Assembly (NCBI GenBank): GCA_963666485.2 | Contig: CAXXUO010000009.1 | Span: forward strand, 160,001 to 224,000 | DNA length: 64,000 nt | Direction of reading: 5' to 3' | DNA from: Syntrophorhabdaceae bacterium | GTDB taxonomy: Bacteria; Desulfobacterota; Syntrophorhabdia; Syntrophorhabdales; Syntrophorhabdaceae | Shown: positions 1 through 64,000 of the stretch, piece by piece | Position numbering within the stretch: the first letter of the stretch is position 1 | Layout: every line of letters starts with the position of its first letter | Program-made: the position numbers and the translations under genes | Notes under the pieces: generated by a model | What the model was told of the DNA's origin: nothing | Database searches by the model: none | What the model saw: only the letters and a program-made list of their open reading frames with translations

Positions 1-705
1 GCCCGCCCCGATACCCTGGATCTTGTGAGGCCCGGGCTTTAATTCCTCACCATTCCTGGTCTGGGTCAAAATGGGAGAATGTATCGGCTCGACTGCAACA
101 GACATGATCTTTTTGCCCCTGGTCAGCTTAAAATACCTGCTGACCCCTGTAATCGTTCCGCCGGTCCCCACGCCGGAAACGAAAGTGTCCATATCCCCGT
201 CCGTGTCGTTCCACAGTTCAACGGCGGTTGTCGCCTCATGAATGGCCGGGTTTGCGGGGTTCTCGAACTGCTGGGGAAGAAAATAGCGCGACGGGTCGCT
301 CTTCGCGATCTCTTCGGCCTTTGCAACAGCCCCCTTCATGCCTTTCGCACCCTCAGTAAGGATGATATTGGCACCGAGGACCCTCAACACCTTGCGCCTC
401 TCAAGCGACATAGTCTCCGGCATCGTCAGGGTAACCTTATAGCCCCGCGCTGCACCCACGAATGCGAGGGCGATCCCCGTATTACCCGATGTCGGCTCGA
501 TTATCTCCATGCCCGGTTTCAACCTTCCGCTCTTTTCCGCATCCCACACCATGGCTGCGCCTATCCTGCATTTCACGGAATAGGAAGGATTTCTCCCTTC
601 CACCTTGGCGAGGACAACAGCCCTTGCATTGCCGACAACTTTATTCAGCCTGACAAGCGGTGTCCTGCCAATCGAAAACGAATTATCGTCAAATATATTT
701 CCCAT
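1..705 (-). CDS. cysK: Cysteine synthase A (O-acetylserine sulfhydrylase), 3' end runs off the window
   Basis: Not in the ORF track; read manually from ATG 705: [22 protein letters not shown]...[16 protein letters not shown] (PLP lysine)...[10 protein letters not shown]...[26 protein letters not shown] upstream. Confidence 0.96.
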
Positions 706-770
706 AACACTCCCTCCTTCAAGGCCCTTGCCCGGGAATCGTTTTGAATTCCTACCTAAATGATAGGATT

Positions 771-799
771 AGTATAAAAAAGACTTCTGCCGATGTCAA
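771..799 (-). promoter_or_regulatory. sigma70-type promoter for cysK
   Basis: Minus strand TTGACA (799-794), 17 nt, TATACT (776-771). Confidence 0.7.
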
Positions 800-811
800 T
801 AACATAATACA

Positions 812-960
812 GGCAATGGGCGATAGGCTATGGGCAATGGGGAAGCGGCAATGAACCCGAGTCCATCCTATCGCCTATCGCCCATTGCCTATCGCCCATC
901 GCCTATCGCCCATCGCCTATCGCCCATCGCCTATCGCCCATTGCCTATCGCCTATCGCCC
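812..960. repeat. Inverted heptamer-array cassette, family A (GGCGATA/GGCAATG ... CCTATCG/CCCATCG)
   Basis: Left arm 6 in-phase units 812-853 (one degenerate); right arm 13 units 867-957; lies between divergent genes. Confidence 0.95.
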
Positions 961-979
961 AATTCCCTGTATTATTCAT

Positions 980-1008
980 TTGACCCGACCGCTCATTAGT
1001 GATAGTTT
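980..1008 (+). promoter_or_regulatory. sigma70-type promoter for the DUF3617-ilvE unit
   Basis: TTGACC (980-985), 17 nt, TAGTTT (1003-1008) with extended -10 TG. Confidence 0.5.
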
Positions 1009-1050
1009 TTTTTACCGGCAAATCTCAGCGACAACTTTGGAGGAGGATGT

Positions 1051-1497
1051 ATGAAGGCAACTATCTTTGCAGTTTTGGCTATGGTTCTTGCCCTGGCATG
1101 GTGCGGGGGAACGCAGGCCGCGGACCTCAATATGAAAGATGGCCTGTGGGAGATCACGACGAAGACGGAGATAAAAGGGATGCCGGGAAATGTCCCGCCT
1201 ACAAAGATGAAGCAGTGCATGACACAAAAGGATAATGTCCCGCAGCAGCAACCGGGTGAGAAGGGCAAGAACCCGAACTGCAAGATGACGGAGAACAAGG
1301 TCAGCGGCAATACGGTAACATGGACCATGGTCTGCAATGAAAAGGACGGGACTATGGAAAACAAGGGCCAGACGACTTACAAGGGCGACACATTTGACGG
1401 GACGTCGGTCCTGACGATGAAAGATAAAAGCGGGAAGACCCAGCAGATCACGAGCAAAATGAGCGGCAAACGCCTTGGGCCCTGCGACAAGAAATAA
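1051..1497 (+). CDS. Secreted DUF3617-family protein
   Basis: Signal peptide, MKDGLWEITTKTE N-terminal motif, paired Cys, C-terminal GKRLGPC; GGAGGAGG SD. Confidence 0.8.
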   Translation: MKATIFAVLAMVLALAWCGGTQAADLNMKDGLWEITTKTEIKGMPGNVPPTKMKQCMTQKDNVPQQQPGEKGKNPNCKMTENKVSGNTVTWTMVCNEKDGTMENKGQTTYKGDTFDGTSVLTMKDKSGKTQQITSKMSGKRLGPCDKK

Positions 1498-2579
1498 TGC
1501 CCGAATCGAGGACCACTGTGAAGATCAAAACGAAGCTCAGCAAGAAAACCAGGATACACGAGGTCGACTTCGACAACCTTGAATTCGGGGTCGATTTCTC
1601 CGACCATATGTACTATGTCGATTATAGCGACGGCGCGTGGAAAGAGCCCCGCATTGAGCCGTACGGGCCGATGAAGATGTACCCGGCGCTCTCGACGCTG
1701 CATTACGGGCAGGCCGTCTTCGAAGGCCTCAAGGCATTCCTCGGGATCGACGGGAAGATACGCCTGTTCCGTGCCGACAAGAACCATGAACGGTACAACA
1801 TGTCCTGCGAGCGCATGTGCATCCCGACCTTATCCTGGGAGTTGTGGTTCGAGGGCATGAAAAAACTGATAGAAATAGACAAGGAGTGGATACCGAAGAA
1901 GCGCGGGTGTTCCCTGTATATCAGGCCCTTTATATTCGCGACCGATAACTTTCTCGGCGTCAGGGTCTCCTATTCATACCGCTTCATGATCATAACATCG
2001 CCGGTCGGGGCCTACTACAAGGAAGGCTTGAACCCCGTGAAGCTCATTACGTCAGGGGAGTTCGTCCGCGCCGTCAAGGGAGGCCTCGGTGCCGTAAAGA
2101 CGCCCGCCAATTATGCAGCATCCCTGTATCCCGGTGAGGTCGCTAAGAAAAAAGGGTTTACGCAGGTCCTCTGGCTCGACGGGATCGAGAACCGCTGTAT
2201 CGAAGAGGTCGGGACAATGAACATCATGTTCGTCCTCGACGGCACGATCGTCACGCCTCCCCTCGAAGGATCGATCCTGCCGGGCGTTACCCGGAACTCC
2301 GTCATATCGCTCGCCAAGCACTGGGGGATCCCCGTCGAGGAGCGCAAGATCACGATCGACGAGGTCATGGCCGAGGCCAAGACCGGCCGTCTCCAGGAAG
2401 TGTTCGGCACCGGAACGGCAGCGGTTATCTCGCCTGTTGGCTGGATACAGCATGAGAATGACATGGTCACGATCCATAACGGCGAGATAGGGCCGCTATC
2501 ACAGAAACTGTACGATGAGATCACGGGGATGCAGTATGGTGAAAAGGCGGATCCGTTCGGGTGGTGTATAACGTTATAA
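1497..2579 (+). CDS. ilvE: Branched-chain amino acid aminotransferase
   Basis: LHYGQAVFEGLKA, LYIRPF, KTPANYA, EEVGTMN, ILPGVTR, GTGTAAVISP motifs. Confidence 0.95.
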   Translation: MPESRTTVKIKTKLSKKTRIHEVDFDNLEFGVDFSDHMYYVDYSDGAWKEPRIEPYGPMKMYPALSTLHYGQAVFEGLKAFLGIDGKIRLFRADKNHERYNMSCERMCIPTLSWELWFEGMKKLIEIDKEWIPKKRGCSLYIRPFIFATDNFLGVRVSYSYRFMIITSPVGAYYKEGLNPVKLITSGEFVRAVKGGLGAVKTPANYAASLYPGEVAKKKGFTQVLWLDGIENRCIEEVGTMNIMFVLDGTIVTPPLEGSILPGVTRNSVISLAKHWGIPVEERKITIDEVMAEAKTGRLQEVFGTGTAAVISPVGWIQHENDMVTIHNGEIGPLSQKLYDEITGMQYGEKADPFGWCITL

Positions 2580-2581
2580 AG

Positions 2582-2694
2582 ACGGCTAACGGCGTACGGC
2601 GTACGGCTAACGGTAAAAAACAAAAAAAAACCCTTCCGGTAATACTTCGGAAGGGTTTTTCCGTTAGCCGTTAGCCGTTAGCCGTTAGCCGTTC
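2582..2694. repeat. Inverted heptamer-array cassette, family B (ACGGCTA/ACGGCGT ... CCGTTAG)
   Basis: Left arm 2582-2616, right arm (CCGTTAG)4 2661-2688; contains the stop codon of the minus-strand gene. Confidence 0.95.
2626..2660. terminator. Bidirectional intrinsic terminator nested in the cassette spacer
   Basis: AAAAACCCTTCCG-9 nt loop-CGGAAGGGTTTTT between convergent genes. Confidence 0.8.
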
Positions 2695-3167
2695 TTAAAT
2701 TTCTTTTCCATTTCGGCCAGCTTCATGAAGTGCTTGCGCTCTTCTTCTATGATCTTGTCTATTTCGGCGTAGTGCTTCTTATCAATAAATTCTTTGGCCT
2801 CGTGATAATAGAGGATCGAATCGACCTCGCGGCTCATGGCAAAACGTATTGCGCTGAGGGTGTCGAGGTTCCCGGACATGGCTTGGTCTTTTTCCTTCTT
2901 CGTAAACACAACTTTACCGTCGATATGATCTCTCAGGTACGCCGCATACTCACCATGATAGCTTTCAGCGGGCGGGTTCACATCGATTCCCTTCAGCATT
3001 TCGGCAAAGACCGTTTTGTGCCTTGCCTCTTCGTCGGCCATGAGATTGAAGAAATCTCTCACCTCTTTCGTCTCGGCATTGAGTGCGGCCTTGTGATAGA
3101 ACATCTCACCATCTTCCTCGATGCGCATTGCAAATTGAAGAATATCACCGGTGTTAAAAATACTCAT
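2685..3167 (-). CDS. Rubrerythrin/ferritin-like diiron protein
   Basis: AMRIEEDG, ADEEARH, AMSREVDS, EEERKH motifs; ATG 3167 with AAGGAGG SD. Confidence 0.85.
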   Translation of the reverse strand: MSIFNTGDILQFAMRIEEDGEMFYHKAALNAETKEVRDFFNLMADEEARHKTVFAEMLKGIDVNPPAESYHGEYAAYLRDHIDGKVVFTKKEKDQAMSGNLDTLSAIRFAMSREVDSILYYHEAKEFIDKKHYAEIDKIIEEERKHFMKLAEMEKKFKNG

Positions 3168-3290
3168 AACGTCCTCCTTCAAGGGGTTTGCCTATCGTCA
3201 AGCCCGGCCGGCATGACACAAACTACTAAATAATAGTACCGGGCATTACAATTGGCAATGGGTTGTATGACAAGTTTCTTTCGGAACCCG

Positions 3291-4007
3291 TTATTTCTCT
3301 GCCGACCCCCATTTTTTCAGGGAAAAACCCGACAATGTCTCATAAACCACGTAGCTGCCGTACCGGGCGAGATCGCCTGTGTTGAAGTATTGTTTGACCG
3401 CGCCCGTCTCGCGGACCTCGAAACTGTCCGGTATGTGCGAATGCGCGAGTATGACGATATCGTACCCTTCGGAAAATTTTTGCCCGGCATATTTCCTGTA
3501 TATATCCCGGACCATTTCCTTATATTCCTTACGGCTCTTCGACAGGAAAGGCCGGCAAAGGGACGCTATGGTCCATGTCAGTGACGGCCCGAAGATGTCC
3601 ATGACGCGGTAGAAGAAGGGACGTTTGAGGACCCGGGCCAGGGAAAGGTGGGCAAACCCGTCGCCGTGGGCAATATAAACCTTTTTCCCCTCACATTCGA
3701 GCGTCAATTCCTGCCGGCATGCAATACCCGTATATTTCTCGTAGTAATCGCCCATCAGGAATTCATGGTTGCCCTCGAGAAAATAGACCTGCTTGCCTCT
3801 TTCGACAAGTTTTTTCAGGCCGTCGGTCACGCTACGGTACCAGGGATAGATAAACCCGTCATACCCGTGATAAAAATCGAAGAGGTCCCCGAGGACCACG
3901 ACCGTGTCCGCGTCCTCGCAGCAATCGGTAACGAACCGCAAGACGAGCGCGGTCTTGTCCACGCTGGAACGGGTTATGTGGACATCGGAAAAAAAAACGA
4001 TCTTCAT
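3291..4007 (-). CDS. lpxH: UDP-2,3-diacylglucosamine diphosphatase (LpxH-like metallophosphoesterase)
   Basis: SDVH, LGDLFD, GNHE, AHGD, AHSH motifs. Confidence 0.75.
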   Translation of the reverse strand: MKIVFFSDVHITRSSVDKTALVLRFVTDCCEDADTVVVLGDLFDFYHGYDGFIYPWYRSVTDGLKKLVERGKQVYFLEGNHEFLMGDYYEKYTGIACRQELTLECEGKKVYIAHGDGFAHLSLARVLKRPFFYRVMDIFGPSLTWTIASLCRPFLSKSRKEYKEMVRDIYRKYAGQKFSEGYDIVILAHSHIPDSFEVRETGAVKQYFNTGDLARYGSYVVYETLSGFSLKKWGSAEK

Positions 4008-4852
4008 GGGCTTAAGGGCCTTTCGGCCAGATAATCTTTCAGGGCATCCATCCAGTTGCGCATTTCAATACCCGTATCCCGGCGGAGCTTCCCGAGGTCG
4101 AAAACCGAGTATGCCGGCCTTCTCGCCTTCCTCGTAAGTTCATTGGATGATATCGGGACGATCTCCACGTCCATGCCGCGGATAGAAAAGATCGCCTTCG
4201 CAAGATCGTACCAGGTACATGACCCGCTATTGGATACGTGGTATATCCCCGCCAGGTTCTTCCTGATGATCGTTACAACCGGCATCGCAAGGTCCTTCGC
4301 ATACGTGGGCGAGCCGCACTGGTCGTTGACCACCTTGAGCCGTCCCTCGGTCTTTGCGATCTTCGTTACCTTGTCGATGAAGCTCGGGCCGCTGTGCCCG
4401 TAGAGCCATTCCGTTCGTATGACGGCGGCTGCTATGCCCCGTTCGGATATTTTCCGCTCACCGGCAAGTTTGGTGCGGCCATAGACGGACTCGGGGTTTG
4501 GCTCGTCATCTTCCCGGTACGGCGAGCCTTTCCTTCCGTCGAAAACATAATCTGTGCTGATATGGATAAGCCTGGTGTGATAGGCGTCGCAGAGGACGGC
4601 GAGTGTTGCCGGGCCTTTTGCGTTCGCTGCTTCGGCAAGCACTGCGTTATCCTCACAACCGTCGACGTCGGTCATCGCCGCCAGGTTTAAGAGGACATCG
4701 GGATGGTGAATGCCAAACATTTTTTTTCCGGCTGTTTCGGATGTGATGTCCCATTCATCGATATCATAGGAGACACATGCGAAATGTTCCCGGAGCACGG
4801 GCGTAATGCTTGTTCCCAATAAGCCTTTTCCGCCGGTTATGAGGACTTTCAT
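4004..4852 (-). CDS. rfbD: dTDP-4-dehydrorhamnose reductase
   Basis: MKVLITGGKGLLG, HISTDYVFDG, YGRTK, DQCGSPT; start trimmed to ATG 4852. Confidence 0.92.
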   Translation of the reverse strand: MKVLITGGKGLLGTSITPVLREHFACVSYDIDEWDITSETAGKKMFGIHHPDVLLNLAAMTDVDGCEDNAVLAEAANAKGPATLAVLCDAYHTRLIHISTDYVFDGRKGSPYREDDEPNPESVYGRTKLAGERKISERGIAAAVIRTEWLYGHSGPSFIDKVTKIAKTEGRLKVVNDQCGSPTYAKDLAMPVVTIIRKNLAGIYHVSNSGSCTWYDLAKAIFSIRGMDVEIVPISSNELTRKARRPAYSVFDLGKLRRDTGIEMRNWMDALKDYLAERPLSP

Positions 4853-5859
4853 CGGTTTCCGTACATTTTCTCGTAGTATGCGAGATACTCCCCGGTCTTG
4901 ATCCTTTCCCACCACTGCCTGTTGTTGACATACCACTCCACGGTCTCGCGCATACCCTGCGCAAAGTCGACGGACGGCCTGTAACCCAACTCGGAGGTGA
5001 TCTTCCCGGAGTCTATTGCATACCTGCGGTCATGCCCCGGCCTGTCTGTCACGTAGCGAATAAGGGATTCGGGCTTCCCCAGGACCGCGAGGACAAGCTT
5101 TACGATCTCTATGTTCGTCCTCTCATTGGACGCGCCGATATTGTAGACGTTTCCCGGCTGGCCATTATGCATGACGAGGTCGATCGCTGCGCAATGGTCC
5201 TTGACATGGATCCAGTCGCGCACGTTGAGGCCATCGCCGTATACGGGCAATTCCTTGTCTGCAAGGGCGTTCGTTATGATAAGCGGGATGAGCTTTTCGG
5301 GAAACTGGTACGGTCCGTAATTGTTCGAGCATCGCGTTATAACGACGGGCATCCCGAATGTCTTGAAGTATGCCATGGCGATGAGATCTGCCGAGGTCTT
5401 CGATGCGGAATAGGGGCTGTTCGGTGCAAGCGGGGTATCTTCCCGAAAAGCGCCGGTGCGACCGAGCGATCCGTAAACCTCGTCCGTCGATATCTGGATA
5501 AAGCGGCGCGTGTTGTGTTTTCGCGCCATCTCGAGGAGGTTGAACGTACCGTTGATGTTCGTCCTGATGAAGCTGTCGGGGTCCATGATGCTCCGGTCGA
5601 CGTGGGTCTCCGCCGCAAAGTTCACGATAACATCCACCGGTTTTGCAAAAATATTTTCAAGATCGGCTGCCGATGCGATATCTCCCCGGACGAAGGTATA
5701 CCTGTCGTCGCTTTCGCAATCCGCAAGGTTCTCGAGATTGCCCGCATACGTGAGCTTGTCGAAATTGATCAGAGTATAGTCGTATCTTTCGAGCATCCTG
5801 CGGACGAAGTTCGTGCCGATAAAGCCGCAGCCCCCTGTAACGAGAATCGTATCAGCCAT
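4849..5859 (-). CDS. rfbB: dTDP-glucose 4,6-dehydratase
   Basis: VTGGCGFIG, DKLTYAGN, FAAETHVDRSI, STDEVYG, YSASK, DRPGHDRRYAID; start trimmed to ATG 5859. Confidence 0.95.
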   Translation of the reverse strand: MADTILVTGGCGFIGTNFVRRMLERYDYTLINFDKLTYAGNLENLADCESDDRYTFVRGDIASAADLENIFAKPVDVIVNFAAETHVDRSIMDPDSFIRTNINGTFNLLEMARKHNTRRFIQISTDEVYGSLGRTGAFREDTPLAPNSPYSASKTSADLIAMAYFKTFGMPVVITRCSNNYGPYQFPEKLIPLIITNALADKELPVYGDGLNVRDWIHVKDHCAAIDLVMHNGQPGNVYNIGASNERTNIEIVKLVLAVLGKPESLIRYVTDRPGHDRRYAIDSGKITSELGYRPSVDFAQGMRETVEWYVNNRQWWERIKTGEYLAYYEKMYGNR

Positions 5860-6307
5860 CTTTCCTCTCCCAAGCGTATGGTATATCATTCGTGTGCGGG
5901 TCCACCCTGAACTCGTCGGGGTCCGAATAGTCGTACGGCATCGTCGGCGCATTGATTATCAACGCCTCGTCCTCGCTTATGCATTTCCATCCGTGGTATA
6001 CCATCCGCGGGACCTTGACGAGTTGCGGATTATGGTCGCCGATGTAGAAAACGTTGATCTCGCCCCGTGTGGCCGACCCCTCCCGGGCATCGTAGAGGAC
6101 CAGTTTTATCATCCCCTTGACACAGGTGATGTAGTCGTCCTGTTTTTTATGGTAATGCCAGGCCTTTACAACATGGGGATACGTCGTCGTCAGGTATACC
6201 TGGCCAAACCCGTTGAAGATGGCGTCGTCACTGCGGAGGATCTCCATCAACCGTCCCCTTTCGTCGGGGATAACCTTCAACTGTTTTACGGCAACGCTGT
6301 CTATCAT
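5852..6307 (-). CDS. rfbC: dTDP-4-dehydrorhamnose 3,5-epimerase family
   Basis: IPDERGRLME, VVKAWHYH cupin motifs; position in rml cluster; start trimmed to ATG 6307. Confidence 0.85.
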   Translation of the reverse strand: MIDSVAVKQLKVIPDERGRLMEILRSDDAIFNGFGQVYLTTTYPHVVKAWHYHKKQDDYITCVKGMIKLVLYDAREGSATRGEINVFYIGDHNPQLVKVPRMVYHGWKCISEDEALIINAPTMPYDYSDPDEFRVDPHTNDIPYAWERKDG

Positions 6308-6321
6308 ATCTTCACCCGCCC

Positions 6322-7050
6322 TTATCCGTTGTTTGCACCCGTCTGGGCGACGAGGACGCTCGCCCGGAGCAGGGATTCGAAGGTGCCCGCATCCGTCCAC
6401 CAGCCGTCAAGCATCTCCCAGGTCATTGTGCCGTCCCTGACATACGCGTTGTTGACATCAGTTATCTCGAGCTCGCCCCTTTCCGAAGGTTTCAGTGTTT
6501 TCACGATATCAAATACGCGGGCATCGTAGAGGTATATCCCGATGACCGCGAGGTTGCTCCGGGGATTTTTCGGTTTTTCCACGATGTTTATGAGCCTGTC
6601 GCCTTCGATCTCGGCAACCCCGAAACGTTCAGGATCGGGCACCTCTTTGAGCAGGATCTTGGCGCCGGCCTTCTGCTCGCTAAAATCACGCACGGCCTTG
6701 ATTATGTTGCGTTCTATAATATTATCTCCGAGAATAACGCAAACCGGTTCCCCGTCGGCGAAATACTCGGCAAGGGACAGGGCGTCGGCTATGCCCCCTT
6801 CGCCTTCCTGGTATGTATAATTAAGGTGCCTGAGTCCGAAATCCTTCCCGTTGCCCATGAGCCTTAAAAAATCTCCCGCGTGGTTCCCGCCGGTCACGAT
6901 GAGTATATCCGTTATCCCGGCCTTGATCAGCGCCTCGATCGGGTAGTAGATCATGGGTTTATCATATACAGGCAGAAGATGCTTGTTCGTTATGCGCGTA
7001 AGTGGTGCGAGCCGCGATCCCAAACCGCCGGCCAGAATTATACCTTTCAT
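6322..7050 (-). CDS. rfbA: Glucose-1-phosphate thymidylyltransferase (short form)
   Basis: GIILAGGLGSRL, KHLLPVYDKPMIYY, PSERGELEITD, WTDAGT. Confidence 0.88.
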   Translation of the reverse strand: MKGIILAGGLGSRLAPLTRITNKHLLPVYDKPMIYYPIEALIKAGITDILIVTGGNHAGDFLRLMGNGKDFGLRHLNYTYQEGEGGIADALSLAEYFADGEPVCVILGDNIIERNIIKAVRDFSEQKAGAKILLKEVPDPERFGVAEIEGDRLINIVEKPKNPRSNLAVIGIYLYDARVFDIVKTLKPSERGELEITDVNNAYVRDGTMTWEMLDGWWTDAGTFESLLRASVLVAQTGANNG

Positions 7051-7065
7051 GGTATTAACCTCCTG

Positions 7066-9195
7066 CTATTTTGACGTGATACCTGTAAGGTCGAACGAGA
7101 TCTTAAACGTGGTATCGTTCGGTCGTGTGGTCTGGGCAAGCCAAAACGTCGTCGACCAACACCCGGGCTTATATCTGAGCCAGTACCGGGTTTCAATGAA
7201 TTCCTGCTCAGTAAACTCATACCGCGCCTCGTATCCTCCCTCGAAGACTTTGTATTTTCCCATGACCGAAAGGGCGACCTGGTTCGATGTCCCGAAATAA
7301 ACAACGGTTCCCGATGTCGGGTCCGTGTATTGGCTGACGGTCTCACCCGTGTAGGGGTTCACGCCGTAGCCGTTTGAATAACTATGCGAAACCGCAATTC
7401 CCATTACGCCCGGGTATTGATACGATAATGAATGTCGCAAGAGTTTTGCGCCTTCGCCACTAACATTCCAGACGCCTTCGTGGCTAAAACCCAAATAGGT
7501 CAGGGGTTGTATCGTGAACCGGGTATCGATATTAGAGAAGCGCGAACCTGAACCCTTGTAGAGATCTGATGACTCGAGATTGCCTGAAATGCCGTATGTC
7601 TGAGATACTTCGAGAAGGGACACTTCGTTTTTCCCGCCGGCTTCAGTTTCTCCGTAAAAGTAATGATTGAAAGAATACGTTATGAGGTTCGTCTGGTTCA
7701 TCCGGTCATACGAGTCGATCTGGGGTACGTTCTTGTAGCCTGTCGTGGGAATGAACGTGTACCGCACCGCCGGTTTGATCACGCTGTGCATGGAATTCCA
7801 GGGCCCCCAACCGCCGAAATAGGTTCTCAAAAACTGCATGTTGAAATCGCCGTCAAGCCTGAACGTCTGGCGATGATTCGTATTCCCGTTCGATGTTTCA
7901 TCGGTGCGGTTGACAAGGTACCCGCTCTCGTACAAGGTTCCGCTAAAAAGAGTGTTGAGCCCCTTGTAGGAATAGGGAAGCCTGAGTGATGGATCTATGG
8001 TCATGCGTGTAAATGTCGCCCCCTTATCCCTGTAAAAATTGGTCAAAGAGCTGTTCAGGTCGACGTACATGCCCGTTCGGGGGATGGGGATATATTCGGT
8101 GAAGTATGTTATTTCCGGATAATACTGGAAAATCGTACTGTCATCTTGCATCAGCAGGTTGCGGAACTGACTGACCCCCCCTGTCAGCAGTGATTTCTTC
8201 AAGGGCTTCTCGAGGTACACGGTCGACTTGAGCTGGCTTTCAGCCCTCTCTGCCAGGGTCAGGCCGAAATCCTTGAGATAATCGTTGTCCGATACCTGCC
8301 ATATGTTCGCTTTGAATTTGAGGTCCTGGAAAAAGACCTGTTCATGGCTTATTTTATATTGATAGCGTGTGCCACCGTAATCGTCATCGCTGATAATACT
8401 GCCTTCCAATTGCCCCTTGAGATCTTCCCGGATAAAATACCGGTACTGGACGGTCGGCATATACCCGCGCATAGACATATACTCCACTGACATAGTCGCG
8501 TCGGTATCTTGCGATATCGCCCAGAAATAGGTAAGCTTGAACCGTGCCCCGTTAAAAGAGGAGAGTGCCATATCGGGCATAAGGAACCCTGATGACCTGT
8601 CCGTTTTTACGGGAAAAATGCCCCATGGGATATAAAAAACGGGAACGCCAAGGATGTGGAATGTCGTTGACCTGGTCTTTGCGTACCCCTGCACCGTGAT
8701 GTCTACATCATCTGAGGTAAAAGTCCATTCCGGTCTGTCCCAGCCGCATGTCGTGAATTTTCCCTTTTTGATCTTATACTGGGATTCCCCGGTTTTCTCT
8801 ATCTCCTGGCCATTGATGTAGACATTGCCTGTTTTGATAAAGACCCGGGCCTTTTCAAGGTCGCCTTTCTTCGTTTCCAGGTTGAGCTGCATGCGCTCGG
8901 CCTCTATCCGGTCGCCCATATCTTCGTAAATGACATTCCCTTGAGCAGTGACGTCCCTGGTGTTGTCGTCGAGAAACGCGTAATCGGCGTCAACCGTACG
9001 CGTCGCCTCCTTGATATGAACATTTCCGCGTGCCGTATAGGTGTTTGCCGCGCTGTCGTACTGGATCTCGTCGGCCGTGATCTCGATAGGCCCCTTGATC
9101 TCGTCCCTGCGAACACCGACCGTCTGCCCGTACACGAGGCAGGGGAAGACGGCCGCAAGTATCGCGATAAGGACAAAAAACCTAAAAGATGTCAT
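7066..9195 (-). CDS. lptD: LPS assembly outer-membrane protein LptD
   Basis: Signal peptide, OstA-like N-terminus (ITADEIQYD...ARGNV), FTTC, R-SGFLMPD, C-terminal GCWS barrel strands. Confidence 0.85.
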   Translation of the reverse strand: MTSFRFFVLIAILAAVFPCLVYGQTVGVRRDEIKGPIEITADEIQYDSAANTYTARGNVHIKEATRTVDADYAFLDDNTRDVTAQGNVIYEDMGDRIEAERMQLNLETKKGDLEKARVFIKTGNVYINGQEIEKTGESQYKIKKGKFTTCGWDRPEWTFTSDDVDITVQGYAKTRSTTFHILGVPVFYIPWGIFPVKTDRSSGFLMPDMALSSFNGARFKLTYFWAISQDTDATMSVEYMSMRGYMPTVQYRYFIREDLKGQLEGSIISDDDYGGTRYQYKISHEQVFFQDLKFKANIWQVSDNDYLKDFGLTLAERAESQLKSTVYLEKPLKKSLLTGGVSQFRNLLMQDDSTIFQYYPEITYFTEYIPIPRTGMYVDLNSSLTNFYRDKGATFTRMTIDPSLRLPYSYKGLNTLFSGTLYESGYLVNRTDETSNGNTNHRQTFRLDGDFNMQFLRTYFGGWGPWNSMHSVIKPAVRYTFIPTTGYKNVPQIDSYDRMNQTNLITYSFNHYFYGETEAGGKNEVSLLEVSQTYGISGNLESSDLYKGSGSRFSNIDTRFTIQPLTYLGFSHEGVWNVSGEGAKLLRHSLSYQYPGVMGIAVSHSYSNGYGVNPYTGETVSQYTDPTSGTVVYFGTSNQVALSVMGKYKVFEGGYEARYEFTEQEFIETRYWLRYKPGCWSTTFWLAQTTRPNDTTFKISFDLTGITSK

Positions 9196-10453
9196 TGACA
9201 GCCTGTTTGGCCTCTCCGATGGTGTAGAGTGAACCCGTCACGAGGATCAGGCCACTGTCGCCTGCAATTTGCCGGGCCCTCGCGAGGGCACTGCGCATAT
9301 CCGTTGCTACGACGGAGTTTCGCGCAACATTTCTCAGAACGGCCGTATCGAGCGCCCGGTCCGTCCGCGGCCGCATCAGGATCGCGAGATCGATGCTGTC
9401 ATTGAGCGATTCGAGCATTTTGCGATACTCTTTGTCCCGCATAACGCCGAATATCATGACCTTCCTGCGGTCCCGGTACTGTGTGCGGATAAAATGGCGC
9501 AACGCCCGGGCCCCTGATGCATTGTGCGCCCCGTCGAATATGATAAGCGGTCTCTCCCGCACCGTTTCGAGACGGCCCTGCCATGCGACCGAGGAAAGCG
9601 CCGCCCTTATCCTGTCTTCCCCGATATCCCAGCCGAGCCCGTCGAGAACGTCCACGGCACACAGGGCAACCGCGGCATTTGACAGTTGGTGATCGCCGCT
9701 CAAATTAACGAAAAGGTCTTTCATTGTGTGCTTCAGGCCCCGGTACGACATCCGGTTCCGGCCGGATTTCCTGAACGAAAAGTCCCTGCCGAGGACGTGC
9801 ACGGTGCTCCCGTTATCGCCGGCCGTCTTCTCGACGACCTCGCGGGCCTTGCGCCGGGCACCCGTGATAACGGGTATTCCCTTTTTGATAATGCCGGCTT
9901 TTTCGCCCGCAATCTCCGTTATCGTCCCGCCTAATTCTCTCATATGATCAAATGAGATGTTTGTTATCACGCTTACGATGGGTTCGAGCACGTTCGTCGA
10001 GTCGAGCCGGCCCCCGAGCCCCGTTTCAACGACCGCAATGTGGACTTTCTTCCGCCTGAAATACTCGAATGCCATTGCGGTGGTAAAGTCAAAGAAGGTG
10101 TAGAAACCCCCGGGATACTCCCGGGCAGCACGTTCTCTTATGTGGCCGGTGAGCAAGGCCACATCTTTTTCCGTTATCTCTTCCTCGTTTACCGTGATGC
10201 GTTCCGTAAACGAAACGAGGTGGGGCGACGTGTATTTGCCGACGCGATACCCGGCCTCCTTCAGGATGCAGGAGATCATCGTCGCAACAGATCCCTTGCC
10301 GTTCGTCCCCGCAATGTGTATCGACCGGAACGACCGGTGTGGGTCACCCAGGGACCCGAGGAGCCTCGTTATATTGTCGAGCCCGAAAACTGAGCCGAAT
10401 TTTTCAAGGCCGTATAGATATCCTAAAGAGTCTTCATAGCCGGGGTCATTCAT
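9182..10453 (-). CDS. folC: Folylpolyglutamate synthase/dihydrofolate synthase
   Basis: HIAGTNGKGS, YTSPHL, ETGLGGRLDSTN, DGAHN, VTGSLY. Confidence 0.95.
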   Translation of the reverse strand: MNDPGYEDSLGYLYGLEKFGSVFGLDNITRLLGSLGDPHRSFRSIHIAGTNGKGSVATMISCILKEAGYRVGKYTSPHLVSFTERITVNEEEITEKDVALLTGHIRERAAREYPGGFYTFFDFTTAMAFEYFRRKKVHIAVVETGLGGRLDSTNVLEPIVSVITNISFDHMRELGGTITEIAGEKAGIIKKGIPVITGARRKAREVVEKTAGDNGSTVHVLGRDFSFRKSGRNRMSYRGLKHTMKDLFVNLSGDHQLSNAAVALCAVDVLDGLGWDIGEDRIRAALSSVAWQGRLETVRERPLIIFDGAHNASGARALRHFIRTQYRDRRKVMIFGVMRDKEYRKMLESLNDSIDLAILMRPRTDRALDTAVLRNVARNSVVATDMRSALARARQIAGDSGLILVTGSLYTIGEAKQAVNDIF

Positions 10454-11313
10454 GTAATCAGGGAGAGCAGGGTATAGAGTGTCTGCTTGAGCTCCTTCCG
10501 GGACGAGATCATGTCGATCATGCCATGCTCAAGCAGGTATTCTGCCCGTTGGAACCCCGGCGGCAACTTCGCCTTTATCGTTTCCTTGATGACCCTCTCC
10601 CCGGCAAAGCCTATCATCGCTTTTGGCTCAGCAATTATGATATCGCCGAGCATCCCCATGCTCGCGGATACCCCCCCGAGGGTGGGGTCGGTAAGTATCG
10701 TTATGTAGGGCACGTTGCTGCTCTTGAGGTTATAGATCGCGCCGGAGACCTTCGACATCTGCATCAGTGACATGATGCCTTCCTGCATCCTTGCGCCGCC
10801 GGAGGAGCAGAAAAGAATGACGGGCAGCTTCTGTTTCGCCCCTTCTTCGAGGATACGGGTGATCTTTTCTCCGACAACGCTCCCGAGGCTGCCGCCCATG
10901 AAACTGAAATCGAAGATGGCCGTCAGGACGGGAATACCCCCTATTTTAGCGCTTCCGCAAACAAGCGCATCCCGCCGGCTGGACGTCTCCTGGGTCTCCG
11001 CAAGTCTTACTTTGTATGGCTTTGTATCTTTAAACTTGAGAAAATCGACGGGCTCGACACGCTCATAAAATTCGGTGAAACTGCCTTTATCAAAGGTAAG
11101 TGCGATCCTGTTATCAACCGATATCGGAAAATGGTAGAAACACTTCGGGCAGACGTGCCGGTTCCGTTCAACCTCTTTCCTGTACAGGAGTTCCTGGCAG
11201 GAATTGCATTTTCTCCAGAGGGACTCTTCTTTTTCCGCTTTCGCGATCTCTTTCTGGATATCTATTTCACGGTAGGGCTTCTTGTCTTTATCCCGTTTTT
11301 TGAATAATCCCAT
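10450..11313 (-). CDS. accD: Acetyl-CoA carboxylase carboxyltransferase beta subunit
   Basis: WRKCNSC...CPKC zinc ribbon, FMGGSLGSVVGEK, SGGARMQEG, FQRAEYLLEHG. Confidence 0.95.
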   Translation of the reverse strand: MGLFKKRDKDKKPYREIDIQKEIAKAEKEESLWRKCNSCQELLYRKEVERNRHVCPKCFYHFPISVDNRIALTFDKGSFTEFYERVEPVDFLKFKDTKPYKVRLAETQETSSRRDALVCGSAKIGGIPVLTAIFDFSFMGGSLGSVVGEKITRILEEGAKQKLPVILFCSSGGARMQEGIMSLMQMSKVSGAIYNLKSSNVPYITILTDPTLGGVSASMGMLGDIIIAEPKAMIGFAGERVIKETIKAKLPPGFQRAEYLLEHGMIDMISSRKELKQTLYTLLSLIT

Positions 11314-11357
11314 TACTTTTCCTGTTGAATTTTTGCTAGAAAACTACCAAAATAAGT

Positions 11358-11987
11358 ATGTATATGTCAATAGAAAGGGTCACCATAGGCTCCGACAACG
11401 ACCTTGAAGGGATGCTCCGTTTTCAGAGCAAAAAGGCGGGCGTGGTCATTTGCCACCCTCATCCCCTCTATGGCGGCAACATGTACAATAATGTCGTAAG
11501 CGCCATTGAGGACGGGTACTCGGCACAGGGTTTCAGCACGCTCATATTCAATTTCCGGGGGGTCGGGAACTCCCGGGGAGAATACGACGAGGGCGAGGGC
11601 GAGGTCACGGACGCAACGGCCGCGTATAAATACCTCGCGAAGCATCTCGACGATGATGCCAGGATCACGCTGGCAGGCTATTCTTTCGGCGCCTGGGTCA
11701 TCTCCCGGTCAGCCCTCGAGATAGAGCGTTTTGACAGTCTTTTTCTCGTTTCCTTCCCCTGCCTGATATACAAGTACGAACATCTCATGAATTTCAACAA
11801 GGAGATCATCATTGTCGGCGGGACATACGATGACATCGCGCCGATGGACGACCTCTACGAGCTTTACCAGCACCTGCCCACAAAAGACAAACATCTCAAG
11901 GTCATAAATACCACCCATTTCTATGCAGGCAAAGAAATAGAACTTATAGATTTCATAAAGGAAACAATACCAAAGATCAGGCGATAG
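11358..11987 (+). CDS. Alpha/beta hydrolase
   Basis: CHPHPLYGGNM, FNFRGVG, AGYSFG nucleophile elbow. Confidence 0.88.
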   Translation: MYMSIERVTIGSDNDLEGMLRFQSKKAGVVICHPHPLYGGNMYNNVVSAIEDGYSAQGFSTLIFNFRGVGNSRGEYDEGEGEVTDATAAYKYLAKHLDDDARITLAGYSFGAWVISRSALEIERFDSLFLVSFPCLIYKYEHLMNFNKEIIIVGGTYDDIAPMDDLYELYQHLPTKDKHLKVINTTHFYAGKEIELIDFIKETIPKIRR

Positions 11988-12094
11988 GCGATGGGCAATA
12001 GGCGATGGGGGCCCCCTCTTCATCTTATGACCCATTACCGATCTGCTCGTATTTTCGCCACCTATCGCCCATCGCCCATCGCCCATCGCCCATC
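11980..12094. repeat. Inverted heptamer-array cassette, family A
   Basis: GGCGATA GGCGATG GGCAATA GGCGATG (11980-12007) ... CCTATCG (CCCATCG)3 CCCATC (12061-12094); first unit supplies the hydrolase stop. Confidence 0.93.
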
Positions 12095-12258
12095 TTCTTG
12101 AATACATACCCTCTTTTGTGTTAACTTGCTATGTAGAATCCTGCGGGTTACGACAGTTACGAAAACTGTAAAGACAGTGATCTCCCCATTACAATACATG
12201 ATGTCGTAAGCTGCCAACCGGCAAGGATTACTCTTGATTTCAGCAAGGACCGCCCGTT

Positions 12259-15015
12259 ATGGACTATAAAGATACTTTGAATCTTCCAAAAACCCCTTTT
12301 CCGATGAGAGGGAACCTCCCGGTCAAGGAAAAAGATCTGCTTGCACGCTGGCAGGAGATAGAACTCTATAAAAAACTGGTCGAGGCCGGCAAAGATAAAC
12401 CGAAATTCATCCTTCACGACGGGCCTCCGTACGCCAACGGCAATATCCACCTCGGCACGGCCCTTAACAAGATCCTCAAGGACATTATCGTCAAGTCGAA
12501 GTTCATGATGGGTTACAGGGCGGATTACGTCCCCGGCTGGGACTGCCACGGCCTTCCCATAGAGCACCAGGTGGAGAAGAACGTGAAGCAAAAAAAACTC
12601 GAGCTTTCCAAGCTCGAGACCCGCAGGGAGTGCCGGGACTACGCCCGGGGATTCATCGACATCCAACGGGAGGAATTCAAAAGGCTCGGCGGGATCGGCG
12701 ACTGGGACCACCCGTATATAACCATGGATTTCGATTACCAGGCGACGATCATCGAAGAGGCTGCGAAATTCTTCCTGCGGGGCGAGGTGTACCGGAAAAA
12801 GAAACCGGTCCACTGGTGCGTGAGCTGCATGACGGCGCTTGCGGAGGCCGAGATCGAGTATGACAACAAGAAGTCCAGCTCCATATACGTAAAATTTCCT
12901 TATACGGGTGACCGCTCGCCCGTTTTCGAAGGCTACCCGGATAAGCCCATCTACATGCTCATCTGGACGACCACCCCGTGGACACTCCCCGCAAACCTCG
13001 CGATAGCGATACATCCTGATTTCACATATGTCGCCGTCGAAACCGATAAAGAGATATTTATCGCCCTCAAGGACCTCGTCGAGGACATCATGGGGCGGGC
13101 GGGAATATCCGGATATCGCATCATAGGGGAGATCTCGCCCCAGGTGCTCAAGGGGCTTACTTTCAAACACCCGTTCATCGACAGGCAATCGGTCATCGTT
13201 TTTGCTGACTATGTCGCGGCCGATACCGGTACGGGCTCGGTCCACACCGCTCCCGGCCACGGGGAGGAAGACTACGAGACCGGCCTCGAATATGGCCTTG
13301 ACATTTATTCCCCGGTCAATGAAAAGGGCGCATTCATCGACGAAGTGGAGTTTTTCAAGGGTATGAACGTGTTCGATGCCAATCCGAAGGTCATCGAGAA
13401 GCTGAAAGAGCTCGGGCTTCTTTTGCATACAGAGGAGATAGAGCATTCATACCCGCATTGCTGGCGCTGCAAAAAACCCGTCATTTTCCGGGCAACCGAA
13501 CAATGGTTCGTTTCCATGGACAGCCATGGCTTGAGGCAAAAAGGGCTTGCCGAGGTCGACAGGACGCGCTGGATCCCCTCATGGGGGCGCGACCGGATAT
13601 ATAACATGTTATCAATGCGCCCCGACTGGTGCATCTCGCGTCAGCGCACGTGGGGCATCCCGATCACGATATTCTATTGCGAAAAATGCCGTGAACCCTT
13701 CTGGAGCGAAGAATCGTTCGCAAAGGTCGTGTCGGCTGTCAGGGAATCAGGCGCCGACGTATGGTTCGACAAGGATGCCGGTCATTTCCTGCCGGAAGGG
13801 ACGAAATGCAGCCGCTGCGGCAACACGGGCTTCTCGAAGGAAATGGACATTCTCGACGTCTGGTTCGATTCCGGGGTGAGCTGGGCGGCCGTCTGCAAAA
13901 AAAGGCCGGAGCTCGCATACCCTGCCGACCTGTACCTCGAGGGCAGCGACCAGCACCGCGGATGGTTCCACAGTTCGCTCCTCACATCTGTCGCCAACGA
14001 AGGCCACGCGCCCTATAAAGCGGTTTTGACGCACGGGTTCGTCGTGGACGGGTCGGGCCGGAAAATGTCGAAATCACTGGGCAACGTCATTGTCCCCAAC
14101 GAGATCATCGACAAGTTCGGCGCGGAAATATTGAGGCTCTGGGTAACGTACGAGGATTACCGTGACGATATAAAGATCTCGAAGGATATTATCAACAGGC
14201 TCATCGAGACATACCGCCGGATCAGGAATACCCTGCGGTTCCTGCATGCCAATATCAACGACGATTTCGAGCCCGGCCGGGACAGTGTGCCGTATGAAAA
14301 GATGTCGCTCCTCGACAAATGGCTCCTGTCGCGGCTCATGAGGCTTATCGAACGCGTCGGCGATTCGTACAACAATTACACATTCCATGCCATCTACCAT
14401 GCCATTCACAATTTCTGCACGGTCGACTTAAGCGCGCTCTACCTCGACATCGTCAAGGACAGGATATACGTAGAGTACAAGGATGCCGGAAAAAGACGGG
14501 CGTCGCAGACGGTCGTATACCAGACATTGATAGCGCTCGTAAAATTGATAGCCCCCGTCCTTTCCACGACCGCCGACGAGATGTGGTCGTATCTCAAGGG
14601 ATACGTGCCGGAAGAAAGCGTGTTCCTCGCGCCTTTCCCGACCGCGGACAAGAACCTTATCGACAGCTCGATCGAAGAATTGTGGGACAGGGTCTGGAAG
14701 GTCCGGGAGTTGGCCAACAAGAAGATCGAAGAGAAACGTACCGCGAAAGAGATCGGCCATTCCCTCGATACGAAGATAATTATCGATGCCCCGGCCGAGG
14801 ACCTTAAAGCCCTTCGCGAACTCGGGGACGAGCTCAAAGATGTTTTCATCGTTTCGCAGATAGAGATACGCGAGGCACAAGAGCTCGACGTGACAGTGGT
14901 GCGGGCGGAAGGCGAAAAATGTGAGCGCTGCTGGCAATATGATACGAACATTTTGAAGGACGGGAAATTCCCGAACGTGTGCAAGCGATGCGCAGATACG
15001 CTTTCCTTGCTCTGA
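12259..15015 (+). CDS. ileS: Isoleucine--tRNA ligase
   Basis: [14 protein letters not shown] (HIGH-equivalent), [14 protein letters not shown]-terminal CERCW...CKRC zinc finger. Confidence 0.97.
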
Positions 15016-15464
15016 TCCCCATCCTTTTTGCGCTCGACAGGGTGACGAAATATATCATCATGCAGGACCTCCCCATAATGGGCGAGGTCAAGATCACATC
15101 TTTCTTTTCGATAGTGCACGTCAGGAACTTAGGCGGAGTCTTCGGCATACTTAACCAGGGCGGATACGCCAAATACCTGTTCCTCGTCGTCCCGTCCCTT
15201 GTGGCGATCGTACTCATATATATATTGATACGGTATACGATGAGCGATGCCAGAACGCTGGCATTGTCCCTTGTGCTTGCCGGGGCCCTCGGCAACATCT
15301 ACGACAGGTTCTTCTACGGCAGTGTCGTTGATTTTCTCGATTTCTATTACGGAAGGCATCACTGGCCGGCGTTCAATGTCGCCGATATCGCGGTCTCGGT
15401 CGGTATCGGCCTTATCGTGCTCCTCGAGATCATTGCCGGAAAAAAACCCCAACACGGAAGCTGA
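14988..15464 (+). CDS. lspA: Lipoprotein signal peptidase II
   Basis: [25 protein letters not shown]; follows and overlaps ileS. Confidence 0.93.
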
Positions 15465-15488
15465 CATTTCAGCGTCCTTTACATCACT

Positions 15489-15719
15489 ATGGATGACCTC
15501 TTAAACGAGGAACGCAAGATACGCAGGCTTCGGTTTGTCGTAGATTTTGCGCTTGAATTTATACGGACGCAGGACATACCCCACGAAACAGCCATCGGGA
15601 TAATAGAAGGTGTCCGCAAGCAGGCCTTAAGGCTCTTCCCCGGAAAAGAAGAGACATTCGATCTGGTCTACGCGCCACGGTTTAAAAGGTTGTTGAATGA
15701 GAAATATAAAAGAAGCTAA
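15489..15719 (+). CDS. Small hypothetical protein
   Basis: 76 aa ORF co-oriented after lspA with protein-like composition. Confidence 0.7.
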   Translation: MDDLLNEERKIRRLRFVVDFALEFIRTQDIPHETAIGIIEGVRKQALRLFPGKEETFDLVYAPRFKRLLNEKYKRS

Positions 15720-15796
15720 GCTATGGGCGATTGGCTATAGGTGATAGGGTGATTTGCGTGTTTTCCTATAGCCCATTGCCCATTGCCTGTCGCCCG
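15719..15796. repeat. Inverted heptamer-array cassette, family A (degenerate)
   Basis: AGCTATG GGCGATT GGCTATA GGTGATA ... CCTATAG CCCATTG CCCATTG CCTGTCG; convergent junction. Confidence 0.88.
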
Positions 15797-15800
15797 TTTC

Positions 15801-16916
15801 TTATTTAAATATTTTCTTAAACCCCTCCTTTATCCCTTCCCCGACCTTCTTCGTCCCCTCCGTGCCGACACCGAAGATGGAGCCTCCGATATCCTTGACT
15901 GAAATGCCCAGTTTGTCGGCAATACCGAATGACAGTTTCGCCATGAAATTTTCGGCTATATTGAATTTCGGGTTGTCGAGGTCCCCTGACACGACAAAAT
16001 CGATGGGCAGCTGATCCCCGCTTTTTTTCATGAATCCAAGGACCGTCGATGCCGGGACGCCCATGAACTGGTCCCCGAAGCCGGACCCGGTCTCGAGCTC
16101 GAGGCTCTTTATTACCGCGTGACCTGGCGCGTTGATCTTCCGCTTCACGACCTTCGCCCGCACGTCAAGGTCCATAAACCCCCTTTTGACATGGACGCTT
16201 TTCGCCTGCTTGTCATAGTACGGCTTGAAATGCGTTATATCGAGGTTCCTGACATTCGACACCGACTCTACATCCTGGGAAGCGAATTTTATACTGCCTT
16301 CGCTTTTTATGCTGGCGGTGCTTTTGCCTGTCGGGACATGGGCCTGAAAAGAATATTTCGTGGGATCGTTTGTAAAGGGGAAAGTAAGACGGTCCATCTT
16401 CATGTTTATATCCCGTACCTTCGTCAGCACAGGCACACGGGGCGTCTTCCGATCGAGATAATCCACGGCACCATCAACGATCTCGATCTTTTCAAACGTG
16501 ACCGGTCCAACCGGCGCCTCTTTCCTGGACGGTTTTTTTTCGTCACCGGGGAATGCGGGGCTTATGAGATTACCCTTGTTGTCAACCTCGACATACATAT
16601 ACGGCTTTTCAAGCTTCAGGCTCGAGATTATGTACTTCTCCCGGAAGATGTTCATGAAATCCCCGCGCACCATGAGTTCCCCGACATGGATCACCTCTTT
16701 CCCTGTCTTGTTCTTCATGACAACATTCCTGGCACGGACACTCCCCCATTTGATATCGATGCTCTCGATCGAAAAGTCCTTCCCCAGCACTTTTTCAACG
16801 CCAGCCTTCGCGATAACGTTGGCATACCTGAGCAACGCCAGACCGGTAATGATAGATACACAGACAAAGATCGCTACCAGTATCAGGGTAATTTTCGATC
16901 TTCGTGTCATGTTCAC
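15801..16916 (-). CDS. DUF748/AsmA-like membrane-anchored protein
   Basis: N-terminal TM helix, beta-rich body, VSGDLDNPKF C-terminal motif. Confidence 0.7.
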   Translation of the reverse strand: MNMTRRSKITLILVAIFVCVSIITGLALLRYANVIAKAGVEKVLGKDFSIESIDIKWGSVRARNVVMKNKTGKEVIHVGELMVRGDFMNIFREKYIISSLKLEKPYMYVEVDNKGNLISPAFPGDEKKPSRKEAPVGPVTFEKIEIVDGAVDYLDRKTPRVPVLTKVRDINMKMDRLTFPFTNDPTKYSFQAHVPTGKSTASIKSEGSIKFASQDVESVSNVRNLDITHFKPYYDKQAKSVHVKRGFMDLDVRAKVVKRKINAPGHAVIKSLELETGSGFGDQFMGVPASTVLGFMKKSGDQLPIDFVVSGDLDNPKFNIAENFMAKLSFGIADKLGISVKDIGGSIFGVGTEGTKKVGEGIKEGFKKIFK

Positions 16917-16997
16917 ATCCTGCGGAGAATATTCTATACTAATTTAAGTATACAGCACCGAATGAGAGAATCAAGATTCCGGTCAAGGAGGACACCG

Positions 16998-17312
16998 ATG
17001 TCGATATTATTTGAGTTTGCCATGTTCCCCACCGATAAAGGCGAAAGCGTAAGCCCGTATGTTTCCCGGCTTCTCACCGTTATTGACGACAGCGCCGCCG
17101 AATACAGGCTCACCCCCATGGGAACAATAGTGGAAGTGGAAACGATGGACGAGGCTTTGTCGATCATCAAGAAATGCTACGAACAACTTGAGCCCGATTG
17201 TGCCCGGATCTATTCGGCCGTCAAGTTCGATATCCGGAAAGGCCCCATCGGGAGAATGGAAGGGAAAGTGGCATCCGTTGAGGCGAAAGCGGGAAGGAAG
17301 CTGAAAAAATAA
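16998..17312 (+). CDS. MTH1187/YkoF-family thiamine-binding protein
   Basis: MSILFEFAMFP...SVSPYV...YRLTPMGTIVE...KVASVE; AAGGAGG SD. The longer listed ORF (16119) is antisense shadow. Confidence 0.85.
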   Translation: MSILFEFAMFPTDKGESVSPYVSRLLTVIDDSAAEYRLTPMGTIVEVETMDEALSIIKKCYEQLEPDCARIYSAVKFDIRKGPIGRMEGKVASVEAKAGRKLKK

Positions 17313-17315
17313 TGT

Positions 17316-17412
17316 TAAAAAGGGTTCAAAGTTCAAGGTTCAAGGTAAAAACTCATCCTCGCCTTTTCTTTGAACCTTGAACCTTGAACCTTGAACTTTG
17401 AACCATTTTTTA
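17316..17412. repeat. Inverted heptamer-array cassette, family C (GGTTCAA ... TTGAACC)
   Basis: TAAAAAG (RGTTCAA)3 GGTAAAA ... (TTGAACY)5 ATTTTTTA. Confidence 0.93.
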
Positions 17413-17474
17413 TTGACAGTCCTGCACGATGAAAGCTTAAAATAAAACAAAGTTATAAAAGCAGGAGGTGTTTT

Positions 17475-18101
17475 ATTCCTAAGATCTTCACGCCGTCAAA
17501 GGTGATCGCTATCGGCCTTAATTATCGCGACCACGCAAAAGAGCTCAATATGCCGATCCCCGATTACCCTATCGTCTTCATGAAACCCCCGACATCCGTG
17601 ATTGAGGATGGCGATGACATCATCTATCCTTCCCAGACGAAGGAGCTTCATTACGAAGGCGAGCTCGGCATTGTCATCGCAGGGCAGGCAAAGAATGTTT
17701 CCGCCCCGGATGCCCACCGGTACATTGCGGGATTTACATGCGCCAACGATGTGACGGCACGCGACCTGCAGCGCATGGATGGGCAGTGGACGCGGGCGAA
17801 GTCCTTTGACACGTTCTGCCCTCTGGGGCCGCGGATCGTTAAAGACATAGACCCGCAGAACCTCGGGATCGAGACCCGGGTCAACGGGCAGGTGCGGCAA
17901 CGCTCGACCACGGCCAATATGATATTCAGCGTTTACGAGCTCGTCGCATTCGTTTCGGGGATCATGACGCTCCTGCCGGGAGACGTTATAATAACGGGGA
18001 CCCCGCCGGGCGTCGGCCCCCTTGATCCCGGGGACATCGTCGAGATAGATATAGAGAACATAGGAGTGCTGAAAAATAAGGTCCGCCCGGCCGAACTGTA
18101 A
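17475..18101 (+). CDS. Fumarylacetoacetate hydrolase family protein (candidate ATT start)
   Basis: PSKVIAIGLNY, FMKPP, YEGEL, NDVTARDLQ, KSFDTFCPLGP, TGTPPGVG; the conserved motif begins upstream of GTG 17502. Confidence 0.88.
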   Translation: MPKIFTPSKVIAIGLNYRDHAKELNMPIPDYPIVFMKPPTSVIEDGDDIIYPSQTKELHYEGELGIVIAGQAKNVSAPDAHRYIAGFTCANDVTARDLQRMDGQWTRAKSFDTFCPLGPRIVKDIDPQNLGIETRVNGQVRQRSTTANMIFSVYELVAFVSGIMTLLPGDVIITGTPPGVGPLDPGDIVEIDIENIGVLKNKVRPAEL

Positions 18102-18135
18102 ATAAAGCCCGGCGGCATAGCCTAAAGGAGCGCAT

Positions 18136-18465
18136 ATGGAGAACATCACATTCGATGATTTCATCAAGATCGACCTCAGGGTTGCCGAGATCAAGGCCTG
18201 CGAGGATATCGAAGGAGCAGACAAGCTGTATAAACTGACGATTGACGCAGGCGAAGAGAGGACGATCGCGGCGGGGATCAAGCAGTATTACTCAAAAGAA
18301 GAACTGATCGGAAAAAAGATCGCCATTGTGGCCAACCTGGAGCCACGCAAATTACGGGGGGTCATGTCGCACGGCATGCTCCTCGCGGCTTCGACGGATG
18401 ACCGGTCCTCGATCGTGCTTCTCACCCTCGACAAAGACATCCCGAACGGAAGCAAGATCTCGTAA
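18136..18465 (+). CDS. tRNA-binding OB-fold protein (MetG C-terminal/Trbp111/CsaA-like)
   Basis: ITFDDFIKIDLRVAEI, GADKLYKL, VANLEPRKLRGVMSHGMLLAA. Confidence 0.9.
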   Translation: MENITFDDFIKIDLRVAEIKACEDIEGADKLYKLTIDAGEERTIAAGIKQYYSKEELIGKKIAIVANLEPRKLRGVMSHGMLLAASTDDRSSIVLLTLDKDIPNGSKIS

Positions 18466-18471
18466 GCAGGG

Positions 18472-20091
18472 ATGACCCCGTACATATTCCTTTTCCTGGC
18501 AGGCCTCGCCCTCTTTCTCCTGGGCATGGTGAAGCTCAGCGAACAGATGCAGCGCGTGTTCAGCTCGCGCATCCGGGAATATATCCGCATTTCGGTCAGG
18601 AAACCTTTTTACGGCCTCATCATGGGGCTTGTCACAACGATATTCTTCCAGAGCTCCTCTGCCGCAACATTGCTGACAATGGGACTTGTCAGCGCGGGGC
18701 TCGTCAGCTTTTACCATTCCCTCGGCATAATCCTCGGCGCCGATATCGGCACGACACTCACCATACAGCTCGTCGTCTGGAAGGTGACGGATATATCTCC
18801 CGTGCTTCTCATCGCCGGCATCGGCCTCTATTTCACGGGGAAAGATCGCCTGAAGACGATCGGCGAAGCGCTGCTTTATTTTGGGACGATCTTCTACGGA
18901 TTGAGCCTCATCGGGCAGGCATCCGCTCCCCTCAAAGACAGCCCGGCCTTTGTGTCCTATTTCCTCTCGGCACATCACCCGATAATAGGATTTTTGATAG
19001 GCCTTGTCTTCACCGCGATCGTCCACGCCTCGGCGATTCCCATCAGCATGCTTGTCATGCTCGGGATACAGGGGCTGATATCGATCGACAATGCCCTGCC
19101 GATCGTTATCGGTGCGAACGTCGGCACCACCGTCACCGCCCTTATGGGCTCGATAGCCAGCGACATAAACGGGAAAAGGACGGCCCTTGCCCACCTCATA
19201 TTCAAATGCTCCGGGGCCCTGGTATCGATGCTCCTTCTTGCGCAGTTCATAGGCCTTCTCAAGGCCGCCTCGCCCAATATCGCGCAGCAGGTCGCATTCG
19301 GCCATTTCATCTTCAACTTCGTCATTGTCGTGATCTTCATCTGGGTCCTGAGACCGTTCTCACAACTCGTTCTCCGGATACTCCCCGGCGAGCAGGAGGT
19401 CATACCCCTGTGGCCGGAATACCTGCAGACCCGGTACCTGGCCGAACCGCGCAAGGCGCTCGTATGCGTCAGGAACGAACTCAAGCGGCAGATCGTCCTG
19501 TCAGAAAAGATGTGCCGTACAGCGCTCGAGCAGTACATCACGTTCAAGACGGTCAAGCAGCGCAACGTCATGTACATGGAACTTGTCATGGACAATCTCC
19601 AGGCCGAGATCACGAAATATCTCTGGGGCATATCCTGCGGGGCATTGTCCGAACCCCTGACCCGGCAGCTCTTTGCGTATTCGTCCTTTGCCTGCGACAT
19701 CGAAAGGATAGGCGACCGGTCGGTCAATCTTGCCGAACTGGCGGAACAGAAAACGCGCAGGAAGGGACATTTTACCCCCGCCGCCAATGAGGAGCTCCGT
19801 ACGATAGGGACCCTGGTGCTCGAGAACCTGAATGATGCAATAAAGCTCATAGATGAGAAAAATATCGATGTCATCCGCGTTATCATGGAGCGCGAACGCA
19901 GGATAGACGTTAAAATAAAAAATGCGATAGGGGCCCACCTTGAAAGGTTTTACAAGAAAATGTGCGTTGCCGAGGCGGGCCCTATATATGTCGACGTGCT
20001 CGTCAATCTCGAGAGGATATCCGACCACTGCAGGCTGATCGCCCAGCTCACAAACGAATTGGAAGAAAATTTGCTCGACGATAAGCAATAG
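18472..20091 (+). CDS. Na/Pi cotransporter family protein with C-terminal PhoU domains
   Basis: FQSSSAAT, ILGADIGTT, IGANVGTT; PhoU DIERIGD and NLERISDH. Confidence 0.9.
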   Translation: MTPYIFLFLAGLALFLLGMVKLSEQMQRVFSSRIREYIRISVRKPFYGLIMGLVTTIFFQSSSAATLLTMGLVSAGLVSFYHSLGIILGADIGTTLTIQLVVWKVTDISPVLLIAGIGLYFTGKDRLKTIGEALLYFGTIFYGLSLIGQASAPLKDSPAFVSYFLSAHHPIIGFLIGLVFTAIVHASAIPISMLVMLGIQGLISIDNALPIVIGANVGTTVTALMGSIASDINGKRTALAHLIFKCSGALVSMLLLAQFIGLLKAASPNIAQQVAFGHFIFNFVIVVIFIWVLRPFSQLVLRILPGEQEVIPLWPEYLQTRYLAEPRKALVCVRNELKRQIVLSEKMCRTALEQYITFKTVKQRNVMYMELVMDNLQAEITKYLWGISCGALSEPLTRQLFAYSSFACDIERIGDRSVNLAELAEQKTRRKGHFTPAANEELRTIGTLVLENLNDAIKLIDEKNIDVIRVIMERERRIDVKIKNAIGAHLERFYKKMCVAEAGPIYVDVLVNLERISDHCRLIAQLTNELEENLLDDKQ

Positions 20092-20164
20092 GCTACGGGC
20101 GATAGGCGATGAGATCGCTAAAAAAGAAGTGTTCCTATAGCCCATTGCCTATCGCCTATCGCCC
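20077..20164. repeat. Inverted heptamer-array cassette, family A
   Basis: GACGATA AGCAATA GGCTACG GGCGATA GGCGATG ... CCTATAG CCCATTG CCTATCG CCTATCG; overlaps the stop of the Na/Pi gene. Confidence 0.9.
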
Positions 20165-20202
20165 CGTTTCTTTGTTATAATACCTTAATAAGGAGGATAC
20201 CC

Positions 20203-20406
20203 ATGGCTGAAGCTAAAATTAAAATAGACGGCATGAGCTGCCAGCATTGCGTTCAGGCGGTCAAGAAAGCACTGTGTGAAGTTACGGGCGTGGATTCGAC
20301 CGACGTCGAGATCGGCAGCGCGACCGTGCGCTATGACAATGCGAAAGCGACACAGAAAGACCTCGAGGCTGCCGTCGAAAAGGCCGGCTTTTCCGTCAGG
20401 TCGTAA
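20203..20406 (+). CDS. copZ: Copper chaperone / HMA domain protein
   Basis: IDGMSCQHC motif; AAGGAGG SD. Confidence 0.85.
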   Translation: MAEAKIKIDGMSCQHCVQAVKKALCEVTGVDSTDVEIGSATVRYDNAKATQKDLEAAVEKAGFSVRS

Positions 20407-20425
20407 AAACACGTAAACCGAAAAT

Positions 20426-21496
20426 ATGGACGGACTGGTAAACGCGATCAAGAACGCCCGGGAAACCGAAAAAAAGGTCGAGTATTATTTCGCCATGTCG
20501 GCCGACGAGAAGCATGAACTGCTTGCGGACCTGGCAAAAGAGAAAGGTGAGGATATCGGCATTTTCCTGAATGCCATCTACCCGGACGAGCCGGACAAGA
20601 ATATCCGCAAGCTGATCCGCAAGACTATCTTCCGGCTGAGATCGTCGGGTGTCAGGGTCGACGAACCGGGACAGGAGGGGCAAAGCGCCCTGCACAAGAT
20701 CGAAGAGGCTCGCGATAACCGGGCATACCTGACGAATTTCGATCACGCGCAATCGCGCATGATCATGGCGGCATATGAGGTAAAGAGAAATATGTTCGTC
20801 TTCCTCAACGGGGAGATCCATTTTGAGGAGGGCCTCAGGGAACTCATGAGCACGCCTCTCGACAGGAAGAACCTGGACATGCTCTTCAATGCCTACCTGG
20901 ATAACACAGAAGAGCCCGCATACATGGTGGGGATATCCCCGGTGTATGCGGCCTATATCGTCGAGGAGTCCTCGAAGATGTCCGGCCGCTTCTCGGATGC
21001 GGTCCAATCGATCAAAACATTTGTCGCCCACATAAAGGACCCGGTCGGGCAGCCCGGACATATATACGCCCTGCCTGTCGAAAAGAACACACCCGCACCG
21101 GGCATTCAGGACATTGTGAGCCATCCCATTTTTACCCCGTTCACCCTCACGTGGGAGGATATCGGCCGGGACCGTGATGAATTCAATGCGCAGGGCACGT
21201 CAGGGATCGTCCTTCCCCCGCACATGATCGAAGAAAAGAAGACGTCCTTTATCGAAGCGCTCCTTGCCAAAAATGCCATTAGTTCCCAGATCCCGCGCCT
21301 CAAAAGGATGCTCGAGGACTATGCCTATCTCCTGTACAAAACAGGTGACCATGCGCGGTATAGCGGCATCATCTCCGCCCTTAAAACGGACGAGGGCTTT
21401 CGTCGGATCGTCATATATTTTGTCAGGAAAAGCCTGGAAATGACCGACGAGAAAAAACCCTCCGGGCCGGGTCTCATAGTGAACCCGTATGGCTAG
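20426..21496 (+). CDS. Hypothetical protein
   Basis: 356 aa ORF between copZ and rlmE, overlapping the rlmE start. Confidence 0.8.
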   Translation: MDGLVNAIKNARETEKKVEYYFAMSADEKHELLADLAKEKGEDIGIFLNAIYPDEPDKNIRKLIRKTIFRLRSSGVRVDEPGQEGQSALHKIEEARDNRAYLTNFDHAQSRMIMAAYEVKRNMFVFLNGEIHFEEGLRELMSTPLDRKNLDMLFNAYLDNTEEPAYMVGISPVYAAYIVEESSKMSGRFSDAVQSIKTFVAHIKDPVGQPGHIYALPVEKNTPAPGIQDIVSHPIFTPFTLTWEDIGRDRDEFNAQGTSGIVLPPHMIEEKKTSFIEALLAKNAISSQIPRLKRMLEDYAYLLYKTGDHARYSGIISALKTDEGFRRIVIYFVRKSLEMTDEKKPSGPGLIVNPYG

Positions 21497-22100
21497 ATTC
21501 GTACTCAAGGACCCGTTCTACAAAAAAGCGAAAGATGAAGGCTACCGCGCCCGCAGTGTCTACAAGCTCAAAGATATAGATGCGAAATACCATCTCGTCA
21601 GGAAGGGCGACATCGTCCTTGACCTCGGCTGTTCACCCGGAAGCTTCCTCCAGGTCCTGTCGGACATGGTGGGGGAAAAGGGAACCGTGATCGGCATCGA
21701 CATTCTCCCCACCCCCGCCCTGCCCCGGAAGAACGTCAAGACATTGCAGGCGGATATACGGGAAGTTGACATAGAAAAATTACTCAATGAAAATGGCTTA
21801 GCTCAGGCAGATGTCGTCACCTGTGACATAGCACCCAACCTGTCCGGCATCAGGGAGGTCGATGACGCGCGGATCGAAGAGCTTTTCCGCTGTGTTCTCG
21901 ATCTTGTTGCAAAGGCCCTGAAACCCGGGGGCAACTTCATCGTCAAATCATTTTCGACAACGGTTCAAAAAGACATCACCGAAGCCCTGAAGCGGGGTTT
22001 CGGCAAGGTCACCCCGTACAAACCCCCCGCATCGCGTGCAGTCAGTTCGGAAATTTTCTTCGTTTGTATGGGAAAAAAGGCGATAGGCGATAGGCGATAG
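21489..22100 (+). CDS. rlmE: 23S rRNA Um2552 methyltransferase (FtsJ/RlmE)
   Basis: DPFYKKAK-GYRARSVYKL, VLDLGCSPGS, DIAPNLSG, KPPASRAVSSEIF. Confidence 0.92.
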   Translation: MARFVLKDPFYKKAKDEGYRARSVYKLKDIDAKYHLVRKGDIVLDLGCSPGSFLQVLSDMVGEKGTVIGIDILPTPALPRKNVKTLQADIREVDIEKLLNENGLAQADVVTCDIAPNLSGIREVDDARIEELFRCVLDLVAKALKPGGNFIVKSFSTTVQKDITEALKRGFGKVTPYKPPASRAVSSEIFFVCMGKKAIGDRR

Positions 22101-22178
22101 GCGATAGGAAAACTACCACGCTTTATACCCATATCGGGAACCGGTTCGCCGTTAGCCGTTCGCCGTTAGCCGTTCGCC
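22079..22178. repeat. Hybrid heptamer cassette: family A left arm, family B right arm
   Basis: (GGCGATA)4 22079-22106 ... CGGTTCG CCGTTAG CCGTTCG CCGTTAG CCGTTCG 22142-22176. Confidence 0.92.
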
Positions 22179-24338
22179 CAAGATCTCTTTTAACTTCACA
22201 TAATCCGGCTTGCCCGTTCCCAGCTTCGGCATCTCTTTCATGTAAACGATCTCCCGCGGATGGGTGAGGTCGGAGAGGCCTTTTGCTCGGAGAAGATCGC
22301 GCGCTTTCTTGAGATCGGCGTCCCTGCCGTTGGTAACGAGAATGAGTTTTTCACCTTTTCTTTCATCCGCTACCGCCACGACGGCAATCTCTTTCGTCGG
22401 GCCAAACACGCCTGACAGCGCCTCTTCGATGGCTGTCAAGGAGACCATCTCGCCGCTTATCTTCGAGAACCTCTTCAACCTTCCGATTATCGTCACAAAA
22501 CCGCCCTCATCGATGTCGACGATGTCGCCGGTATCATACCAGCCGCCATCTTCGACGAGAAATTTCCGGTTTGCCGCCTCGTTCTTCAAATATCCCGTCA
22601 TGACATTGAGGCCCTTGACATAAAGCCTCCCCACGCGGCCGCCCTTCGGGTCTATTCCGGCCACCGGTTCAAGTTTGTATTCTATGCCGGGCAGGACCTT
22701 CCCGACCGTGCCGTGCTTGTTCTCGATGGCGCTGTTCATACAGATTATCGGGGCACATTCCGTCGCCCCGTAGCCGGACATGACGCGGATGCCGAAGACC
22801 CTGGCGTAGCGCTCGAACACGGCCTCACTCAAGGCTTCCGCCCCGCAGAAAATGTATCGCATGCTGTAAAAATCATAGGGATGGGCCTTGCGGGAATACC
22901 CGTTGAGGAATATGTTCGTCCCCATAAGAATGGTGCACCCCTCTTCGTATGCGATCTCGGGAACGATCCGGTAATGCAGGGGGCTGATGTACAGGAAAGA
23001 GCGGCACCCGGCAAAAAGCGGCAGGAAAACCCCGATGGTAAGCCCGAAGCTGTGAAAGACCGGAAGCGCATTCAGGAGATAATCCCGGGGCCCGACATCG
23101 ATCCTTGAGAGGGCCTGCCAGATGTTCGCGATAATATTCTCATGCGAGAGACACACCCCCTTCGGGACACCTTCCGAACCCGATGTGAAGAGAATCACCG
23201 CATTCTTTTTCTCTTCTCCCGGCAGGGCTTTCGCTGATTTCCCCGGGAACATGCTGCGGAAAAAACCCCGCACCTTATCACCGAAATGCACTGTGCTGCG
23301 CACGTCTTCCAGATAGACGACGTCCCTGCCCTCCAATGCCGCCGGGCCCATCTTTATCCGCTCCATGAAGGCCCGGGAGGTGACCACAAGCCCGACGTCC
23401 GCTATGTCGAGTGCATGCCGCAAGGATGTCTCGCCGCCCGAATAATTGAGCATGACGGGAACCTTCCGGTGCATGAGAAGGCCAAATATGATCAATGCGG
23501 TCGCGCAGAGGTTTGGCAAAAGAACGCCGACATTCGCGCTGTCATGGACCGCCAGCTTCCTTCCGAGGACCCAGGCGCCCATGAGTGCCCTGCGATGGCT
23601 CACCTCGGTCCCCGTCGCATCCTTGTACAGGATCGCCCCGCCCCGTTCGCCGCACAGCCTGACGAACTGAGCGTTGAGCGTTGACGCATGGTAGTGCGCC
23701 TTGTAGAACATTTCGCAGAGCATACCGTAAATAACATGCGCCGCCTCTTTCTTCCTGTCGTGCGGCTGGATATGATCGAGGCCCATGGCCGGCCGGACCC
23801 CCCCGATCGTGATCGTGACGGGCGCAAACAATCTCCGGCCCGGATGCTTCTTGGCAAAGATCGTGTTGTACGTGTTCCCCAGGTGTACGGGAAGTATCGA
23901 TGCGCCCGTCTTATACGCGACGAAACCGGCGCCCTCATATATCTTCATCAGGCTGCCCGTTTTTGTGATGCGTCCTTCCGGGAAGACAAGGAGCGCCGTC
24001 CCCCGGTTCACCTCATCGATGATCCCTTTGAGGGAGTACGGATTGAGCGTGTCGATCTGCACGGTATACCTGTTCTGCATGAAAGGCCGGAGCAGAATTT
24101 CCCGGGCCCGCCCCCGGTTGACGAGGATCTTGAGGTCGAGTTCGAGGTACGTCCAGAGCAATATGCCGTCGAGAAGGCTCGCGTGGTTCGAGACGATGAT
24201 AAGCCGGTCATATTCACGCGGTATATTTTCGAGCCCCTTTACTTTTACCCTGTGGCACGCAATAAAGTACGCCTTGAATATACAGCGGAGTGTCTCTTCG
24301 AAAAATGCACGCAGGAAACTTCGTTTCGCCTTTATCAT
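22152..24338 (-). CDS. aas: Bifunctional lysophospholipid acyltransferase / acyl-ACP synthetase (Aas-like)
   Basis: PlsC NHASLLD and VFPEGRIT; AMP-binding FTSGSEGVPKG, GYGATE, WYDTGD, RFSKISGEMVSL. Confidence 0.85.
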   Translation of the reverse strand: MIKAKRSFLRAFFEETLRCIFKAYFIACHRVKVKGLENIPREYDRLIIVSNHASLLDGILLWTYLELDLKILVNRGRAREILLRPFMQNRYTVQIDTLNPYSLKGIIDEVNRGTALLVFPEGRITKTGSLMKIYEGAGFVAYKTGASILPVHLGNTYNTIFAKKHPGRRLFAPVTITIGGVRPAMGLDHIQPHDRKKEAAHVIYGMLCEMFYKAHYHASTLNAQFVRLCGERGGAILYKDATGTEVSHRRALMGAWVLGRKLAVHDSANVGVLLPNLCATALIIFGLLMHRKVPVMLNYSGGETSLRHALDIADVGLVVTSRAFMERIKMGPAALEGRDVVYLEDVRSTVHFGDKVRGFFRSMFPGKSAKALPGEEKKNAVILFTSGSEGVPKGVCLSHENIIANIWQALSRIDVGPRDYLLNALPVFHSFGLTIGVFLPLFAGCRSFLYISPLHYRIVPEIAYEEGCTILMGTNIFLNGYSRKAHPYDFYSMRYIFCGAEALSEAVFERYARVFGIRVMSGYGATECAPIICMNSAIENKHGTVGKVLPGIEYKLEPVAGIDPKGGRVGRLYVKGLNVMTGYLKNEAANRKFLVEDGGWYDTGDIVDIDEGGFVTIIGRLKRFSKISGEMVSLTAIEEALSGVFGPTKEIAVVAVADERKGEKLILVTNGRDADLKKARDLLRAKGLSDLTHPREIVYMKEMPKLGTGKPDYVKLKEILGERLTANG

Positions 24339-24826
24339 TTATTCCGTCCGCTGGCCATCATTCGCGCTACATTCCTTCGCACCGCCTCGAGCACCTTAAC
24401 CAGGCCCTCGAGCTCCTTTCCGGGTATTCCCTCCATGAGACGGTGCACCCCGTCGAGATACCCGGGTTCCAGTGAATCCGCCATCCTCTCACCTTCCCGT
24501 GTCATCGCAACCATATGGACCCTCCTGTCTCCCGGATGAGGCCGCCTGACGACAAGGCCGGCTTTCTCGAGCCGGTCTATTATGCCCGTCATGTCCGCCT
24601 TGTTCACGACAAGGCGCCGCCCGAGCACGGACTGCGAAAGTTTTTTCCCGCTCGCGTACTTGAGCTGTACCAGGACATTGAACTGGGCGTCGGTAAGCCC
24701 GGTGCCCTGAAAGTACCTGAAGGACGCGCGCGAGATCATTGTGCCCGTGTAGATAATGCTGAGCAGGCATTCGTGTTCGACCGTCTGGATGGGCTTGTCA
24801 AGCCCAAGCTCTTCAGCAAGGCTCAT
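24335..24826 (-). CDS. MarR-family transcriptional regulator
   Basis: GLTDAQFNVL, IIDRLEKAGLV, DRRVHMV; overlaps the aas start by 4 nt. Confidence 0.9.
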   Translation of the reverse strand: MSLAEELGLDKPIQTVEHECLLSIIYTGTMISRASFRYFQGTGLTDAQFNVLVQLKYASGKKLSQSVLGRRLVVNKADMTGIIDRLEKAGLVVRRPHPGDRRVHMVAMTREGERMADSLEPGYLDGVHRLMEGIPGKELEGLVKVLEAVRRNVARMMASGRNK

Positions 24827-24924
24827 GGACACCTCGATATGGTTTATATATGAACTATCAAGATGTATACGACACTTTTTCGGTCATGTCAAGACGGACG
24901 ATGCCCGTTCACCAGCAACTGCCC

Positions 24925-24951
24925 TTAAGTCCATGATCCATCTTCCGATAT
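24925..24951 (+). promoter_or_regulatory. Candidate sigma28 (FliA) promoter
   Basis: TTAA-N15-TCCGATAT, close to the TAAA-N15-GCCGATAA consensus. Confidence 0.5.
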
Positions 24952-24970
24952 ACTTTAAGGTGAGACCTTT

Positions 24971-25153
24971 ATGATAGACGCCATATCTTCCCTTATGACC
25001 TGTGTGATGACCAGAAATGACACTGCGATGGCGCTGGCGAAAAGCCGGATCGAAGCGGAAAAGGCCATGGCCGAGGTCATAATGAGAGCGGCCGAGAACA
25101 TAGAGAAAATGACGCCGGACCATATCGGGTCGAATATCGATATTTCCATCTGA
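24971..25153 (+). CDS. Small YjfB-like (putative motility) protein
   Basis: 60 aa helical protein ending HIGSNIDISI; AAGGTGA SD. Confidence 0.55.
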   Translation: MIDAISSLMTCVMTRNDTAMALAKSRIEAEKAMAEVIMRAAENIEKMTPDHIGSNIDISI

Positions 25154-25252
25154 ACCTGCCGGGCATCTTTCTTACATATCCGGAACCTGCTATAATCTAC
25201 CGTTGTGATCGCTTGAAAAGCGCGGTTTGTGCTGACGAGGAGGTTACCCGGG

Positions 25253-27004
25253 ATGACAGCTGACATAACATTCAAGAGTGGCAGGAGGACGCCGACCCAT
25301 GTGAGGCTCCTCAAGGAGCGCTGCGTAAAAGCCGGTCTGAGTGACCGGTACGCCAGCCTGAAGTGGGAACAGTGGGGCAGGATGCGCTCACTGTCGGTCC
25401 TGCGGGCCGTTAAGAACAATCGCATCGCGGGCTGGATATTTTACGACAAAAAGACAAGCACGATCGAAGAGATCTTCGTCAATCCGGGGTGGAAAGGCAA
25501 AGACCCGCGAGAGATGATGATCGATGCTCTCATCAGTCGTGAAAGCCTCGTTGCGGCTTCCGTCCTCGAGGGTGATGCAGACAAATACCGGTTCCTGCTC
25601 GGGTACGGCTTCCGGCCGGCCATGACGGGAAAGATCGATGGGTTCACGGTCATAAAAATGGAATTGAGCACGGCAGTGCTGCTCGAAAAAACCTCTGCCG
25701 GAAAGCCTTTCACCCCTTACCGCAAAAGAGAACGCGTCGCACTGGAGAAAATACCTTCCACGCAAACATACGATGAGATAAAACAGGGTATTTCGGATCT
25801 TATCGGGAAGCTCGGGGGCTTGAAAAAATTTGTAAAGCCGGGGCAGACCGTGGCGATAAAACCCAACATTGTCGCCGACCACGGGCTCAAAGACGGCAGG
25901 GTTGTCGGCGGCGTCGTAACGGATATTCGTGTCGTAAAGGCACTCACGGAATTGCTCCTCGGCACTGCATCCCATGTCTACATCACGGAAGGGTCATCGA
26001 TAAACCGCAGTGAAACGAGCAAGATGTTCGCCCACTACGGTTACGATGACGTCGTCGGCCTTGACCCGCAGAGGGTGACGCTCGTTGACCTCAACAACGA
26101 CAGGGTGATCAACAAACACGTGCCCGGCGCAAAGCGGGTGGCCTCGCGAATGGTCCCCGCAACCCTGGAGATGGTGGACGTTATCATAAACGTACCCGTG
26201 CTCAAGATCCACTTTGCCGCGGTCGTGTCCTTAAGCATCAAGAACCTCCAGGGCGCGATGCCGCCCCTCGAGAAATACATGTCTCATTTCTTCGGGCTGT
26301 GGCAGAACCTCGTGAACATCCACCACCTCATTAAACCGAAATTGACGATCATCGACGGGCTCACGGGCCTCGAGGATTTCGGCCCCATCTCCGGTACCCC
26401 GAAAAAGACCAACCTTCTCATCGGCGGGACGAACCCCGTCGCCGTCGACGCGGTCGCCATGCGAACCATGGGGCTCGACCCGAAGTCGTCGCCCCCCGTC
26501 TTTCTTGCCTGGATGCAAGGATTGGGACCTCTCGAGACAAACAAGATCGATGTTGTCGGGGCATCCATCGAGGATGTGGCGCAGCAGTTCGTTCAGCCGG
26601 CCATTGACTTGAGCGGCGGGTCTTCACTGAGGATACACGCGGACAGGGCATGCCCCGGCTGCAAGGGATACCTGCATTTCGTCCTGTCGAAGCTTCGCAA
26701 ACCGGACCCTGCCGACCCGTCCCGCCACATCATCGACAGGCCCTTCAATAGGCCGGTCAACATCTTCCTCGGCCCCATGGACGGGCAGGAGATACGGACC
26801 GATGAGGTCAACGTTTTTCTCGGCCTGTGCCAGCAGAGCAACGCGGCGGCAGGGACCCATCTGCCCGGCTGCCCGCCGCACGCCGAGGTACTGACGACCG
26901 GCATTTTCGACCTGTTTCCCGATATCGAGCGCCCCAAGTACGCCGATGAAACGGAAGAATCGAAGCTGGGGAAAATGTTGGAAGAAATACTGAAAAAACG
27001 GTAA
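25253..27004 (+). CDS. DUF362 Fe-S protein with N-terminal GNAT-like domain
   Basis: DUF362 motifs VAIKPN, INVPVLKIH, SLSIKNLQG, IIDG, NPVAVD; C-terminal ACPGC/GLC/PGCPP; GAGGAGG SD before ATG 25253. Confidence 0.8.
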   Translation: MTADITFKSGRRTPTHVRLLKERCVKAGLSDRYASLKWEQWGRMRSLSVLRAVKNNRIAGWIFYDKKTSTIEEIFVNPGWKGKDPREMMIDALISRESLVAASVLEGDADKYRFLLGYGFRPAMTGKIDGFTVIKMELSTAVLLEKTSAGKPFTPYRKRERVALEKIPSTQTYDEIKQGISDLIGKLGGLKKFVKPGQTVAIKPNIVADHGLKDGRVVGGVVTDIRVVKALTELLLGTASHVYITEGSSINRSETSKMFAHYGYDDVVGLDPQRVTLVDLNNDRVINKHVPGAKRVASRMVPATLEMVDVIINVPVLKIHFAAVVSLSIKNLQGAMPPLEKYMSHFFGLWQNLVNIHHLIKPKLTIIDGLTGLEDFGPISGTPKKTNLLIGGTNPVAVDAVAMRTMGLDPKSSPPVFLAWMQGLGPLETNKIDVVGASIEDVAQQFVQPAIDLSGGSSLRIHADRACPGCKGYLHFVLSKLRKPDPADPSRHIIDRPFNRPVNIFLGPMDGQEIRTDEVNVFLGLCQQSNAAAGTHLPGCPPHAEVLTTGIFDLFPDIERPKYADETEESKLGKMLEEILKKR

Positions 27005-27232
27005 AAATGGTTCAAGGTTCAAGGTTCAAAGTAAAAGACTAAATACCTTAGAAGATTGGGGATGGTTCAAGGTTCAAGGTTCAAGGTTCAAAGTAAAAGA
27101 CTAAATACCTTAGAAGATTGGGGATGGTTCAAGGTTCAAGGTTCAAGGTTCAAAGTAAAAGACTAAATAGCTTAGAAGCTTGGGGCGTTTCTAACATTGA
27201 ACCTTGAACTTTGAACTTTGAACCATTTTTTA
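27002..27232. repeat. Family C heptamer cassette with the left arm plus spacer tandemly triplicated
   Basis: Units 27007-27061 (55 bp), 27062-27123 and 27124-27185 (62 bp each); right arm (TTGAACY)4 27197-27224; bounded by the two TAA stops. Confidence 0.95.
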
Positions 27233-27967
27233 CGCCCCCCATCCCCCGGAAACCTTGATCTCCGTTGCCGTAATATACGATGCGTCTTCCGATGCCAGGA
27301 AAGCAACCACTCTCGCAACCTCTTCGGGCTCGCCTATCCTTCCCAGGATGCTCTCGGCGATAATGGGGTCCCGGTATTTTTCCGGCATCCTCATGATGGG
27401 CGGGGTCCTGATCATGCCCGGAACGATCGCGTTCACCGTGACACCGTCCCTGCCGCCTTCACGCGCGAGGGTTTTCGTAAGGCCCAGCACCCCGGCCTTG
27501 GCAGCGGCATATGCCACCTCTCCCTTGGCCCCCATGAGCCCGTAGATCGAACTGATATTGACGATGCGCCCCCACTTGTTGGCGCGCATCTGCGGCAGGA
27601 GCAGCTTCGACAGCAGAAAAGGTACACCGAGGTGGATCGACAGGACAGCATTGTAATCGTTCTTGTCTATCTTCGCCGTTATACCGGGCCGGTCAAAGCC
27701 CGCATTATTGACGAGTATGTCGACCCTGGTCATGGCGAGGATCTCTTCGATCACCTTGACGAGGGGCTGCGTGCGCGTGAGGTCGATGATCCTGTGATCG
27801 ACCTCGGCCCCGGAAGCTTTCAGCTCGCGCACAACGTGCGGAAGTGTTTTCCTGTTCTTGTCGAGGAGGATAAGGCGCGCTCCCTGCCCGGCGAAAACCT
27901 CGGCACACGCCCTCCCGATGCCCTGCCCTGCCCCCGTGATCAACGCAGTCCTGTTCTTCAGGCTCAT
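27230..27967 (-). CDS. SDR-family oxidoreductase (FabG-like)
   Basis: TGAGQGIG, LVNNAG, NISS, YAAAK; start trimmed to ATG 27967. Confidence 0.9.
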   Translation of the reverse strand: MSLKNRTALITGAGQGIGRACAEVFAGQGARLILLDKNRKTLPHVVRELKASGAEVDHRIIDLTRTQPLVKVIEEILAMTRVDILVNNAGFDRPGITAKIDKNDYNAVLSIHLGVPFLLSKLLLPQMRANKWGRIVNISSIYGLMGAKGEVAYAAAKAGVLGLTKTLAREGGRDGVTVNAIVPGMIRTPPIMRMPEKYRDPIIAESILGRIGEPEEVARVVAFLASEDASYITATEIKVSGGWGA

Positions 27968-28112
27968 TTCGTCACCCTTGATCTGCAGATTTTGTAAAAC
28001 CATCGTATTTTACCGTATCACAGGAACAGGTTACAGAAAAATGTCAAAATACTTGATTTCTTCATCGCTTTCCTTTATTTCCTATAGCAAGATCACGTGA
28101 GGTAAGAAACAG

Positions 28113-28427
28113 ATGGAGTTATTCGTAGTAATGGACAAAGCAACACTCGGACGCGGGGTTTTCGGCGTTTTTTCGTGCATTGAAACAGCGGAATCATTTG
28201 TAAGGGACCTGACGTTTCACAGTGTGGTCCTGGCGTATCCCCTGATAGGATCGTACGAGGGGTCCGGGAAGATCTATGCGGCTCATTCATATGACAATTT
28301 TTATGACACGCATATTTTCGACGGGATCTATTCTCAAAGCGACCTTGCCTACGAGGCGGTCGGCCAGAAAGGCCTTATCATTGAATTCATCCTCGATGTG
28401 CCCGATGAAAAAAAAGTAATTGTCTAG
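28113..28427 (+). CDS. Hypothetical protein
   Basis: 104 aa ORF with GAGGT SD. Confidence 0.6.
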   Translation: MELFVVMDKATLGRGVFGVFSCIETAESFVRDLTFHSVVLAYPLIGSYEGSGKIYAAHSYDNFYDTHIFDGIYSQSDLAYEAVGQKGLIIEFILDVPDEKKVIV

Positions 28428-28513
28428 GATTATCCGATTGTCAGTGTGATAATGATCATCGACTTCGATATGCAATGCGTCTTAAACTTGCACCAAGGGG
28501 AAACATTTCCATC

Positions 28514-31060
28514 ATGAGAGTATCCAATTTTTTCCCGAAACGTTTTGGCTCGCGTCTCTTCTTAATGACGATCATTGCCGGTTTCATACCGATCGCGATC
28601 TTCAGCATCATGATACAGGTGTTCGGCGAGAGACTGGAATCCCGTGTCCACCAGGCCATAGAAGTGAGATACCAGGAAGAGTGGGAACGCTCATCCGAAC
28701 TGCTCACCCGGATGGGAGAGGCATCTATCCGGCAAAAGGCCCTGGACCTGGCGTCACAGCTCGACGTGGTCCTTCAGTCCCACCCGTACATGACCCTCTC
28801 CGACCTCAAGCGCGACAGGAAATTTCGCGCCATAGCGGTGCAGACGGTCGGCCAGCAGGGATACACGGGGCTCATCGAGACGACGACAGGCATAATCCGG
28901 TTTCACCGGGACAGGGCCATCGAAAATTCGAGTGCGCGCGTATTTGAAAAAACACTTCCGGATTTCTGGAAGATAATCGATTCAGCCCGGTCAGGAAAGG
29001 CGTCCGGCGGTTATTACGACTGGAGGGAACCGGACGTAACGCTCGCAAAAAAATATATGTACGTCGTACCTCTATCACAGGTGACCGCGGATGGCAGGCG
29101 ATTAAGCCTTTTCGTGACCACGTATCTCGACGAGTTCACGAAACCCTTGCGGGAGGCCCATGCCATACAGCAGGAAGCCGCCCGGGATGTTCTCTATACG
29201 ACGTCCATCCTCATACATTCGGTCAGGATTAACGGCTTTTTGTTCATGGGGATAGGAATCCTGCTCGTCTCCCTCATGGCGTTCATAGCCGGCAGGTATT
29301 TCTCGGCAGGCATAACACGCTTGAGCGACGCGACGCGAAAGGTCAATGCCGGCGACCTGACCGTCCACGTAGAGCCGGTCCCATCAGGAGAGATAAGGAC
29401 CCTGATGGAGGATTTCAACCGGATGGTCGAACGCCTCAATACCACGACCGTTTCCAAAGAATTGCTCGAGGAGAGTGAAAAAAAGCTTATCGCGGCCAAC
29501 AGGGACTTAAGGCACGAAATAAACGTGAGGAAGGAGGCGGAGAGAGCTCTTGCCCTCGAAAAGGGACGTCTTGCCGTCACATTGACGTCGATTGCCGACG
29601 CCGTTGTTACCGTCGACACCGCCGGATCGATAATCCTTATCAACCGTGCAGCCGAAGAGTTGTCGGGGTATGCCCAGGATGAGGCGGAAGACAAGCCGTT
29701 CACCGAGGTCTTTCGGTTCAAGGGTTACGACCCGGATGGCGAGAAAGATCCCGTCGCATTCCTGCTGCGCGAGACCAGGTTTTCCGAACCGTGCACGCTT
29801 ATCAGCCGCAGCGGGACGGAACACCTGATAGAAAAGAACGCATCCCCCATTCATACCCACGATGCGACGCTTGCCGGCATCGTCATCGTGCTCAAGGACG
29901 TGACCGAGCACCACAGGATGGAGGTCGAGCTCCTGAAAGCCCGCAAACTGGAATCGATCGGCACACTGGCAGGGGGTATAGCACACGACTTCAACAACCT
30001 CCTTGCCGTTATCCTCGGTAATATCTCATTTGCCAAGATGCTTATCACGGGGAACCAAAAGGCCGCAAAGAGGCTCGACGAGGCCGAAAAAGCCACGATA
30101 CGCGGCAAAGACCTGTCGTACCGCCTGCTCACATTCGCCCGGGGCGGAACACCTGTAAAAAAAGTTACCGTGCTGTATGACCTGATACGCGACGCAGCCG
30201 AGATCACCACGGCCGGTTCACGGTCGAACTGCGTGTACCATTTTCCTGAAAACCTGTTCAAGGTCAGCGTCGACGAGGCGCAGGTCCGCCAGGTGATCCA
30301 CAACCTCGTCCTCAACGCCCGCGAATCGATGCCCGATGGCGGCGCGATAGATATCACCGCAGAGAATATGTACCTGACCGATGTCGAGGGCTCAAACCGT
30401 GATCCCGGCAATTACATCAGGATATCGATCCGGGATAAGGGCGTCGGGATCGCGCCGGAAAATCTCGAGCGCGTTTTCGACCCGTACTTCACGACCAAGG
30501 AAATGGGCAGTGAAAAGGGCATGGGGCTCGGGCTCGCGATCTGTTATTCCATAATCAAGAGCCACAGCGGCTATATAACCCTCGATTCCGAACCAGGACA
30601 GGGGACGGTCGTGCATGTCTATCTCCCTGCATTGAGCCCCGAGGAGCAATCGACAGCGGCGTCATCGGTCCTGCCGGCAAGAGAGTTGCGGATCCTCTAT
30701 ATGGATGACGAGGAGCAGGTCAGGGACATCGCGGGGCAGATTCTTCAGCACATAGGGTATGCCGTGGAATTCGCGAAGGATGGCTCTGAAGCGATCGAAC
30801 TTTTCAAAAAAGAGGCGCAAGCCGGGGTGCCCTATGATCTCGTCATACTCGACCTCAGCGTACCGGGTGGAATGGGCGGCCGGGAGGCATTGAGCGGCAT
30901 CCTCATGATCGACCCGCACGCGAAGGCCATTGTGTCGAGCGGATATATCGACGAGACAACGGTACATGAATATGAGGGATATGGTTTCTCGGGCGTTGTC
31001 ATGAAGCCTTACACACTCGAGCAGCTTGAGAAGGCGATAAAAGACGTGCTGGCACACTGA
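28514..31060 (+). CDS. Hybrid sensor histidine kinase (periplasmic sensor-HAMP-PAS-HisKA-HATPase-REC)
   Basis: Two TM helices, AGGIAHDFNNLL, NLVLNARE, DKGVGI, FDPYFTTK, GLGL, ILYMDDEE receiver. Confidence 0.92.
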   Translation: MRVSNFFPKRFGSRLFLMTIIAGFIPIAIFSIMIQVFGERLESRVHQAIEVRYQEEWERSSELLTRMGEASIRQKALDLASQLDVVLQSHPYMTLSDLKRDRKFRAIAVQTVGQQGYTGLIETTTGIIRFHRDRAIENSSARVFEKTLPDFWKIIDSARSGKASGGYYDWREPDVTLAKKYMYVVPLSQVTADGRRLSLFVTTYLDEFTKPLREAHAIQQEAARDVLYTTSILIHSVRINGFLFMGIGILLVSLMAFIAGRYFSAGITRLSDATRKVNAGDLTVHVEPVPSGEIRTLMEDFNRMVERLNTTTVSKELLEESEKKLIAANRDLRHEINVRKEAERALALEKGRLAVTLTSIADAVVTVDTAGSIILINRAAEELSGYAQDEAEDKPFTEVFRFKGYDPDGEKDPVAFLLRETRFSEPCTLISRSGTEHLIEKNASPIHTHDATLAGIVIVLKDVTEHHRMEVELLKARKLESIGTLAGGIAHDFNNLLAVILGNISFAKMLITGNQKAAKRLDEAEKATIRGKDLSYRLLTFARGGTPVKKVTVLYDLIRDAAEITTAGSRSNCVYHFPENLFKVSVDEAQVRQVIHNLVLNARESMPDGGAIDITAENMYLTDVEGSNRDPGNYIRISIRDKGVGIAPENLERVFDPYFTTKEMGSEKGMGLGLAICYSIIKSHSGYITLDSEPGQGTVVHVYLPALSPEEQSTAASSVLPARELRILYMDDEEQVRDIAGQILQHIGYAVEFAKDGSEAIELFKKEAQAGVPYDLVILDLSVPGGMGGREALSGILMIDPHAKAIVSSGYIDETTVHEYEGYGFSGVVMKPYTLEQLEKAIKDVLAH

Positions 31061-31196
31061 AGCTACAAACCCGGTCGCTACTGAATCCCACAGATCAATT
31101 CCTGACGAAAAAAGGTCGCAAGACCAACAAGAAAGTCAGACTTTGCGTTTCAGGCAAAAAATAAGTTAATATAGATCCTGTCTGAACGGCAGGGAT

Positions 31197-31291
31197 TAAA
31201 GGGGAGTAGCGTCCATATCGGCCTTATCGTCAATACGTCGCCATTGCGACCGGTAAGCCGGTTACGCGAAGCGTAACGAGCCAGACCTTTA
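31197..31291 (+). ncRNA. yybP-ykoY (Mn2+-sensing) riboswitch
   Basis: TAAAGGGGAGTAGC...CGTCAATAC...CCGG...CAGACCTTTA with P1 TAAAGG/CCTTTA; in the leader of a P-type ATPase. Confidence 0.85.
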
Positions 31292-31362
31292 CCGGAACAA
31301 TATACCCGTATTATCTTCAAACAGGTATATCATAACGATCTTCGGGAAGGGAGAAACCCAAT

Positions 31363-33984
31363 ATGGACAACCGGTACCACCTGGAAGAACCGGAAGCGTT
31401 GTATCTGCACTTCGGAAGCCGCCCTGACGGCCTCGATTCACGGGAGGCCGCGCAAAAACTCGATGAATTCGGCCCAAACGAACTAAAGGTCAAGAAGAAA
31501 AAGACACCTGTCATGATGTTCCTTGATCAGTTCAAGGATTTCATGATCCTGGTCCTTATCGCCGCTGCCACAGTAGCGGGGATAGTCGGGGAACTGACGG
31601 ACACGCTTATCATTATTGCCATTATCCTGGCTAACGCGGTCATAGGCTTCATCCAGGAATACCGGGCCGAGAAGGCCGTAGAGGCGCTGAAGCAAATGGC
31701 CGCACCACTTGTCAACGTCGTGCGCGAAGGCACGCCCCGACCGATCGCGTCCCGCGACCTGGTCCCCGGAGATATCGTTCTCCTCGAAGCAGGCGCGATC
31801 ATCCCCGCCGATATGCGGCTTATCGAAAGCGCCCAATTAAAGATCGATGAAGCCGCCCTGACCGGTGAATCCGTCCCCGTCGAAAAATCTGCTATCACAT
31901 TATCGGAACCGGAGCTGCCCCTGGGCGACAGGGTAAATATGGCATACAAGGGCACCATCGTCGCACACGGCAGGGGTTCGGGCATTGTCGTCGGCACCGG
32001 GATGAGGAGCGAACTGGGCAAGATCGCATCCATGCTCCAGGATGAGGCCGAGGTGAAAACTCCCCTTCAAAAGAGGCTCGCGGCATTCGGTAAGAACCTG
32101 GCGATCATTATTCTCGTCATTTGCGCGGTCGTATTTGTCGTAGGGCTCCTGCGCGGCGCGCAGCCCCTTCTCATGCTTTTGACGGCGATCTCCCTTGCCG
32201 TTGCCGCCATACCTGAAGCACTGCCGGCGGTCATCACCATATCGCTCGCTCTCGGCGCAAAAAAAATGGTGAGAAAAAACGCGCTCATCAGGAAGTTGCC
32301 CGCCGTCGAAACACTGGGATCCGTCACATATATATGCTCGGATAAGACAGGTACGCTCACATACAACAGGATGACCGTTGAAGAAGTATACGCGGATGGG
32401 CGCATTGTCGCACGCGACAATGCCGGGGTCGGAACGCTTACCGAATTGATGACGGCGCTCGCCCTCAACAACGATTCACGTGAAGGCAACGAAAGCATCA
32501 TAGGTGACCCGACGGAAGTAGCCCTGTATGTCGTTGCCAGGGACAACGGGTTCAGGAGAGAGGCAATCGAGGAGAGATATCCGCGTATCGGCGAATTACC
32601 GTTCGATTCCGGCCGGAAATCGATGACAACCATTCACCGGCATCCGAACGGGCATGTTGTCTCTTACACCAAGGGGGCTCCCGACATACTCATGCAAAAG
32701 GCCGATACGGTGCTGGTCAACGGAGAAGTCAAACCTGTATCCCGGGACGAGATATTGTCTGTGAACGATAATATGGGGAAGCGGGGTCTGCGCGTTTTGT
32801 GTATGACTGCGCGAAAATGGGATGAGTCACCTGAAGGCTTGCCCGTCGATGAAGTGGAAGCGAAGCTTACATTTCTCGGCCTCGTGGGCATGATGGACCC
32901 GCCACGCGAGGAAGCGAAACAGGCGGTCGCGTTGTGCAGGACCGCCGGCATCAAACCGGTCATGATAACGGGGGACCACCCGATCACGGCCGCCGCCATT
33001 GCGAAGAGGATCGGTATCCTTGAAGAAGACGGTCATGTTTTAAGCGGGCAGGAACTGGAAAAAATACCCGACGATGTCTTCGCTGAAAAGGTGGAGCATA
33101 TCGCGGCATATGCCAGGGTCGCCCCCGAGCAAAAATTGAAAATTGTAAAGGCCCTGCAAGCCAGGCACCAATTTGTCGCAATGACGGGAGACGGTGTCAA
33201 TGATGCGCCAGCCCTTAAACGCGCGGACATTGGAGTGGCAATGGGGATCACCGGGACAGACGTTTCCAAGGAAGCTGCCGCGATGATCCTTCTCGACGAT
33301 AATTTCTCGACAATCGTGCAGGCGGTCAAAGAAGGCAGAAAGATCTACGACAATATTCGGAAGTTCATACGCTATCTGCTTGCGACAAACTCCGGGGAGA
33401 TCATGACCATTTTTTTCGCCCAGCTGTTCGGCCTGCCAATCCCGCTTCTTCCCATACACATCCTGTGGATCAACCTGGTAACGGACAGCCTGCCGGCCCT
33501 CGCGCTGTCCGTCGAGCCTGCAGAGGATGACGTAATGAGGCGTCCGCCGAGGGATCCCCGTGAGAGTATGTTCGCCCACGGCCTTGGCATCCACATCATC
33601 TGGGTAGGCGCGCTCATGTCGGCCCTCGCGCTGTCAATTCAATACATGACCCTCGACAGTTCCGGCGGAAAATGGCAAACCATGGTATTCACGGTATTGT
33701 GCTTTTCGCAGCTCGCTCATGTAATGGCCATTAGATCAGATCATTTGTCGCTGTTCCAGCAGGGCATTCTGTCAAACAAACCGATGCTGGGAGCGGTCAT
33801 CCTGGCTATCCTCATGCAGCTTTCGATACTATATGTACCTCCGCTTAACGCTATGTTCCATACGCAGCCTTTAAACATGAATGAGCTCTCTGCCTGTTTG
33901 GGACTTTCAGCCGTAGTCTTCCTGGCAGTCGAGATCGAGAAGCTAATTGTGCGTATTATAAGGCGCAGAAGCACACGTCATTGA
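31363..33984 (+). CDS. Cation-transporting P-type ATPase (P2A type, Ca2+/Mn2+)
   Basis: LTGES, AIPEAL, DKTGTLT, MITGDH, MTGDGVNDAPAL, WINLVTD. Confidence 0.95.
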   Translation: MDNRYHLEEPEALYLHFGSRPDGLDSREAAQKLDEFGPNELKVKKKKTPVMMFLDQFKDFMILVLIAAATVAGIVGELTDTLIIIAIILANAVIGFIQEYRAEKAVEALKQMAAPLVNVVREGTPRPIASRDLVPGDIVLLEAGAIIPADMRLIESAQLKIDEAALTGESVPVEKSAITLSEPELPLGDRVNMAYKGTIVAHGRGSGIVVGTGMRSELGKIASMLQDEAEVKTPLQKRLAAFGKNLAIIILVICAVVFVVGLLRGAQPLLMLLTAISLAVAAIPEALPAVITISLALGAKKMVRKNALIRKLPAVETLGSVTYICSDKTGTLTYNRMTVEEVYADGRIVARDNAGVGTLTELMTALALNNDSREGNESIIGDPTEVALYVVARDNGFRREAIEERYPRIGELPFDSGRKSMTTIHRHPNGHVVSYTKGAPDILMQKADTVLVNGEVKPVSRDEILSVNDNMGKRGLRVLCMTARKWDESPEGLPVDEVEAKLTFLGLVGMMDPPREEAKQAVALCRTAGIKPVMITGDHPITAAAIAKRIGILEEDGHVLSGQELEKIPDDVFAEKVEHIAAYARVAPEQKLKIVKALQARHQFVAMTGDGVNDAPALKRADIGVAMGITGTDVSKEAAAMILLDDNFSTIVQAVKEGRKIYDNIRKFIRYLLATNSGEIMTIFFAQLFGLPIPLLPIHILWINLVTDSLPALALSVEPAEDDVMRRPPRDPRESMFAHGLGIHIIWVGALMSALALSIQYMTLDSSGGKWQTMVFTVLCFSQLAHVMAIRSDHLSLFQQGILSNKPMLGAVILAILMQLSILYVPPLNAMFHTQPLNMNELSACLGLSAVVFLAVEIEKLIVRIIRRRSTRH

Positions 33985-34017
33985 TTTTTTAGATTGTGTT
34001 CCGCTATACTGGAAATT

Positions 34018-34998
34018 ATGCGTAATAAGGTCCAAAATGCCTACGTCGCCTATTTCGATGTCCTGGGCTTCACGTCGCGTTTTTTGTCCGGCGATCTTCA
34101 GAACAGGTATGAAAAGCTCGTCGATGCAATCGACAGGGTAAAAGACGACGATATCACGTGTTTCCTTTTCTCCGACAGCATCGTCATCACATCGCGTTCC
34201 TTCGCGAAGGTCCGGGAGACATCCCGTTCCATATATACCTGGGGAATACTCAATGATTTCTGGCTGCGGGGCGCTATTGCACACGGCGGGCTGACGGAGC
34301 TCGATTTTTCGACCTTCATCACCCGCAACAGGGTCGTGCTTCCTTTTCTCGGGGAGGGGTACCTCAAGGCATACAAGCTCGAGTCGACCCTCAACATATC
34401 GGGGATCGCTCTCGACAATATCTTCTTCGAGCCGGGAAAGGAATGCGCCGCTTTAAAAAGACAGGCCGATTACGTATCGTATGAAGAATACCTTCCCAAG
34501 AGGGGGTACGAAGACGAAAAACTTCTTCTCCTCCCTGAAGAAGGCTCATTGAAACAGATCGTCGATACCCTCTACTTCGAGGAAATGTTGAAATCCCATG
34601 TGAACGACATCGACAAATACATCAATACCTTTATCTTTTTCATCGAGACCCTTCTGAGGACCGCCGACCAGGAGACGGTTGTCCGGTTCCTCGACAACCT
34701 CTTGAGGCAGCTCGAACTGCACGGAAGCCATATACTCATCCCGAGCAAGGTCATAATCATTTTCGTAGCCGTCATCGAAGGGCTCATCAGGCGCTTCAGG
34801 TCCGGCGCATTCGGCGGCACCGGCACCAACCCGACCGAAACGCTCGAGGCGTACGTCGGCAACATACTCGGCAGCCTCAAGGCCCAGGGATACCTCCCCA
34901 CATTCGTTGATTACGTCCTTGAATACGACAAAAAAAGGCACAGCACGGTTTATAGGGATATAAACAAACTGCGGGCGGATTGGTCGGCCTTCATTTAA
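34018..34998 (+). CDS. Hypothetical protein with class III nucleotidyl-cyclase-like N-terminal domain
   Basis: AYFDVLGF, FSDSIVI, LRGAIAHG, FLGEGYLKAYKLE motifs; helical C-terminal half. Confidence 0.6.
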   Translation: MRNKVQNAYVAYFDVLGFTSRFLSGDLQNRYEKLVDAIDRVKDDDITCFLFSDSIVITSRSFAKVRETSRSIYTWGILNDFWLRGAIAHGGLTELDFSTFITRNRVVLPFLGEGYLKAYKLESTLNISGIALDNIFFEPGKECAALKRQADYVSYEEYLPKRGYEDEKLLLLPEEGSLKQIVDTLYFEEMLKSHVNDIDKYINTFIFFIETLLRTADQETVVRFLDNLLRQLELHGSHILIPSKVIIIFVAVIEGLIRRFRSGAFGGTGTNPTETLEAYVGNILGSLKAQGYLPTFVDYVLEYDKKRHSTVYRDINKLRADWSAFI

Positions 34999-35101
34999 AA
35001 ACCGGTTCAAGGTTCAAAGAAAAAGACCCCCCCTCTTAACCATTTTCAGGATGAAAGGTTTTTACTTTGAACCTTGAACTTTGAACCTTGAACCATTTTT
35101 A
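34996..35101. repeat. Inverted heptamer-array cassette, family C
   Basis: TAAAAACC (GGTTCAA)2 AGAAAAA ... TTTTTACT (TTGAACY)4 ATTTTTA; both ends coincide with stop codons. Confidence 0.92.
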
Positions 35102-35428
35102 TTGGCATATGAAGGACTGGTTCGGCCCCAGGAAGCACTTCTTACCTTTCGGAAAAAGCTTGGCGAGGTTGTAATCTACGGTCCCGTTCGTGTAATGGCA
35201 TATCAACGAATCGTTCCTTATGACATTTTCAATAATGGCAAGGGTGAAGGTGCTCGTGGCGGGGATCGCTTCCCATCCGCTTACCTGGCCTCGCGCTTTC
35301 ATCGTGACCTCTACCTCTATGGACCGCGGGCATACAAGCGACTGCTCCTTCGCTTTTTCAGCGGCAAATGATGCAACTGACGAAAGGCAGATAAAACAGA
35401 CGGTTAAAACTATGCATACGCATCTCAT
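35099..35428 (-). CDS. Small secreted Cys-containing hypothetical protein
   Basis: Signal peptide, 4 mature Cys; GGGAGG SD before ATG 35428. Confidence 0.7.
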   Translation of the reverse strand: MRCVCIVLTVCFICLSSVASFAAEKAKEQSLVCPRSIEVEVTMKARGQVSGWEAIPATSTFTLAIIENVIRNDSLICHYTNGTVDYNLAKLFPKGKKCFLGPNQSFICQ

Positions 35429-35584
35429 GACACTACCTCCCTTATTTCTTCCGTGCACGATACACTGGATCGGAAGACATACATTTGAGAAAAATCTACT
35501 GCGCCGGTCTTAAAGCTATGTTACGATTAGATCGATGACGGTGTCAAAGGAATATTTGCCGTGAACGGGCCCTCCGGATACACA

Positions 35585-36040
35585 ATGGACGACATGGACG
35601 GGAAATTGCTCTATATGCTGCAGGACGACTTCCCGCTTGCTGAAATGCCCTTCGTCGAGATCGGCAAGGAACTGGGCATTACGGGGTCCGAGGTCATGAT
35701 GAGGCTCGAGCGGCTCAAGAATGCAGGTTATATCCGGAGGATAGGCCCGGTCCTCGACGCGAAGAAACTGGGCTATTCAAGCCTTCTGTGTGCGGCCGCC
35801 GCGGGGCCTGACATGATCGAGGAACTTGCGCACACCATCAATTCCGAGCCTTCGGTCACCCACAATTATGAACGCGAGGCGGAGCTTAACCTGTGGTTCA
35901 CCGTGACGATGAGTACGCAGGACGATATCGATAAATTCCTGAAAGAGATCGAGGACAGGTTTTCGATCAGGATATACCGGTTCCCGGAGAAAAGGACATT
36001 CAAGATAAAAACGCGGTTTGCAACCGGCGTCGAGGACTGA
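35585..36040 (+). CDS. ahbA: Siroheme decarboxylase subunit (AhbA/NirD-like, Lrp/AsnC fold)
   Basis: LQDDFPL--PF, GYIRRIGPV, LGYSSLLCA, VTHNYERE, NLWFT, FKIKTRF. Confidence 0.75.
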   Translation: MDDMDGKLLYMLQDDFPLAEMPFVEIGKELGITGSEVMMRLERLKNAGYIRRIGPVLDAKKLGYSSLLCAAAAGPDMIEELAHTINSEPSVTHNYEREAELNLWFTVTMSTQDDIDKFLKEIEDRFSIRIYRFPEKRTFKIKTRFATGVED

Positions 36041-36059
36041 TGAAAAACGGGAAAGAACG

Positions 36060-38603
36060 ATGACCGACAGGGATGCCATCACATATAAACGGGTATATCT
36101 CGTCGACGGGAACTCGTACCTGTACCGCGCATTCTACGCGACGCCGCACCTGTCGAATTCGCGCGGCTTCCCGACAAACGCGATCTACGCTTTTGTCAGC
36201 ATGATAAAGAAACTGCGCACCGCCGAGAACCCGGACATCCTGATAATTATCTTTGATTCCAAGGGCCCGTCATTCCGCGAAGAGATCTCGGAGCAATACA
36301 AGGCGCAGCGCCCCCCGATGCCGGACAACCTCTCCCTCCAGGTCCCGGTCGTCAAGAGGATAATCGATGCCCTTGGCCTGCCGGTCCTCGAAAAGGAGGG
36401 TTTCGAGGCGGACGATATCATAGCGACCCTGACAGAACATTTGAAGTCACACGATGATGTCGTGACATTTATCGTAACGAGCGACAAGGATATGATGCAG
36501 CTTGTCGGCGAAAGGGTCCGGATCCTCGACTCCATGAAGAATATGGTGATCGGCGAGACCGAGGTCAGGGAAAAATTCGGCATCCCTCCCGGGAACATGG
36601 TCGATTACCTTGCGCTGTGCGGCGATACGTCGGACAACATTCCCGGCGTCCCGGGAATTGGCGAGAAGACTGCCCGGGAGCTTGTCTCCACGATAGGATC
36701 GATCGATGACATTTACGCTCACATTGACGAGATAAGCAAAAAGGCTGTCAGGGAGAGATTGCTGGCCGGCAGGGAAAAAGCCGCGATGAGCAGAAAACTG
36801 GCCACGCTGAGATACGATGTCCCTGTCGAAACGAACGTCGAGGCGCTCTGCGGACGGGCGGAAGACCTTGAAGCACTCCGGAAGATCTACAGGGAGCTCG
36901 AATTTACCGCGCTGTACCGGGAGATCAAGGCCGAAGGCCGGCAGGCGAAGGTGCTGAAAGAAAAGACACTGACAGAACTCGCAGCCGGCCGGATATATAT
37001 CGCCGCGGCATTCCGGGGAAAGAACGCGGGCGACCTCCACATGGAGGCCTTTGCCGCATCCGATGGTGAGGGGGTCCTTTTCTCGATGACGCAGGATGAC
37101 CTCTTTGCGGTCCTGTCCCGTGCCGAAGAGGTCGTGGCGCACAACTTCAAACCGTTCTTCATAACAGCAGGCGATCACCTGCGTGAAAAGAACATCTTTG
37201 ATACGATGCTCGCGGCATACCTCGTAAACCCCTTGAGGAAAGACCTCAGCCTCGGGCCCATCCTCGAGGAATATTGCGATATAACGCCGGCCGAACTGGA
37301 TACGGCCGCGTCCCTTCGCGACATGGCGGCATGCCTGCCCGATCTCGCCGGGACGCTCCGCACCGAGATCGAAGAGCTCAAGCTTGCCGACCTTTTCTTC
37401 GGGACGGAGATGCCGCTTGTTGAGGTCCTTGCGGACATGGAGCTGGCCGGCGTACGGATCGACCGGCGAAAGCTCGGTGAATTGTCACGCGATTTCGACC
37501 AACGCCTGACCGGGATCATCAAGGAGATCTACGTCCACTCGGAAGGACCTTTCAACATCAACTCCCCGCAGCAGTTATGCCGCGTCCTTTTTGACACCCT
37601 CGGCCTGACACCGGTCAAGAAGACGAAGACCGGCTATTCCACGGATACCGCCGTCCTGGAGGTACTTTCCGAGAGCCACCCCCTTCCGGCAATGATACTT
37701 GAATACCGGTCGCTCACGAAGCTCAAGAACACGTATATAGACGTGCTTCCCACACTTATCAACCCGCGAACGGGACGGATACATACAACCTTCAATCAGA
37801 TGGTAGCAGCCACCGGGCGCCTGTCGAGCAGCGACCCCAACCTTCAGAACATCCCGATACGGGGGGAGGAGGGACCGAAGATACGCGAATCATTCGTGCC
37901 CGCAGACGGTTTCCTTCTTCTGTCTTCCGATTATTCGCAGATAGAACTTCGGGTGCTTGCGCACCTGTCACGTGACGAAGAGCTTATCGGGACCTTTCAT
38001 CGGAACGAGGATATCCATGCCCGTGTTGCCGCGAACGTCTTCGGGGTCACCGACGATCTTGTCACTGCCGACATGCGCCGTGCCGCCAAGGTTGTAAACT
38101 TCGGCATAATATACGGCATGAGCGCGTTTGGCCTCGCAAAACAGCTCGGCGTCAACCAGAGAGAGGCACAGCACTACATCGACAACTACTTCGAGCGTCA
38201 CAAGGCCGTACGATCGTTCATGGACGGCATCAAGGAAAGTGCGCGGGAGACGGGGTACGTGAGGACATTGCTCGGCAGGATACGGTTCATCCCCGAGCTT
38301 GGCAACAGCGACCCGACAGTACGGCAGCTCGGTGAAAGGGTCGCGATGAACACCCCCATCCAGGGCACGGCGGCGGACATAATCAAGGTCGCCATGATCA
38401 ACATACACCGCGAAATAAGAAAGCGGGGACTTTCATCCCGTCTCATACTTCAGATACACGATGAATTGCTGTGCGAAGTGGCCGAAAACGAAGCGGAAGA
38501 CATGACCGAACTTGTCCGGCATGAAATGGAAACCGTCATCAACCTCGACGTTCCCCTCATTGTTTCCATCGGAACGGGGCGTAACTGGGCCGAGGCGCAT
38601 TGA
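36060..38603 (+). CDS. polA: DNA polymerase I
   Basis: LVDGNSYLYRAFYA, FEADDIIAT, GDTSDNIPGVPGIG, ATGRLSSSDPNLQNIP, DYSQIELR, LQIHDEL. Confidence 0.97.
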   Translation: MTDRDAITYKRVYLVDGNSYLYRAFYATPHLSNSRGFPTNAIYAFVSMIKKLRTAENPDILIIIFDSKGPSFREEISEQYKAQRPPMPDNLSLQVPVVKRIIDALGLPVLEKEGFEADDIIATLTEHLKSHDDVVTFIVTSDKDMMQLVGERVRILDSMKNMVIGETEVREKFGIPPGNMVDYLALCGDTSDNIPGVPGIGEKTARELVSTIGSIDDIYAHIDEISKKAVRERLLAGREKAAMSRKLATLRYDVPVETNVEALCGRAEDLEALRKIYRELEFTALYREIKAEGRQAKVLKEKTLTELAAGRIYIAAAFRGKNAGDLHMEAFAASDGEGVLFSMTQDDLFAVLSRAEEVVAHNFKPFFITAGDHLREKNIFDTMLAAYLVNPLRKDLSLGPILEEYCDITPAELDTAASLRDMAACLPDLAGTLRTEIEELKLADLFFGTEMPLVEVLADMELAGVRIDRRKLGELSRDFDQRLTGIIKEIYVHSEGPFNINSPQQLCRVLFDTLGLTPVKKTKTGYSTDTAVLEVLSESHPLPAMILEYRSLTKLKNTYIDVLPTLINPRTGRIHTTFNQMVAATGRLSSSDPNLQNIPIRGEEGPKIRESFVPADGFLLLSSDYSQIELRVLAHLSRDEELIGTFHRNEDIHARVAANVFGVTDDLVTADMRRAAKVVNFGIIYGMSAFGLAKQLGVNQREAQHYIDNYFERHKAVRSFMDGIKESARETGYVRTLLGRIRFIPELGNSDPTVRQLGERVAMNTPIQGTAADIIKVAMINIHREIRKRGLSSRLILQIHDELLCEVAENEAEDMTELVRHEMETVINLDVPLIVSIGTGRNWAEAH

Positions 38604-39459
38604 CCCCGGAAGCCTTCGATGACACCGCGAGATACTCTGCACAGACGATAAAGACAAACACCGAAAAGTACAGCCAGAAGAGAAACGCCAGGAACACCCC
38701 GTACGTCCCGAAAAATGCCGTGAACCTCCCAATGTAAAGGACGAAGTACTGAAAAAAGTATTTCCCGGCGTGCCAGAGGATGGCCCCAAGAGATGCCGCG
38801 AAGAAAAGCTTCCTCTTGTCCCTGACCGGCGTGAGGAAGTAATACAGGAACCAGAACATCCCGGCCACCAGCACAAGGTCCACGAACGAAAACGATGCCC
38901 TCGTTATAAAACCGCCGAGGGTCTTTGCCATTTTTACCTGGATGAAGAGCGAAAAGGCGAAACTGAAAAAGATGAGCGTCTGGATGAAGGAAAAACTCAA
39001 TGTCAGTAAAAACTCTTCCTGCTTCCCTTTCAAAAACCCTTTTTTCGTCGTGCCGAAGATAAGCTGGAACGCCGGGCGCATGACCGCGAACAAACGTGAT
39101 GTGAACAAGAGGAGAAATATAAGGCCCAGCGGCCCCGACAGCCTCTTCGAAAGAGATATAAGGTTCAGTTCCCTCAGAAGCTTTTTCACGATCACGGCAT
39201 TGTACGGCTCCGGAATAATGTTCGCTATATATTTCTCCAGGTGCACCGCAGGGTGGCTGACATCGATCACGTAGCTGATGATAAAAAGGGAAAAAAGTGT
39301 AAAAGGGATAAAGGTGAGCAGAATATAAAAAGAGATAGACGAAACCATGATATTCGCATGGTCAGCCTGGTATTTCTTGAAAACGAGCCTCACGGTCCCG
39401 GGCAACCCCCGGATCTCGTTCGCACCCTTTTCTCTAATTCTTTTAATGCCCCTTTTCAT
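38557..39459 (-). CDS. YihY/BrkB-family inner membrane protein
   Basis: About 6 TM helices, SISFY--L--IPF, YG-----L-WLYFS motif; 47 nt convergent overlap with polA. Confidence 0.8.
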   Translation of the reverse strand: MKRGIKRIREKGANEIRGLPGTVRLVFKKYQADHANIMVSSISFYILLTFIPFTLFSLFIISYVIDVSHPAVHLEKYIANIIPEPYNAVIVKKLLRELNLISLSKRLSGPLGLIFLLLFTSRLFAVMRPAFQLIFGTTKKGFLKGKQEEFLLTLSFSFIQTLIFFSFAFSLFIQVKMAKTLGGFITRASFSFVDLVLVAGMFWFLYYFLTPVRDKRKLFFAASLGAILWHAGKYFFQYFVLYIGRFTAFFGTYGVFLAFLFWLYFSVFVFIVCAEYLAVSSKASGVNAPRPSYAPFRWKQ

Positions 39460-39504
39460 ACCCGCCCATCATAACCGACTGACTCATCAGTACACAAGTC
39501 TCTA

Positions 39505-39525
39505 ACGTCTTGCGTCTTGCGTCTT
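39505..39525 (-). repeat. Solo heptamer arm, family F (AAGACGY)3
   Basis: ACGTCTT GCGTCTT GCGTCTT on the plus strand, 8 nt past the permease stop. Confidence 0.7.
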
Positions 39526-39533
39526 CCGGTTTC

Positions 39534-40508
39534 CTACCCTATCCTTATCCTCGGGTCGGCCACCGCATACGAAACGTCCGCTATCAGGTTGCCGATCAGG
39601 GTGAGGAGCGCGCCTATGACGAGGATGCCCATGATGGTAGGGTAATCCCTTGCCATGACGCTGAAATAGAAAAGCTGTCCCATGCCGGGTATCGAAAAGA
39701 TGCTTTCAAATATGACGCTCCCGCCGATAAGTCCCGGCACGGAGAGGCCAAGGATCGTTATGACGGGCAGAAGGGCATTTCTCATTGCATGCCTGCGGAT
39801 GACTATCCTTTCAGGAAGGCCTTTTGCATAAGCGGTCGTTATGTATTCCTGCCGCAAGACCTCGAGGAGGCTGCTTTTCATATAGCGCGATATGCCCGCA
39901 AGGCTCCCGACGGCGGAGATCGCAACGGGAAGGACAAGGTGCCTCGCTATGTCCCCGATCTTTTCCAGGATATTCATGTCCTGGAAATCGTAGGATTTTA
40001 TGCCCGACACGGGAAGTATTTCGAGATAGACCCCGAAAAAGATCATCGCGAGCAGGGCCACCCAGAAGGTCGGGGCGGCATACCCGGCAAAGACGAAGGA
40101 CGTCAGCAGCTTGTCCATGATGGAATCTTTGTACCGGGCACAATAAACACCTATAGGGATGCCGAAAATAAAGATAAGCCCCATCGACAGCAGGTTGATG
40201 AGTATCGTTATCGGGAGCCTCTCCTTGATCTTGTCGATGACAGGCCTGCGGTCGGTGGCGAACGATGTCCCGAAATCGAACCTGACTATCCTTTTGAGCC
40301 AGGTCCAGTACTGGACATGAAGCGGCTTGTCGAGGCCGTAAAATGCCCGTATCCTCTCACGGGCCTCCTTGGTTATCTTGGGGTTCATCTCGGCTTCCAA
40401 CATGCCGGGCTCACCCGGCACGAGGTGGATAACCGCAAAGGAAACAAGCGTGATCCCGAATATCATCGGGATCATGAAAAATAAACGTTTAGCGAGATAC
40501 TGCAGCAT
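39534..40508 (-). CDS. Peptide/nickel ABC transporter permease (OppB/DppB type)
   Basis: [43 protein letters not shown]. Confidence 0.92.
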
Positions 40509-42135
40509 TGATCTTGTACCTCATCTGATTTTCCGGGACATACCACGTGATGAAATTGTACATGATGCCGGCCGGGCCCGGGTCTACCCCTTTGAAGCGG
40601 CGATGGAGGGCAACCGTTGCGTACGGGACGAAAAGGAATGTGTACGGCTGGTCTTCGGCGATCAGCTCCTGTATCCGGTCGATATAGACCTTCCTGCCGG
40701 CCTTGTCCATCGTATGGCGCGCCTTTACCAGTAATTCATCCACCTCTTTATTCTCGTATGATGTAAAGTTCAATTCTTTCGGCCCCTGCTTCGACGAATG
40801 CCAGATATCGAAAAGATCGGGATCGTTCGGGATCGTCCAGCCCAGAAGCACCGCATCGAAATTTCTCTTATCGATAAAATCATTGACCAGCGTTGCCCAT
40901 TCGAGGACCCGTATCTTCATTTTGACGCCGACCGCTGAAAATCGCCTCTGTATCAGTTCGGCGCTCTGGATCCTGACGGTATTCCCCTGGTTGACGAGCA
41001 CGGTAAATTCGAACGGCAGGCCGTCTTTCCGCATTGTGCCATCCGAACCTCTTTCAAACCCGGCCTCCCTGAGAAGGGCTATCGCCCTTTCCGGATCATA
41101 TTCGAATTTTTTCACGTTGCCGTTGTATGCCCACATGTCGGGTTTGAAAGGCCCCGTGGCCTCTATCCCCTGGCCAAGCAGGATGCCGTCGATTATCTCT
41201 TTCTTATTGATCGCATGCGCAAGGGCCTGGCGGACCCTTTTGTCCTTGAAGAACTTGTGCTTCAGGTTGTATCCCACGTATGTATAGGCAAAAGCAAGAT
41301 ACTTGTAGCGGTTGAATTCCCGTTTAAAAGCGGGGAAATTTGTCTGCTTCACATACTGCAGCGGAGTGAGCCCCATCATATCGATGGAATTGTTCTTGAG
41401 CTCGAGGAACATGGTCGCGGTATCGGGGATGATCTTCATCATGTAGCGCCCTATATACGGCCTGCCCAGGAAATAATCCGGATTGGCGTTGAGGATCACG
41501 CGGTCCCCGGGCACCCATTCCCCGAACACAAAAGGCCCCGTCCCAACGGGTTTTCTCTTTAACGGCGAAGTAGTTATGTCCTTCCCTTCGAGCAGGTGCC
41601 TCGGCAATATCGCCGACGACCAGCTGATAAGCGCCGGGGCAAAAGGCTTGTCATATGTCACCCTGAACGTATGATCGTCGAGCACCTCGGCCTTTTTGAC
41701 GAGTTTGAAATCACCCGAATAAGGGGTCGGCGTCTTCGGGTCGATCGTCACCGTGTACGTGAACATGACGTCCCGGGCGGTAAAAGGGGTGCCGTCATGC
41801 CAGCGTACACCCTTGCGGAGTTTGAATGTTATCGAGAGGTTATCTTTGGATATGACCCAGGATTCGGCGAGGTCGCCAATTATGTTGAGGTTCCTGTCAT
41901 ACCTGACCAGCCCGTTATACACGTAGCCCGCGATCTCATGCGACGATGAATCGCTCGCGAGCAGGGGAATGAGGTTGGATGGCTCACCAATGGACCCTGT
42001 TATGATCATATCGCCATAAGCAGGCGTGCCCGGGTCATCATACAATGCCGCATCTTTTTTCCTGCCGCATGAAAGAAGGAGAGCACAACACAGAAAAAGG
42101 AGCAGGAACAGTCTCTTTTTGGTTACAATAGCCAC
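40489..42135 (-). CDS. Peptide ABC transporter substrate-binding lipoprotein (AppA-like, family 5)
   Basis: LLLSC lipobox, [34 protein letters not shown]. Confidence 0.92.
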
Positions 42136-42368
42136 AATCGAAGCTAATTTTAGCAGATAAGGCCCGTTAAAGCAAAGAAACCGGCCTGCCGACGAAAGAT
42201 CTCCTGCAGAGCGGACGTAAGCCGATATTTCTTGAAAACTGCCGGGGAATCCGATATAACATCACGGGGACTGTCAATACGTGTAATGCCGACACGATAT
42301 GCTGCATCTCTTGATTTGATCGCCGCAAGCCCTTGCTACAAATGAACGACTGGAGTCTGTCGATAAAC

Positions 42369-43313
42369 ATGTATATTAATGCAATATCCCATTACCTGCC
42401 TTCCAGGAGAATTCCCAACCAATATTACACTGAACTCAAGGGCCTCACCGATGAATGGATCTTTCGGAGGACGGGTATACGGCAGCGCACACGGGCCGCC
42501 GACGATGAAAATACCCACACCATGGCGATCGAGGCTATGCTGCCGATCGTTGACAGGCTGCCGTACGATCTGAAAGACGTGGACCTTATCGTGGGAGCGA
42601 CCTATACGCCGTTCGATATGGTAGGGACCCTCGCACACGCCGTGCAGGGCTACTTCGACATCCACTCGGCGGCAGCGGTGACGGTGACAAGTGCCTGTTC
42701 GTCATTTATCAATGCCGTTGAGATAGTCGAGGGTTATTTCGCGACAGGCAAGGCAAAACGCGCCCTGGTCATTGCCTCCGAAGATAATTACATGTATACG
42801 AACGAGGATTGTGACGAGTCGGCCCACCTCTGGGGGGACGGCGCCGGATGCGTGTTCATATCTGCCGAAAAATACTCGGCGGACGATATCAGGGTCCTCG
42901 ATGTTCACACTGCCGGCCTCGGGCACATCGGCAAGGGTGTGGGCGGTGTCTACTTAAGGCCTTCGAACGGCGGGCTCATCATGCCGTACGGGCGTGATGT
43001 TTTTGTCAATGCCTGCAAATTTATGGAGACCGAGGCAAAGGATATTGTCGAAAAGAATAACTATGTCATGGGGGACGTCAATTACCTTGTTCCCCACCAG
43101 GCAAATTCCCGCATAATGGACCACGTCGCCAAGGTGCTTGGAGTCGATGCGTCCAGAGTGATCTCAAACATCGAGGAAACAGGAAATACGGGTTGTGCAA
43201 GCACCCTGATATGCCTTTCCCAGAACTGGCAGAGATTCGTCGAAAACGACCTGATCCTTGTCACCGTCTTCGGCGGCGGGTACTCGAGCGGGGCGATGCT
43301 GCTTAAAAAATAG
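42369..43313 (+). CDS. 3-oxoacyl-ACP synthase III (FabH-like)
   Basis: RTGIRQR, SACSSF (Cys), WGDGAG, VPHQAN (His), GNTG (Asn), FGGGYS. Confidence 0.9.
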   Translation: MYINAISHYLPSRRIPNQYYTELKGLTDEWIFRRTGIRQRTRAADDENTHTMAIEAMLPIVDRLPYDLKDVDLIVGATYTPFDMVGTLAHAVQGYFDIHSAAAVTVTSACSSFINAVEIVEGYFATGKAKRALVIASEDNYMYTNEDCDESAHLWGDGAGCVFISAEKYSADDIRVLDVHTAGLGHIGKGVGGVYLRPSNGGLIMPYGRDVFVNACKFMETEAKDIVEKNNYVMGDVNYLVPHQANSRIMDHVAKVLGVDASRVISNIEETGNTGCASTLICLSQNWQRFVENDLILVTVFGGGYSSGAMLLKK

Positions 43314-43347
43314 TTCCACGTTCCAGGTTCCAGGTTCCACGTTAAAA
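43313..43347 (+). repeat. Solo heptamer arm, family D (GTTCCAC/GTTCCAG)4
   Basis: Begins at the G of the TAG stop; ends GTTAAAA. Confidence 0.9.
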
Positions 43348-43367
43348 GATGAAAAATGTCATTGGTC

Positions 43368-43396
43368 TTGACAGGGCCGGTCGCGGGGCGGATAAT
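43368..43396 (+). promoter_or_regulatory. sigma70-type promoter, probably yielding a leaderless nitroreductase mRNA
   Basis: TTGACA (43368-43373), 17 nt, GATAAT (43391-43396), 6 nt, ATG; no SD. Confidence 0.65.
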
Positions 43397-43402
43397 CATT
43401 CC

Positions 43403-43963
43403 ATGGAATTACTGAAAGCGATAAAAGAGAGACGGAGTGTCAGGCATTACAGGAGCGATAGTGTGCCCGACGAGATATTGCTCGAGATCCTCGAGGCGGC
43501 GCGGTGTGCTCCATCATGGGCCAATACGCAGGTGTGCCGCTTTATCGTGGTAAAGGAAGCCGGGGTAAAAGAGGCGCTGCAGGAATGCCTTGGTCCCCAG
43601 AACCCCGCACGGGCCGCCATGGTCGAGGCGCCTATTGTTATCTGCGTCGCGGCGCAGAGGAATGTTTCCGGCTGCCGCGGCGGGACCCCCACGACGAACA
43701 AGGGCGACTGGTTCATGTTCGACGCGGGAATAGCCCTCGAACATATTGCGCTCGCCGCCTGTAATTTCGGGCTCGGCACGGTCCACGTGGGAAGTTTCGA
43801 TGCGGCAAAAGCCGAACAGGCCCTTGCGATCCCGGAAGGTTACAGCATCACGGAAATGATGCCTCTCGGGTATTTCGACGAGACCCCCCGCGAGACCCCA
43901 AGAAAACCGCTGACTGAGATCGTTTACCTCGATCGCTTCGGCGAACCGTATCTTAAAAGATAG
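43403..43963 (+). CDS. Nitroreductase family protein
   Basis: RRSVRHY, AARCAPSWANTQ, GLGTVHVG, RKPL; start trimmed to ATG 43403. Confidence 0.9.
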   Translation: MELLKAIKERRSVRHYRSDSVPDEILLEILEAARCAPSWANTQVCRFIVVKEAGVKEALQECLGPQNPARAAMVEAPIVICVAAQRNVSGCRGGTPTTNKGDWFMFDAGIALEHIALAACNFGLGTVHVGSFDAAKAEQALAIPEGYSITEMMPLGYFDETPRETPRKPLTEIVYLDRFGEPYLKR

Positions 43964-44112
43964 TTCCACGTTCCACGGTTCCACGTTCCACGCTAAAAAC
44001 CCTTATTATATAACCCGCAATATTCAACCCAATAACAGTTCGCCCGTTCACCGTTCACATCTTAGTTCTTTAAGCGTGGAACGTGGAACCGTGGAACGTG
44101 GAACCGGTTTTT
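43963..44112. repeat. Inverted heptamer-array cassette, family D, perfect 32-bp arms
   Basis: 43963-43994 is the exact reverse complement of 44073-44104. Confidence 0.95.
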
Positions 44113-44497
44113 ATCCGTACCCCAACTCTTCGAGCCTTTCTTCCGTCATCCCGATGTAGTGCGCGACCTCGTGCACGACCGTGATCTCTATCTCTTCCTC
44201 GAGCTCCTCGCGCGTCTCACACATTTCCTCGAGAGGTTCCTGAAAGAGATAGATCATGTCGGGATACAGGGGAGGGATGGTGGCAGAGCGTTCGATCATG
44301 GGCACACCCTGAAAAAGGCCGAGGGGATATTCGCCGGGCGGTATGCCCATCTCCATCATCATCTGCCGGGAAGGCCTTTTTTTGACCGAGATCACGATAT
44401 TGTCGAGATGCTGTCGTATCTCGTCGGGAATGTTATCTATGGCTTTGGCTACTATTCGGTCAAATTCTTTTTCATCGAGCCTGATCGACATGGGCAT
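44111..44497 (-). CDS. Zincin-like metallopeptidase family protein
   Basis: LGLFQG, PDMIYLFQEPL, TVVHEVAHYIG, LEELGY. Confidence 0.85.
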   Translation of the reverse strand: MPMSIRLDEKEFDRIVAKAIDNIPDEIRQHLDNIVISVKKRPSRQMMMEMGIPPGEYPLGLFQGVPMIERSATIPPLYPDMIYLFQEPLEEMCETREELEEEIEITVVHEVAHYIGMTEERLEELGYG

Positions 44498-44515
44498 TTT
44501 CCCGGTCAGTTGGCA

Positions 44516-45130
44516 TTAAAGACAGTTTTCCGGCGATGGAGATAACCTTTCCAGAACGGCGACAAATTCGCTGAGAATGATGGCCGTCGCTCCCCACACT
44601 TTTCTTCCATACACGTCGAAGTAGGGAATGCTCCGCTCGGTTCCGTCAATGACCCAGTTTTCGACATTGATATTCTTCGGGTCAAAAAAATGGGAAACCG
44701 GGACCTCGAGCAGGTGGAGCACTTCCTCGGGCTGCAATATAAAAGACGGGCGATACGGAAGATACGCGACGAACGGATGGACGTGGAAATTGCTGGGCTC
44801 GATATAAATGGGGGTGAGTTCACCTATGATGGACACGTCATCACCACAGACGCCGAGTTCCTCGCAGGCTTCGCGAAGGGCGGTGTGTGCCAGCGACTCA
44901 TCCTCCGGTTCAGCCGCACCGCCGGGAAAACTGACCTGCCCCTTGTGAACGGCAACATTTTCGGTGCGCACCGTCAACACGAGAAAAAGGGTTTCCTGTT
45001 CGTTGCCAGGGTATAGCAGTACCATGACCGCGCCGACCAACGGGTGGCTCTTCCCGGGCGGAGGCGTAAAAGCGCGATGCGACGGCGACATCCGCACCTG
45101 CGCCTCGAAGCCCGGCAGCGGCATATCCAA
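44516..45130 (-). CDS. Nudix CoA pyrophosphatase family
   Basis: HKGQVSFPGG, TALREACEELG, VWGATA; exact start uncertain. Confidence 0.88.
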   Translation of the reverse strand: MDMPLPGFEAQVRMSPSHRAFTPPPGKSHPLVGAVMVLLYPGNEQETLFLVLTVRTENVAVHKGQVSFPGGAAEPEDESLAHTALREACEELGVCGDDVSIIGELTPIYIEPSNFHVHPFVAYLPYRPSFILQPEEVLHLLEVPVSHFFDPKNINVENWVIDGTERSIPYFDVYGRKVWGATAIILSEFVAVLERLSPSPENCL

Positions 45131-45183
45131 TGCCTTACGTATGTTTTCCGGAGTTAACCTTTCCCCGATATTACCCTCTGGTC

Positions 45184-45474
45184 CTATAAAACACCCAGAC
45201 CGACACCAACCATTCCCGGACCGGAATCATATGCCTCTGTCATGGCGCGGGAATCATCTTCGATCTCGTTTTCGATACGCGTCGTCACTTTGCGTATCTC
45301 GGCTATTATTCCAAGACCCGTCTTAAAGGGGTCTTTTGCTGAACCGATCTGTGCTATTGCCATGTCTTCGACATTCTTGAGCGCCGCCAAAAAAGCCTTG
45401 TCCATCCTGGGGGCCGCAGCCTTCTTTTTCGCAGGTGCAGCTTTTTTCTTTGCCTTCGGTTTCACTGCTGCCAT
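45184..45474 (-). CDS. Hypothetical protein with Lys/Ala/Pro-rich N-terminus
   Basis: AAGGAGGTG SD; TTGACG-16-TATAAT upstream (45579-45552). Confidence 0.7.
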   Translation of the reverse strand: MAAVKPKAKKKAAPAKKKAAAPRMDKAFLAALKNVEDMAIAQIGSAKDPFKTGLGIIAEIRKVTTRIENEIEDDSRAMTEAYDSGPGMVGVGLGVL

Positions 45475-45597
45475 ACAACACCTCCTTTAAGATGTGTCAG
45501 CATCGCATAGGGGAAAATCCCTGACTACCCGGAAGAATTATCCATACCACAATTATATTGGCAAACGGGGATTCGTCAAGGGAAGAAAAGCCATAAA

Positions 45598-45727
45598 TAG
45601 TAAGGAGTGAAGAGCAAAGAATAGGGAGTTAAAGACAGAACTTCAAATATGAAGATAATATTTTGCGAAAATTGCCGGCCATGTTTGCTTTTTCTCCCCG
45701 CTCCTCACTCCTCACTATTCACTATTC
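45598..45727. repeat. Degenerate inverted heptamer cassette, family G (GAGTGAR ... CCTCACT/ATTCACT)
   Basis: TAGTAAG GAGTGAA GAGCAAA GAATAGG GAGTTAA ... CCCCGCT CCTCACT CCTCACT ATTCACT; between divergent promoters. Confidence 0.65.
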
Positions 45728-45728
45728 C

Positions 45729-45757
45729 TTGCAAGTATCCCTCCTTTTTATTAGAAT
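45729..45757 (+). promoter_or_regulatory. sigma70-type promoter for nrfHA
   Basis: TTGCAA, 17 nt, TAGAAT. Confidence 0.55.
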
Positions 45758-45785
45758 GTCCAAAATCTTCCAAAAAGGAAAAAGA

Positions 45786-46262
45786 TTGGGACCTGAGGAA
45801 AACAACGCCTCGGAATTCGATGCGATAATACGCAAACACGTCTGGAAGTTGATCGCAATAGGCACGGCTTTTGGTGCGCTCGCCATAATGGTCGTCATTG
45901 CCGGATACAGTTTCTCGGGCAGGTCCACATTTTGCGGCTCATGCCACAGCATGGAAAACAATTATTTTACATGGCAGGCGTCGCGGCACAAACAATTCGC
46001 GTGTAATGAATGCCACCTGCCTCATGGAAATTTTGCCCATACATTTTTCTACAAGGCATATGCCGGCCTACGGGACGTGGCCGATGAGACAATGCGGTCA
46101 TATCCATTCACCATAAAATTATCGAACACTGCCCGGGCGATTGCGAATTCAAATTGTTCGCGATGCCATTTTTCGACTATCGAGACGACGCCGATGGCCA
46201 GGGGGAATGTGGACTGCATGAAGTGCCACAAGTTCCTGGTCCACGGGCGTCACGTACCTTAA
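45786..46262 (+). CDS. nrfH: Cytochrome c nitrite reductase small subunit (tetraheme, NapC/NirT family)
   Basis: One TM helix; CGSCH, CNECH, CSRCH, CMKCH; start uncertain (TTG 45786 chosen from SD and promoter position). Confidence 0.88.
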   Translation: MGPEENNASEFDAIIRKHVWKLIAIGTAFGALAIMVVIAGYSFSGRSTFCGSCHSMENNYFTWQASRHKQFACNECHLPHGNFAHTFFYKAYAGLRDVADETMRSYPFTIKLSNTARAIANSNCSRCHFSTIETTPMARGNVDCMKCHKFLVHGRHVP

Positions 46263-46271
46263 TGGAGGTCT

Positions 46272-47552
46272 TTGTTGAATAGAAAGATCATAACGGTCTT
46301 CGTCATCGGATTAGTTTTCTTTCTCGGTGCCCTGGCGATGGTGCGATCGTTTTTTTTCAAGCCCGCCGATAGATCGATCGTTGTCGCCATACCTGAGAAC
46401 GAGTATGACCCCGCTACATGGGGAAAACGGTACCCGCTCCAATATGCGAGCTTCCAGAAAAACCTGGAGATGTCCGCTTCACCCACGGAATTCGGGGGTT
46501 CTGTCAAATTTCAACATTCATTGCGGCAGCCGGAGATACTCACAAACTTTAAAGGGAACGCATTTAGCAAGGATTACACGGAAGATAGGGGACACCCCTA
46601 TTCACTGATAGACCTGAAAGAGTCGAAGAGGGTCACCGAAAAAAGCCCCGGGGCCTGCATGACATGCAAGACCGCCCAGATCTCCGGCATCTTCCGGGAG
46701 GCCGGATGGGCATACGCGAACAAGCCCCTTTCGGAGCTTATGGCCCGTACAGGGCATGCCATAGGGTGCGCCAACTGCCACAACCCGTCGACAATGGAGT
46801 TGCGCATCACCAACCCCGCATTCATCGAAGCCATGGCGAAGCGCGGCATCGACGTGACAAAAGCCGGCAGGGAGGAGATGCGATCGTACGTCTGCGGCCA
46901 GTGCCATGCGGAATATTATTTCCAGCCCGGGACAATGCGGGTCGTGATGCCCTGGGACAAGGGACTTCACCCTGAACAGATCTATGCATATTACAGCACG
47001 AAACCCGGCGGTTTTGAGGGAGATTTTATCCAGCCGGACTCGCTCACCATGGTCCTGAAGGCCCAACACCCGGATTTCGAGGTCTATTCCACGGGCATCC
47101 ATGCCCGGGCAGGAATATCCTGCGCGGATTGCCACATGCCGTACATGCGCGAGTCAGGCCGGAAGTACAGTTCCCACTGGGTGACGTCCCCCATGAAAAC
47201 CACGGACGCGTCGTGCCGGCGGTGCCATCCCGAGGACGCAAAAATGCTCCTGGAAAGAGTGCGATACACTCAGAAGAATGTATGGGACCTGCAGCACATT
47301 GCGGGCACGAGGATCTCACGGGCGCATGAGGCGATAGCGAAGGCCCTTGCCGCAAAAACCATGAACAAGGACGAACTTGAAAAGGCACGCGAGAATGTCC
47401 GCCGGGCCCAGTGGTACTGGGATTTTGTCGCTGCCGAGAACAGCATGGGATTTCATAACCCCGCACTTTGCCTTAACATGCTCGGTCAATCGATCGACCT
47501 GGCGCACCGGTCCGTTGAATCCACGGTAAAGGCGACATCCCCTGTTCCGTAA
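46272..47552 (+). CDS. nrfA: Ammonia-forming cytochrome c nitrite reductase catalytic subunit
   Basis: CMTCK (CxxCK) plus CANCH, CGQCH, CADCH, CRRCH; HAEYYF, KAQHPDFE, AENSMGFHNP. Confidence 0.95.
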   Translation: MLNRKIITVFVIGLVFFLGALAMVRSFFFKPADRSIVVAIPENEYDPATWGKRYPLQYASFQKNLEMSASPTEFGGSVKFQHSLRQPEILTNFKGNAFSKDYTEDRGHPYSLIDLKESKRVTEKSPGACMTCKTAQISGIFREAGWAYANKPLSELMARTGHAIGCANCHNPSTMELRITNPAFIEAMAKRGIDVTKAGREEMRSYVCGQCHAEYYFQPGTMRVVMPWDKGLHPEQIYAYYSTKPGGFEGDFIQPDSLTMVLKAQHPDFEVYSTGIHARAGISCADCHMPYMRESGRKYSSHWVTSPMKTTDASCRRCHPEDAKMLLERVRYTQKNVWDLQHIAGTRISRAHEAIAKALAAKTMNKDELEKARENVRRAQWYWDFVAAENSMGFHNPALCLNMLGQSIDLAHRSVESTVKATSPVP

Positions 47553-47627
47553 ACAGGGATGTGCACCAAACCTGTTTCCCAAAAAATGAGACACGCTTCC
47601 GGAAAATAGCATGTATAATACTAATTA

Positions 47628-47692
47628 TATCAATATGTTACAAAGTGTTACACGGCAGCCTCTGTTGACCTCACTCATTTCCCTGTTATAAT
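47628..47692 (+). promoter_or_regulatory. IHF-like site, TGTTACA direct repeat and sigma70 promoter upstream of the two-component pair
   Basis: TATCAATATGTTA matches WATCAANNNNTTR; TGTTACA at 47636 and 47646; TTGACC-16-TATAAT with extended TG. Confidence 0.5.
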
Positions 47693-47817
47693 TTTATAGG
47701 CTTCACAGGATCAGGAATGAAGGACTTCTCCTTCAAATCCTGAAGAACAATTACGGGAAAATCCCGGCACGCGACGTGAAAAACCGGGCTCAAGTGCCTG
47801 CCAGGAAGGGGAAAAGC

Positions 47818-48693
47818 ATGAGTGACACCGGTACGATCAGAAGCGGGTCTATTCCATTGGAAACAACTATGCCGCCAGGAAGGCCTGATATTGAGTCAAC
47901 CCTTGAGAAACAATTCAGGAAACGAACTGCGCGCCTCGCGGAGGTAAACGACCTTCTCAGGAAAGAGATTGCCGAGAGAAGGAGAATGGAGGCCGATCTG
48001 CAGGATTCACATGAGCGATTGCGCCTTCTCAGCATTCACCTCCAGAAGATCCGCGAGGAAGAAAGGACCTCCTTATCACGTGAACTTCATGACGAATTCG
48101 GGCAGGCCCTGACGGGAATGAAGCTGGATGTAAGCTGGATAAAAAGAAGGCTCTTGAATGCCGAGACACCGATCATCGAGAGGCTCGATGCAGTCCTCGA
48201 GGCGCTGGACCACACTATCGACACGGTCCAGCACATGTCCGCCAGGTTAAGGCCTGTCGTTCTCGACGATTTCGGGCTGCGCGATGCTGCCGAACTTGCT
48301 GCGCGGGACATCAAGAAAAGGGCGAATATAGAATGCAGCGTCCTCTCTGAACCGTACGCGATAAACCTGGATGAAACAGTATCGACAGAGGCTTTCCGTA
48401 TTCTCCAGGAATCGCTCACAAATGTCATGCGCCATTCGGGGGCGAAAAACGTGTCGATAACGATGAGAAAGCGAAAAGACGTGCTGACGGTCGAAATCCA
48501 CGACAATGGAAAGGGGATCACGAAAAAGGAGATCACGGGCCCGAGGTCGCTCGGGCTCATCGGGATGCAGGAACGCGCGCATGCGCTCGGCGGCACCTTG
48601 TCCATTACGGGAATTCGCGGAAAAGGCACAACAGTTACCCTGGCGGTCCCCCTTAAACGGGTGCAGACAGCGCGGGGTAAGGAGGAACGATAA
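47818..48693 (+). CDS. Cytoplasmic HisKA_3 (NarX/UhpB-type) histidine kinase
   Basis: EEERTSLSRELHDEFGQAL, LRPVVLDDFGL, QESLTNVMRHS, DNGKG, GLIGMQER; no TM segment. Confidence 0.88.
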   Translation: MSDTGTIRSGSIPLETTMPPGRPDIESTLEKQFRKRTARLAEVNDLLRKEIAERRRMEADLQDSHERLRLLSIHLQKIREEERTSLSRELHDEFGQALTGMKLDVSWIKRRLLNAETPIIERLDAVLEALDHTIDTVQHMSARLRPVVLDDFGLRDAAELAARDIKKRANIECSVLSEPYAINLDETVSTEAFRILQESLTNVMRHSGAKNVSITMRKRKDVLTVEIHDNGKGITKKEITGPRSLGLIGMQERAHALGGTLSITGIRGKGTTVTLAVPLKRVQTARGKEER

Positions 48694-49325
48694 TGTTGCG
48701 GGTTATCATTGCCGACGATCACCCTGTGGTCCTCAAAGGCTTGAAAGAGATCCTGCAGGAAAATTTCAGCGATATGGTCTTCGATGAAGCGCGCCGGGGA
48801 TACGAATTGATCAATAAGGTCTACAACAATGATTACAACCTGGTCCTCCTCGATATCTCCCTGCCTGACATCAACGGTATCGAGGCCCTGAAAGAGATCA
48901 AAAAGAAACGTTCACGCCTGCCGGTCCTTATTGTAAGTACATACCCGGAGGAACAATATGCCGTACGGTCAATAAAGGCGGGGGCCCAGGGGTACATCAC
49001 CAAGCGAAGCGCCTCGGAGGAGCTTGTAGCGGCCGTGAACAAGATCCTTTCAGGCAAGAGGTACGTCAATCCCGCATTTGCCGAACAGATGATACTCGAC
49101 TTCGAGTCGGAGACCGACGCCCCGCCGCACGAAAAGCTCTCGATCCGCGAGCTCCAGGTTATGAAAATGGTGGCAAGCGGGTTGACGAACAAGGAGATTG
49201 CCGAGCAGTTGCACCTGAGCATCAACACGGTCCGGACATACAGGGTGCGCATCCTCGAGAAGATAGCCGTTAAGAAAACGAACGAGCTGATCTGGTACGC
49301 AGTAAAATACGGGCTCGTGGAATAA
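48693..49325 (+). CDS. NarL/LuxR-family response regulator
   Basis: ADDHPVV, LLDISLP, LSIRELQV...KEIAEQL helix-turn-helix. Confidence 0.93.
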   Translation: MLRVIIADDHPVVLKGLKEILQENFSDMVFDEARRGYELINKVYNNDYNLVLLDISLPDINGIEALKEIKKKRSRLPVLIVSTYPEEQYAVRSIKAGAQGYITKRSASEELVAAVNKILSGKRYVNPAFAEQMILDFESETDAPPHEKLSIRELQVMKMVASGLTNKEIAEQLHLSINTVRTYRVRILEKIAVKKTNELIWYAVKYGLVE

Positions 49326-49423
49326 CAATTTTTTTCTTTTGCCCGGGACCTGCCTGATGGTACATTAATCCCGTATATCCCTGTTTTAACTATCTTATCA
49401 CTCTGCCGGTACCGGGGGATGCG

Positions 49424-50551
49424 GTGAAAAACAAAAACATCATGCGGTCCTTGCTCCTTCTGCTTTTTTTCTCTGTCACCACCTTTTCCGCCGGATGTGC
49501 CGCGATGAAACCCGATTTCGATGAGACCCGATGGAGGGACAGGGTCAAAGCCGAAAAAGTGTCTGACCTTTACGCCCCGCATGCGGCGAACGGGACCTTC
49601 TTCAATCCATGGATGCCCATGGAAGAAAAAGGCTTTCTCAGGCTGATCAGATGGAAATTTTCGGCGAAGCGGGAATATACCCGGGAAGAAAAAGAATTCG
49701 GCCCCGCCTCTGTCCCGGACCCGCTCGCGGCCTTCAATGCGCGTCCCCATGACGACAGCATCCTATGGATCGGCCACGCGACGTTTCTTTTGCGGCTCGC
49801 GGGCAGCCTGTGGCTCACGGACCCTATGTTCTCTTCAAGGGCGCTCCTGCCCAAAAGAAAGGTCCCCCCGGCACTCATTATCGATGAGGTCAACGCGATC
49901 TCATCACCCGGCCTCAACGTCATTATTTCGCATAATCACTACGATCACCTGGACGCGGCGAGCATCAAGGCGCTCCCCGGAAATACCCGCATATTCGCAC
50001 CGCTCGGGCTTAAAAAATTTCTCGCGGGGCTCGGGAAAGAGAACGTGATCGAGATGGACTGGTGGCAGGCCATCGATCTCGGGGACGGCACCACGATCGT
50101 GTGCCTGCCCGTTCAGCATTGGTCCCGGAGAATCGGACAGGGCATCAACACCAGCCTCTGGGCAGGTTTTCTGCTGATAACACCGCGGGCAACGGTTTAC
50201 TACGGGGGCGATAGCGGATATTTCATCGGTTTTGCCGAGATCGGGAGGCGGTATCCCGGGATAGACTATGCCCTCATGCCGGCAACGGCATACCATCCCC
50301 GGTGGTTTATGCATTACTCCCACATGGATATCGACGAAACCCTCGATGCGTTCGACGACCTCAAGGCCCGGTATTTCATTCCGACCCAGTGGGGCGTTTT
50401 CCACCTTGGTGATGAGCCACCGGGGTTTCCCGTTATCGAACTGAAAAAGAAGATCATCGAACGCGCTCTCGATCCGTCCCGCTTCATCATAATGGACATC
50501 GGGCAGGCCCTCTTTTTAAGAAATAACGACCGGTATCACATCACACCTTGA
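49424..50551 (+). CDS. MBL-fold metallohydrolase lipoprotein (NAPE-PLD/RomA-like)
   Basis: SAGC lipobox, WIGHAT, TDPMFS, SHNHYDHLD, QHWSRR, GDSGY. Confidence 0.85.
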   Translation: MKNKNIMRSLLLLLFFSVTTFSAGCAAMKPDFDETRWRDRVKAEKVSDLYAPHAANGTFFNPWMPMEEKGFLRLIRWKFSAKREYTREEKEFGPASVPDPLAAFNARPHDDSILWIGHATFLLRLAGSLWLTDPMFSSRALLPKRKVPPALIIDEVNAISSPGLNVIISHNHYDHLDAASIKALPGNTRIFAPLGLKKFLAGLGKENVIEMDWWQAIDLGDGTTIVCLPVQHWSRRIGQGINTSLWAGFLLITPRATVYYGGDSGYFIGFAEIGRRYPGIDYALMPATAYHPRWFMHYSHMDIDETLDAFDDLKARYFIPTQWGVFHLGDEPPGFPVIELKKKIIERALDPSRFIIMDIGQALFLRNNDRYHITP

Positions 50552-50608
50552 AAGCCGCTATTAAATAAAGTATTGTATCCAGAAACCCTATACCCGGCAG
50601 GAGGAAAC

Positions 50609-51121
50609 ATGACGACGCACCCCGCATCGGTCCGTCCCGTCCGTATCACGTTCATGGCATTGATCGCAGCGATATTCCTGACCGCATGTTCAGCCATCGA
50701 CAGCAGGATCAGTCAAAATGAAAACGAGTTCAAGACATATCCGCCGGACGTCCAGGCATTGATAAAGAACGGGCAGATACGGCCTGGATTTACGGAAACC
50801 CAGGTGTACATCGCGTGGGGCGAGCCGTATTACCGGGGCGGCGGCCAGTGGACATATCCGGGATTCGACTGCAAGAAATTCCAGGTGCCCAAAGATGAAT
50901 GGGAATACAAGAGACAATACCAGGCCGCCTGGGACGAATACCAGGACAGGAAAAAGCAGGGGAAAAAGGAGGTATTCGTACCGCCGTCACCCTACAAGGA
51001 AGAGCAGAGGTGCCGGCGCTTCGTAAAAAATTATCTCTATTTCGATCACGGGATCTTGACCCGTATGGACAGCCCGGCGACGATAACGTGGATAGATAGG
51101 GATTGGGATTACAAACAATAA
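50609..51121 (+). CDS. Hypothetical lipoprotein
   Basis: LTAC lipobox, GFTETQVYIAWGEP; AGGAGG SD. Confidence 0.75.
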   Translation: MTTHPASVRPVRITFMALIAAIFLTACSAIDSRISQNENEFKTYPPDVQALIKNGQIRPGFTETQVYIAWGEPYYRGGGQWTYPGFDCKKFQVPKDEWEYKRQYQAAWDEYQDRKKQGKKEVFVPPSPYKEEQRCRRFVKNYLYFDHGILTRMDSPATITWIDRDWDYKQ

Positions 51122-51239
51122 AAAACGGTTCAAGGTTCAAGGTTCAATGCTAAAAGAGTATCCCCCTATAAAAGAAAAACTGCCATTCCGAGAATGGCAG
51201 TCCCATTGAACTTTGAACCTTGAACCTTGAACCGTTTTT
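51121..51239. repeat. Inverted heptamer-array cassette, family C, perfect 27-bp terminal IR
   Basis: AAAAAC(GGTTCAA)3 51121-51147 vs (TTGAACC)3GTTTTT 51213-51239; internal hairpin ACTGCCATTC/GAATGGCAGT 51179-51201. Confidence 0.95.
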
Positions 51240-51530
51240 CTAGTACGGGTACACGTACACCGGCGCGGGTGGCGGGTAGTAGTAATAAACCCTGGGCGGA
51301 GGTGGCGGAGGCGCTACGTACACCGGTGCCGGGCGTATTGCGCTTCCCACGATGGCGCCTGCAACAAACCCTCCGAGAGCCGCGCCGCCATATCCCCAGC
51401 CGTAATAGGGGCCGCCATAATAACGGCCATGGTACGGCCCGCCATAATATCCCCTGGCCTCGCTTATGACCGGCGATACGATCACCAGCAGCATGGCAAG
51501 TACCACTATAATCACCATCATAGACTTCAT
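51240..51530 (-). CDS. Small secreted Gly/Tyr/Pro-rich protein
   Basis: Signal peptide, YYGGPY repeats, glycine zipper, poly-Pro tail; GGAGG SD. Confidence 0.75.
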   Translation of the reverse strand: MKSMMVIIVVLAMLLVIVSPVISEARGYYGGPYHGRYYGGPYYGWGYGGAALGGFVAGAIVGSAIRPAPVYVAPPPPPPRVYYYYPPPAPVYVYPY

Positions 51531-51569
51531 ATCCCCTCCAAAAATACTCAATTTACTGCGGAATAAATA

Positions 51570-51585
51570 AGCAAAAATGATACCA
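51570..51585 (-). promoter_or_regulatory. Candidate sigma54 promoter
   Basis: Minus strand TGGTATCATTTTTGCT, GG-N10-GC spacing exact. Confidence 0.6.
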
Positions 51586-51778
51586 CATGGGTTTGCCTCG
51601 CCGAACTATTCAAAATTGCAGATATTTCGTAATTCCGGCCCTGTATCTTTCATCCAAAACAGGCAAGATTTGTCGACATTGGTTTGGTCGAACGACAATT
51701 GCGTCGACGACGATTGACAAGGTGCTTAAAAACATACTAAGGTAAAACAACTGCGACAACATCAGGAGGAGGCGTATC

Positions 51779-53104
51779 GTGTCCATGAACATACGGGAAC
51801 CGGTAATAACCGTCGGGATCGCTGATATGCAGGCTGGCGTGACGGGACGGCTCAATGGAAATTTCCTCATCGGGGGGACCGGCCTTTTGTCCGGCCCGTT
51901 CCGCGCGTCAGTGGACAAAGAAGGCGTCCTTCTTTTCGACGAAGGCGACCGCGTTGTCGCTCATGCCCCTTCTGTGCGCCTCGTGGCCAACGAAGGCTCG
52001 ACGTTCCGCATATCGGACGTGACGATCGGGATCCGCTTCCACTGGGAACGCAAAGAAGACCAGGTGTTCGAGGGAAACCTCGTCCTGACCGCACGCGACG
52101 CCGGCCATATGGCAATCATCAATGAAATATCACTCGAGAATTACCTCGTGAGCGTCATATCGTCTGAAATGAGCGGGACGGCGCCGGGTGAATTTCTCAA
52201 GGCCCATTCCATTATCTCACGCAGCTGGCTCCTCGCGGCTCTTGACCGGAAGGTGGCAGGAAAAACACCGGACGGGCGGCCCCCGACCGATGAGCTCATA
52301 CGCTGGTACAACCGGGAGGACCACGACATTTTCGATGTCTGCGCCGATGACCACTGCCAGCGGTACCAGGGCATTACAAAGATAATTTCGGACATGGCGG
52401 CGCATGCGGTGAGCGAGACGCGCGGGCACGTCATCGCCTATGGCGGCAAGGTCTGCGATGCCCGGTATTTCAAGGCGTGCGGCGGTATTACCGAGAATTA
52501 CGAAACGGCCTGGGAAGATACCCCGATACCCTACCTCGTCAGCATCAGCGACTCACCGAACGCCCTGCCGGCGGTTGCCTCCGAGGGCAAGGCCGCACAA
52601 TGGATCCAAAGTTCGCCGGATGTGTACTGCAACACACAGGATGAGGAGCTGCTCGCAGAGATGCTGCCTGGCTATGACCGGGAAACGGCGCATTTTTTTC
52701 GCTGGAAGGTCGAGTATACGCGAAGCCAGCTTGAAGAGATAATCAGGCAGAAATCGGGGATCGACTTCGGTACGCTCCATGATCTTGCACCGCTCGAGCG
52801 GGGACCGTCCGGAAGGATAAAGCGCCTGAAGATAAGCGGCTCGAAACAGAGCATCGTCATCGGGAAGGAACTCGAGATCCGCAGATGGCTCTCGCCCACC
52901 CATCTTTACAGCAGCGCTTTCATCGTGTCGGTTGACTCGGGGGCGGATGGTAGTCCGGAACGCTTCACATTTAACGGCGCGGGATGGGGACACGGTGTCG
53001 GCCTGTGCCAGATAGGGGCAGCCGTCATGGCAAAGAAAGGGTTCACGGCCCGGGAGATCCTGGCCCATTATTTTACCGGCGCCGAGATCACGAAGATCTA
53101 TTAA
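51779..53104 (+). CDS. SpoIID/LytB-domain protein
   Basis: LENYLVSVISSEM, LKAHSIISRSW, DVCADDHCQRYQG, GAGWGHGVGLCQIGA, ILAHYF. Confidence 0.9.
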   Translation: MSMNIREPVITVGIADMQAGVTGRLNGNFLIGGTGLLSGPFRASVDKEGVLLFDEGDRVVAHAPSVRLVANEGSTFRISDVTIGIRFHWERKEDQVFEGNLVLTARDAGHMAIINEISLENYLVSVISSEMSGTAPGEFLKAHSIISRSWLLAALDRKVAGKTPDGRPPTDELIRWYNREDHDIFDVCADDHCQRYQGITKIISDMAAHAVSETRGHVIAYGGKVCDARYFKACGGITENYETAWEDTPIPYLVSISDSPNALPAVASEGKAAQWIQSSPDVYCNTQDEELLAEMLPGYDRETAHFFRWKVEYTRSQLEEIIRQKSGIDFGTLHDLAPLERGPSGRIKRLKISGSKQSIVIGKELEIRRWLSPTHLYSSAFIVSVDSGADGSPERFTFNGAGWGHGVGLCQIGAAVMAKKGFTAREILAHYFTGAEITKIY

Positions 53105-53125
53105 ACCGATGCATCAGCAGGACCG

Positions 53126-53869
53126 ATGATACGAAAACGCTTCAAAACGGCCTTTATCCTCGCCGCAGGACTGGGCACGCGCCTGCGCCCGCTTACTCAC
53201 CACGTCCCCAAGCCCCTCCTGCCGATCGGCGGCCGGCCGATCATCACCTATGCGATGGACCATCTGCTGACGATTGGCGTAGAGCGCTTCATTGTCAACA
53301 CGCACCACCTCCCCGAAAAATATTTGGAGGCATTTCCCGGCCGGATATGGCGGGGGGCCCCGATACTATTCAGGCATGAACCCACCCTTCTCGACACCGG
53401 GGGCGGGCTCAAGAATATCGAAGACCTCCTCGGGGACGACGAGGCCATACTTTGTTACAATGGCGACATCATGTGCGACATGCCCCTGCGGCCCCTGATC
53501 GAGGCGCACGAGGCGGCAGGGTGCGAGGCGACCCTTGCCCTGAGAACGCAGGGGCCGAACCTCAACGTAGATATAGACCGGTCGGGTGCAATATGCGACA
53601 TGCGCCTGAGGCTCAACCGGCCGGGGGCCGCAACATGCCTTTTTACCGGCATCTACGCGGTCGAAAGGTCCTTTATTGACGCGATCGACACGCTGAGGAT
53701 CGAGTCGATCGTCGAGATCTTCTTAAGGAGGATCATCGCGGCCCCGGGCTCGATACGGGGGGCTATCATCGATTCCGGGGATTGGGACGATGTCGGCTCG
53801 GTTGCAGTGTACGAGAGGCTTTCGGGACAAACGTCATACCCCGAAGGAAAAAACGAGGATGTCCTATGA
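53126..53869 (+). CDS. Sugar-1-phosphate nucleotidyltransferase (MurU-like)
   Basis: ILAAGLGTRLRPLT--PKPL, LLDTGGG, YNGDI, FTGIY, WDDVG. Confidence 0.85.
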   Translation: MIRKRFKTAFILAAGLGTRLRPLTHHVPKPLLPIGGRPIITYAMDHLLTIGVERFIVNTHHLPEKYLEAFPGRIWRGAPILFRHEPTLLDTGGGLKNIEDLLGDDEAILCYNGDIMCDMPLRPLIEAHEAAGCEATLALRTQGPNLNVDIDRSGAICDMRLRLNRPGAATCLFTGIYAVERSFIDAIDTLRIESIVEIFLRRIIAAPGSIRGAIIDSGDWDDVGSVAVYERLSGQTSYPEGKNEDVL

Positions 53870-54861
53870 CAGATGAGATCGAGATCGCTGCCTTCGCCCG
53901 CACCGCAGCTAACGTCAGAGAACCGCAGGACATTGTCGTCAGGCCGCTTTCCGCGCGCGGCTCTGACCGGGTGTTCTACCGGGTCCATTATGATACGAAG
54001 ACCGCCATCGGGATACACTACGATACGAACCGGACGGAAAATGCGTACTACGCGGATATCGCTGTCTTTCTCAAGAAGATGCGGCTGCCGGTCCCCGGCC
54101 TTATCGCCCACGACCCTGAGAAGCATCTCATGCTGCTGGAAGACCTTGGCGATGCGGACCTCTTTTCGCTAAGCAATTCCCCCTGGCCGGAGAGGCGTGT
54201 TCTCTACCAGAAAACGCTCGGGGCCGCGCAAAGGCTGCACAGGCTGACGGAAAAGGATCTTCCCCCGGGCGCCCCCCGGCTCATGGAGGGGTTCGATGCC
54301 GCGCTCTACCGGTGGGAGCAGGATTATTTCCTCGACAACCTCGTCGGGCAATGCTGCAAAATTGACCTCGAACCCGCTTTCGAGTCAAAACTCCGGGCCG
54401 AGCTGGCCGGGCTTACCGGAAGACTCTGCGCGCTCCCGCGATGCCTTGTCCATCGCGACCTCCAGTCCCGGAACATTATGGTCCGCGACGGCGAACCGTA
54501 CTTTATCGATTTCCAGGGGATGCGGCTCGGGAACCCGTTCTATGACCTCGCATCGCTCCTGTGCGACCCGTATGTTTCGATCCCGGACGAAGGCCGGGAA
54601 GAGCTCCTTTCATTCTATTACGTCCTTTCATCCCAGGAACTCGACTGGGATGCATTCCTCAACGCTTTCTGGGATGCAGCCGCCGAGCGCCTGATGCAGG
54701 CCCTCGGCGCCTACGGTTTCCTGGGAAAAGTAAAGGGGCTCAAGGATTTCCTCGGGTCTATCCCGCCGGGCCTCAATAATCTGAATGCCGCACTGTCCCA
54801 CACCCCGTCCCTCGCGTCCTTGCGCGACGTGACCCTGCTTTGCCAGGTTGCGATCGGGTAA
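53866..54861 (+). CDS. APH-family sugar kinase (AmgK-like)
   Basis: GSDRVFYR, LLEDLGD, HRDLQSRNIM, IDFQG, YDLASLLCDPY, QALGAYGFL; start trimmed to ATG 53866. Confidence 0.85.
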   Translation: MTDEIEIAAFARTAANVREPQDIVVRPLSARGSDRVFYRVHYDTKTAIGIHYDTNRTENAYYADIAVFLKKMRLPVPGLIAHDPEKHLMLLEDLGDADLFSLSNSPWPERRVLYQKTLGAAQRLHRLTEKDLPPGAPRLMEGFDAALYRWEQDYFLDNLVGQCCKIDLEPAFESKLRAELAGLTGRLCALPRCLVHRDLQSRNIMVRDGEPYFIDFQGMRLGNPFYDLASLLCDPYVSIPDEGREELLSFYYVLSSQELDWDAFLNAFWDAAAERLMQALGAYGFLGKVKGLKDFLGSIPPGLNNLNAALSHTPSLASLRDVTLLCQVAIG

Positions 54862-54937
54862 ATATCCGCCTGCACGGCAGGGAACATGACGGTCTTTCTT
54901 TAAAAATCCGGCCGGTCATGCTAGGATATGGGGAAAA

Positions 54938-56407
54938 ATGAGACCTGTAACAGCTGTCTGTACATTTAAAGCGGGTACCATGTTCCTGCCAGCCTTAAGG
55001 CGCCTTATCGCTTCGGAAATGATCGAAGAAGTGCTGATCGTGACACGTGAGCAGATACCCGAGGTATTGCCCCGATGCAGCATTGTCGATACCGGCGGGT
55101 TCGCGTCTCGGGCCACGCTGCGAAGGGTACTCGACAAAACGAGGACGGAATACCTTCTTTTTATCCCCGGCATCATCCCGGTGCTCCCGGGGTCAATTAC
55201 CCTGGAAAAAATGATCGAAGCGGCACGGTCAATGAACGCGGCGTTCATCTATTCCGATTTTTACGAAGACAACGGCAAGGGCAAGACATTCCATCCCCTG
55301 ACCGACTACCAGGCAGGAAGCGTCCGCGACGATTTCGACTTCGGTCATCTCGTCCTGCTGAGCGTACCCGGTATACGCAAGGCGCTCGGCTTCTTCGGGG
55401 ATACCCCTGCCTGCCGTCACGGGGCGCTTTACGACCTTCGCCTCAAGCTATCCATCGACCAGGGCATCTACCGTATCCCGGAAGCCCTGTACAGCATCGT
55501 CACGCATCGCAGCGATCAGGACGGGATGTCGCTTTTTGCATACGTCGACCCACGCAACCAGCAGGTCCAGAAGGAGATGGAATCGATATTTACGGACCAT
55601 TTAAAAAGGATCGGCGCGTATATACCGCCGCAGCGGCTCACACTGATGCAGGAACCTTCAGATCCTTTCCCCGTCAAGGCCTCGGTCATAATCCCTGTCA
55701 GGAACAGGAGACATACGATCGCCGATGCGATACACAGCGCCCTCGCGCAGGAAGCGGATTTCACATTCAATATAATCGTTATAGACAACCATTCCACAGA
55801 CGGCACAACGGATATCGTTGCGGACCTTGCACAAAAGAACTCTGCGGTGGTGCATATCGTCCCCGACCGGCACGACCTCGGCATCGGCGGATGCTGGAAC
55901 CTCGGCATCAACGACAGGGCATGCGGCCGCTATGCCGTCCAGCTCGATTCGGACGACCTGTATGAAAACCACCTGGTGCTCGAGAGTATCGTCGATACGA
56001 TACGCGACGGCAGTTACGCCATGGTTGTCGGTTCCTATACTATCGTGAACGAACACCTCGACCAGATCCCGCCGGGCCTTATCGATCACCGGGAATGGAC
56101 GGATGTGAACGGCCATAACAACGCGCTCAGGGTGAACGGGCTCGGCGCTCCGCGCGCTTTCAGCACAACCGTCATGCGCAGGATCGGTTTTTTGAATGTC
56201 AGTTATGGAGAAGATTACGCGGCTGCACTTCGTATATCGCGCCAGTATAAAGTAGGCAGGATATACGAAAGCCTTTACCTGTGCCGGAGGTGGTCAGGCA
56301 ACACCGACGCCGGGCTTCAGATAGAAGCATCCAATAACAATAATGTCTTCAAGGATTCCCTGCGCAGCGAGGAAATAACCGCGCGCCAGGAACTCGCGCA
56401 AAAATGA
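54938..56407 (+). CDS. Glycosyltransferase family 2 (tandem GT-A-like domains)
   Basis: ASVIIPVRNR, IDNHSTDGT, QLDSDDLY, YGEDY. Confidence 0.88.
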   Translation: MRPVTAVCTFKAGTMFLPALRRLIASEMIEEVLIVTREQIPEVLPRCSIVDTGGFASRATLRRVLDKTRTEYLLFIPGIIPVLPGSITLEKMIEAARSMNAAFIYSDFYEDNGKGKTFHPLTDYQAGSVRDDFDFGHLVLLSVPGIRKALGFFGDTPACRHGALYDLRLKLSIDQGIYRIPEALYSIVTHRSDQDGMSLFAYVDPRNQQVQKEMESIFTDHLKRIGAYIPPQRLTLMQEPSDPFPVKASVIIPVRNRRHTIADAIHSALAQEADFTFNIIVIDNHSTDGTTDIVADLAQKNSAVVHIVPDRHDLGIGGCWNLGINDRACGRYAVQLDSDDLYENHLVLESIVDTIRDGSYAMVVGSYTIVNEHLDQIPPGLIDHREWTDVNGHNNALRVNGLGAPRAFSTTVMRRIGFLNVSYGEDYAAALRISRQYKVGRIYESLYLCRRWSGNTDAGLQIEASNNNNVFKDSLRSEEITARQELAQK

Positions 56408-57369
56408 AAGATGCCTCGCATGATCGTGTGCTGGCACACTTCACGGGTGCCGGTGATGGGCCCTCCCCCCTCGGCCGGATATGCCGGCAGCTTGTCGACG
56501 AACAGCAGGGCTCCTGGCCCGAGCTCAGGTCGGCCTGCGAATCGCTCGGTGACGCACGGCAGCGCGATATCGCATGTTCCGGTTTCTCGGTCCGGCTTAT
56601 GTATAACCCGGGAAGGTCCATCAACACCCTTGCCGCGGTCACGCCGGAAAAGATCAGTGAAAGGCCCTGTTTTCTCTGTGCGGCGAATTTGCCCGCGGAA
56701 CAAAAAGCGGTCCTGTACAGGGACAGTTTTCACATCCTGGCGAACCCGAGACCTGTCGTTCCCTACCACCTTACCGTCGCGGACACCGCGCACCGGCCCC
56801 AGTCCCTGTATGAAAGCATCGACCATTTTCTCCTCCTGACACACGATATCGCCCCGGGCTTTACGACGCTCTATAACGGCCCCCGGTGCGGGGCGTCCGC
56901 CCCGGACCACCTGCATTTCCAGGCGGTACCGTCAGGCAGCATACCGGTCGAAAAGGAGATCGCCGCCCGGCAGAAATTTTCCGTCGTGGACAGGGATGAA
57001 CACGTCATCGTTTCATCGGGCCGTGGACTCGGCAGGGAAATAATGCTCATAGAAGGCGCCGATGCCCGTGATGTTTCCCATGCTTTCCGGGAACTGATCG
57101 ATACATACCGTCTGCGAACGGACGATGGCGACGAACCCATGATCAATGTCATGGGCCGCTGCATACATGACAGCTTCTGCCTCGCCGTTTTTCCGCGCCG
57201 CGCCCACCGTCCTGCCGCTTTCTTCCGGCAGGACGATCAAAGGATAATGGTGAGCCCCGCGGTCATGGAGATGGGAGGCATGATCGTTACCCCTTCCGAA
57301 ACGGATTTTTACCGCCTCACTGCAGACATGATCGAATCGATTTACAGGGAAGTATCCTTGATGCCGTAA
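56404..57369 (+). CDS. DUF4922-like protein, GalT/Ap4A-phosphorylase-type HxHxQ nucleotidyltransferase fold
   Basis: RPCFLC, ILANPRP, YNGPRCGASAPDHLHFQA, FPRRAHRP, VSPAVMEMGG. Confidence 0.75.
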   Translation: MKDASHDRVLAHFTGAGDGPSPLGRICRQLVDEQQGSWPELRSACESLGDARQRDIACSGFSVRLMYNPGRSINTLAAVTPEKISERPCFLCAANLPAEQKAVLYRDSFHILANPRPVVPYHLTVADTAHRPQSLYESIDHFLLLTHDIAPGFTTLYNGPRCGASAPDHLHFQAVPSGSIPVEKEIAARQKFSVVDRDEHVIVSSGRGLGREIMLIEGADARDVSHAFRELIDTYRLRTDDGDEPMINVMGRCIHDSFCLAVFPRRAHRPAAFFRQDDQRIMVSPAVMEMGGMIVTPSETDFYRLTADMIESIYREVSLMP

Positions 57370-57510
57370 GGCGTGAGCGCGTAAGGCGTGAGCGCGTAAG
57401 GCGTGAGCGCGTAAGGCGTAAGGCGTTAAAGCGAGACATCGGCCCCCCCATAAAACTAAAGATGATTTTCAGATAATTGCGCCTCACGCCCTACGCCTTA
57501 CGCCTTACGG
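57364..57510. repeat. Inverted heptamer-array cassette, family E (GCGTAAG/GCGTGAG ... CTTACGC)
   Basis: Left arm 57364-57429 built of 7+8 = 15-bp units; right arm 57483-57510; first unit contains the TAA stop. Confidence 0.95.
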
Positions 57511-57604
57511 TTCAAACATCCGCGCGGTGCCGCTCTTGACAACCCCCTGTTGCTTCCTAGATTTCCTTAGTATGCATAGTCAATTAAAAAGGAGGTGACG
57601 CACG

Positions 57605-57979
57605 ATGACTGAGAGATCACGTATATTTTCTTTATTTCTGGCAGTTATCCTGTTCCTGACATGGTGTCCCATCGTACTGGCCGTGGACAGGGAAGATCGG
57701 AAGGAATTTGAAAAACACGCGAAAAAGGAATTGCAGTCCATGGATAAGAAGATCAAGGCTCTCAAGTCGAAAATTTCCCGGCTGGAAAAAGATGCCAGGA
57801 AAGATTACGACGCGATGTTAGCCGATCTCGAACAGAAGCGGGAACATGCCGGAAAGAAATGGCAGGAGGTGAAAAAGGCCGGATCGGAAAAATGGGACCA
57901 GGCCAAAGCTGACCTCAATTCCGCCATGAAAGAGCTCAAAGAGTCATATGACAGGGCCGCTTCGCGAATGGAAAAATGA
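57605..57979 (+). CDS. Secreted coiled-coil hypothetical protein
   Basis: Signal peptide, charged helical body; AAGGAGGTG SD. Confidence 0.8.
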   Translation: MTERSRIFSLFLAVILFLTWCPIVLAVDREDRKEFEKHAKKELQSMDKKIKALKSKISRLEKDARKDYDAMLADLEQKREHAGKKWQEVKKAGSEKWDQAKADLNSAMKELKESYDRAASRMEK

Positions 57980-58042
57980 GGATGGCAGGCAATAATAGTT
58001 CGGGAGGCATTTCGACGAGAGGACCACTATATGAAAAACACC

Positions 58043-58076
58043 GGCCGAAGCCATCATAAAGCTTCGGCCTTTTTTT
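58043..58076 (+). terminator. Intrinsic terminator
   Basis: GGCCGAAGC-9 nt loop-GCTTCGGCC-T7. Confidence 0.85.
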
Positions 58077-58193
58077 GTCATGGTCCTTCCACTACCCTTC
58101 CTGCAACAATCTATCCCCGATATTTAAGTAAAGCCCGGAACAGGCGAAAACCCTTGAAAGCAAGGTTCACCACAATGAATCCTCCGGGAGGGA

Positions 58194-59810
58194 ATGATGA
58201 AGCTGCAGAATATCAGGATAGGAAAACGGCTTGCGGGAGGTTTTGCGATCTTTATCGTGATCATCGTTTTCCTGTGCATCATCAGTTACAAGAACATGTC
58301 CGATACGGATGCGAGGGCCAATGAGATCACAAATATCAATTTTCAAAAGGCAATGATGGCCAATGCGATCCTGACGAACCTTCAATTCATCAACAAGGAA
58401 ACGGGCAAAGCGGTCTATAATAAAGATGCATCGCCGTTGAAGGCGGTAGCGGAAAAAAGGAAGCTCTATATTGCCGCCCTTGAAAAACTCGAAAAGCTGG
58501 AAACCGAACCGGAGGGAAAGGCGATACTCCAGAGGTTCAAGAAGACAGTGGGGGAGGCCCGCGCCAGCAATGTAAAGCTCGGCGAAACGATACAGGCGGG
58601 CGATTTCAAGGCCGCGGCCCCGCTCTACAGTTCCGAGGTCGACCCCGCGGTCTCGAAATTTGTCGCGATCATCTCTGAGCTTATCCAACACTACGAAAAG
58701 GGCATCGACACGAAATACACCGAGATCGTCAATTCCAACCACAGGGTGAAGGTCATACTCGTCACCTTCGGCCTTATTTCGATCATCTTCTGTATCCTTA
58801 TCAGCGTTGTGATCACCCGGAGCATCACCGTTCCCATCCAGAAGAATATAGACGTGGCGCAGACCCTCGCCGACGGGAACCTCTCGGTCGATCTCGAAAT
58901 GGACCGCCGGGATGAGCTGGGCGACGAGATGCGGGCATTTCACACCATGGTCGACAAATGGAAGAAGCTGATATCCGAGGTAAAAATGTCCGCCTCCAGT
59001 GTCGCGTCGGCAAGCCATGAACTCAGCGTCAGTGCTGACCAGCTGGCAAAGGGCGGGACGGAGCAGGTCGAAAGGACGATCCAGGTCTCCACGGCGTCGG
59101 AGGAGATGTCGCAGGCATCCCTTGACATAGCGCGCAACGCGAACAATATATCCGATTCGGCAAAGGACATGGTCACTATTGCGGAACATGGCAACGGCAT
59201 TGTGAACAAGTCTGTCGACGAGGTCCGGGAGATCGCGAAGACGGTCCACAGATCGTCCGAGTTCGTGAAAGACCTTGGCAACCAGTCGCAGAAGATAGGC
59301 GAGATCGTGAATGTCATAAACGAGATCGCGGACCAGACAAACCTCCTGGCACTCAATGCCGCCATCGAGGCGGCACGGGCCGGGGAGGCGGGCAGGGGAT
59401 TCGCCGTTGTAGCCGACGAGGTCAAGAAACTTGCGGAGAGAACAAGTAAATCGACCCAGGAGATCGGCAACATGATCGGCTCGATACGAACAGGCGTCGA
59501 CCGTGCCGTCGAATCGATGGGCGAGGCATCACAGAGCGTACAGGTTGGGGTCGAGCTTTCAGGCCAGGCGGGCAGTGCCCTCGTCGAGATACTGCAGAGC
59601 GCGTCCAGTCTCCAGTCGATGGTCCAGCAGATAGCCGCCGCTATCGAGGAGATGAACGCAACGACAAACGAAATCGCCCAGGACATAGAGCAGGTTGCGT
59701 CTGTCACGAAGGAGGCGTCAAATTCTGCCGACCAGGTCACCCAGGCAGCACTGGAGCTGAGCACGCTTTCGGTGAGCCTCGAGAGGTCGGTGGAGGAGTT
59801 CAAGATCTGA
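58194..59810 (+). CDS. Methyl-accepting chemotaxis protein (4HB sensor, HAMP)
   Basis: Two TM helices, [43 protein letters not shown]. Confidence 0.96.
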
Positions 59811-59813
59811 AGA

Positions 59814-59957
59814 CCGTAAGGCGTGAGAGCGTAAGGCGTAAGGCGTTATAAAAATAGACAATCATGGAGCGATGGGGGCAGGGATCTTTTCCCTACCCCC
59901 TATTTTCATTATATTCTTTGAGGTTTTTTTGCGTGGAACGTGGAACGTGAAACCGGT
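59814..59957. repeat. Hybrid heptamer cassette: family E left arm, family D right arm
   Basis: CCGTAAG GCGTGAGA GCGTAAG GCGTAAG GCGTTAT ... GTGGAAC GTGGAAC GTGAAAC CGGT; GC hairpin 59874-59900 inside. Confidence 0.9.
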
Positions 59958-59964
59958 GTAGTGT

Positions 59965-60198
59965 TTAAAGGCCTCCACACTCCCGCTGGTACGCCGTCGT
60001 CGTCCAGCATGAGCGGAAGAAGGGGCATTCCCGGCACAGGTGAAGCTTTTTCTTTGACCTCAGGTACTGCTTCCCGGAATCCGAGCTCACCTTGTCGTGG
60101 GCCATCTCATCGATACAGGGAGGCGTTCGCGACTTGCAGCCGTGCTTGTTTTCGCAGCCTATACAGTAACCATGCTCCGGTTTTGCGGGGTTCGTCAT
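59965..60198 (-). CDS. Small Cys-rich protein
   Basis: CIGC-x5-C-x6-C and CREC-x5-C; ATGA overlap with the upstream gene. Confidence 0.6.
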   Translation of the reverse strand: MTNPAKPEHGYCIGCENKHGCKSRTPPCIDEMAHDKVSSDSGKQYLRSKKKLHLCRECPFFRSCWTTTAYQRECGGL

Positions 60199-60869
60199 GG
60201 AAAGCGGTATCCTGAAAGAGGCATTATGTGGCCTTTCGCGTCGCCTTCATTGACCCACGGGTGCTTCGCTCCCCAGATAGGGAAAAGGCGTTCGTGAAGC
60301 CATGTGAAGGGCAGGTCTGCCTCGGGTTCGTATTTCTCCAGATATTCGATATAGGGATTTCCTGAAAGATCGGTTGCTGACAGAAGGGCGTCATTCTCGC
60401 CGTCAAAATCACAGGCAGGGACCCGGATCCTTGCGCAGAGCGCCTTATCGAATGCCGGGGTTGCGCTTATCCATTTTCCGCGCAGGAATAGCTGCGCGTA
60501 ACCATGGCTCGGCAGGTAGTCGATCCCAATTTGTTCTTTCAATTCGAAGGGCGCGCGATGATTGCGGATCCTGGCGAACGCGAGGCGAGAAGGAATCCCG
60601 CAGCACCGAAGCAGTGCCGCGAAAAGAACGGCCTTTTGCACACAGTAACCTTTTTTCCGCGAAAGAACGACGCTCGCCCTGAAATCATCGATAAATGTCG
60701 AGATCATATAAACGTTATAATGGATCTCGTCACGGACAAAATAGAACAGGGCACGTGCCTTTTCGGCATCGGTCAGGCAATTTTGTGTAAGCATGGCCGC
60801 GGTACGCTGAATGTCCGGGTCTCCGGAATTTATTGTCTCTGTGGGCTTCAGGTAAATAGCGGTTTCCAT
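60195..60869 (-). CDS. Transglutaminase-like domain protein
   Basis: LFYFVRDEIHY, GYCVQKA (Cys), GIPSRL, HGYAQL, W--ATPAFD. Confidence 0.88.
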   Translation of the reverse strand: METAIYLKPTETINSGDPDIQRTAAMLTQNCLTDAEKARALFYFVRDEIHYNVYMISTFIDDFRASVVLSRKKGYCVQKAVLFAALLRCCGIPSRLAFARIRNHRAPFELKEQIGIDYLPSHGYAQLFLRGKWISATPAFDKALCARIRVPACDFDGENDALLSATDLSGNPYIEYLEKYEPEADLPFTWLHERLFPIWGAKHPWVNEGDAKGHIMPLSGYRFP

Positions 60870-60918
60870 CTTCTGGCTTATTATAATACCGGGACTGAAA
60901 ATATAACAGGCGGCCCCA

Positions 60919-61563
60919 TCAGTCCTCGCTTCCGCCGGTTAGGACCGTGTCGGCAAGCTCGTTTATGTCCTCGTCCCCGACAGGGAAATGCTCCGCGAGC
61001 AAATCCCCTGTTTCGCCGATGACCTTCACCAGCGCATCAGCGGCCTGGCCCGCGCGGATACCTGCTGAAATGCTCCTGGCAAACCCGTTTAATTTCGCCT
61101 GTGTCATCTTGTCATGTATGCCCCGGTCGGCGAGGACCCATACTTTTCTTTCAAGCAGGGAGATGAAGAACAATACGCCCGTCGATCCCTTCGTACGGTA
61201 GAGCCCTTTTTCGTAAAAGGCCCGCATGGCCCTGTCACGCACCGCCTGCTGCCTGCGCCGGTGCCCGGTCAAATGGAACGTTGCGGCAGGGACCTTCTTC
61301 ATGACAGGCCATGAGGCGGCAAAGAAGGCCAGCGTCAGCGGGATGTACCACCACAATGATTCGTGAAGGAAAAAGATCGTTATGAGGAAGGCAATGACGT
61401 TCCCCAGGGTTATCGCGCCGAGGACCTCGGCCTCACGGTAACGCGTGCTTGCATCGACCACCATGACGGCTATCTCACCGATCGTCTTCGATTCGGCCGC
61501 ATGTGTCGCCTCCCTGATCCGTTCCTTTTCAGCATGGGTGAAAAAATGCAGGGCCTTGCTCAT
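60919..61563 (-). CDS. TPM-domain membrane protein (short type)
   Basis: AAESKTIGEIAV, TGVLFFISLLERKV-VLADRGI, DINELAD. Confidence 0.85.
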   Translation of the reverse strand: MSKALHFFTHAEKERIREATHAAESKTIGEIAVMVVDASTRYREAEVLGAITLGNVIAFLITIFFLHESLWWYIPLTLAFFAASWPVMKKVPAATFHLTGHRRRQQAVRDRAMRAFYEKGLYRTKGSTGVLFFISLLERKVWVLADRGIHDKMTQAKLNGFARSISAGIRAGQAADALVKVIGETGDLLAEHFPVGDEDINELADTVLTGGSED

Positions 61564-62486
61564 TACCAATCCCCCGATGCGCCGCCGCCGCCGAAGTCTC
61601 CGCCGCCGCCGCCGAACGAATCACCGCCGCCAAAATCACCGCCGCCGCCATACCCTCCTCCCCAGAACCCACCGGGGCCAACACCTCCGCCGCCGCCCCT
61701 GCCGCCAAAGAGAAACGGCAGGAAAATACCGAGGACCAGGCCGAGAACGCCGAGAAGGACCACCGTTATAAGGGAAAGGCCGAGTATGTACGCGATGGCG
61801 CCAAACCCGACAAGGCCCGCCCCGCCTCCGAGGACCTTGGAGATACGGCCGAGCATCAACAGGAATACGGCACCGAATATAAGAAAAGGAAGGGCCGATG
61901 AAAGGCCCTTCCCCTTAAGTGTTCCCGGTTTGGGTTTGTCCGGTTTGAACTCGCCGCGAGTCGCATCGATCATCGCGCGAATTCCCGCTGAGAACCCGGC
62001 ATCGAAATCACCTCGCTTGAACTGGGGGTTTATCACGAGCTGGACGATGCGGCCCGACACGAGATCGGTAAGCTTGCCCTCGAGGCCCCTGCCAACCTCG
62101 ATACGTGTCTTGCGGTCCTTCTTTGAAACAATGAGGATCGCACCGTTGTCCTTTCCCTTCTGCCCTATCCTCCAGGCTTCGGCTACCCGAATCGAGAAGT
62201 CCTCGAGCGAGTCCCCCTCGAGCGAATTGATCGTGAGGATCACGATCTGCGTTGAATCCGTCTTTTCGAAATTCCTCAATTCGGCTTCAAGACGCGTCCT
62301 GGCCTCAGGGGATATCATGTTCGCGTAATCATTCACGCGCCCCTTGAGGGGCGGTACGTCAAGGGCATAGCCCGGGAATGCCGCCAGCAGGGACGCGGCC
62401 AGTACCATAAAGACCGCAGCGCAGTATGCAAGACACCGTACCCTGCCCGGATATGACCCGCTTTTTATGTTATGCAGAAGACCCAT
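61563..62486 (-). CDS. TPM-domain (YgcG/DUF477) protein with Gly-rich tail
   Basis: RVNDYA, IGQKGKDNG, RIEVGRGLEG, FGGGGASGDW. Confidence 0.9.
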   Translation of the reverse strand: MGLLHNIKSGSYPGRVRCLAYCAAVFMVLAASLLAAFPGYALDVPPLKGRVNDYANMISPEARTRLEAELRNFEKTDSTQIVILTINSLEGDSLEDFSIRVAEAWRIGQKGKDNGAILIVSKKDRKTRIEVGRGLEGKLTDLVSGRIVQLVINPQFKRGDFDAGFSAGIRAMIDATRGEFKPDKPKPGTLKGKGLSSALPFLIFGAVFLLMLGRISKVLGGGAGLVGFGAIAYILGLSLITVVLLGVLGLVLGIFLPFLFGGRGGGGGVGPGGFWGGGYGGGGDFGGGDSFGGGGGDFGGGGASGDW

Positions 62487-62506
62487 GGGTAAATTCAGGT
62501 CCTTAC

Positions 62507-63091
62507 CTAAAATTTCACCTTCGGCGCTTTTTCGGCACCGGCTTCGGCCTTGAACGGCTCTCTCTGCGGGAGCTTCGTCAGGAACATGTTCGTCAGGTTG
62601 TTGGGAAATACGCGTATCGTGGTATTGAAGTCCTGGACGGCCTTGTTATAGCGTACCCGCGCGACATTTATCCGGTTCTCCGTTCCTTCCAGCTGGTTCT
62701 GGAGGTCCCTGAAATTCTGGTTCGCCTTGAGGTCCGGGTAACGCTCGGCAACGAGCAGGAGCCGGGACAACGCCCCGGACATGTTCGCCTGGGCCTGCTG
62801 GAACTGCGCCATGGCCTGCGGGTTGTTCAGGGTATCTTTCGACACCTGGACCGAGCCCACCTTCGCGCGGGCCTCTGTAACCGCCACGAACGTCTCGTTC
62901 TCGTGCTTCGCATAGGCCTTCACGGTCTCGACCAGGTTCGGCACGAGGTCGTTGCGCCTCTGGTATGAGGCCTCGACATCACCCCATGCCGCTTTGACGG
63001 CTTCATCTTTCTGCTGGATCGTGTTGTACCCGCATCCGGAAAGCATAAGTACCGCCAGGGCAATGACCCCATACAAAAACGATCGTTTCAT
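62507..63091 (-). CDS. lemA: LemA family lipoprotein
   Basis: LSGCGYN, YQRRNDLVPNLV, ERYPDLKANQNF, LEGTENRI; start trimmed to ATG 63091. Confidence 0.93.
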   Translation of the reverse strand: MKRSFLYGVIALAVLMLSGCGYNTIQQKDEAVKAAWGDVEASYQRRNDLVPNLVETVKAYAKHENETFVAVTEARAKVGSVQVSKDTLNNPQAMAQFQQAQANMSGALSRLLLVAERYPDLKANQNFRDLQNQLEGTENRINVARVRYNKAVQDFNTTIRVFPNNLTNMFLTKLPQREPFKAEAGAEKAPKVKF

Positions 63092-63258
63092 TATCTCCTC
63101 CCTCTCCATTTCATTTCGCAGTTATCGAGCGAAAGCGCGCTCCTGAAAAAGATCACGGATGTAATAGTATCATTTTGTCCAAAAAAAATATAGATTTTCC
63201 ACCCTTGACGCCGCCGAAAGATGCGTGATAAAAACTTCAAAAAAACGGAGGGTACAAG

Positions 63259-63660
63259 GTGGATGACGAGATAAAGAAAAGAACGCAGGAAACCGCGAAA
63301 AAACTCTGGACAGGCGGCATAAAGCTCGACCCCCCGTACCTGACATGGAAAGAGTTCGACAAGGACCTTGCCAACGACCTTTCCATGTTCATAACCGGAA
63401 ACCTCTATTCCCGTACGGTATTGACCCTTCCGGAACGCCAGATGGCCGCCTGTGCGATGCTCGCCGCCCTCGGCGCCTCCGATGAGCTCCGGCTTCACGT
63501 CAACGCCGCACTTAATGTTGGCTGTGACCCGAAGAAGCTCGCCGAGGTATTTTTCCAGCTTGCACCGTATGGCGGCATGCCCCTCGTGAACAAGGCGCTC
63601 GAAGTGTTTAAGGAAGTGTTGAAGGGGCGGGGGGAGTGGGAAAAGTATAAAAACGGCTAA
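63259..63660 (+). CDS. Carboxymuconolactone decarboxylase family protein
   Basis: GNLYSRTVL--ERQM, ELRLHVNAALNVG, QLAPYGGMP; GGAGG SD. Confidence 0.85.
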   Translation: MDDEIKKRTQETAKKLWTGGIKLDPPYLTWKEFDKDLANDLSMFITGNLYSRTVLTLPERQMAACAMLAALGASDELRLHVNAALNVGCDPKKLAEVFFQLAPYGGMPLVNKALEVFKEVLKGRGEWEKYKNG

Positions 63661-63845
63661 CGGCTAACGGCTAACGGCTAACGGCTAACGGCTAACGGCT
63701 AACGGCTAACGGCTAACGGCTAACGGCTAACGGCTAACGGCTAACGAAGAATACCGAAGACAAAAGAAAAGGCAAGCGCAAAGCTTGCCTTTTCATATTT
63801 TCAGTTTTTTCCGTTAGCCGTTAGCCGTACGCCGTTCGCCGTTCT
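63653..63845. repeat. Inverted heptamer-array cassette, family B, with 13 perfect ACGGCTA copies
   Basis: (ACGGCTA)13 63653-63743; right arm CCGTTAG CCGTTAG CCGTACG CCGTTCG CCGTTCT 63811-63845. Confidence 0.96.
63766..63794. terminator. Bidirectional intrinsic terminator nested in the cassette spacer
   Basis: GAAAAGGCAAGC-5 nt loop-GCTTGCCTTTTC. Confidence 0.8.
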
Positions 63846-63846
63846 T

Positions 63847-64000
63847 TTATACTATTCCGTATGCCAGCATCGCATCCGCCACTTTCAGGAAGCCGGCAAT
63901 GTTTGCCCCCGCAACATAATCACCCTTCTTGCCATAAGCTTCACTCGCGTCGATGCATGATTTGTGGATGCTCCTCATGATGCCGAGAAGGCGCACGTCG
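63847..64000 (-). CDS. gdhA: Glutamate dehydrogenase, C-terminal fragment
   Basis: Not in the ORF track; manual translation DVRLLGIMRSIHKSC...DYVAGANIAGFLKVADAMLAYGIV*. Confidence 0.92.
   Translation of the reverse strand, partial: DVRLLGIMRSIHKSCIDASEAYGKKGDYVAGANIAGFLKVADAMLAYGIV

Follow-up and report, generated by a model that had tools for sequence, protein, structure and literature searches.

Several bacterial repeat systems resemble the sequences considered here. The 23S rRNA IVS has, in its ORF-bearing form (Coxiella burnetii and Leptospira; S23p/PF05635), terminal inverted repeats that make a stem of ∼28 bp around a PF05635 gene. As described in one account, the 28-bp IVS stem is cut by RNase III, the encoded S23p is a homopentamer, gene-less forms also exist, and the IVS, long suspected of mobility, has been proposed to be a mobile element (PMC4990558). 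In this study, we analyzed a stretch of 64,000 nt (the window) from a Syntrophorhabdaceae bacterium (GCA_963666485.2, contig CAXXUO010000009.1, positions 160,001-224,000 of the forward strand) and the whole 3.77-Mb, 99%-complete genome, using our own crude ORF caller to predict gene ends genome-wide. Tandem 7-bp arrays occur here as mirrored pairs, or cassettes. Like the IVS, cassettes have gene-less forms, and two filled cassettes of the genome share the gene-in-loop layout. They differ in lying outside rRNA (the 23S gene of this genome has no array insert), in having arms of tandem heptamers flanked by A/T runs, and in number (∼200 per genome, nearly all gene-less and behind stop codons).

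The STRR of heterocystous cyanobacteria are likewise tandem 7-bp intergenic units able to form hairpins between genes, for example at hupS-hupL; no known function is given for them in the account cited, and a role in transcript stability has been suggested (PMC2670836). They occur in another phylum and use other units, whereas the cassettes have a strict mirrored layout, a fixed arm length, a stop-codon position and a link to PF05635; no published link between STRR and PF05635 was found in our literature search. Judging by the title of a 1997 paper by Vioque, STRR repeats reportedly also lie inside the gene for RNase P RNA. In marine Beggiatoaceae, intergenic arrays of the heptamer TAACTGA, two to six copies long, are abundant and biased in their orientation to genes. 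Most are direct repeats that face start codons, and a single inverted case is given for the 170 sets reported (PMC4679880). There a single unit is used, whereas the cassettes comprise many units in mirrored pairs behind stop codons. The REP/BIME/REPIN elements share with the cassettes hundreds of extragenic, hairpin-forming inverted copies at gene 3' ends, lineage specificity and a low-copy gene (RAYT there) flanked by the same repeats. However, the 99%-complete genome has no RAYT (PF01797) match (0 of 5 candidates passed), the gene flanked by cassette arms encodes a four-helix-bundle protein for which no catalytic role is known, and the arms are arrays rather than one imperfect palindrome. 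Finally, bidirectional intrinsic terminators also show an A-run, a stem and a T-run, readable on both strands, at convergent gene ends; the cassettes differ in their predicted stem of 27-40 bp and in a loop of 20-150 nt that often contains a normal terminator. No published description of this cassette class was found in our literature search.

Period-7 arrays in the window and the genome

Tandem Repeats Finder returned 772 rows of period 7 in the genome, compared with 121 of period 6 and 124 of period 8. The difference was sharper for exact arrays of at least three copies, which numbered 251 at period 7, five at period 6, six at period 8 and none at periods 9-12; no such period-7 array occurred in a shuffled genome. 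After merging, 650 of 754 arrays in the genome were intergenic or at a gene edge. The special status given to period 7 by the initial annotation was upheld. Each of the 17 loci that it named contained at least one period-7 row, and all of its seven unit families were found in the window (Table 1). The two-arm layout that it considered typical was seen at 14 of the 17 loci; by our reading of the sequence, two of the others are single arms and one is degenerate. Its counts of junction types were about right on a Pfam-checked gene map, with one correction: arrays occupied seven of the eight convergent junctions whose two flanking genes were both supported, and the claimed nine of ten was reached only if two unsupported small ORFs were included. 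The convergent junction without arrays is the overlapping polA/BrkB-family pair.

The arrays were also recovered in contigs from four runs of one sample and from one run of another study, and are almost certainly not an assembly artefact. The breaks of short-read contigs, which end within arms, would fit an artefact; however, the absence of exact arrays from the shuffled genome, the strict cassette layout, the occurrence of arrays at the orthologous junctions of five further assemblies and their presence in runs of two studies make both artefact and chance microsatellites extremely improbable. The observation is confirmed as real and far beyond chance.

Table 1 Arrays of the window (G numbers denote genomes of relatives; folds are predicted)
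Positions	Strand	Feature	Arms and spacer	Fold, surroundings and relatives
812..959		Cassette	GGCAATG/GGCGATA-type left arm 812-842; right arm of 13 units, 867-959	Junction with arrays in G003, G007, G011; none in G002, G014
2582..2693		Cassette, convergent junction	Left arm 2582-2613 (GGCTAAC/GGCGTAC), right arm 2661-2693	Encloses own small terminator hairpin, about 2620-2660; -77.8 kcal/mol, z -11
11979..12094		Cassette, tandem junction	Arms 11979-12009 (left, GGCGATA) and 12064-12094 (right)	
15720..15795		Cassette, convergent junction	Degenerate GGCTATG/GGTGATA-type arms	
17323..17404		Cassette, tandem junction	GGTTCAA arms 17323-17346, 17370-17404	Between thiamine-binding-protein and FAA hydrolase genes; z -8.5; CGTAAGG-type or CGTTCTG arms in relatives
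20077..20163		Cassette, tandem junction	GGCGATA-type arms; left arm overlaps ORF end	Cassette in G011; missing from G002, G003, G007, G014
22078..22178		Cassette, convergent junction	Unlike arms: left GGCGATA, right GCCGTTA/GCCGTTC	Both arms overlap ORF ends
27009..27224		Cassette	Right arm 27193-27224; left part triplicated	Left arm plus 34-nt spacer form a 62-bp unit, three tandem copies (27009-27185)
35002..35094		Cassette	GGTTCAA arms 35002-35019, 35064-35094	Other-family arrays at junction in G002, G003, G007, G011
39506..39525	-	Single arm, three units	Forward form on minus strand	Directly 3' of permease gene stop (gene 39534-40508)
43313..43343	+	Single forward arm	GTTCCAC/GTTCCAG	Fills FabH-nitroreductase tandem junction; different letters in related strain
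43963..44106		Cassette	GTTCCAC arms, two exact 30-nt mirror copies; 82-nt spacer	z -11.6
45598..45727		Degenerate cassette, divergent junction	GGAGTGA-type	
51127..51233		Cassette	GGTTCAA arms around small terminator hairpin 51176-51204	Either strand folds (z -12.1, -10.7); other arms around terminator in G002, G007, G011
57365..57509		Cassette	GGCGTAA/GGCGTGA arms 57365-57426, 57480-57509	
59811..59953		Cassette	Unlike arms: left GGCGTAA type, right GTGGAAC; G5/C5 hairpin between	Left-arm family kept in G002 and G003
63652..63844		Cassette	13.6-unit GGCTAAC left arm; right arm 63811-63844	Spacer holds the ∼50-nt terminator module common to five genome cassettes

Architecture and folding of the cassettes

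A cassette consists of an A-run, ∼4.3 units, another A-run and a mostly unique spacer, followed by the mirror image. Adjacent same-family pairs at most 250 nt apart were inverted with one polarity in 89 cases, with the opposite polarity in none and direct in 11. The earlier proposal of one architecture common to the loci is supported. The two arms had identical units in 88 of 175 cassettes (22 +/- 4 in shuffles) and units with at most one mismatch in 139 (44 in shuffles). Copy numbers peaked sharply at 4.0-4.5, the range into which 227 of the 617 typed arrays fell. Outside the arms, an A4 run stood at a distance of at most 12 nt in 89 and 91 of the 175 cassettes, compared with 221 of 2790 array-free stop-codon flanks; just inside the arms, such a run stood in 113 and 95 of the 175.

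More than half of the intergenic arrays (356 of 650) were at most 30 nt from a predicted stop, with a modal distance of 5-7 nt, and arrays near stops showed, with few exceptions, the forward form on the sense strand of the gene. Full cassettes were about equally common at tandem (87) and convergent (75) junctions, and the reverse arm is therefore not merely the tail of the second gene; single forward arms were present at 70 tandem junctions. Many cassettes surround the small terminator of the junction itself. RNA folding of 175 cassettes gave a median z of -8.7, with 93% below -3, and five folded examples had predicted stems of 27-33 bp, one of them on both strands.

Since 122 of 165 spacers were unique in the genome, most cassettes are not plain copies of a master element. 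Another repeat family lay inside 31 of the 165, and a module of ∼50 nt was common to five cassettes beside unrelated genes. Similarity between partner arms did not exceed that between non-partner arms within a family (a median of 19 vs 18 for the longest match, p 0.20), and no target-site duplication was seen at the cassettes. Unit families are connected by one-base steps. In related cassettes elsewhere, the units are 8 and 9 nt long, and neither a reverse transcriptase nor a Y1 transposase gene was found in the genome; the idea in the initial annotation of one mechanism that writes 7-mers is not supported.

PF05635 genes and turnover among relatives

A link between such arrays and genes for four-helix-bundle proteins (23S rRNA IVS protein, PF05635/TIGR02436) had been suggested by the initial annotation for other genomes, with no such gene noted in the window. 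Both points hold: the two PF05635 matches of the genome are on other contigs, and both lie inside cassettes, whose arms are of the unit families that rank first and third in abundance in the genome. In 20 congeners, 26 intact PF05635 genes were examined by eye, and about 22 were inside cassettes; across phyla the same was true for 33 of 75 PF05635 loci, compared with 1 of 277 shifted control windows. Period-7 arrays numbered 89 in 46.8 kb near a PF05635 gene vs 77 in 310 kb farther off, and the median copy number around PF05635 genes of other phyla was 4.3. Arm unit distance correlated with protein distance (Mantel r 0.32, reached by 0 of 1000 permutations). For each major unit family of the genome, a like-armed filled cassette was found somewhere in the genus. 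The PDB relatives 2gsc and 2rld contain five chains each.

The suggestion that the gene-less loci are empty derivatives of filled cassettes is plausible because congeners hold a decay series of filled cassettes; on the other hand, neither a PF05635 gene relic nor a promoter relic (the -10-like motif of the gene) was found in the ∼200 gene-less cassettes of the genome. Moreover, array density in 12 congeners did not follow how many intact PF05635 genes each had: per 100 kb, G012, with three genes, had 3 arrays, and G003, with no intact gene, had 10.

Sequence comparison indicates that orthologous junctions retain arrays and switch the unit between species. A period-7 score of at least 11 was found at 11 of 47 junctions of relatives where the genome has arrays and at 0 of 80 where it has none, and GGTTCAA triples numbered 122 in the genome vs 3, 1 and 0 in 30 relatives. 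By eye, the 11979..12094 junction carried a hairpin cassette in all six species compared, with arms that differ among species and are complementary within each. At 2582..2693, the enclosed terminator was kept in G002, G007 and G014 with different left arms and no right arm, which fits arm-by-arm gain better than insertion of a whole cassette. The junction of 43963..44106 was 23-61 bp long and array-free in five of five relatives, and its spacer has no second copy in the genome; from this comparison, the cassette is a clear gain in the lineage of this genome.

Possible role and spread of the cassettes

In our best reading, the family is IVS-like: the 17 loci would belong, as members without a gene, to a hairpin-cassette family, likely serving as transcript-end hairpins and likely multiplying by copying, a combination to which we give an even chance. 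In RNA from either strand, the arms would base-pair to give a stem of 27-40 bp with a U-run after it. This predicted stem would terminate or insulate transcripts, and it may be an RNase III substrate, in analogy to the stem of 28 bp in the 23S rRNA IVS. New arms would come from a copying process that prefers the first bases after stop codons and overwrites older arms, and such replacement would explain why arrays are retained at orthologous junctions while the unit varies by species. Template switching at a hairpin could create mirror arms around an older terminator, and a putative reader or maintainer of the arrays is the PF05635 protein, whose solved relatives form homopentameric rings. Spread by copying also appears likely from the gain at 43963..44106, the five-cassette spacer module and the GGTTCAA expansion. 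Points against this reading are the unique spacers, the lack of extra similarity between partner arms, the left arm without a right arm at 2582..2693 in three relatives, the lack of gene relics in the gene-less cassettes, the density that does not track PF05635, and the failure to see target duplications. Stems and loops of these sizes also depart from those of intrinsic terminators in textbooks, and an ordinary terminator lies inside many cassettes.

Alternatively, the arrays may be chiefly single-stranded 3'-UTR sites. A trans-acting protein (the pentameric PF05635 protein or some other reader of heptamers) would then bind ∼4-5 units immediately behind the stop codon and control decay, read-through or translation, the two-arm hairpin being secondary. 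The forward form, seen on the sense strand at 356 gene ends, agrees with this account. Single forward arms, both at tandem junctions and between stop codon and conserved terminator, would fit such sites, as would a copy number fixed near 4.3 here and across phyla, and units that vary among species at conserved sites and co-vary with the PF05635 protein. In Nostoc, a preprint reports an effect of heptamer repeats on expression, with the partner given as not known (10.1101/2022.06.06.494920). However, the excess of matching arms over the shuffled expectation, the similar numbers of full cassettes at tandem and convergent junctions and the density in congeners that does not follow PF05635 gene count all argue against binding sites, and we consider this account unlikely.

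It is similarly doubtful that the hairpins are host terminators or mRNA stabilizers arising in place, with slippage making arrays, template switching at a terminator mirroring them, no dedicated protein, and PF05635 genes merely lodging in loops as a safe harbour. Many enclosed native terminators are conserved between species while the arms change (as with the hairpin kept in six species at 11979..12094), spacers are mostly unique or hold another repeat family, and no transposase or reverse transcriptase candidate was found in the genome. Yet the same few units occur at hundreds of loci and GGTTCAA shows a recent genome-specific burst, which independent slippage does not explain; the strict polarity, a copy-number mode narrower than slippage would give, arms that travel with the PF05635 gene across phyla and the shared spacer module also disagree with an origin in place. 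A further possibility is that a conventional transposase encoded elsewhere (RAYT/Y1 HUH or IS) moves the cassettes as REPIN/BIME- or MITE-like elements. Their extragenic inverted copies, which lie by the hundreds at gene ends and have sequences specific to the lineage, do recall REPINs, but the missing PF01797 match, arms that are tandem arrays rather than a REP palindrome, the lack of visible target duplication and the 122 of 165 cassettes without conserved internal sequence render such movement very unlikely. If the reading as IVS-like hairpin cassettes is true, several unexplained bacterial repeats would be tied to one kind of element.

Period-7 arrays and cassette architecture

Heptamer arrays had been claimed in the initial annotation at 17 loci of the window, and Tandem Repeats Finder (TRF) returned a period-7 row at each one of them. 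The paired layout also claimed there, in which a forward arm and a mirrored arm enclose a spacer (here called a cassette), held for 14 loci with two mirrored arms; single arms were found at 39506 and 43313, and a degenerate pair at 45598. In the whole assembly (3.77 Mb in 10 contigs, the window being positions 160001-224000 of contig C9), TRF reported 772 rows of period 7, 124 of period 8 and 121 of period 6. Exact arrays of at least three copies numbered 251 for period 7, compared with 6 for period 8, 5 for period 6 and none for periods 9-12, and the shuffled genome contained no exact period-7 array of this size. Most of the merged period-7 arrays (650 of 754) were intergenic or located at a gene edge. 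Copy number had a sharp peak at 4.0-4.5 units, a bin that took in 227 of the 617 typed arrays; 27 typed arrays had at least 10 copies. The arrays are real beyond one assembly: they were found in contigs from four runs of one sample and from a run of a second study, and the short-read contigs of those runs end inside arms.

Inverted neighbour pairs within each unit family (heptamer type) had one polarity in 89 cases and the opposite polarity in none, with 11 direct pairs. Forward-then-reverse pairs up to 150 nt apart numbered 162 versus a single reverse-then-forward pair, a count that is partly circular as the two labels were derived from position and polarity data. Because of the period-7 excess and this polarity bias, the claim that period 7 is singled out stands; other periods are not equally frequent. 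The arms were at most 1500 nt apart in 202 forward-reverse pairs and at most 200 nt apart in 175, and the median spacer was 62 nt. Consensus units of the two arms were identical in 88 of the 175 cassettes versus 22 +/- 4 after shuffling, and differed by at most one mismatch in 139 versus 44. Partner arms were not specially alike, and co-derivation of the two arms was not found. Regional clustering of unit families was weak (51 versus 37 expected). On the forward strand, A-runs bracket each arm: an A4 run was present within 12 nt outside the arms in 89 and 91 of the 175 cassettes, versus 221 of 2790 array-free stop-codon flanks, and just inside the arms in 113 and 95. The folding potential is strong (median z-score -8.7; below -3 in 93% of the 175 cassettes), and five folded examples, one of which was folded on both strands, gave stems of 27-33 bp including the A:U extension.

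Gene ends were taken from a crude ORF caller of our own (3182 genes), with a Pfam check in the window. A stop codon was no more than 30 nt away for more than half of the 650 arrays (356), the commonest distance being 5-7 nt, and the arms contain the ends of several ORFs. At gene ends the forward form was nearly universal on the sense strand (77 to 0 for GGTTCAA and 47 to 0 for GTTCCAC). The cassettes are placed between protein genes, and full cassettes occurred at 75 of 431 convergent, 87 of 2315 tandem and 18 of 426 divergent junctions. At tandem junctions, forward-only arms (70) outnumbered reverse-only arms (28). Other features seen at single sites are listed in the table.

Locations of individual features (window positions unless a contig, C, or locus, L, is given; G000, source genome; G007, a congener)
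Location	Feature	Observation
27009-27185	62-bp unit (an arm and 34 nt of spacer)	Three tandem copies, 98% identity
43963-44106	Cassette compared with empty sites	
45474-45570	Candidate conserved leader, small RNA or operator	About 95 nt nearly invariant in six species (genes 72-81% identical), covering the start of minus-strand gene 45184-45474 and DNA upstream of it
51640-51779	Upstream of SpoIID-domain gene	Repeated boxes with GTCGAC and a promoter-like sequence; conservation in five species
61580-61649	TPM-domain genes	CGC-rich repeats of 3 and 21 nt, located within the genes or at their edge
63652-63844	Member of the five-cassette subfamily	
G000:C2:500147-501356	DUF763 gene (354 aa)	Between forward and reverse arrays of unlike families; may be cargo, or a plain gene between two half cassettes
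G000:C2:586347-586514; G000:C4:248329-248486	Nested hairpin family, examples	GTCATCCCGG-type ends; genome-wide
G000:C4:299440-299712	Long GGTTCAA array	About 39 tandem units, 1.5 kb from the contig end
L172 (G007:C322), orthologue of window junction 27004	Hyper-expanded left arm	About 15 tandem CGTGAAT units, where G000 has GGTTCAA
L013, L020, L021, L034	Loci with 9-nt units	
L018	Locus with 8-nt units	
L096, L102, L103	Further loci with units other than 7 nt	

Spacer contents and the association with PF05635 genes

Of the 175 cassettes whose arms are at most 200 nt apart, 165 have a spacer of at least 20 nt, and these 165 spacers were compared. The majority (122) were single-copy in the genome, a second, unrelated hairpin repeat family was nested in 31, and in several there was a small terminator hairpin of the ordinary kind. 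Copying was evident for a subfamily of five cassettes, which lie beside unrelated genes; in each, the GGCTAAC arm is very long and a common terminator module of about 50 nt comes after it. Spacers longer than 200 nt were found in 27 cassettes, two of which enclose a gene of PF05635/TIGR02436, the four-helix-bundle family of the 23S rRNA intervening sequence (IVS) protein, S23p. These are the only two such genes of the genome, and their arms, GGTTCAA and GGCTAAC, belong to the first and third commonest intergenic unit families.

A tie between inverted heptamer arrays and four-helix-bundle genes had been mentioned in the initial annotation, and it was borne out by both genes here as well as across phyla. 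Searching reference genomes with six aligned sequences, which represent one PF05635 subfamily only, gave 80 loci in many phyla. Matched mirrored arrays were present on both sides of 33 of the 75 usable loci, versus 1 of 277 shifted control windows, and an array on at least one side was present in a further 35; the median arm copy number was 4.3. Within the genus, a PF05635 match was found in 20 of 20 genomes (above the Pfam cut-off in 18), and reading of the flanks revealed mirrored short-period arrays on both sides of about 22 of the 26 intact genes. The arm unit around these genes varied by locus and was mostly 7 nt long; four genomes had 9-nt units and one had 8-nt units. PF05635 cassettes with 8- or 9-nt units occurred in congeners and in records of Atribacteria, Planctomycetota and Thermotogae; therefore, period 7 is typical of the class and does not define it. 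Many of the genus genes also share a -10-like motif about 30 nt upstream of the start. Arm-unit distance grew with protein distance (Mantel r 0.32, reached by 0 of 1000 permutations), although relatedness inflates such tests; a correlation of this kind would be expected of arms that move with the gene or evolve jointly with it. Far arrays matching the unit of a nearby PF05635 cassette showed a modest excess (13 of 97 versus 5.0 +/- 2.4). The PDB relatives 2gsc and 2rld have five chains each, and a Xanthomonas relative is described as a homopentamer (PMC4990558). PF05635 genes have also been found wedged inside cas operons (PMC3936711).

The further suggestion that gene-less loci are empty derivatives of such cassettes is plausible. 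Decay stages of filled cassettes were found in congeners: in one the gene is frameshifted but both arms are intact, in another the gene is truncated at its 5' end and has a single arm, and in a third it is multiply broken and has no arms. However, the gene-less cassettes of this genome contained no relic of a PF05635 gene or of its promoter. Array density ranged from 3 to 52 period-7 rows per 100 kb in 12 congeners (62-100 kb surveyed in most, 14-40 kb in three) and did not cleanly follow how many intact PF05635 genes a genome has. Our literature search, made mainly in non-subscription journals, returned no paper that ties PF05635 genes to flanking heptamer arrays or treats gene-less cassettes as a system.

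Orthologous junctions in relatives

Array sites persist while their units turn over. The junctions of the window were compared with those of five congeners whose genes are 72-82% identical. Of 66 pairings of junction and relative, about 48 showed arrays by eye, mostly of another unit family. With a fixed score and a threshold set beforehand, 11 of 47 comparisons at junctions with arrays in the source genome were positive versus 0 of 80 at junctions that lack them there; a lower threshold, picked after the scores had been seen, gave 32 of 47 versus 3 of 63. At junction 11987, a hairpin cassette is present in six of six species, the arms being unlike between species and complementary within each (by eye). 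At junction 2579, four species have the same terminator beside differing left arms, and three of them have no right arm.

One cassette has been gained. Alignment of occupied and empty sites, as proposed in the initial annotation, found the cassette at 43963-44106 absent from all five relatives, which makes it a gain; compared with the five empty sites it has no visible target-site duplication, the A/T-rich flanks blurring its borders. The cassette at 20077 was shared with one relative only (G011). At least one unit family has recently expanded in the lineage of the source genome, which contains 122 GGTTCAA triples versus 3, 1 and 0 in 30 relatives. GGC-type arrays occurred in many near-identical copies in G011 and G007, another congener.

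Relation to known systems and possible mode of action

The observation made in the initial annotation was confirmed, and its interpretation was supported in part. These loci belong to an IVS-like family of hairpin cassettes and, as its gene-less form, make up a large and rule-bound population. Among known elements, the nearest are ORF-bearing 23S rRNA IVS, cyanobacterial STRR, REP/BIME/REPIN and the TAACTGA repeats of Beggiatoaceae. Like the IVS, the cassettes end in inverted repeats that fold into a long predicted stem, similar in length to the 28-bp stem that RNase III cuts in Coxiella; this cleavage and gene-less IVS forms are both documented (PMC4990558). Unlike the IVS, they are located outside rRNA, and the S23p gene is in the loop of 0 of 17 window loci and of only two cassettes elsewhere in the genome. 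The single 23S rRNA gene of the genome has no period-7 array inside it and no IVS. STRR-type repeats share the tandem 7-bp units, the intergenic location and the ability to form hairpins, and the function of those in cyanobacteria is not known (PMC2670836). The TAACTGA repeats are direct and lie mostly before start codons (PMC4679880).

REPIN/BIME elements mobilised by a RAYT resemble the cassettes in being extragenic inverted pairs at gene 3' ends, but an arm here consists of one 7-nt unit repeated in tandem instead of being a short imperfect palindrome. The RAYT and reverse transcriptase profiles named as candidates in the initial annotation produced nothing, PF01797 (Y1 HUH transposase) and PF00078 both being unmatched in this 99% complete genome; with neither gene, REPIN/RAYT membership and a route like that of the diversity-generating retroelements (Avd plus reverse transcriptase) are ruled out here. 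A MITE would have conserved internal sequence, which the predominance of single-copy spacers does not support; a module is common to the five-copy subfamily only. As for an intrinsic terminator, about half of the cassettes (91 of 175) have a U-run, encoded by a T4 run after the right arm. A textbook terminator, though, has a G+C-rich stem of 5-14 bp and a small loop, and the cassette as a whole departs from this form because its stem and loop are far bigger. The simple mobile-element picture is weakened by the unique spacers, the single arms, the lack of special likeness between partner arms, the lack of gene relics and an array density with no clean dependence on PF05635 gene number.

How the cassettes work and spread can be proposed in outline. 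Read in either direction, cassette RNA would form a stem of 27-40 bp with a trailing U-run. This stem might end or insulate transcripts and, by likeness to the Coxiella IVS, may be cut by RNase III. The arms would spread through copying that favours the first bases after stop codons, and the PF05635 protein may be the reader or maintainer of the arrays. In our own interpretation, template switching at the hairpin could place mirror arms around older terminators. A broader proposal, which we consider rather unlikely, is that a copying system without a transposase uses the heptamer arms as its address. Pentameric PF05635 would read about four to five tandem units and, together with host replication or repair, would install or renew mirrored arms at gene ends, so that hairpins at one set of junctions would be rewritten in every lineage with the unit then in use there. 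Such rewriting would amount to concerted evolution of genome-wide transcript-end structures, of which 23S rRNA IVS, cyanobacterial STRR and the general bacterial heptamer excess would be different faces.

We know of no role for PF05635/TIGR02436, which is a very large protein family. To our knowledge, heptamer repeats (STRR, TAACTGA and the general period-7 excess) and rRNA IVS have likewise each gone unexplained for decades. The genome described here has the gene-less form at an unusual scale and with clean rules, including arms of fixed length and strict polarity, brackets of A/T, a site a few bases past the stop codon and persistent sites with unit turnover. With such rules, a vague repeat class becomes open to tests of termination, processing by RNase III, mobilisation and binding by protein. 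Should the cassettes move without transposase or reverse transcriptase, they would represent a new route of DNA spread; if they are transcript-end insulators, they would be relevant to operon annotation and might provide compact, orthogonal processing or terminator modules.
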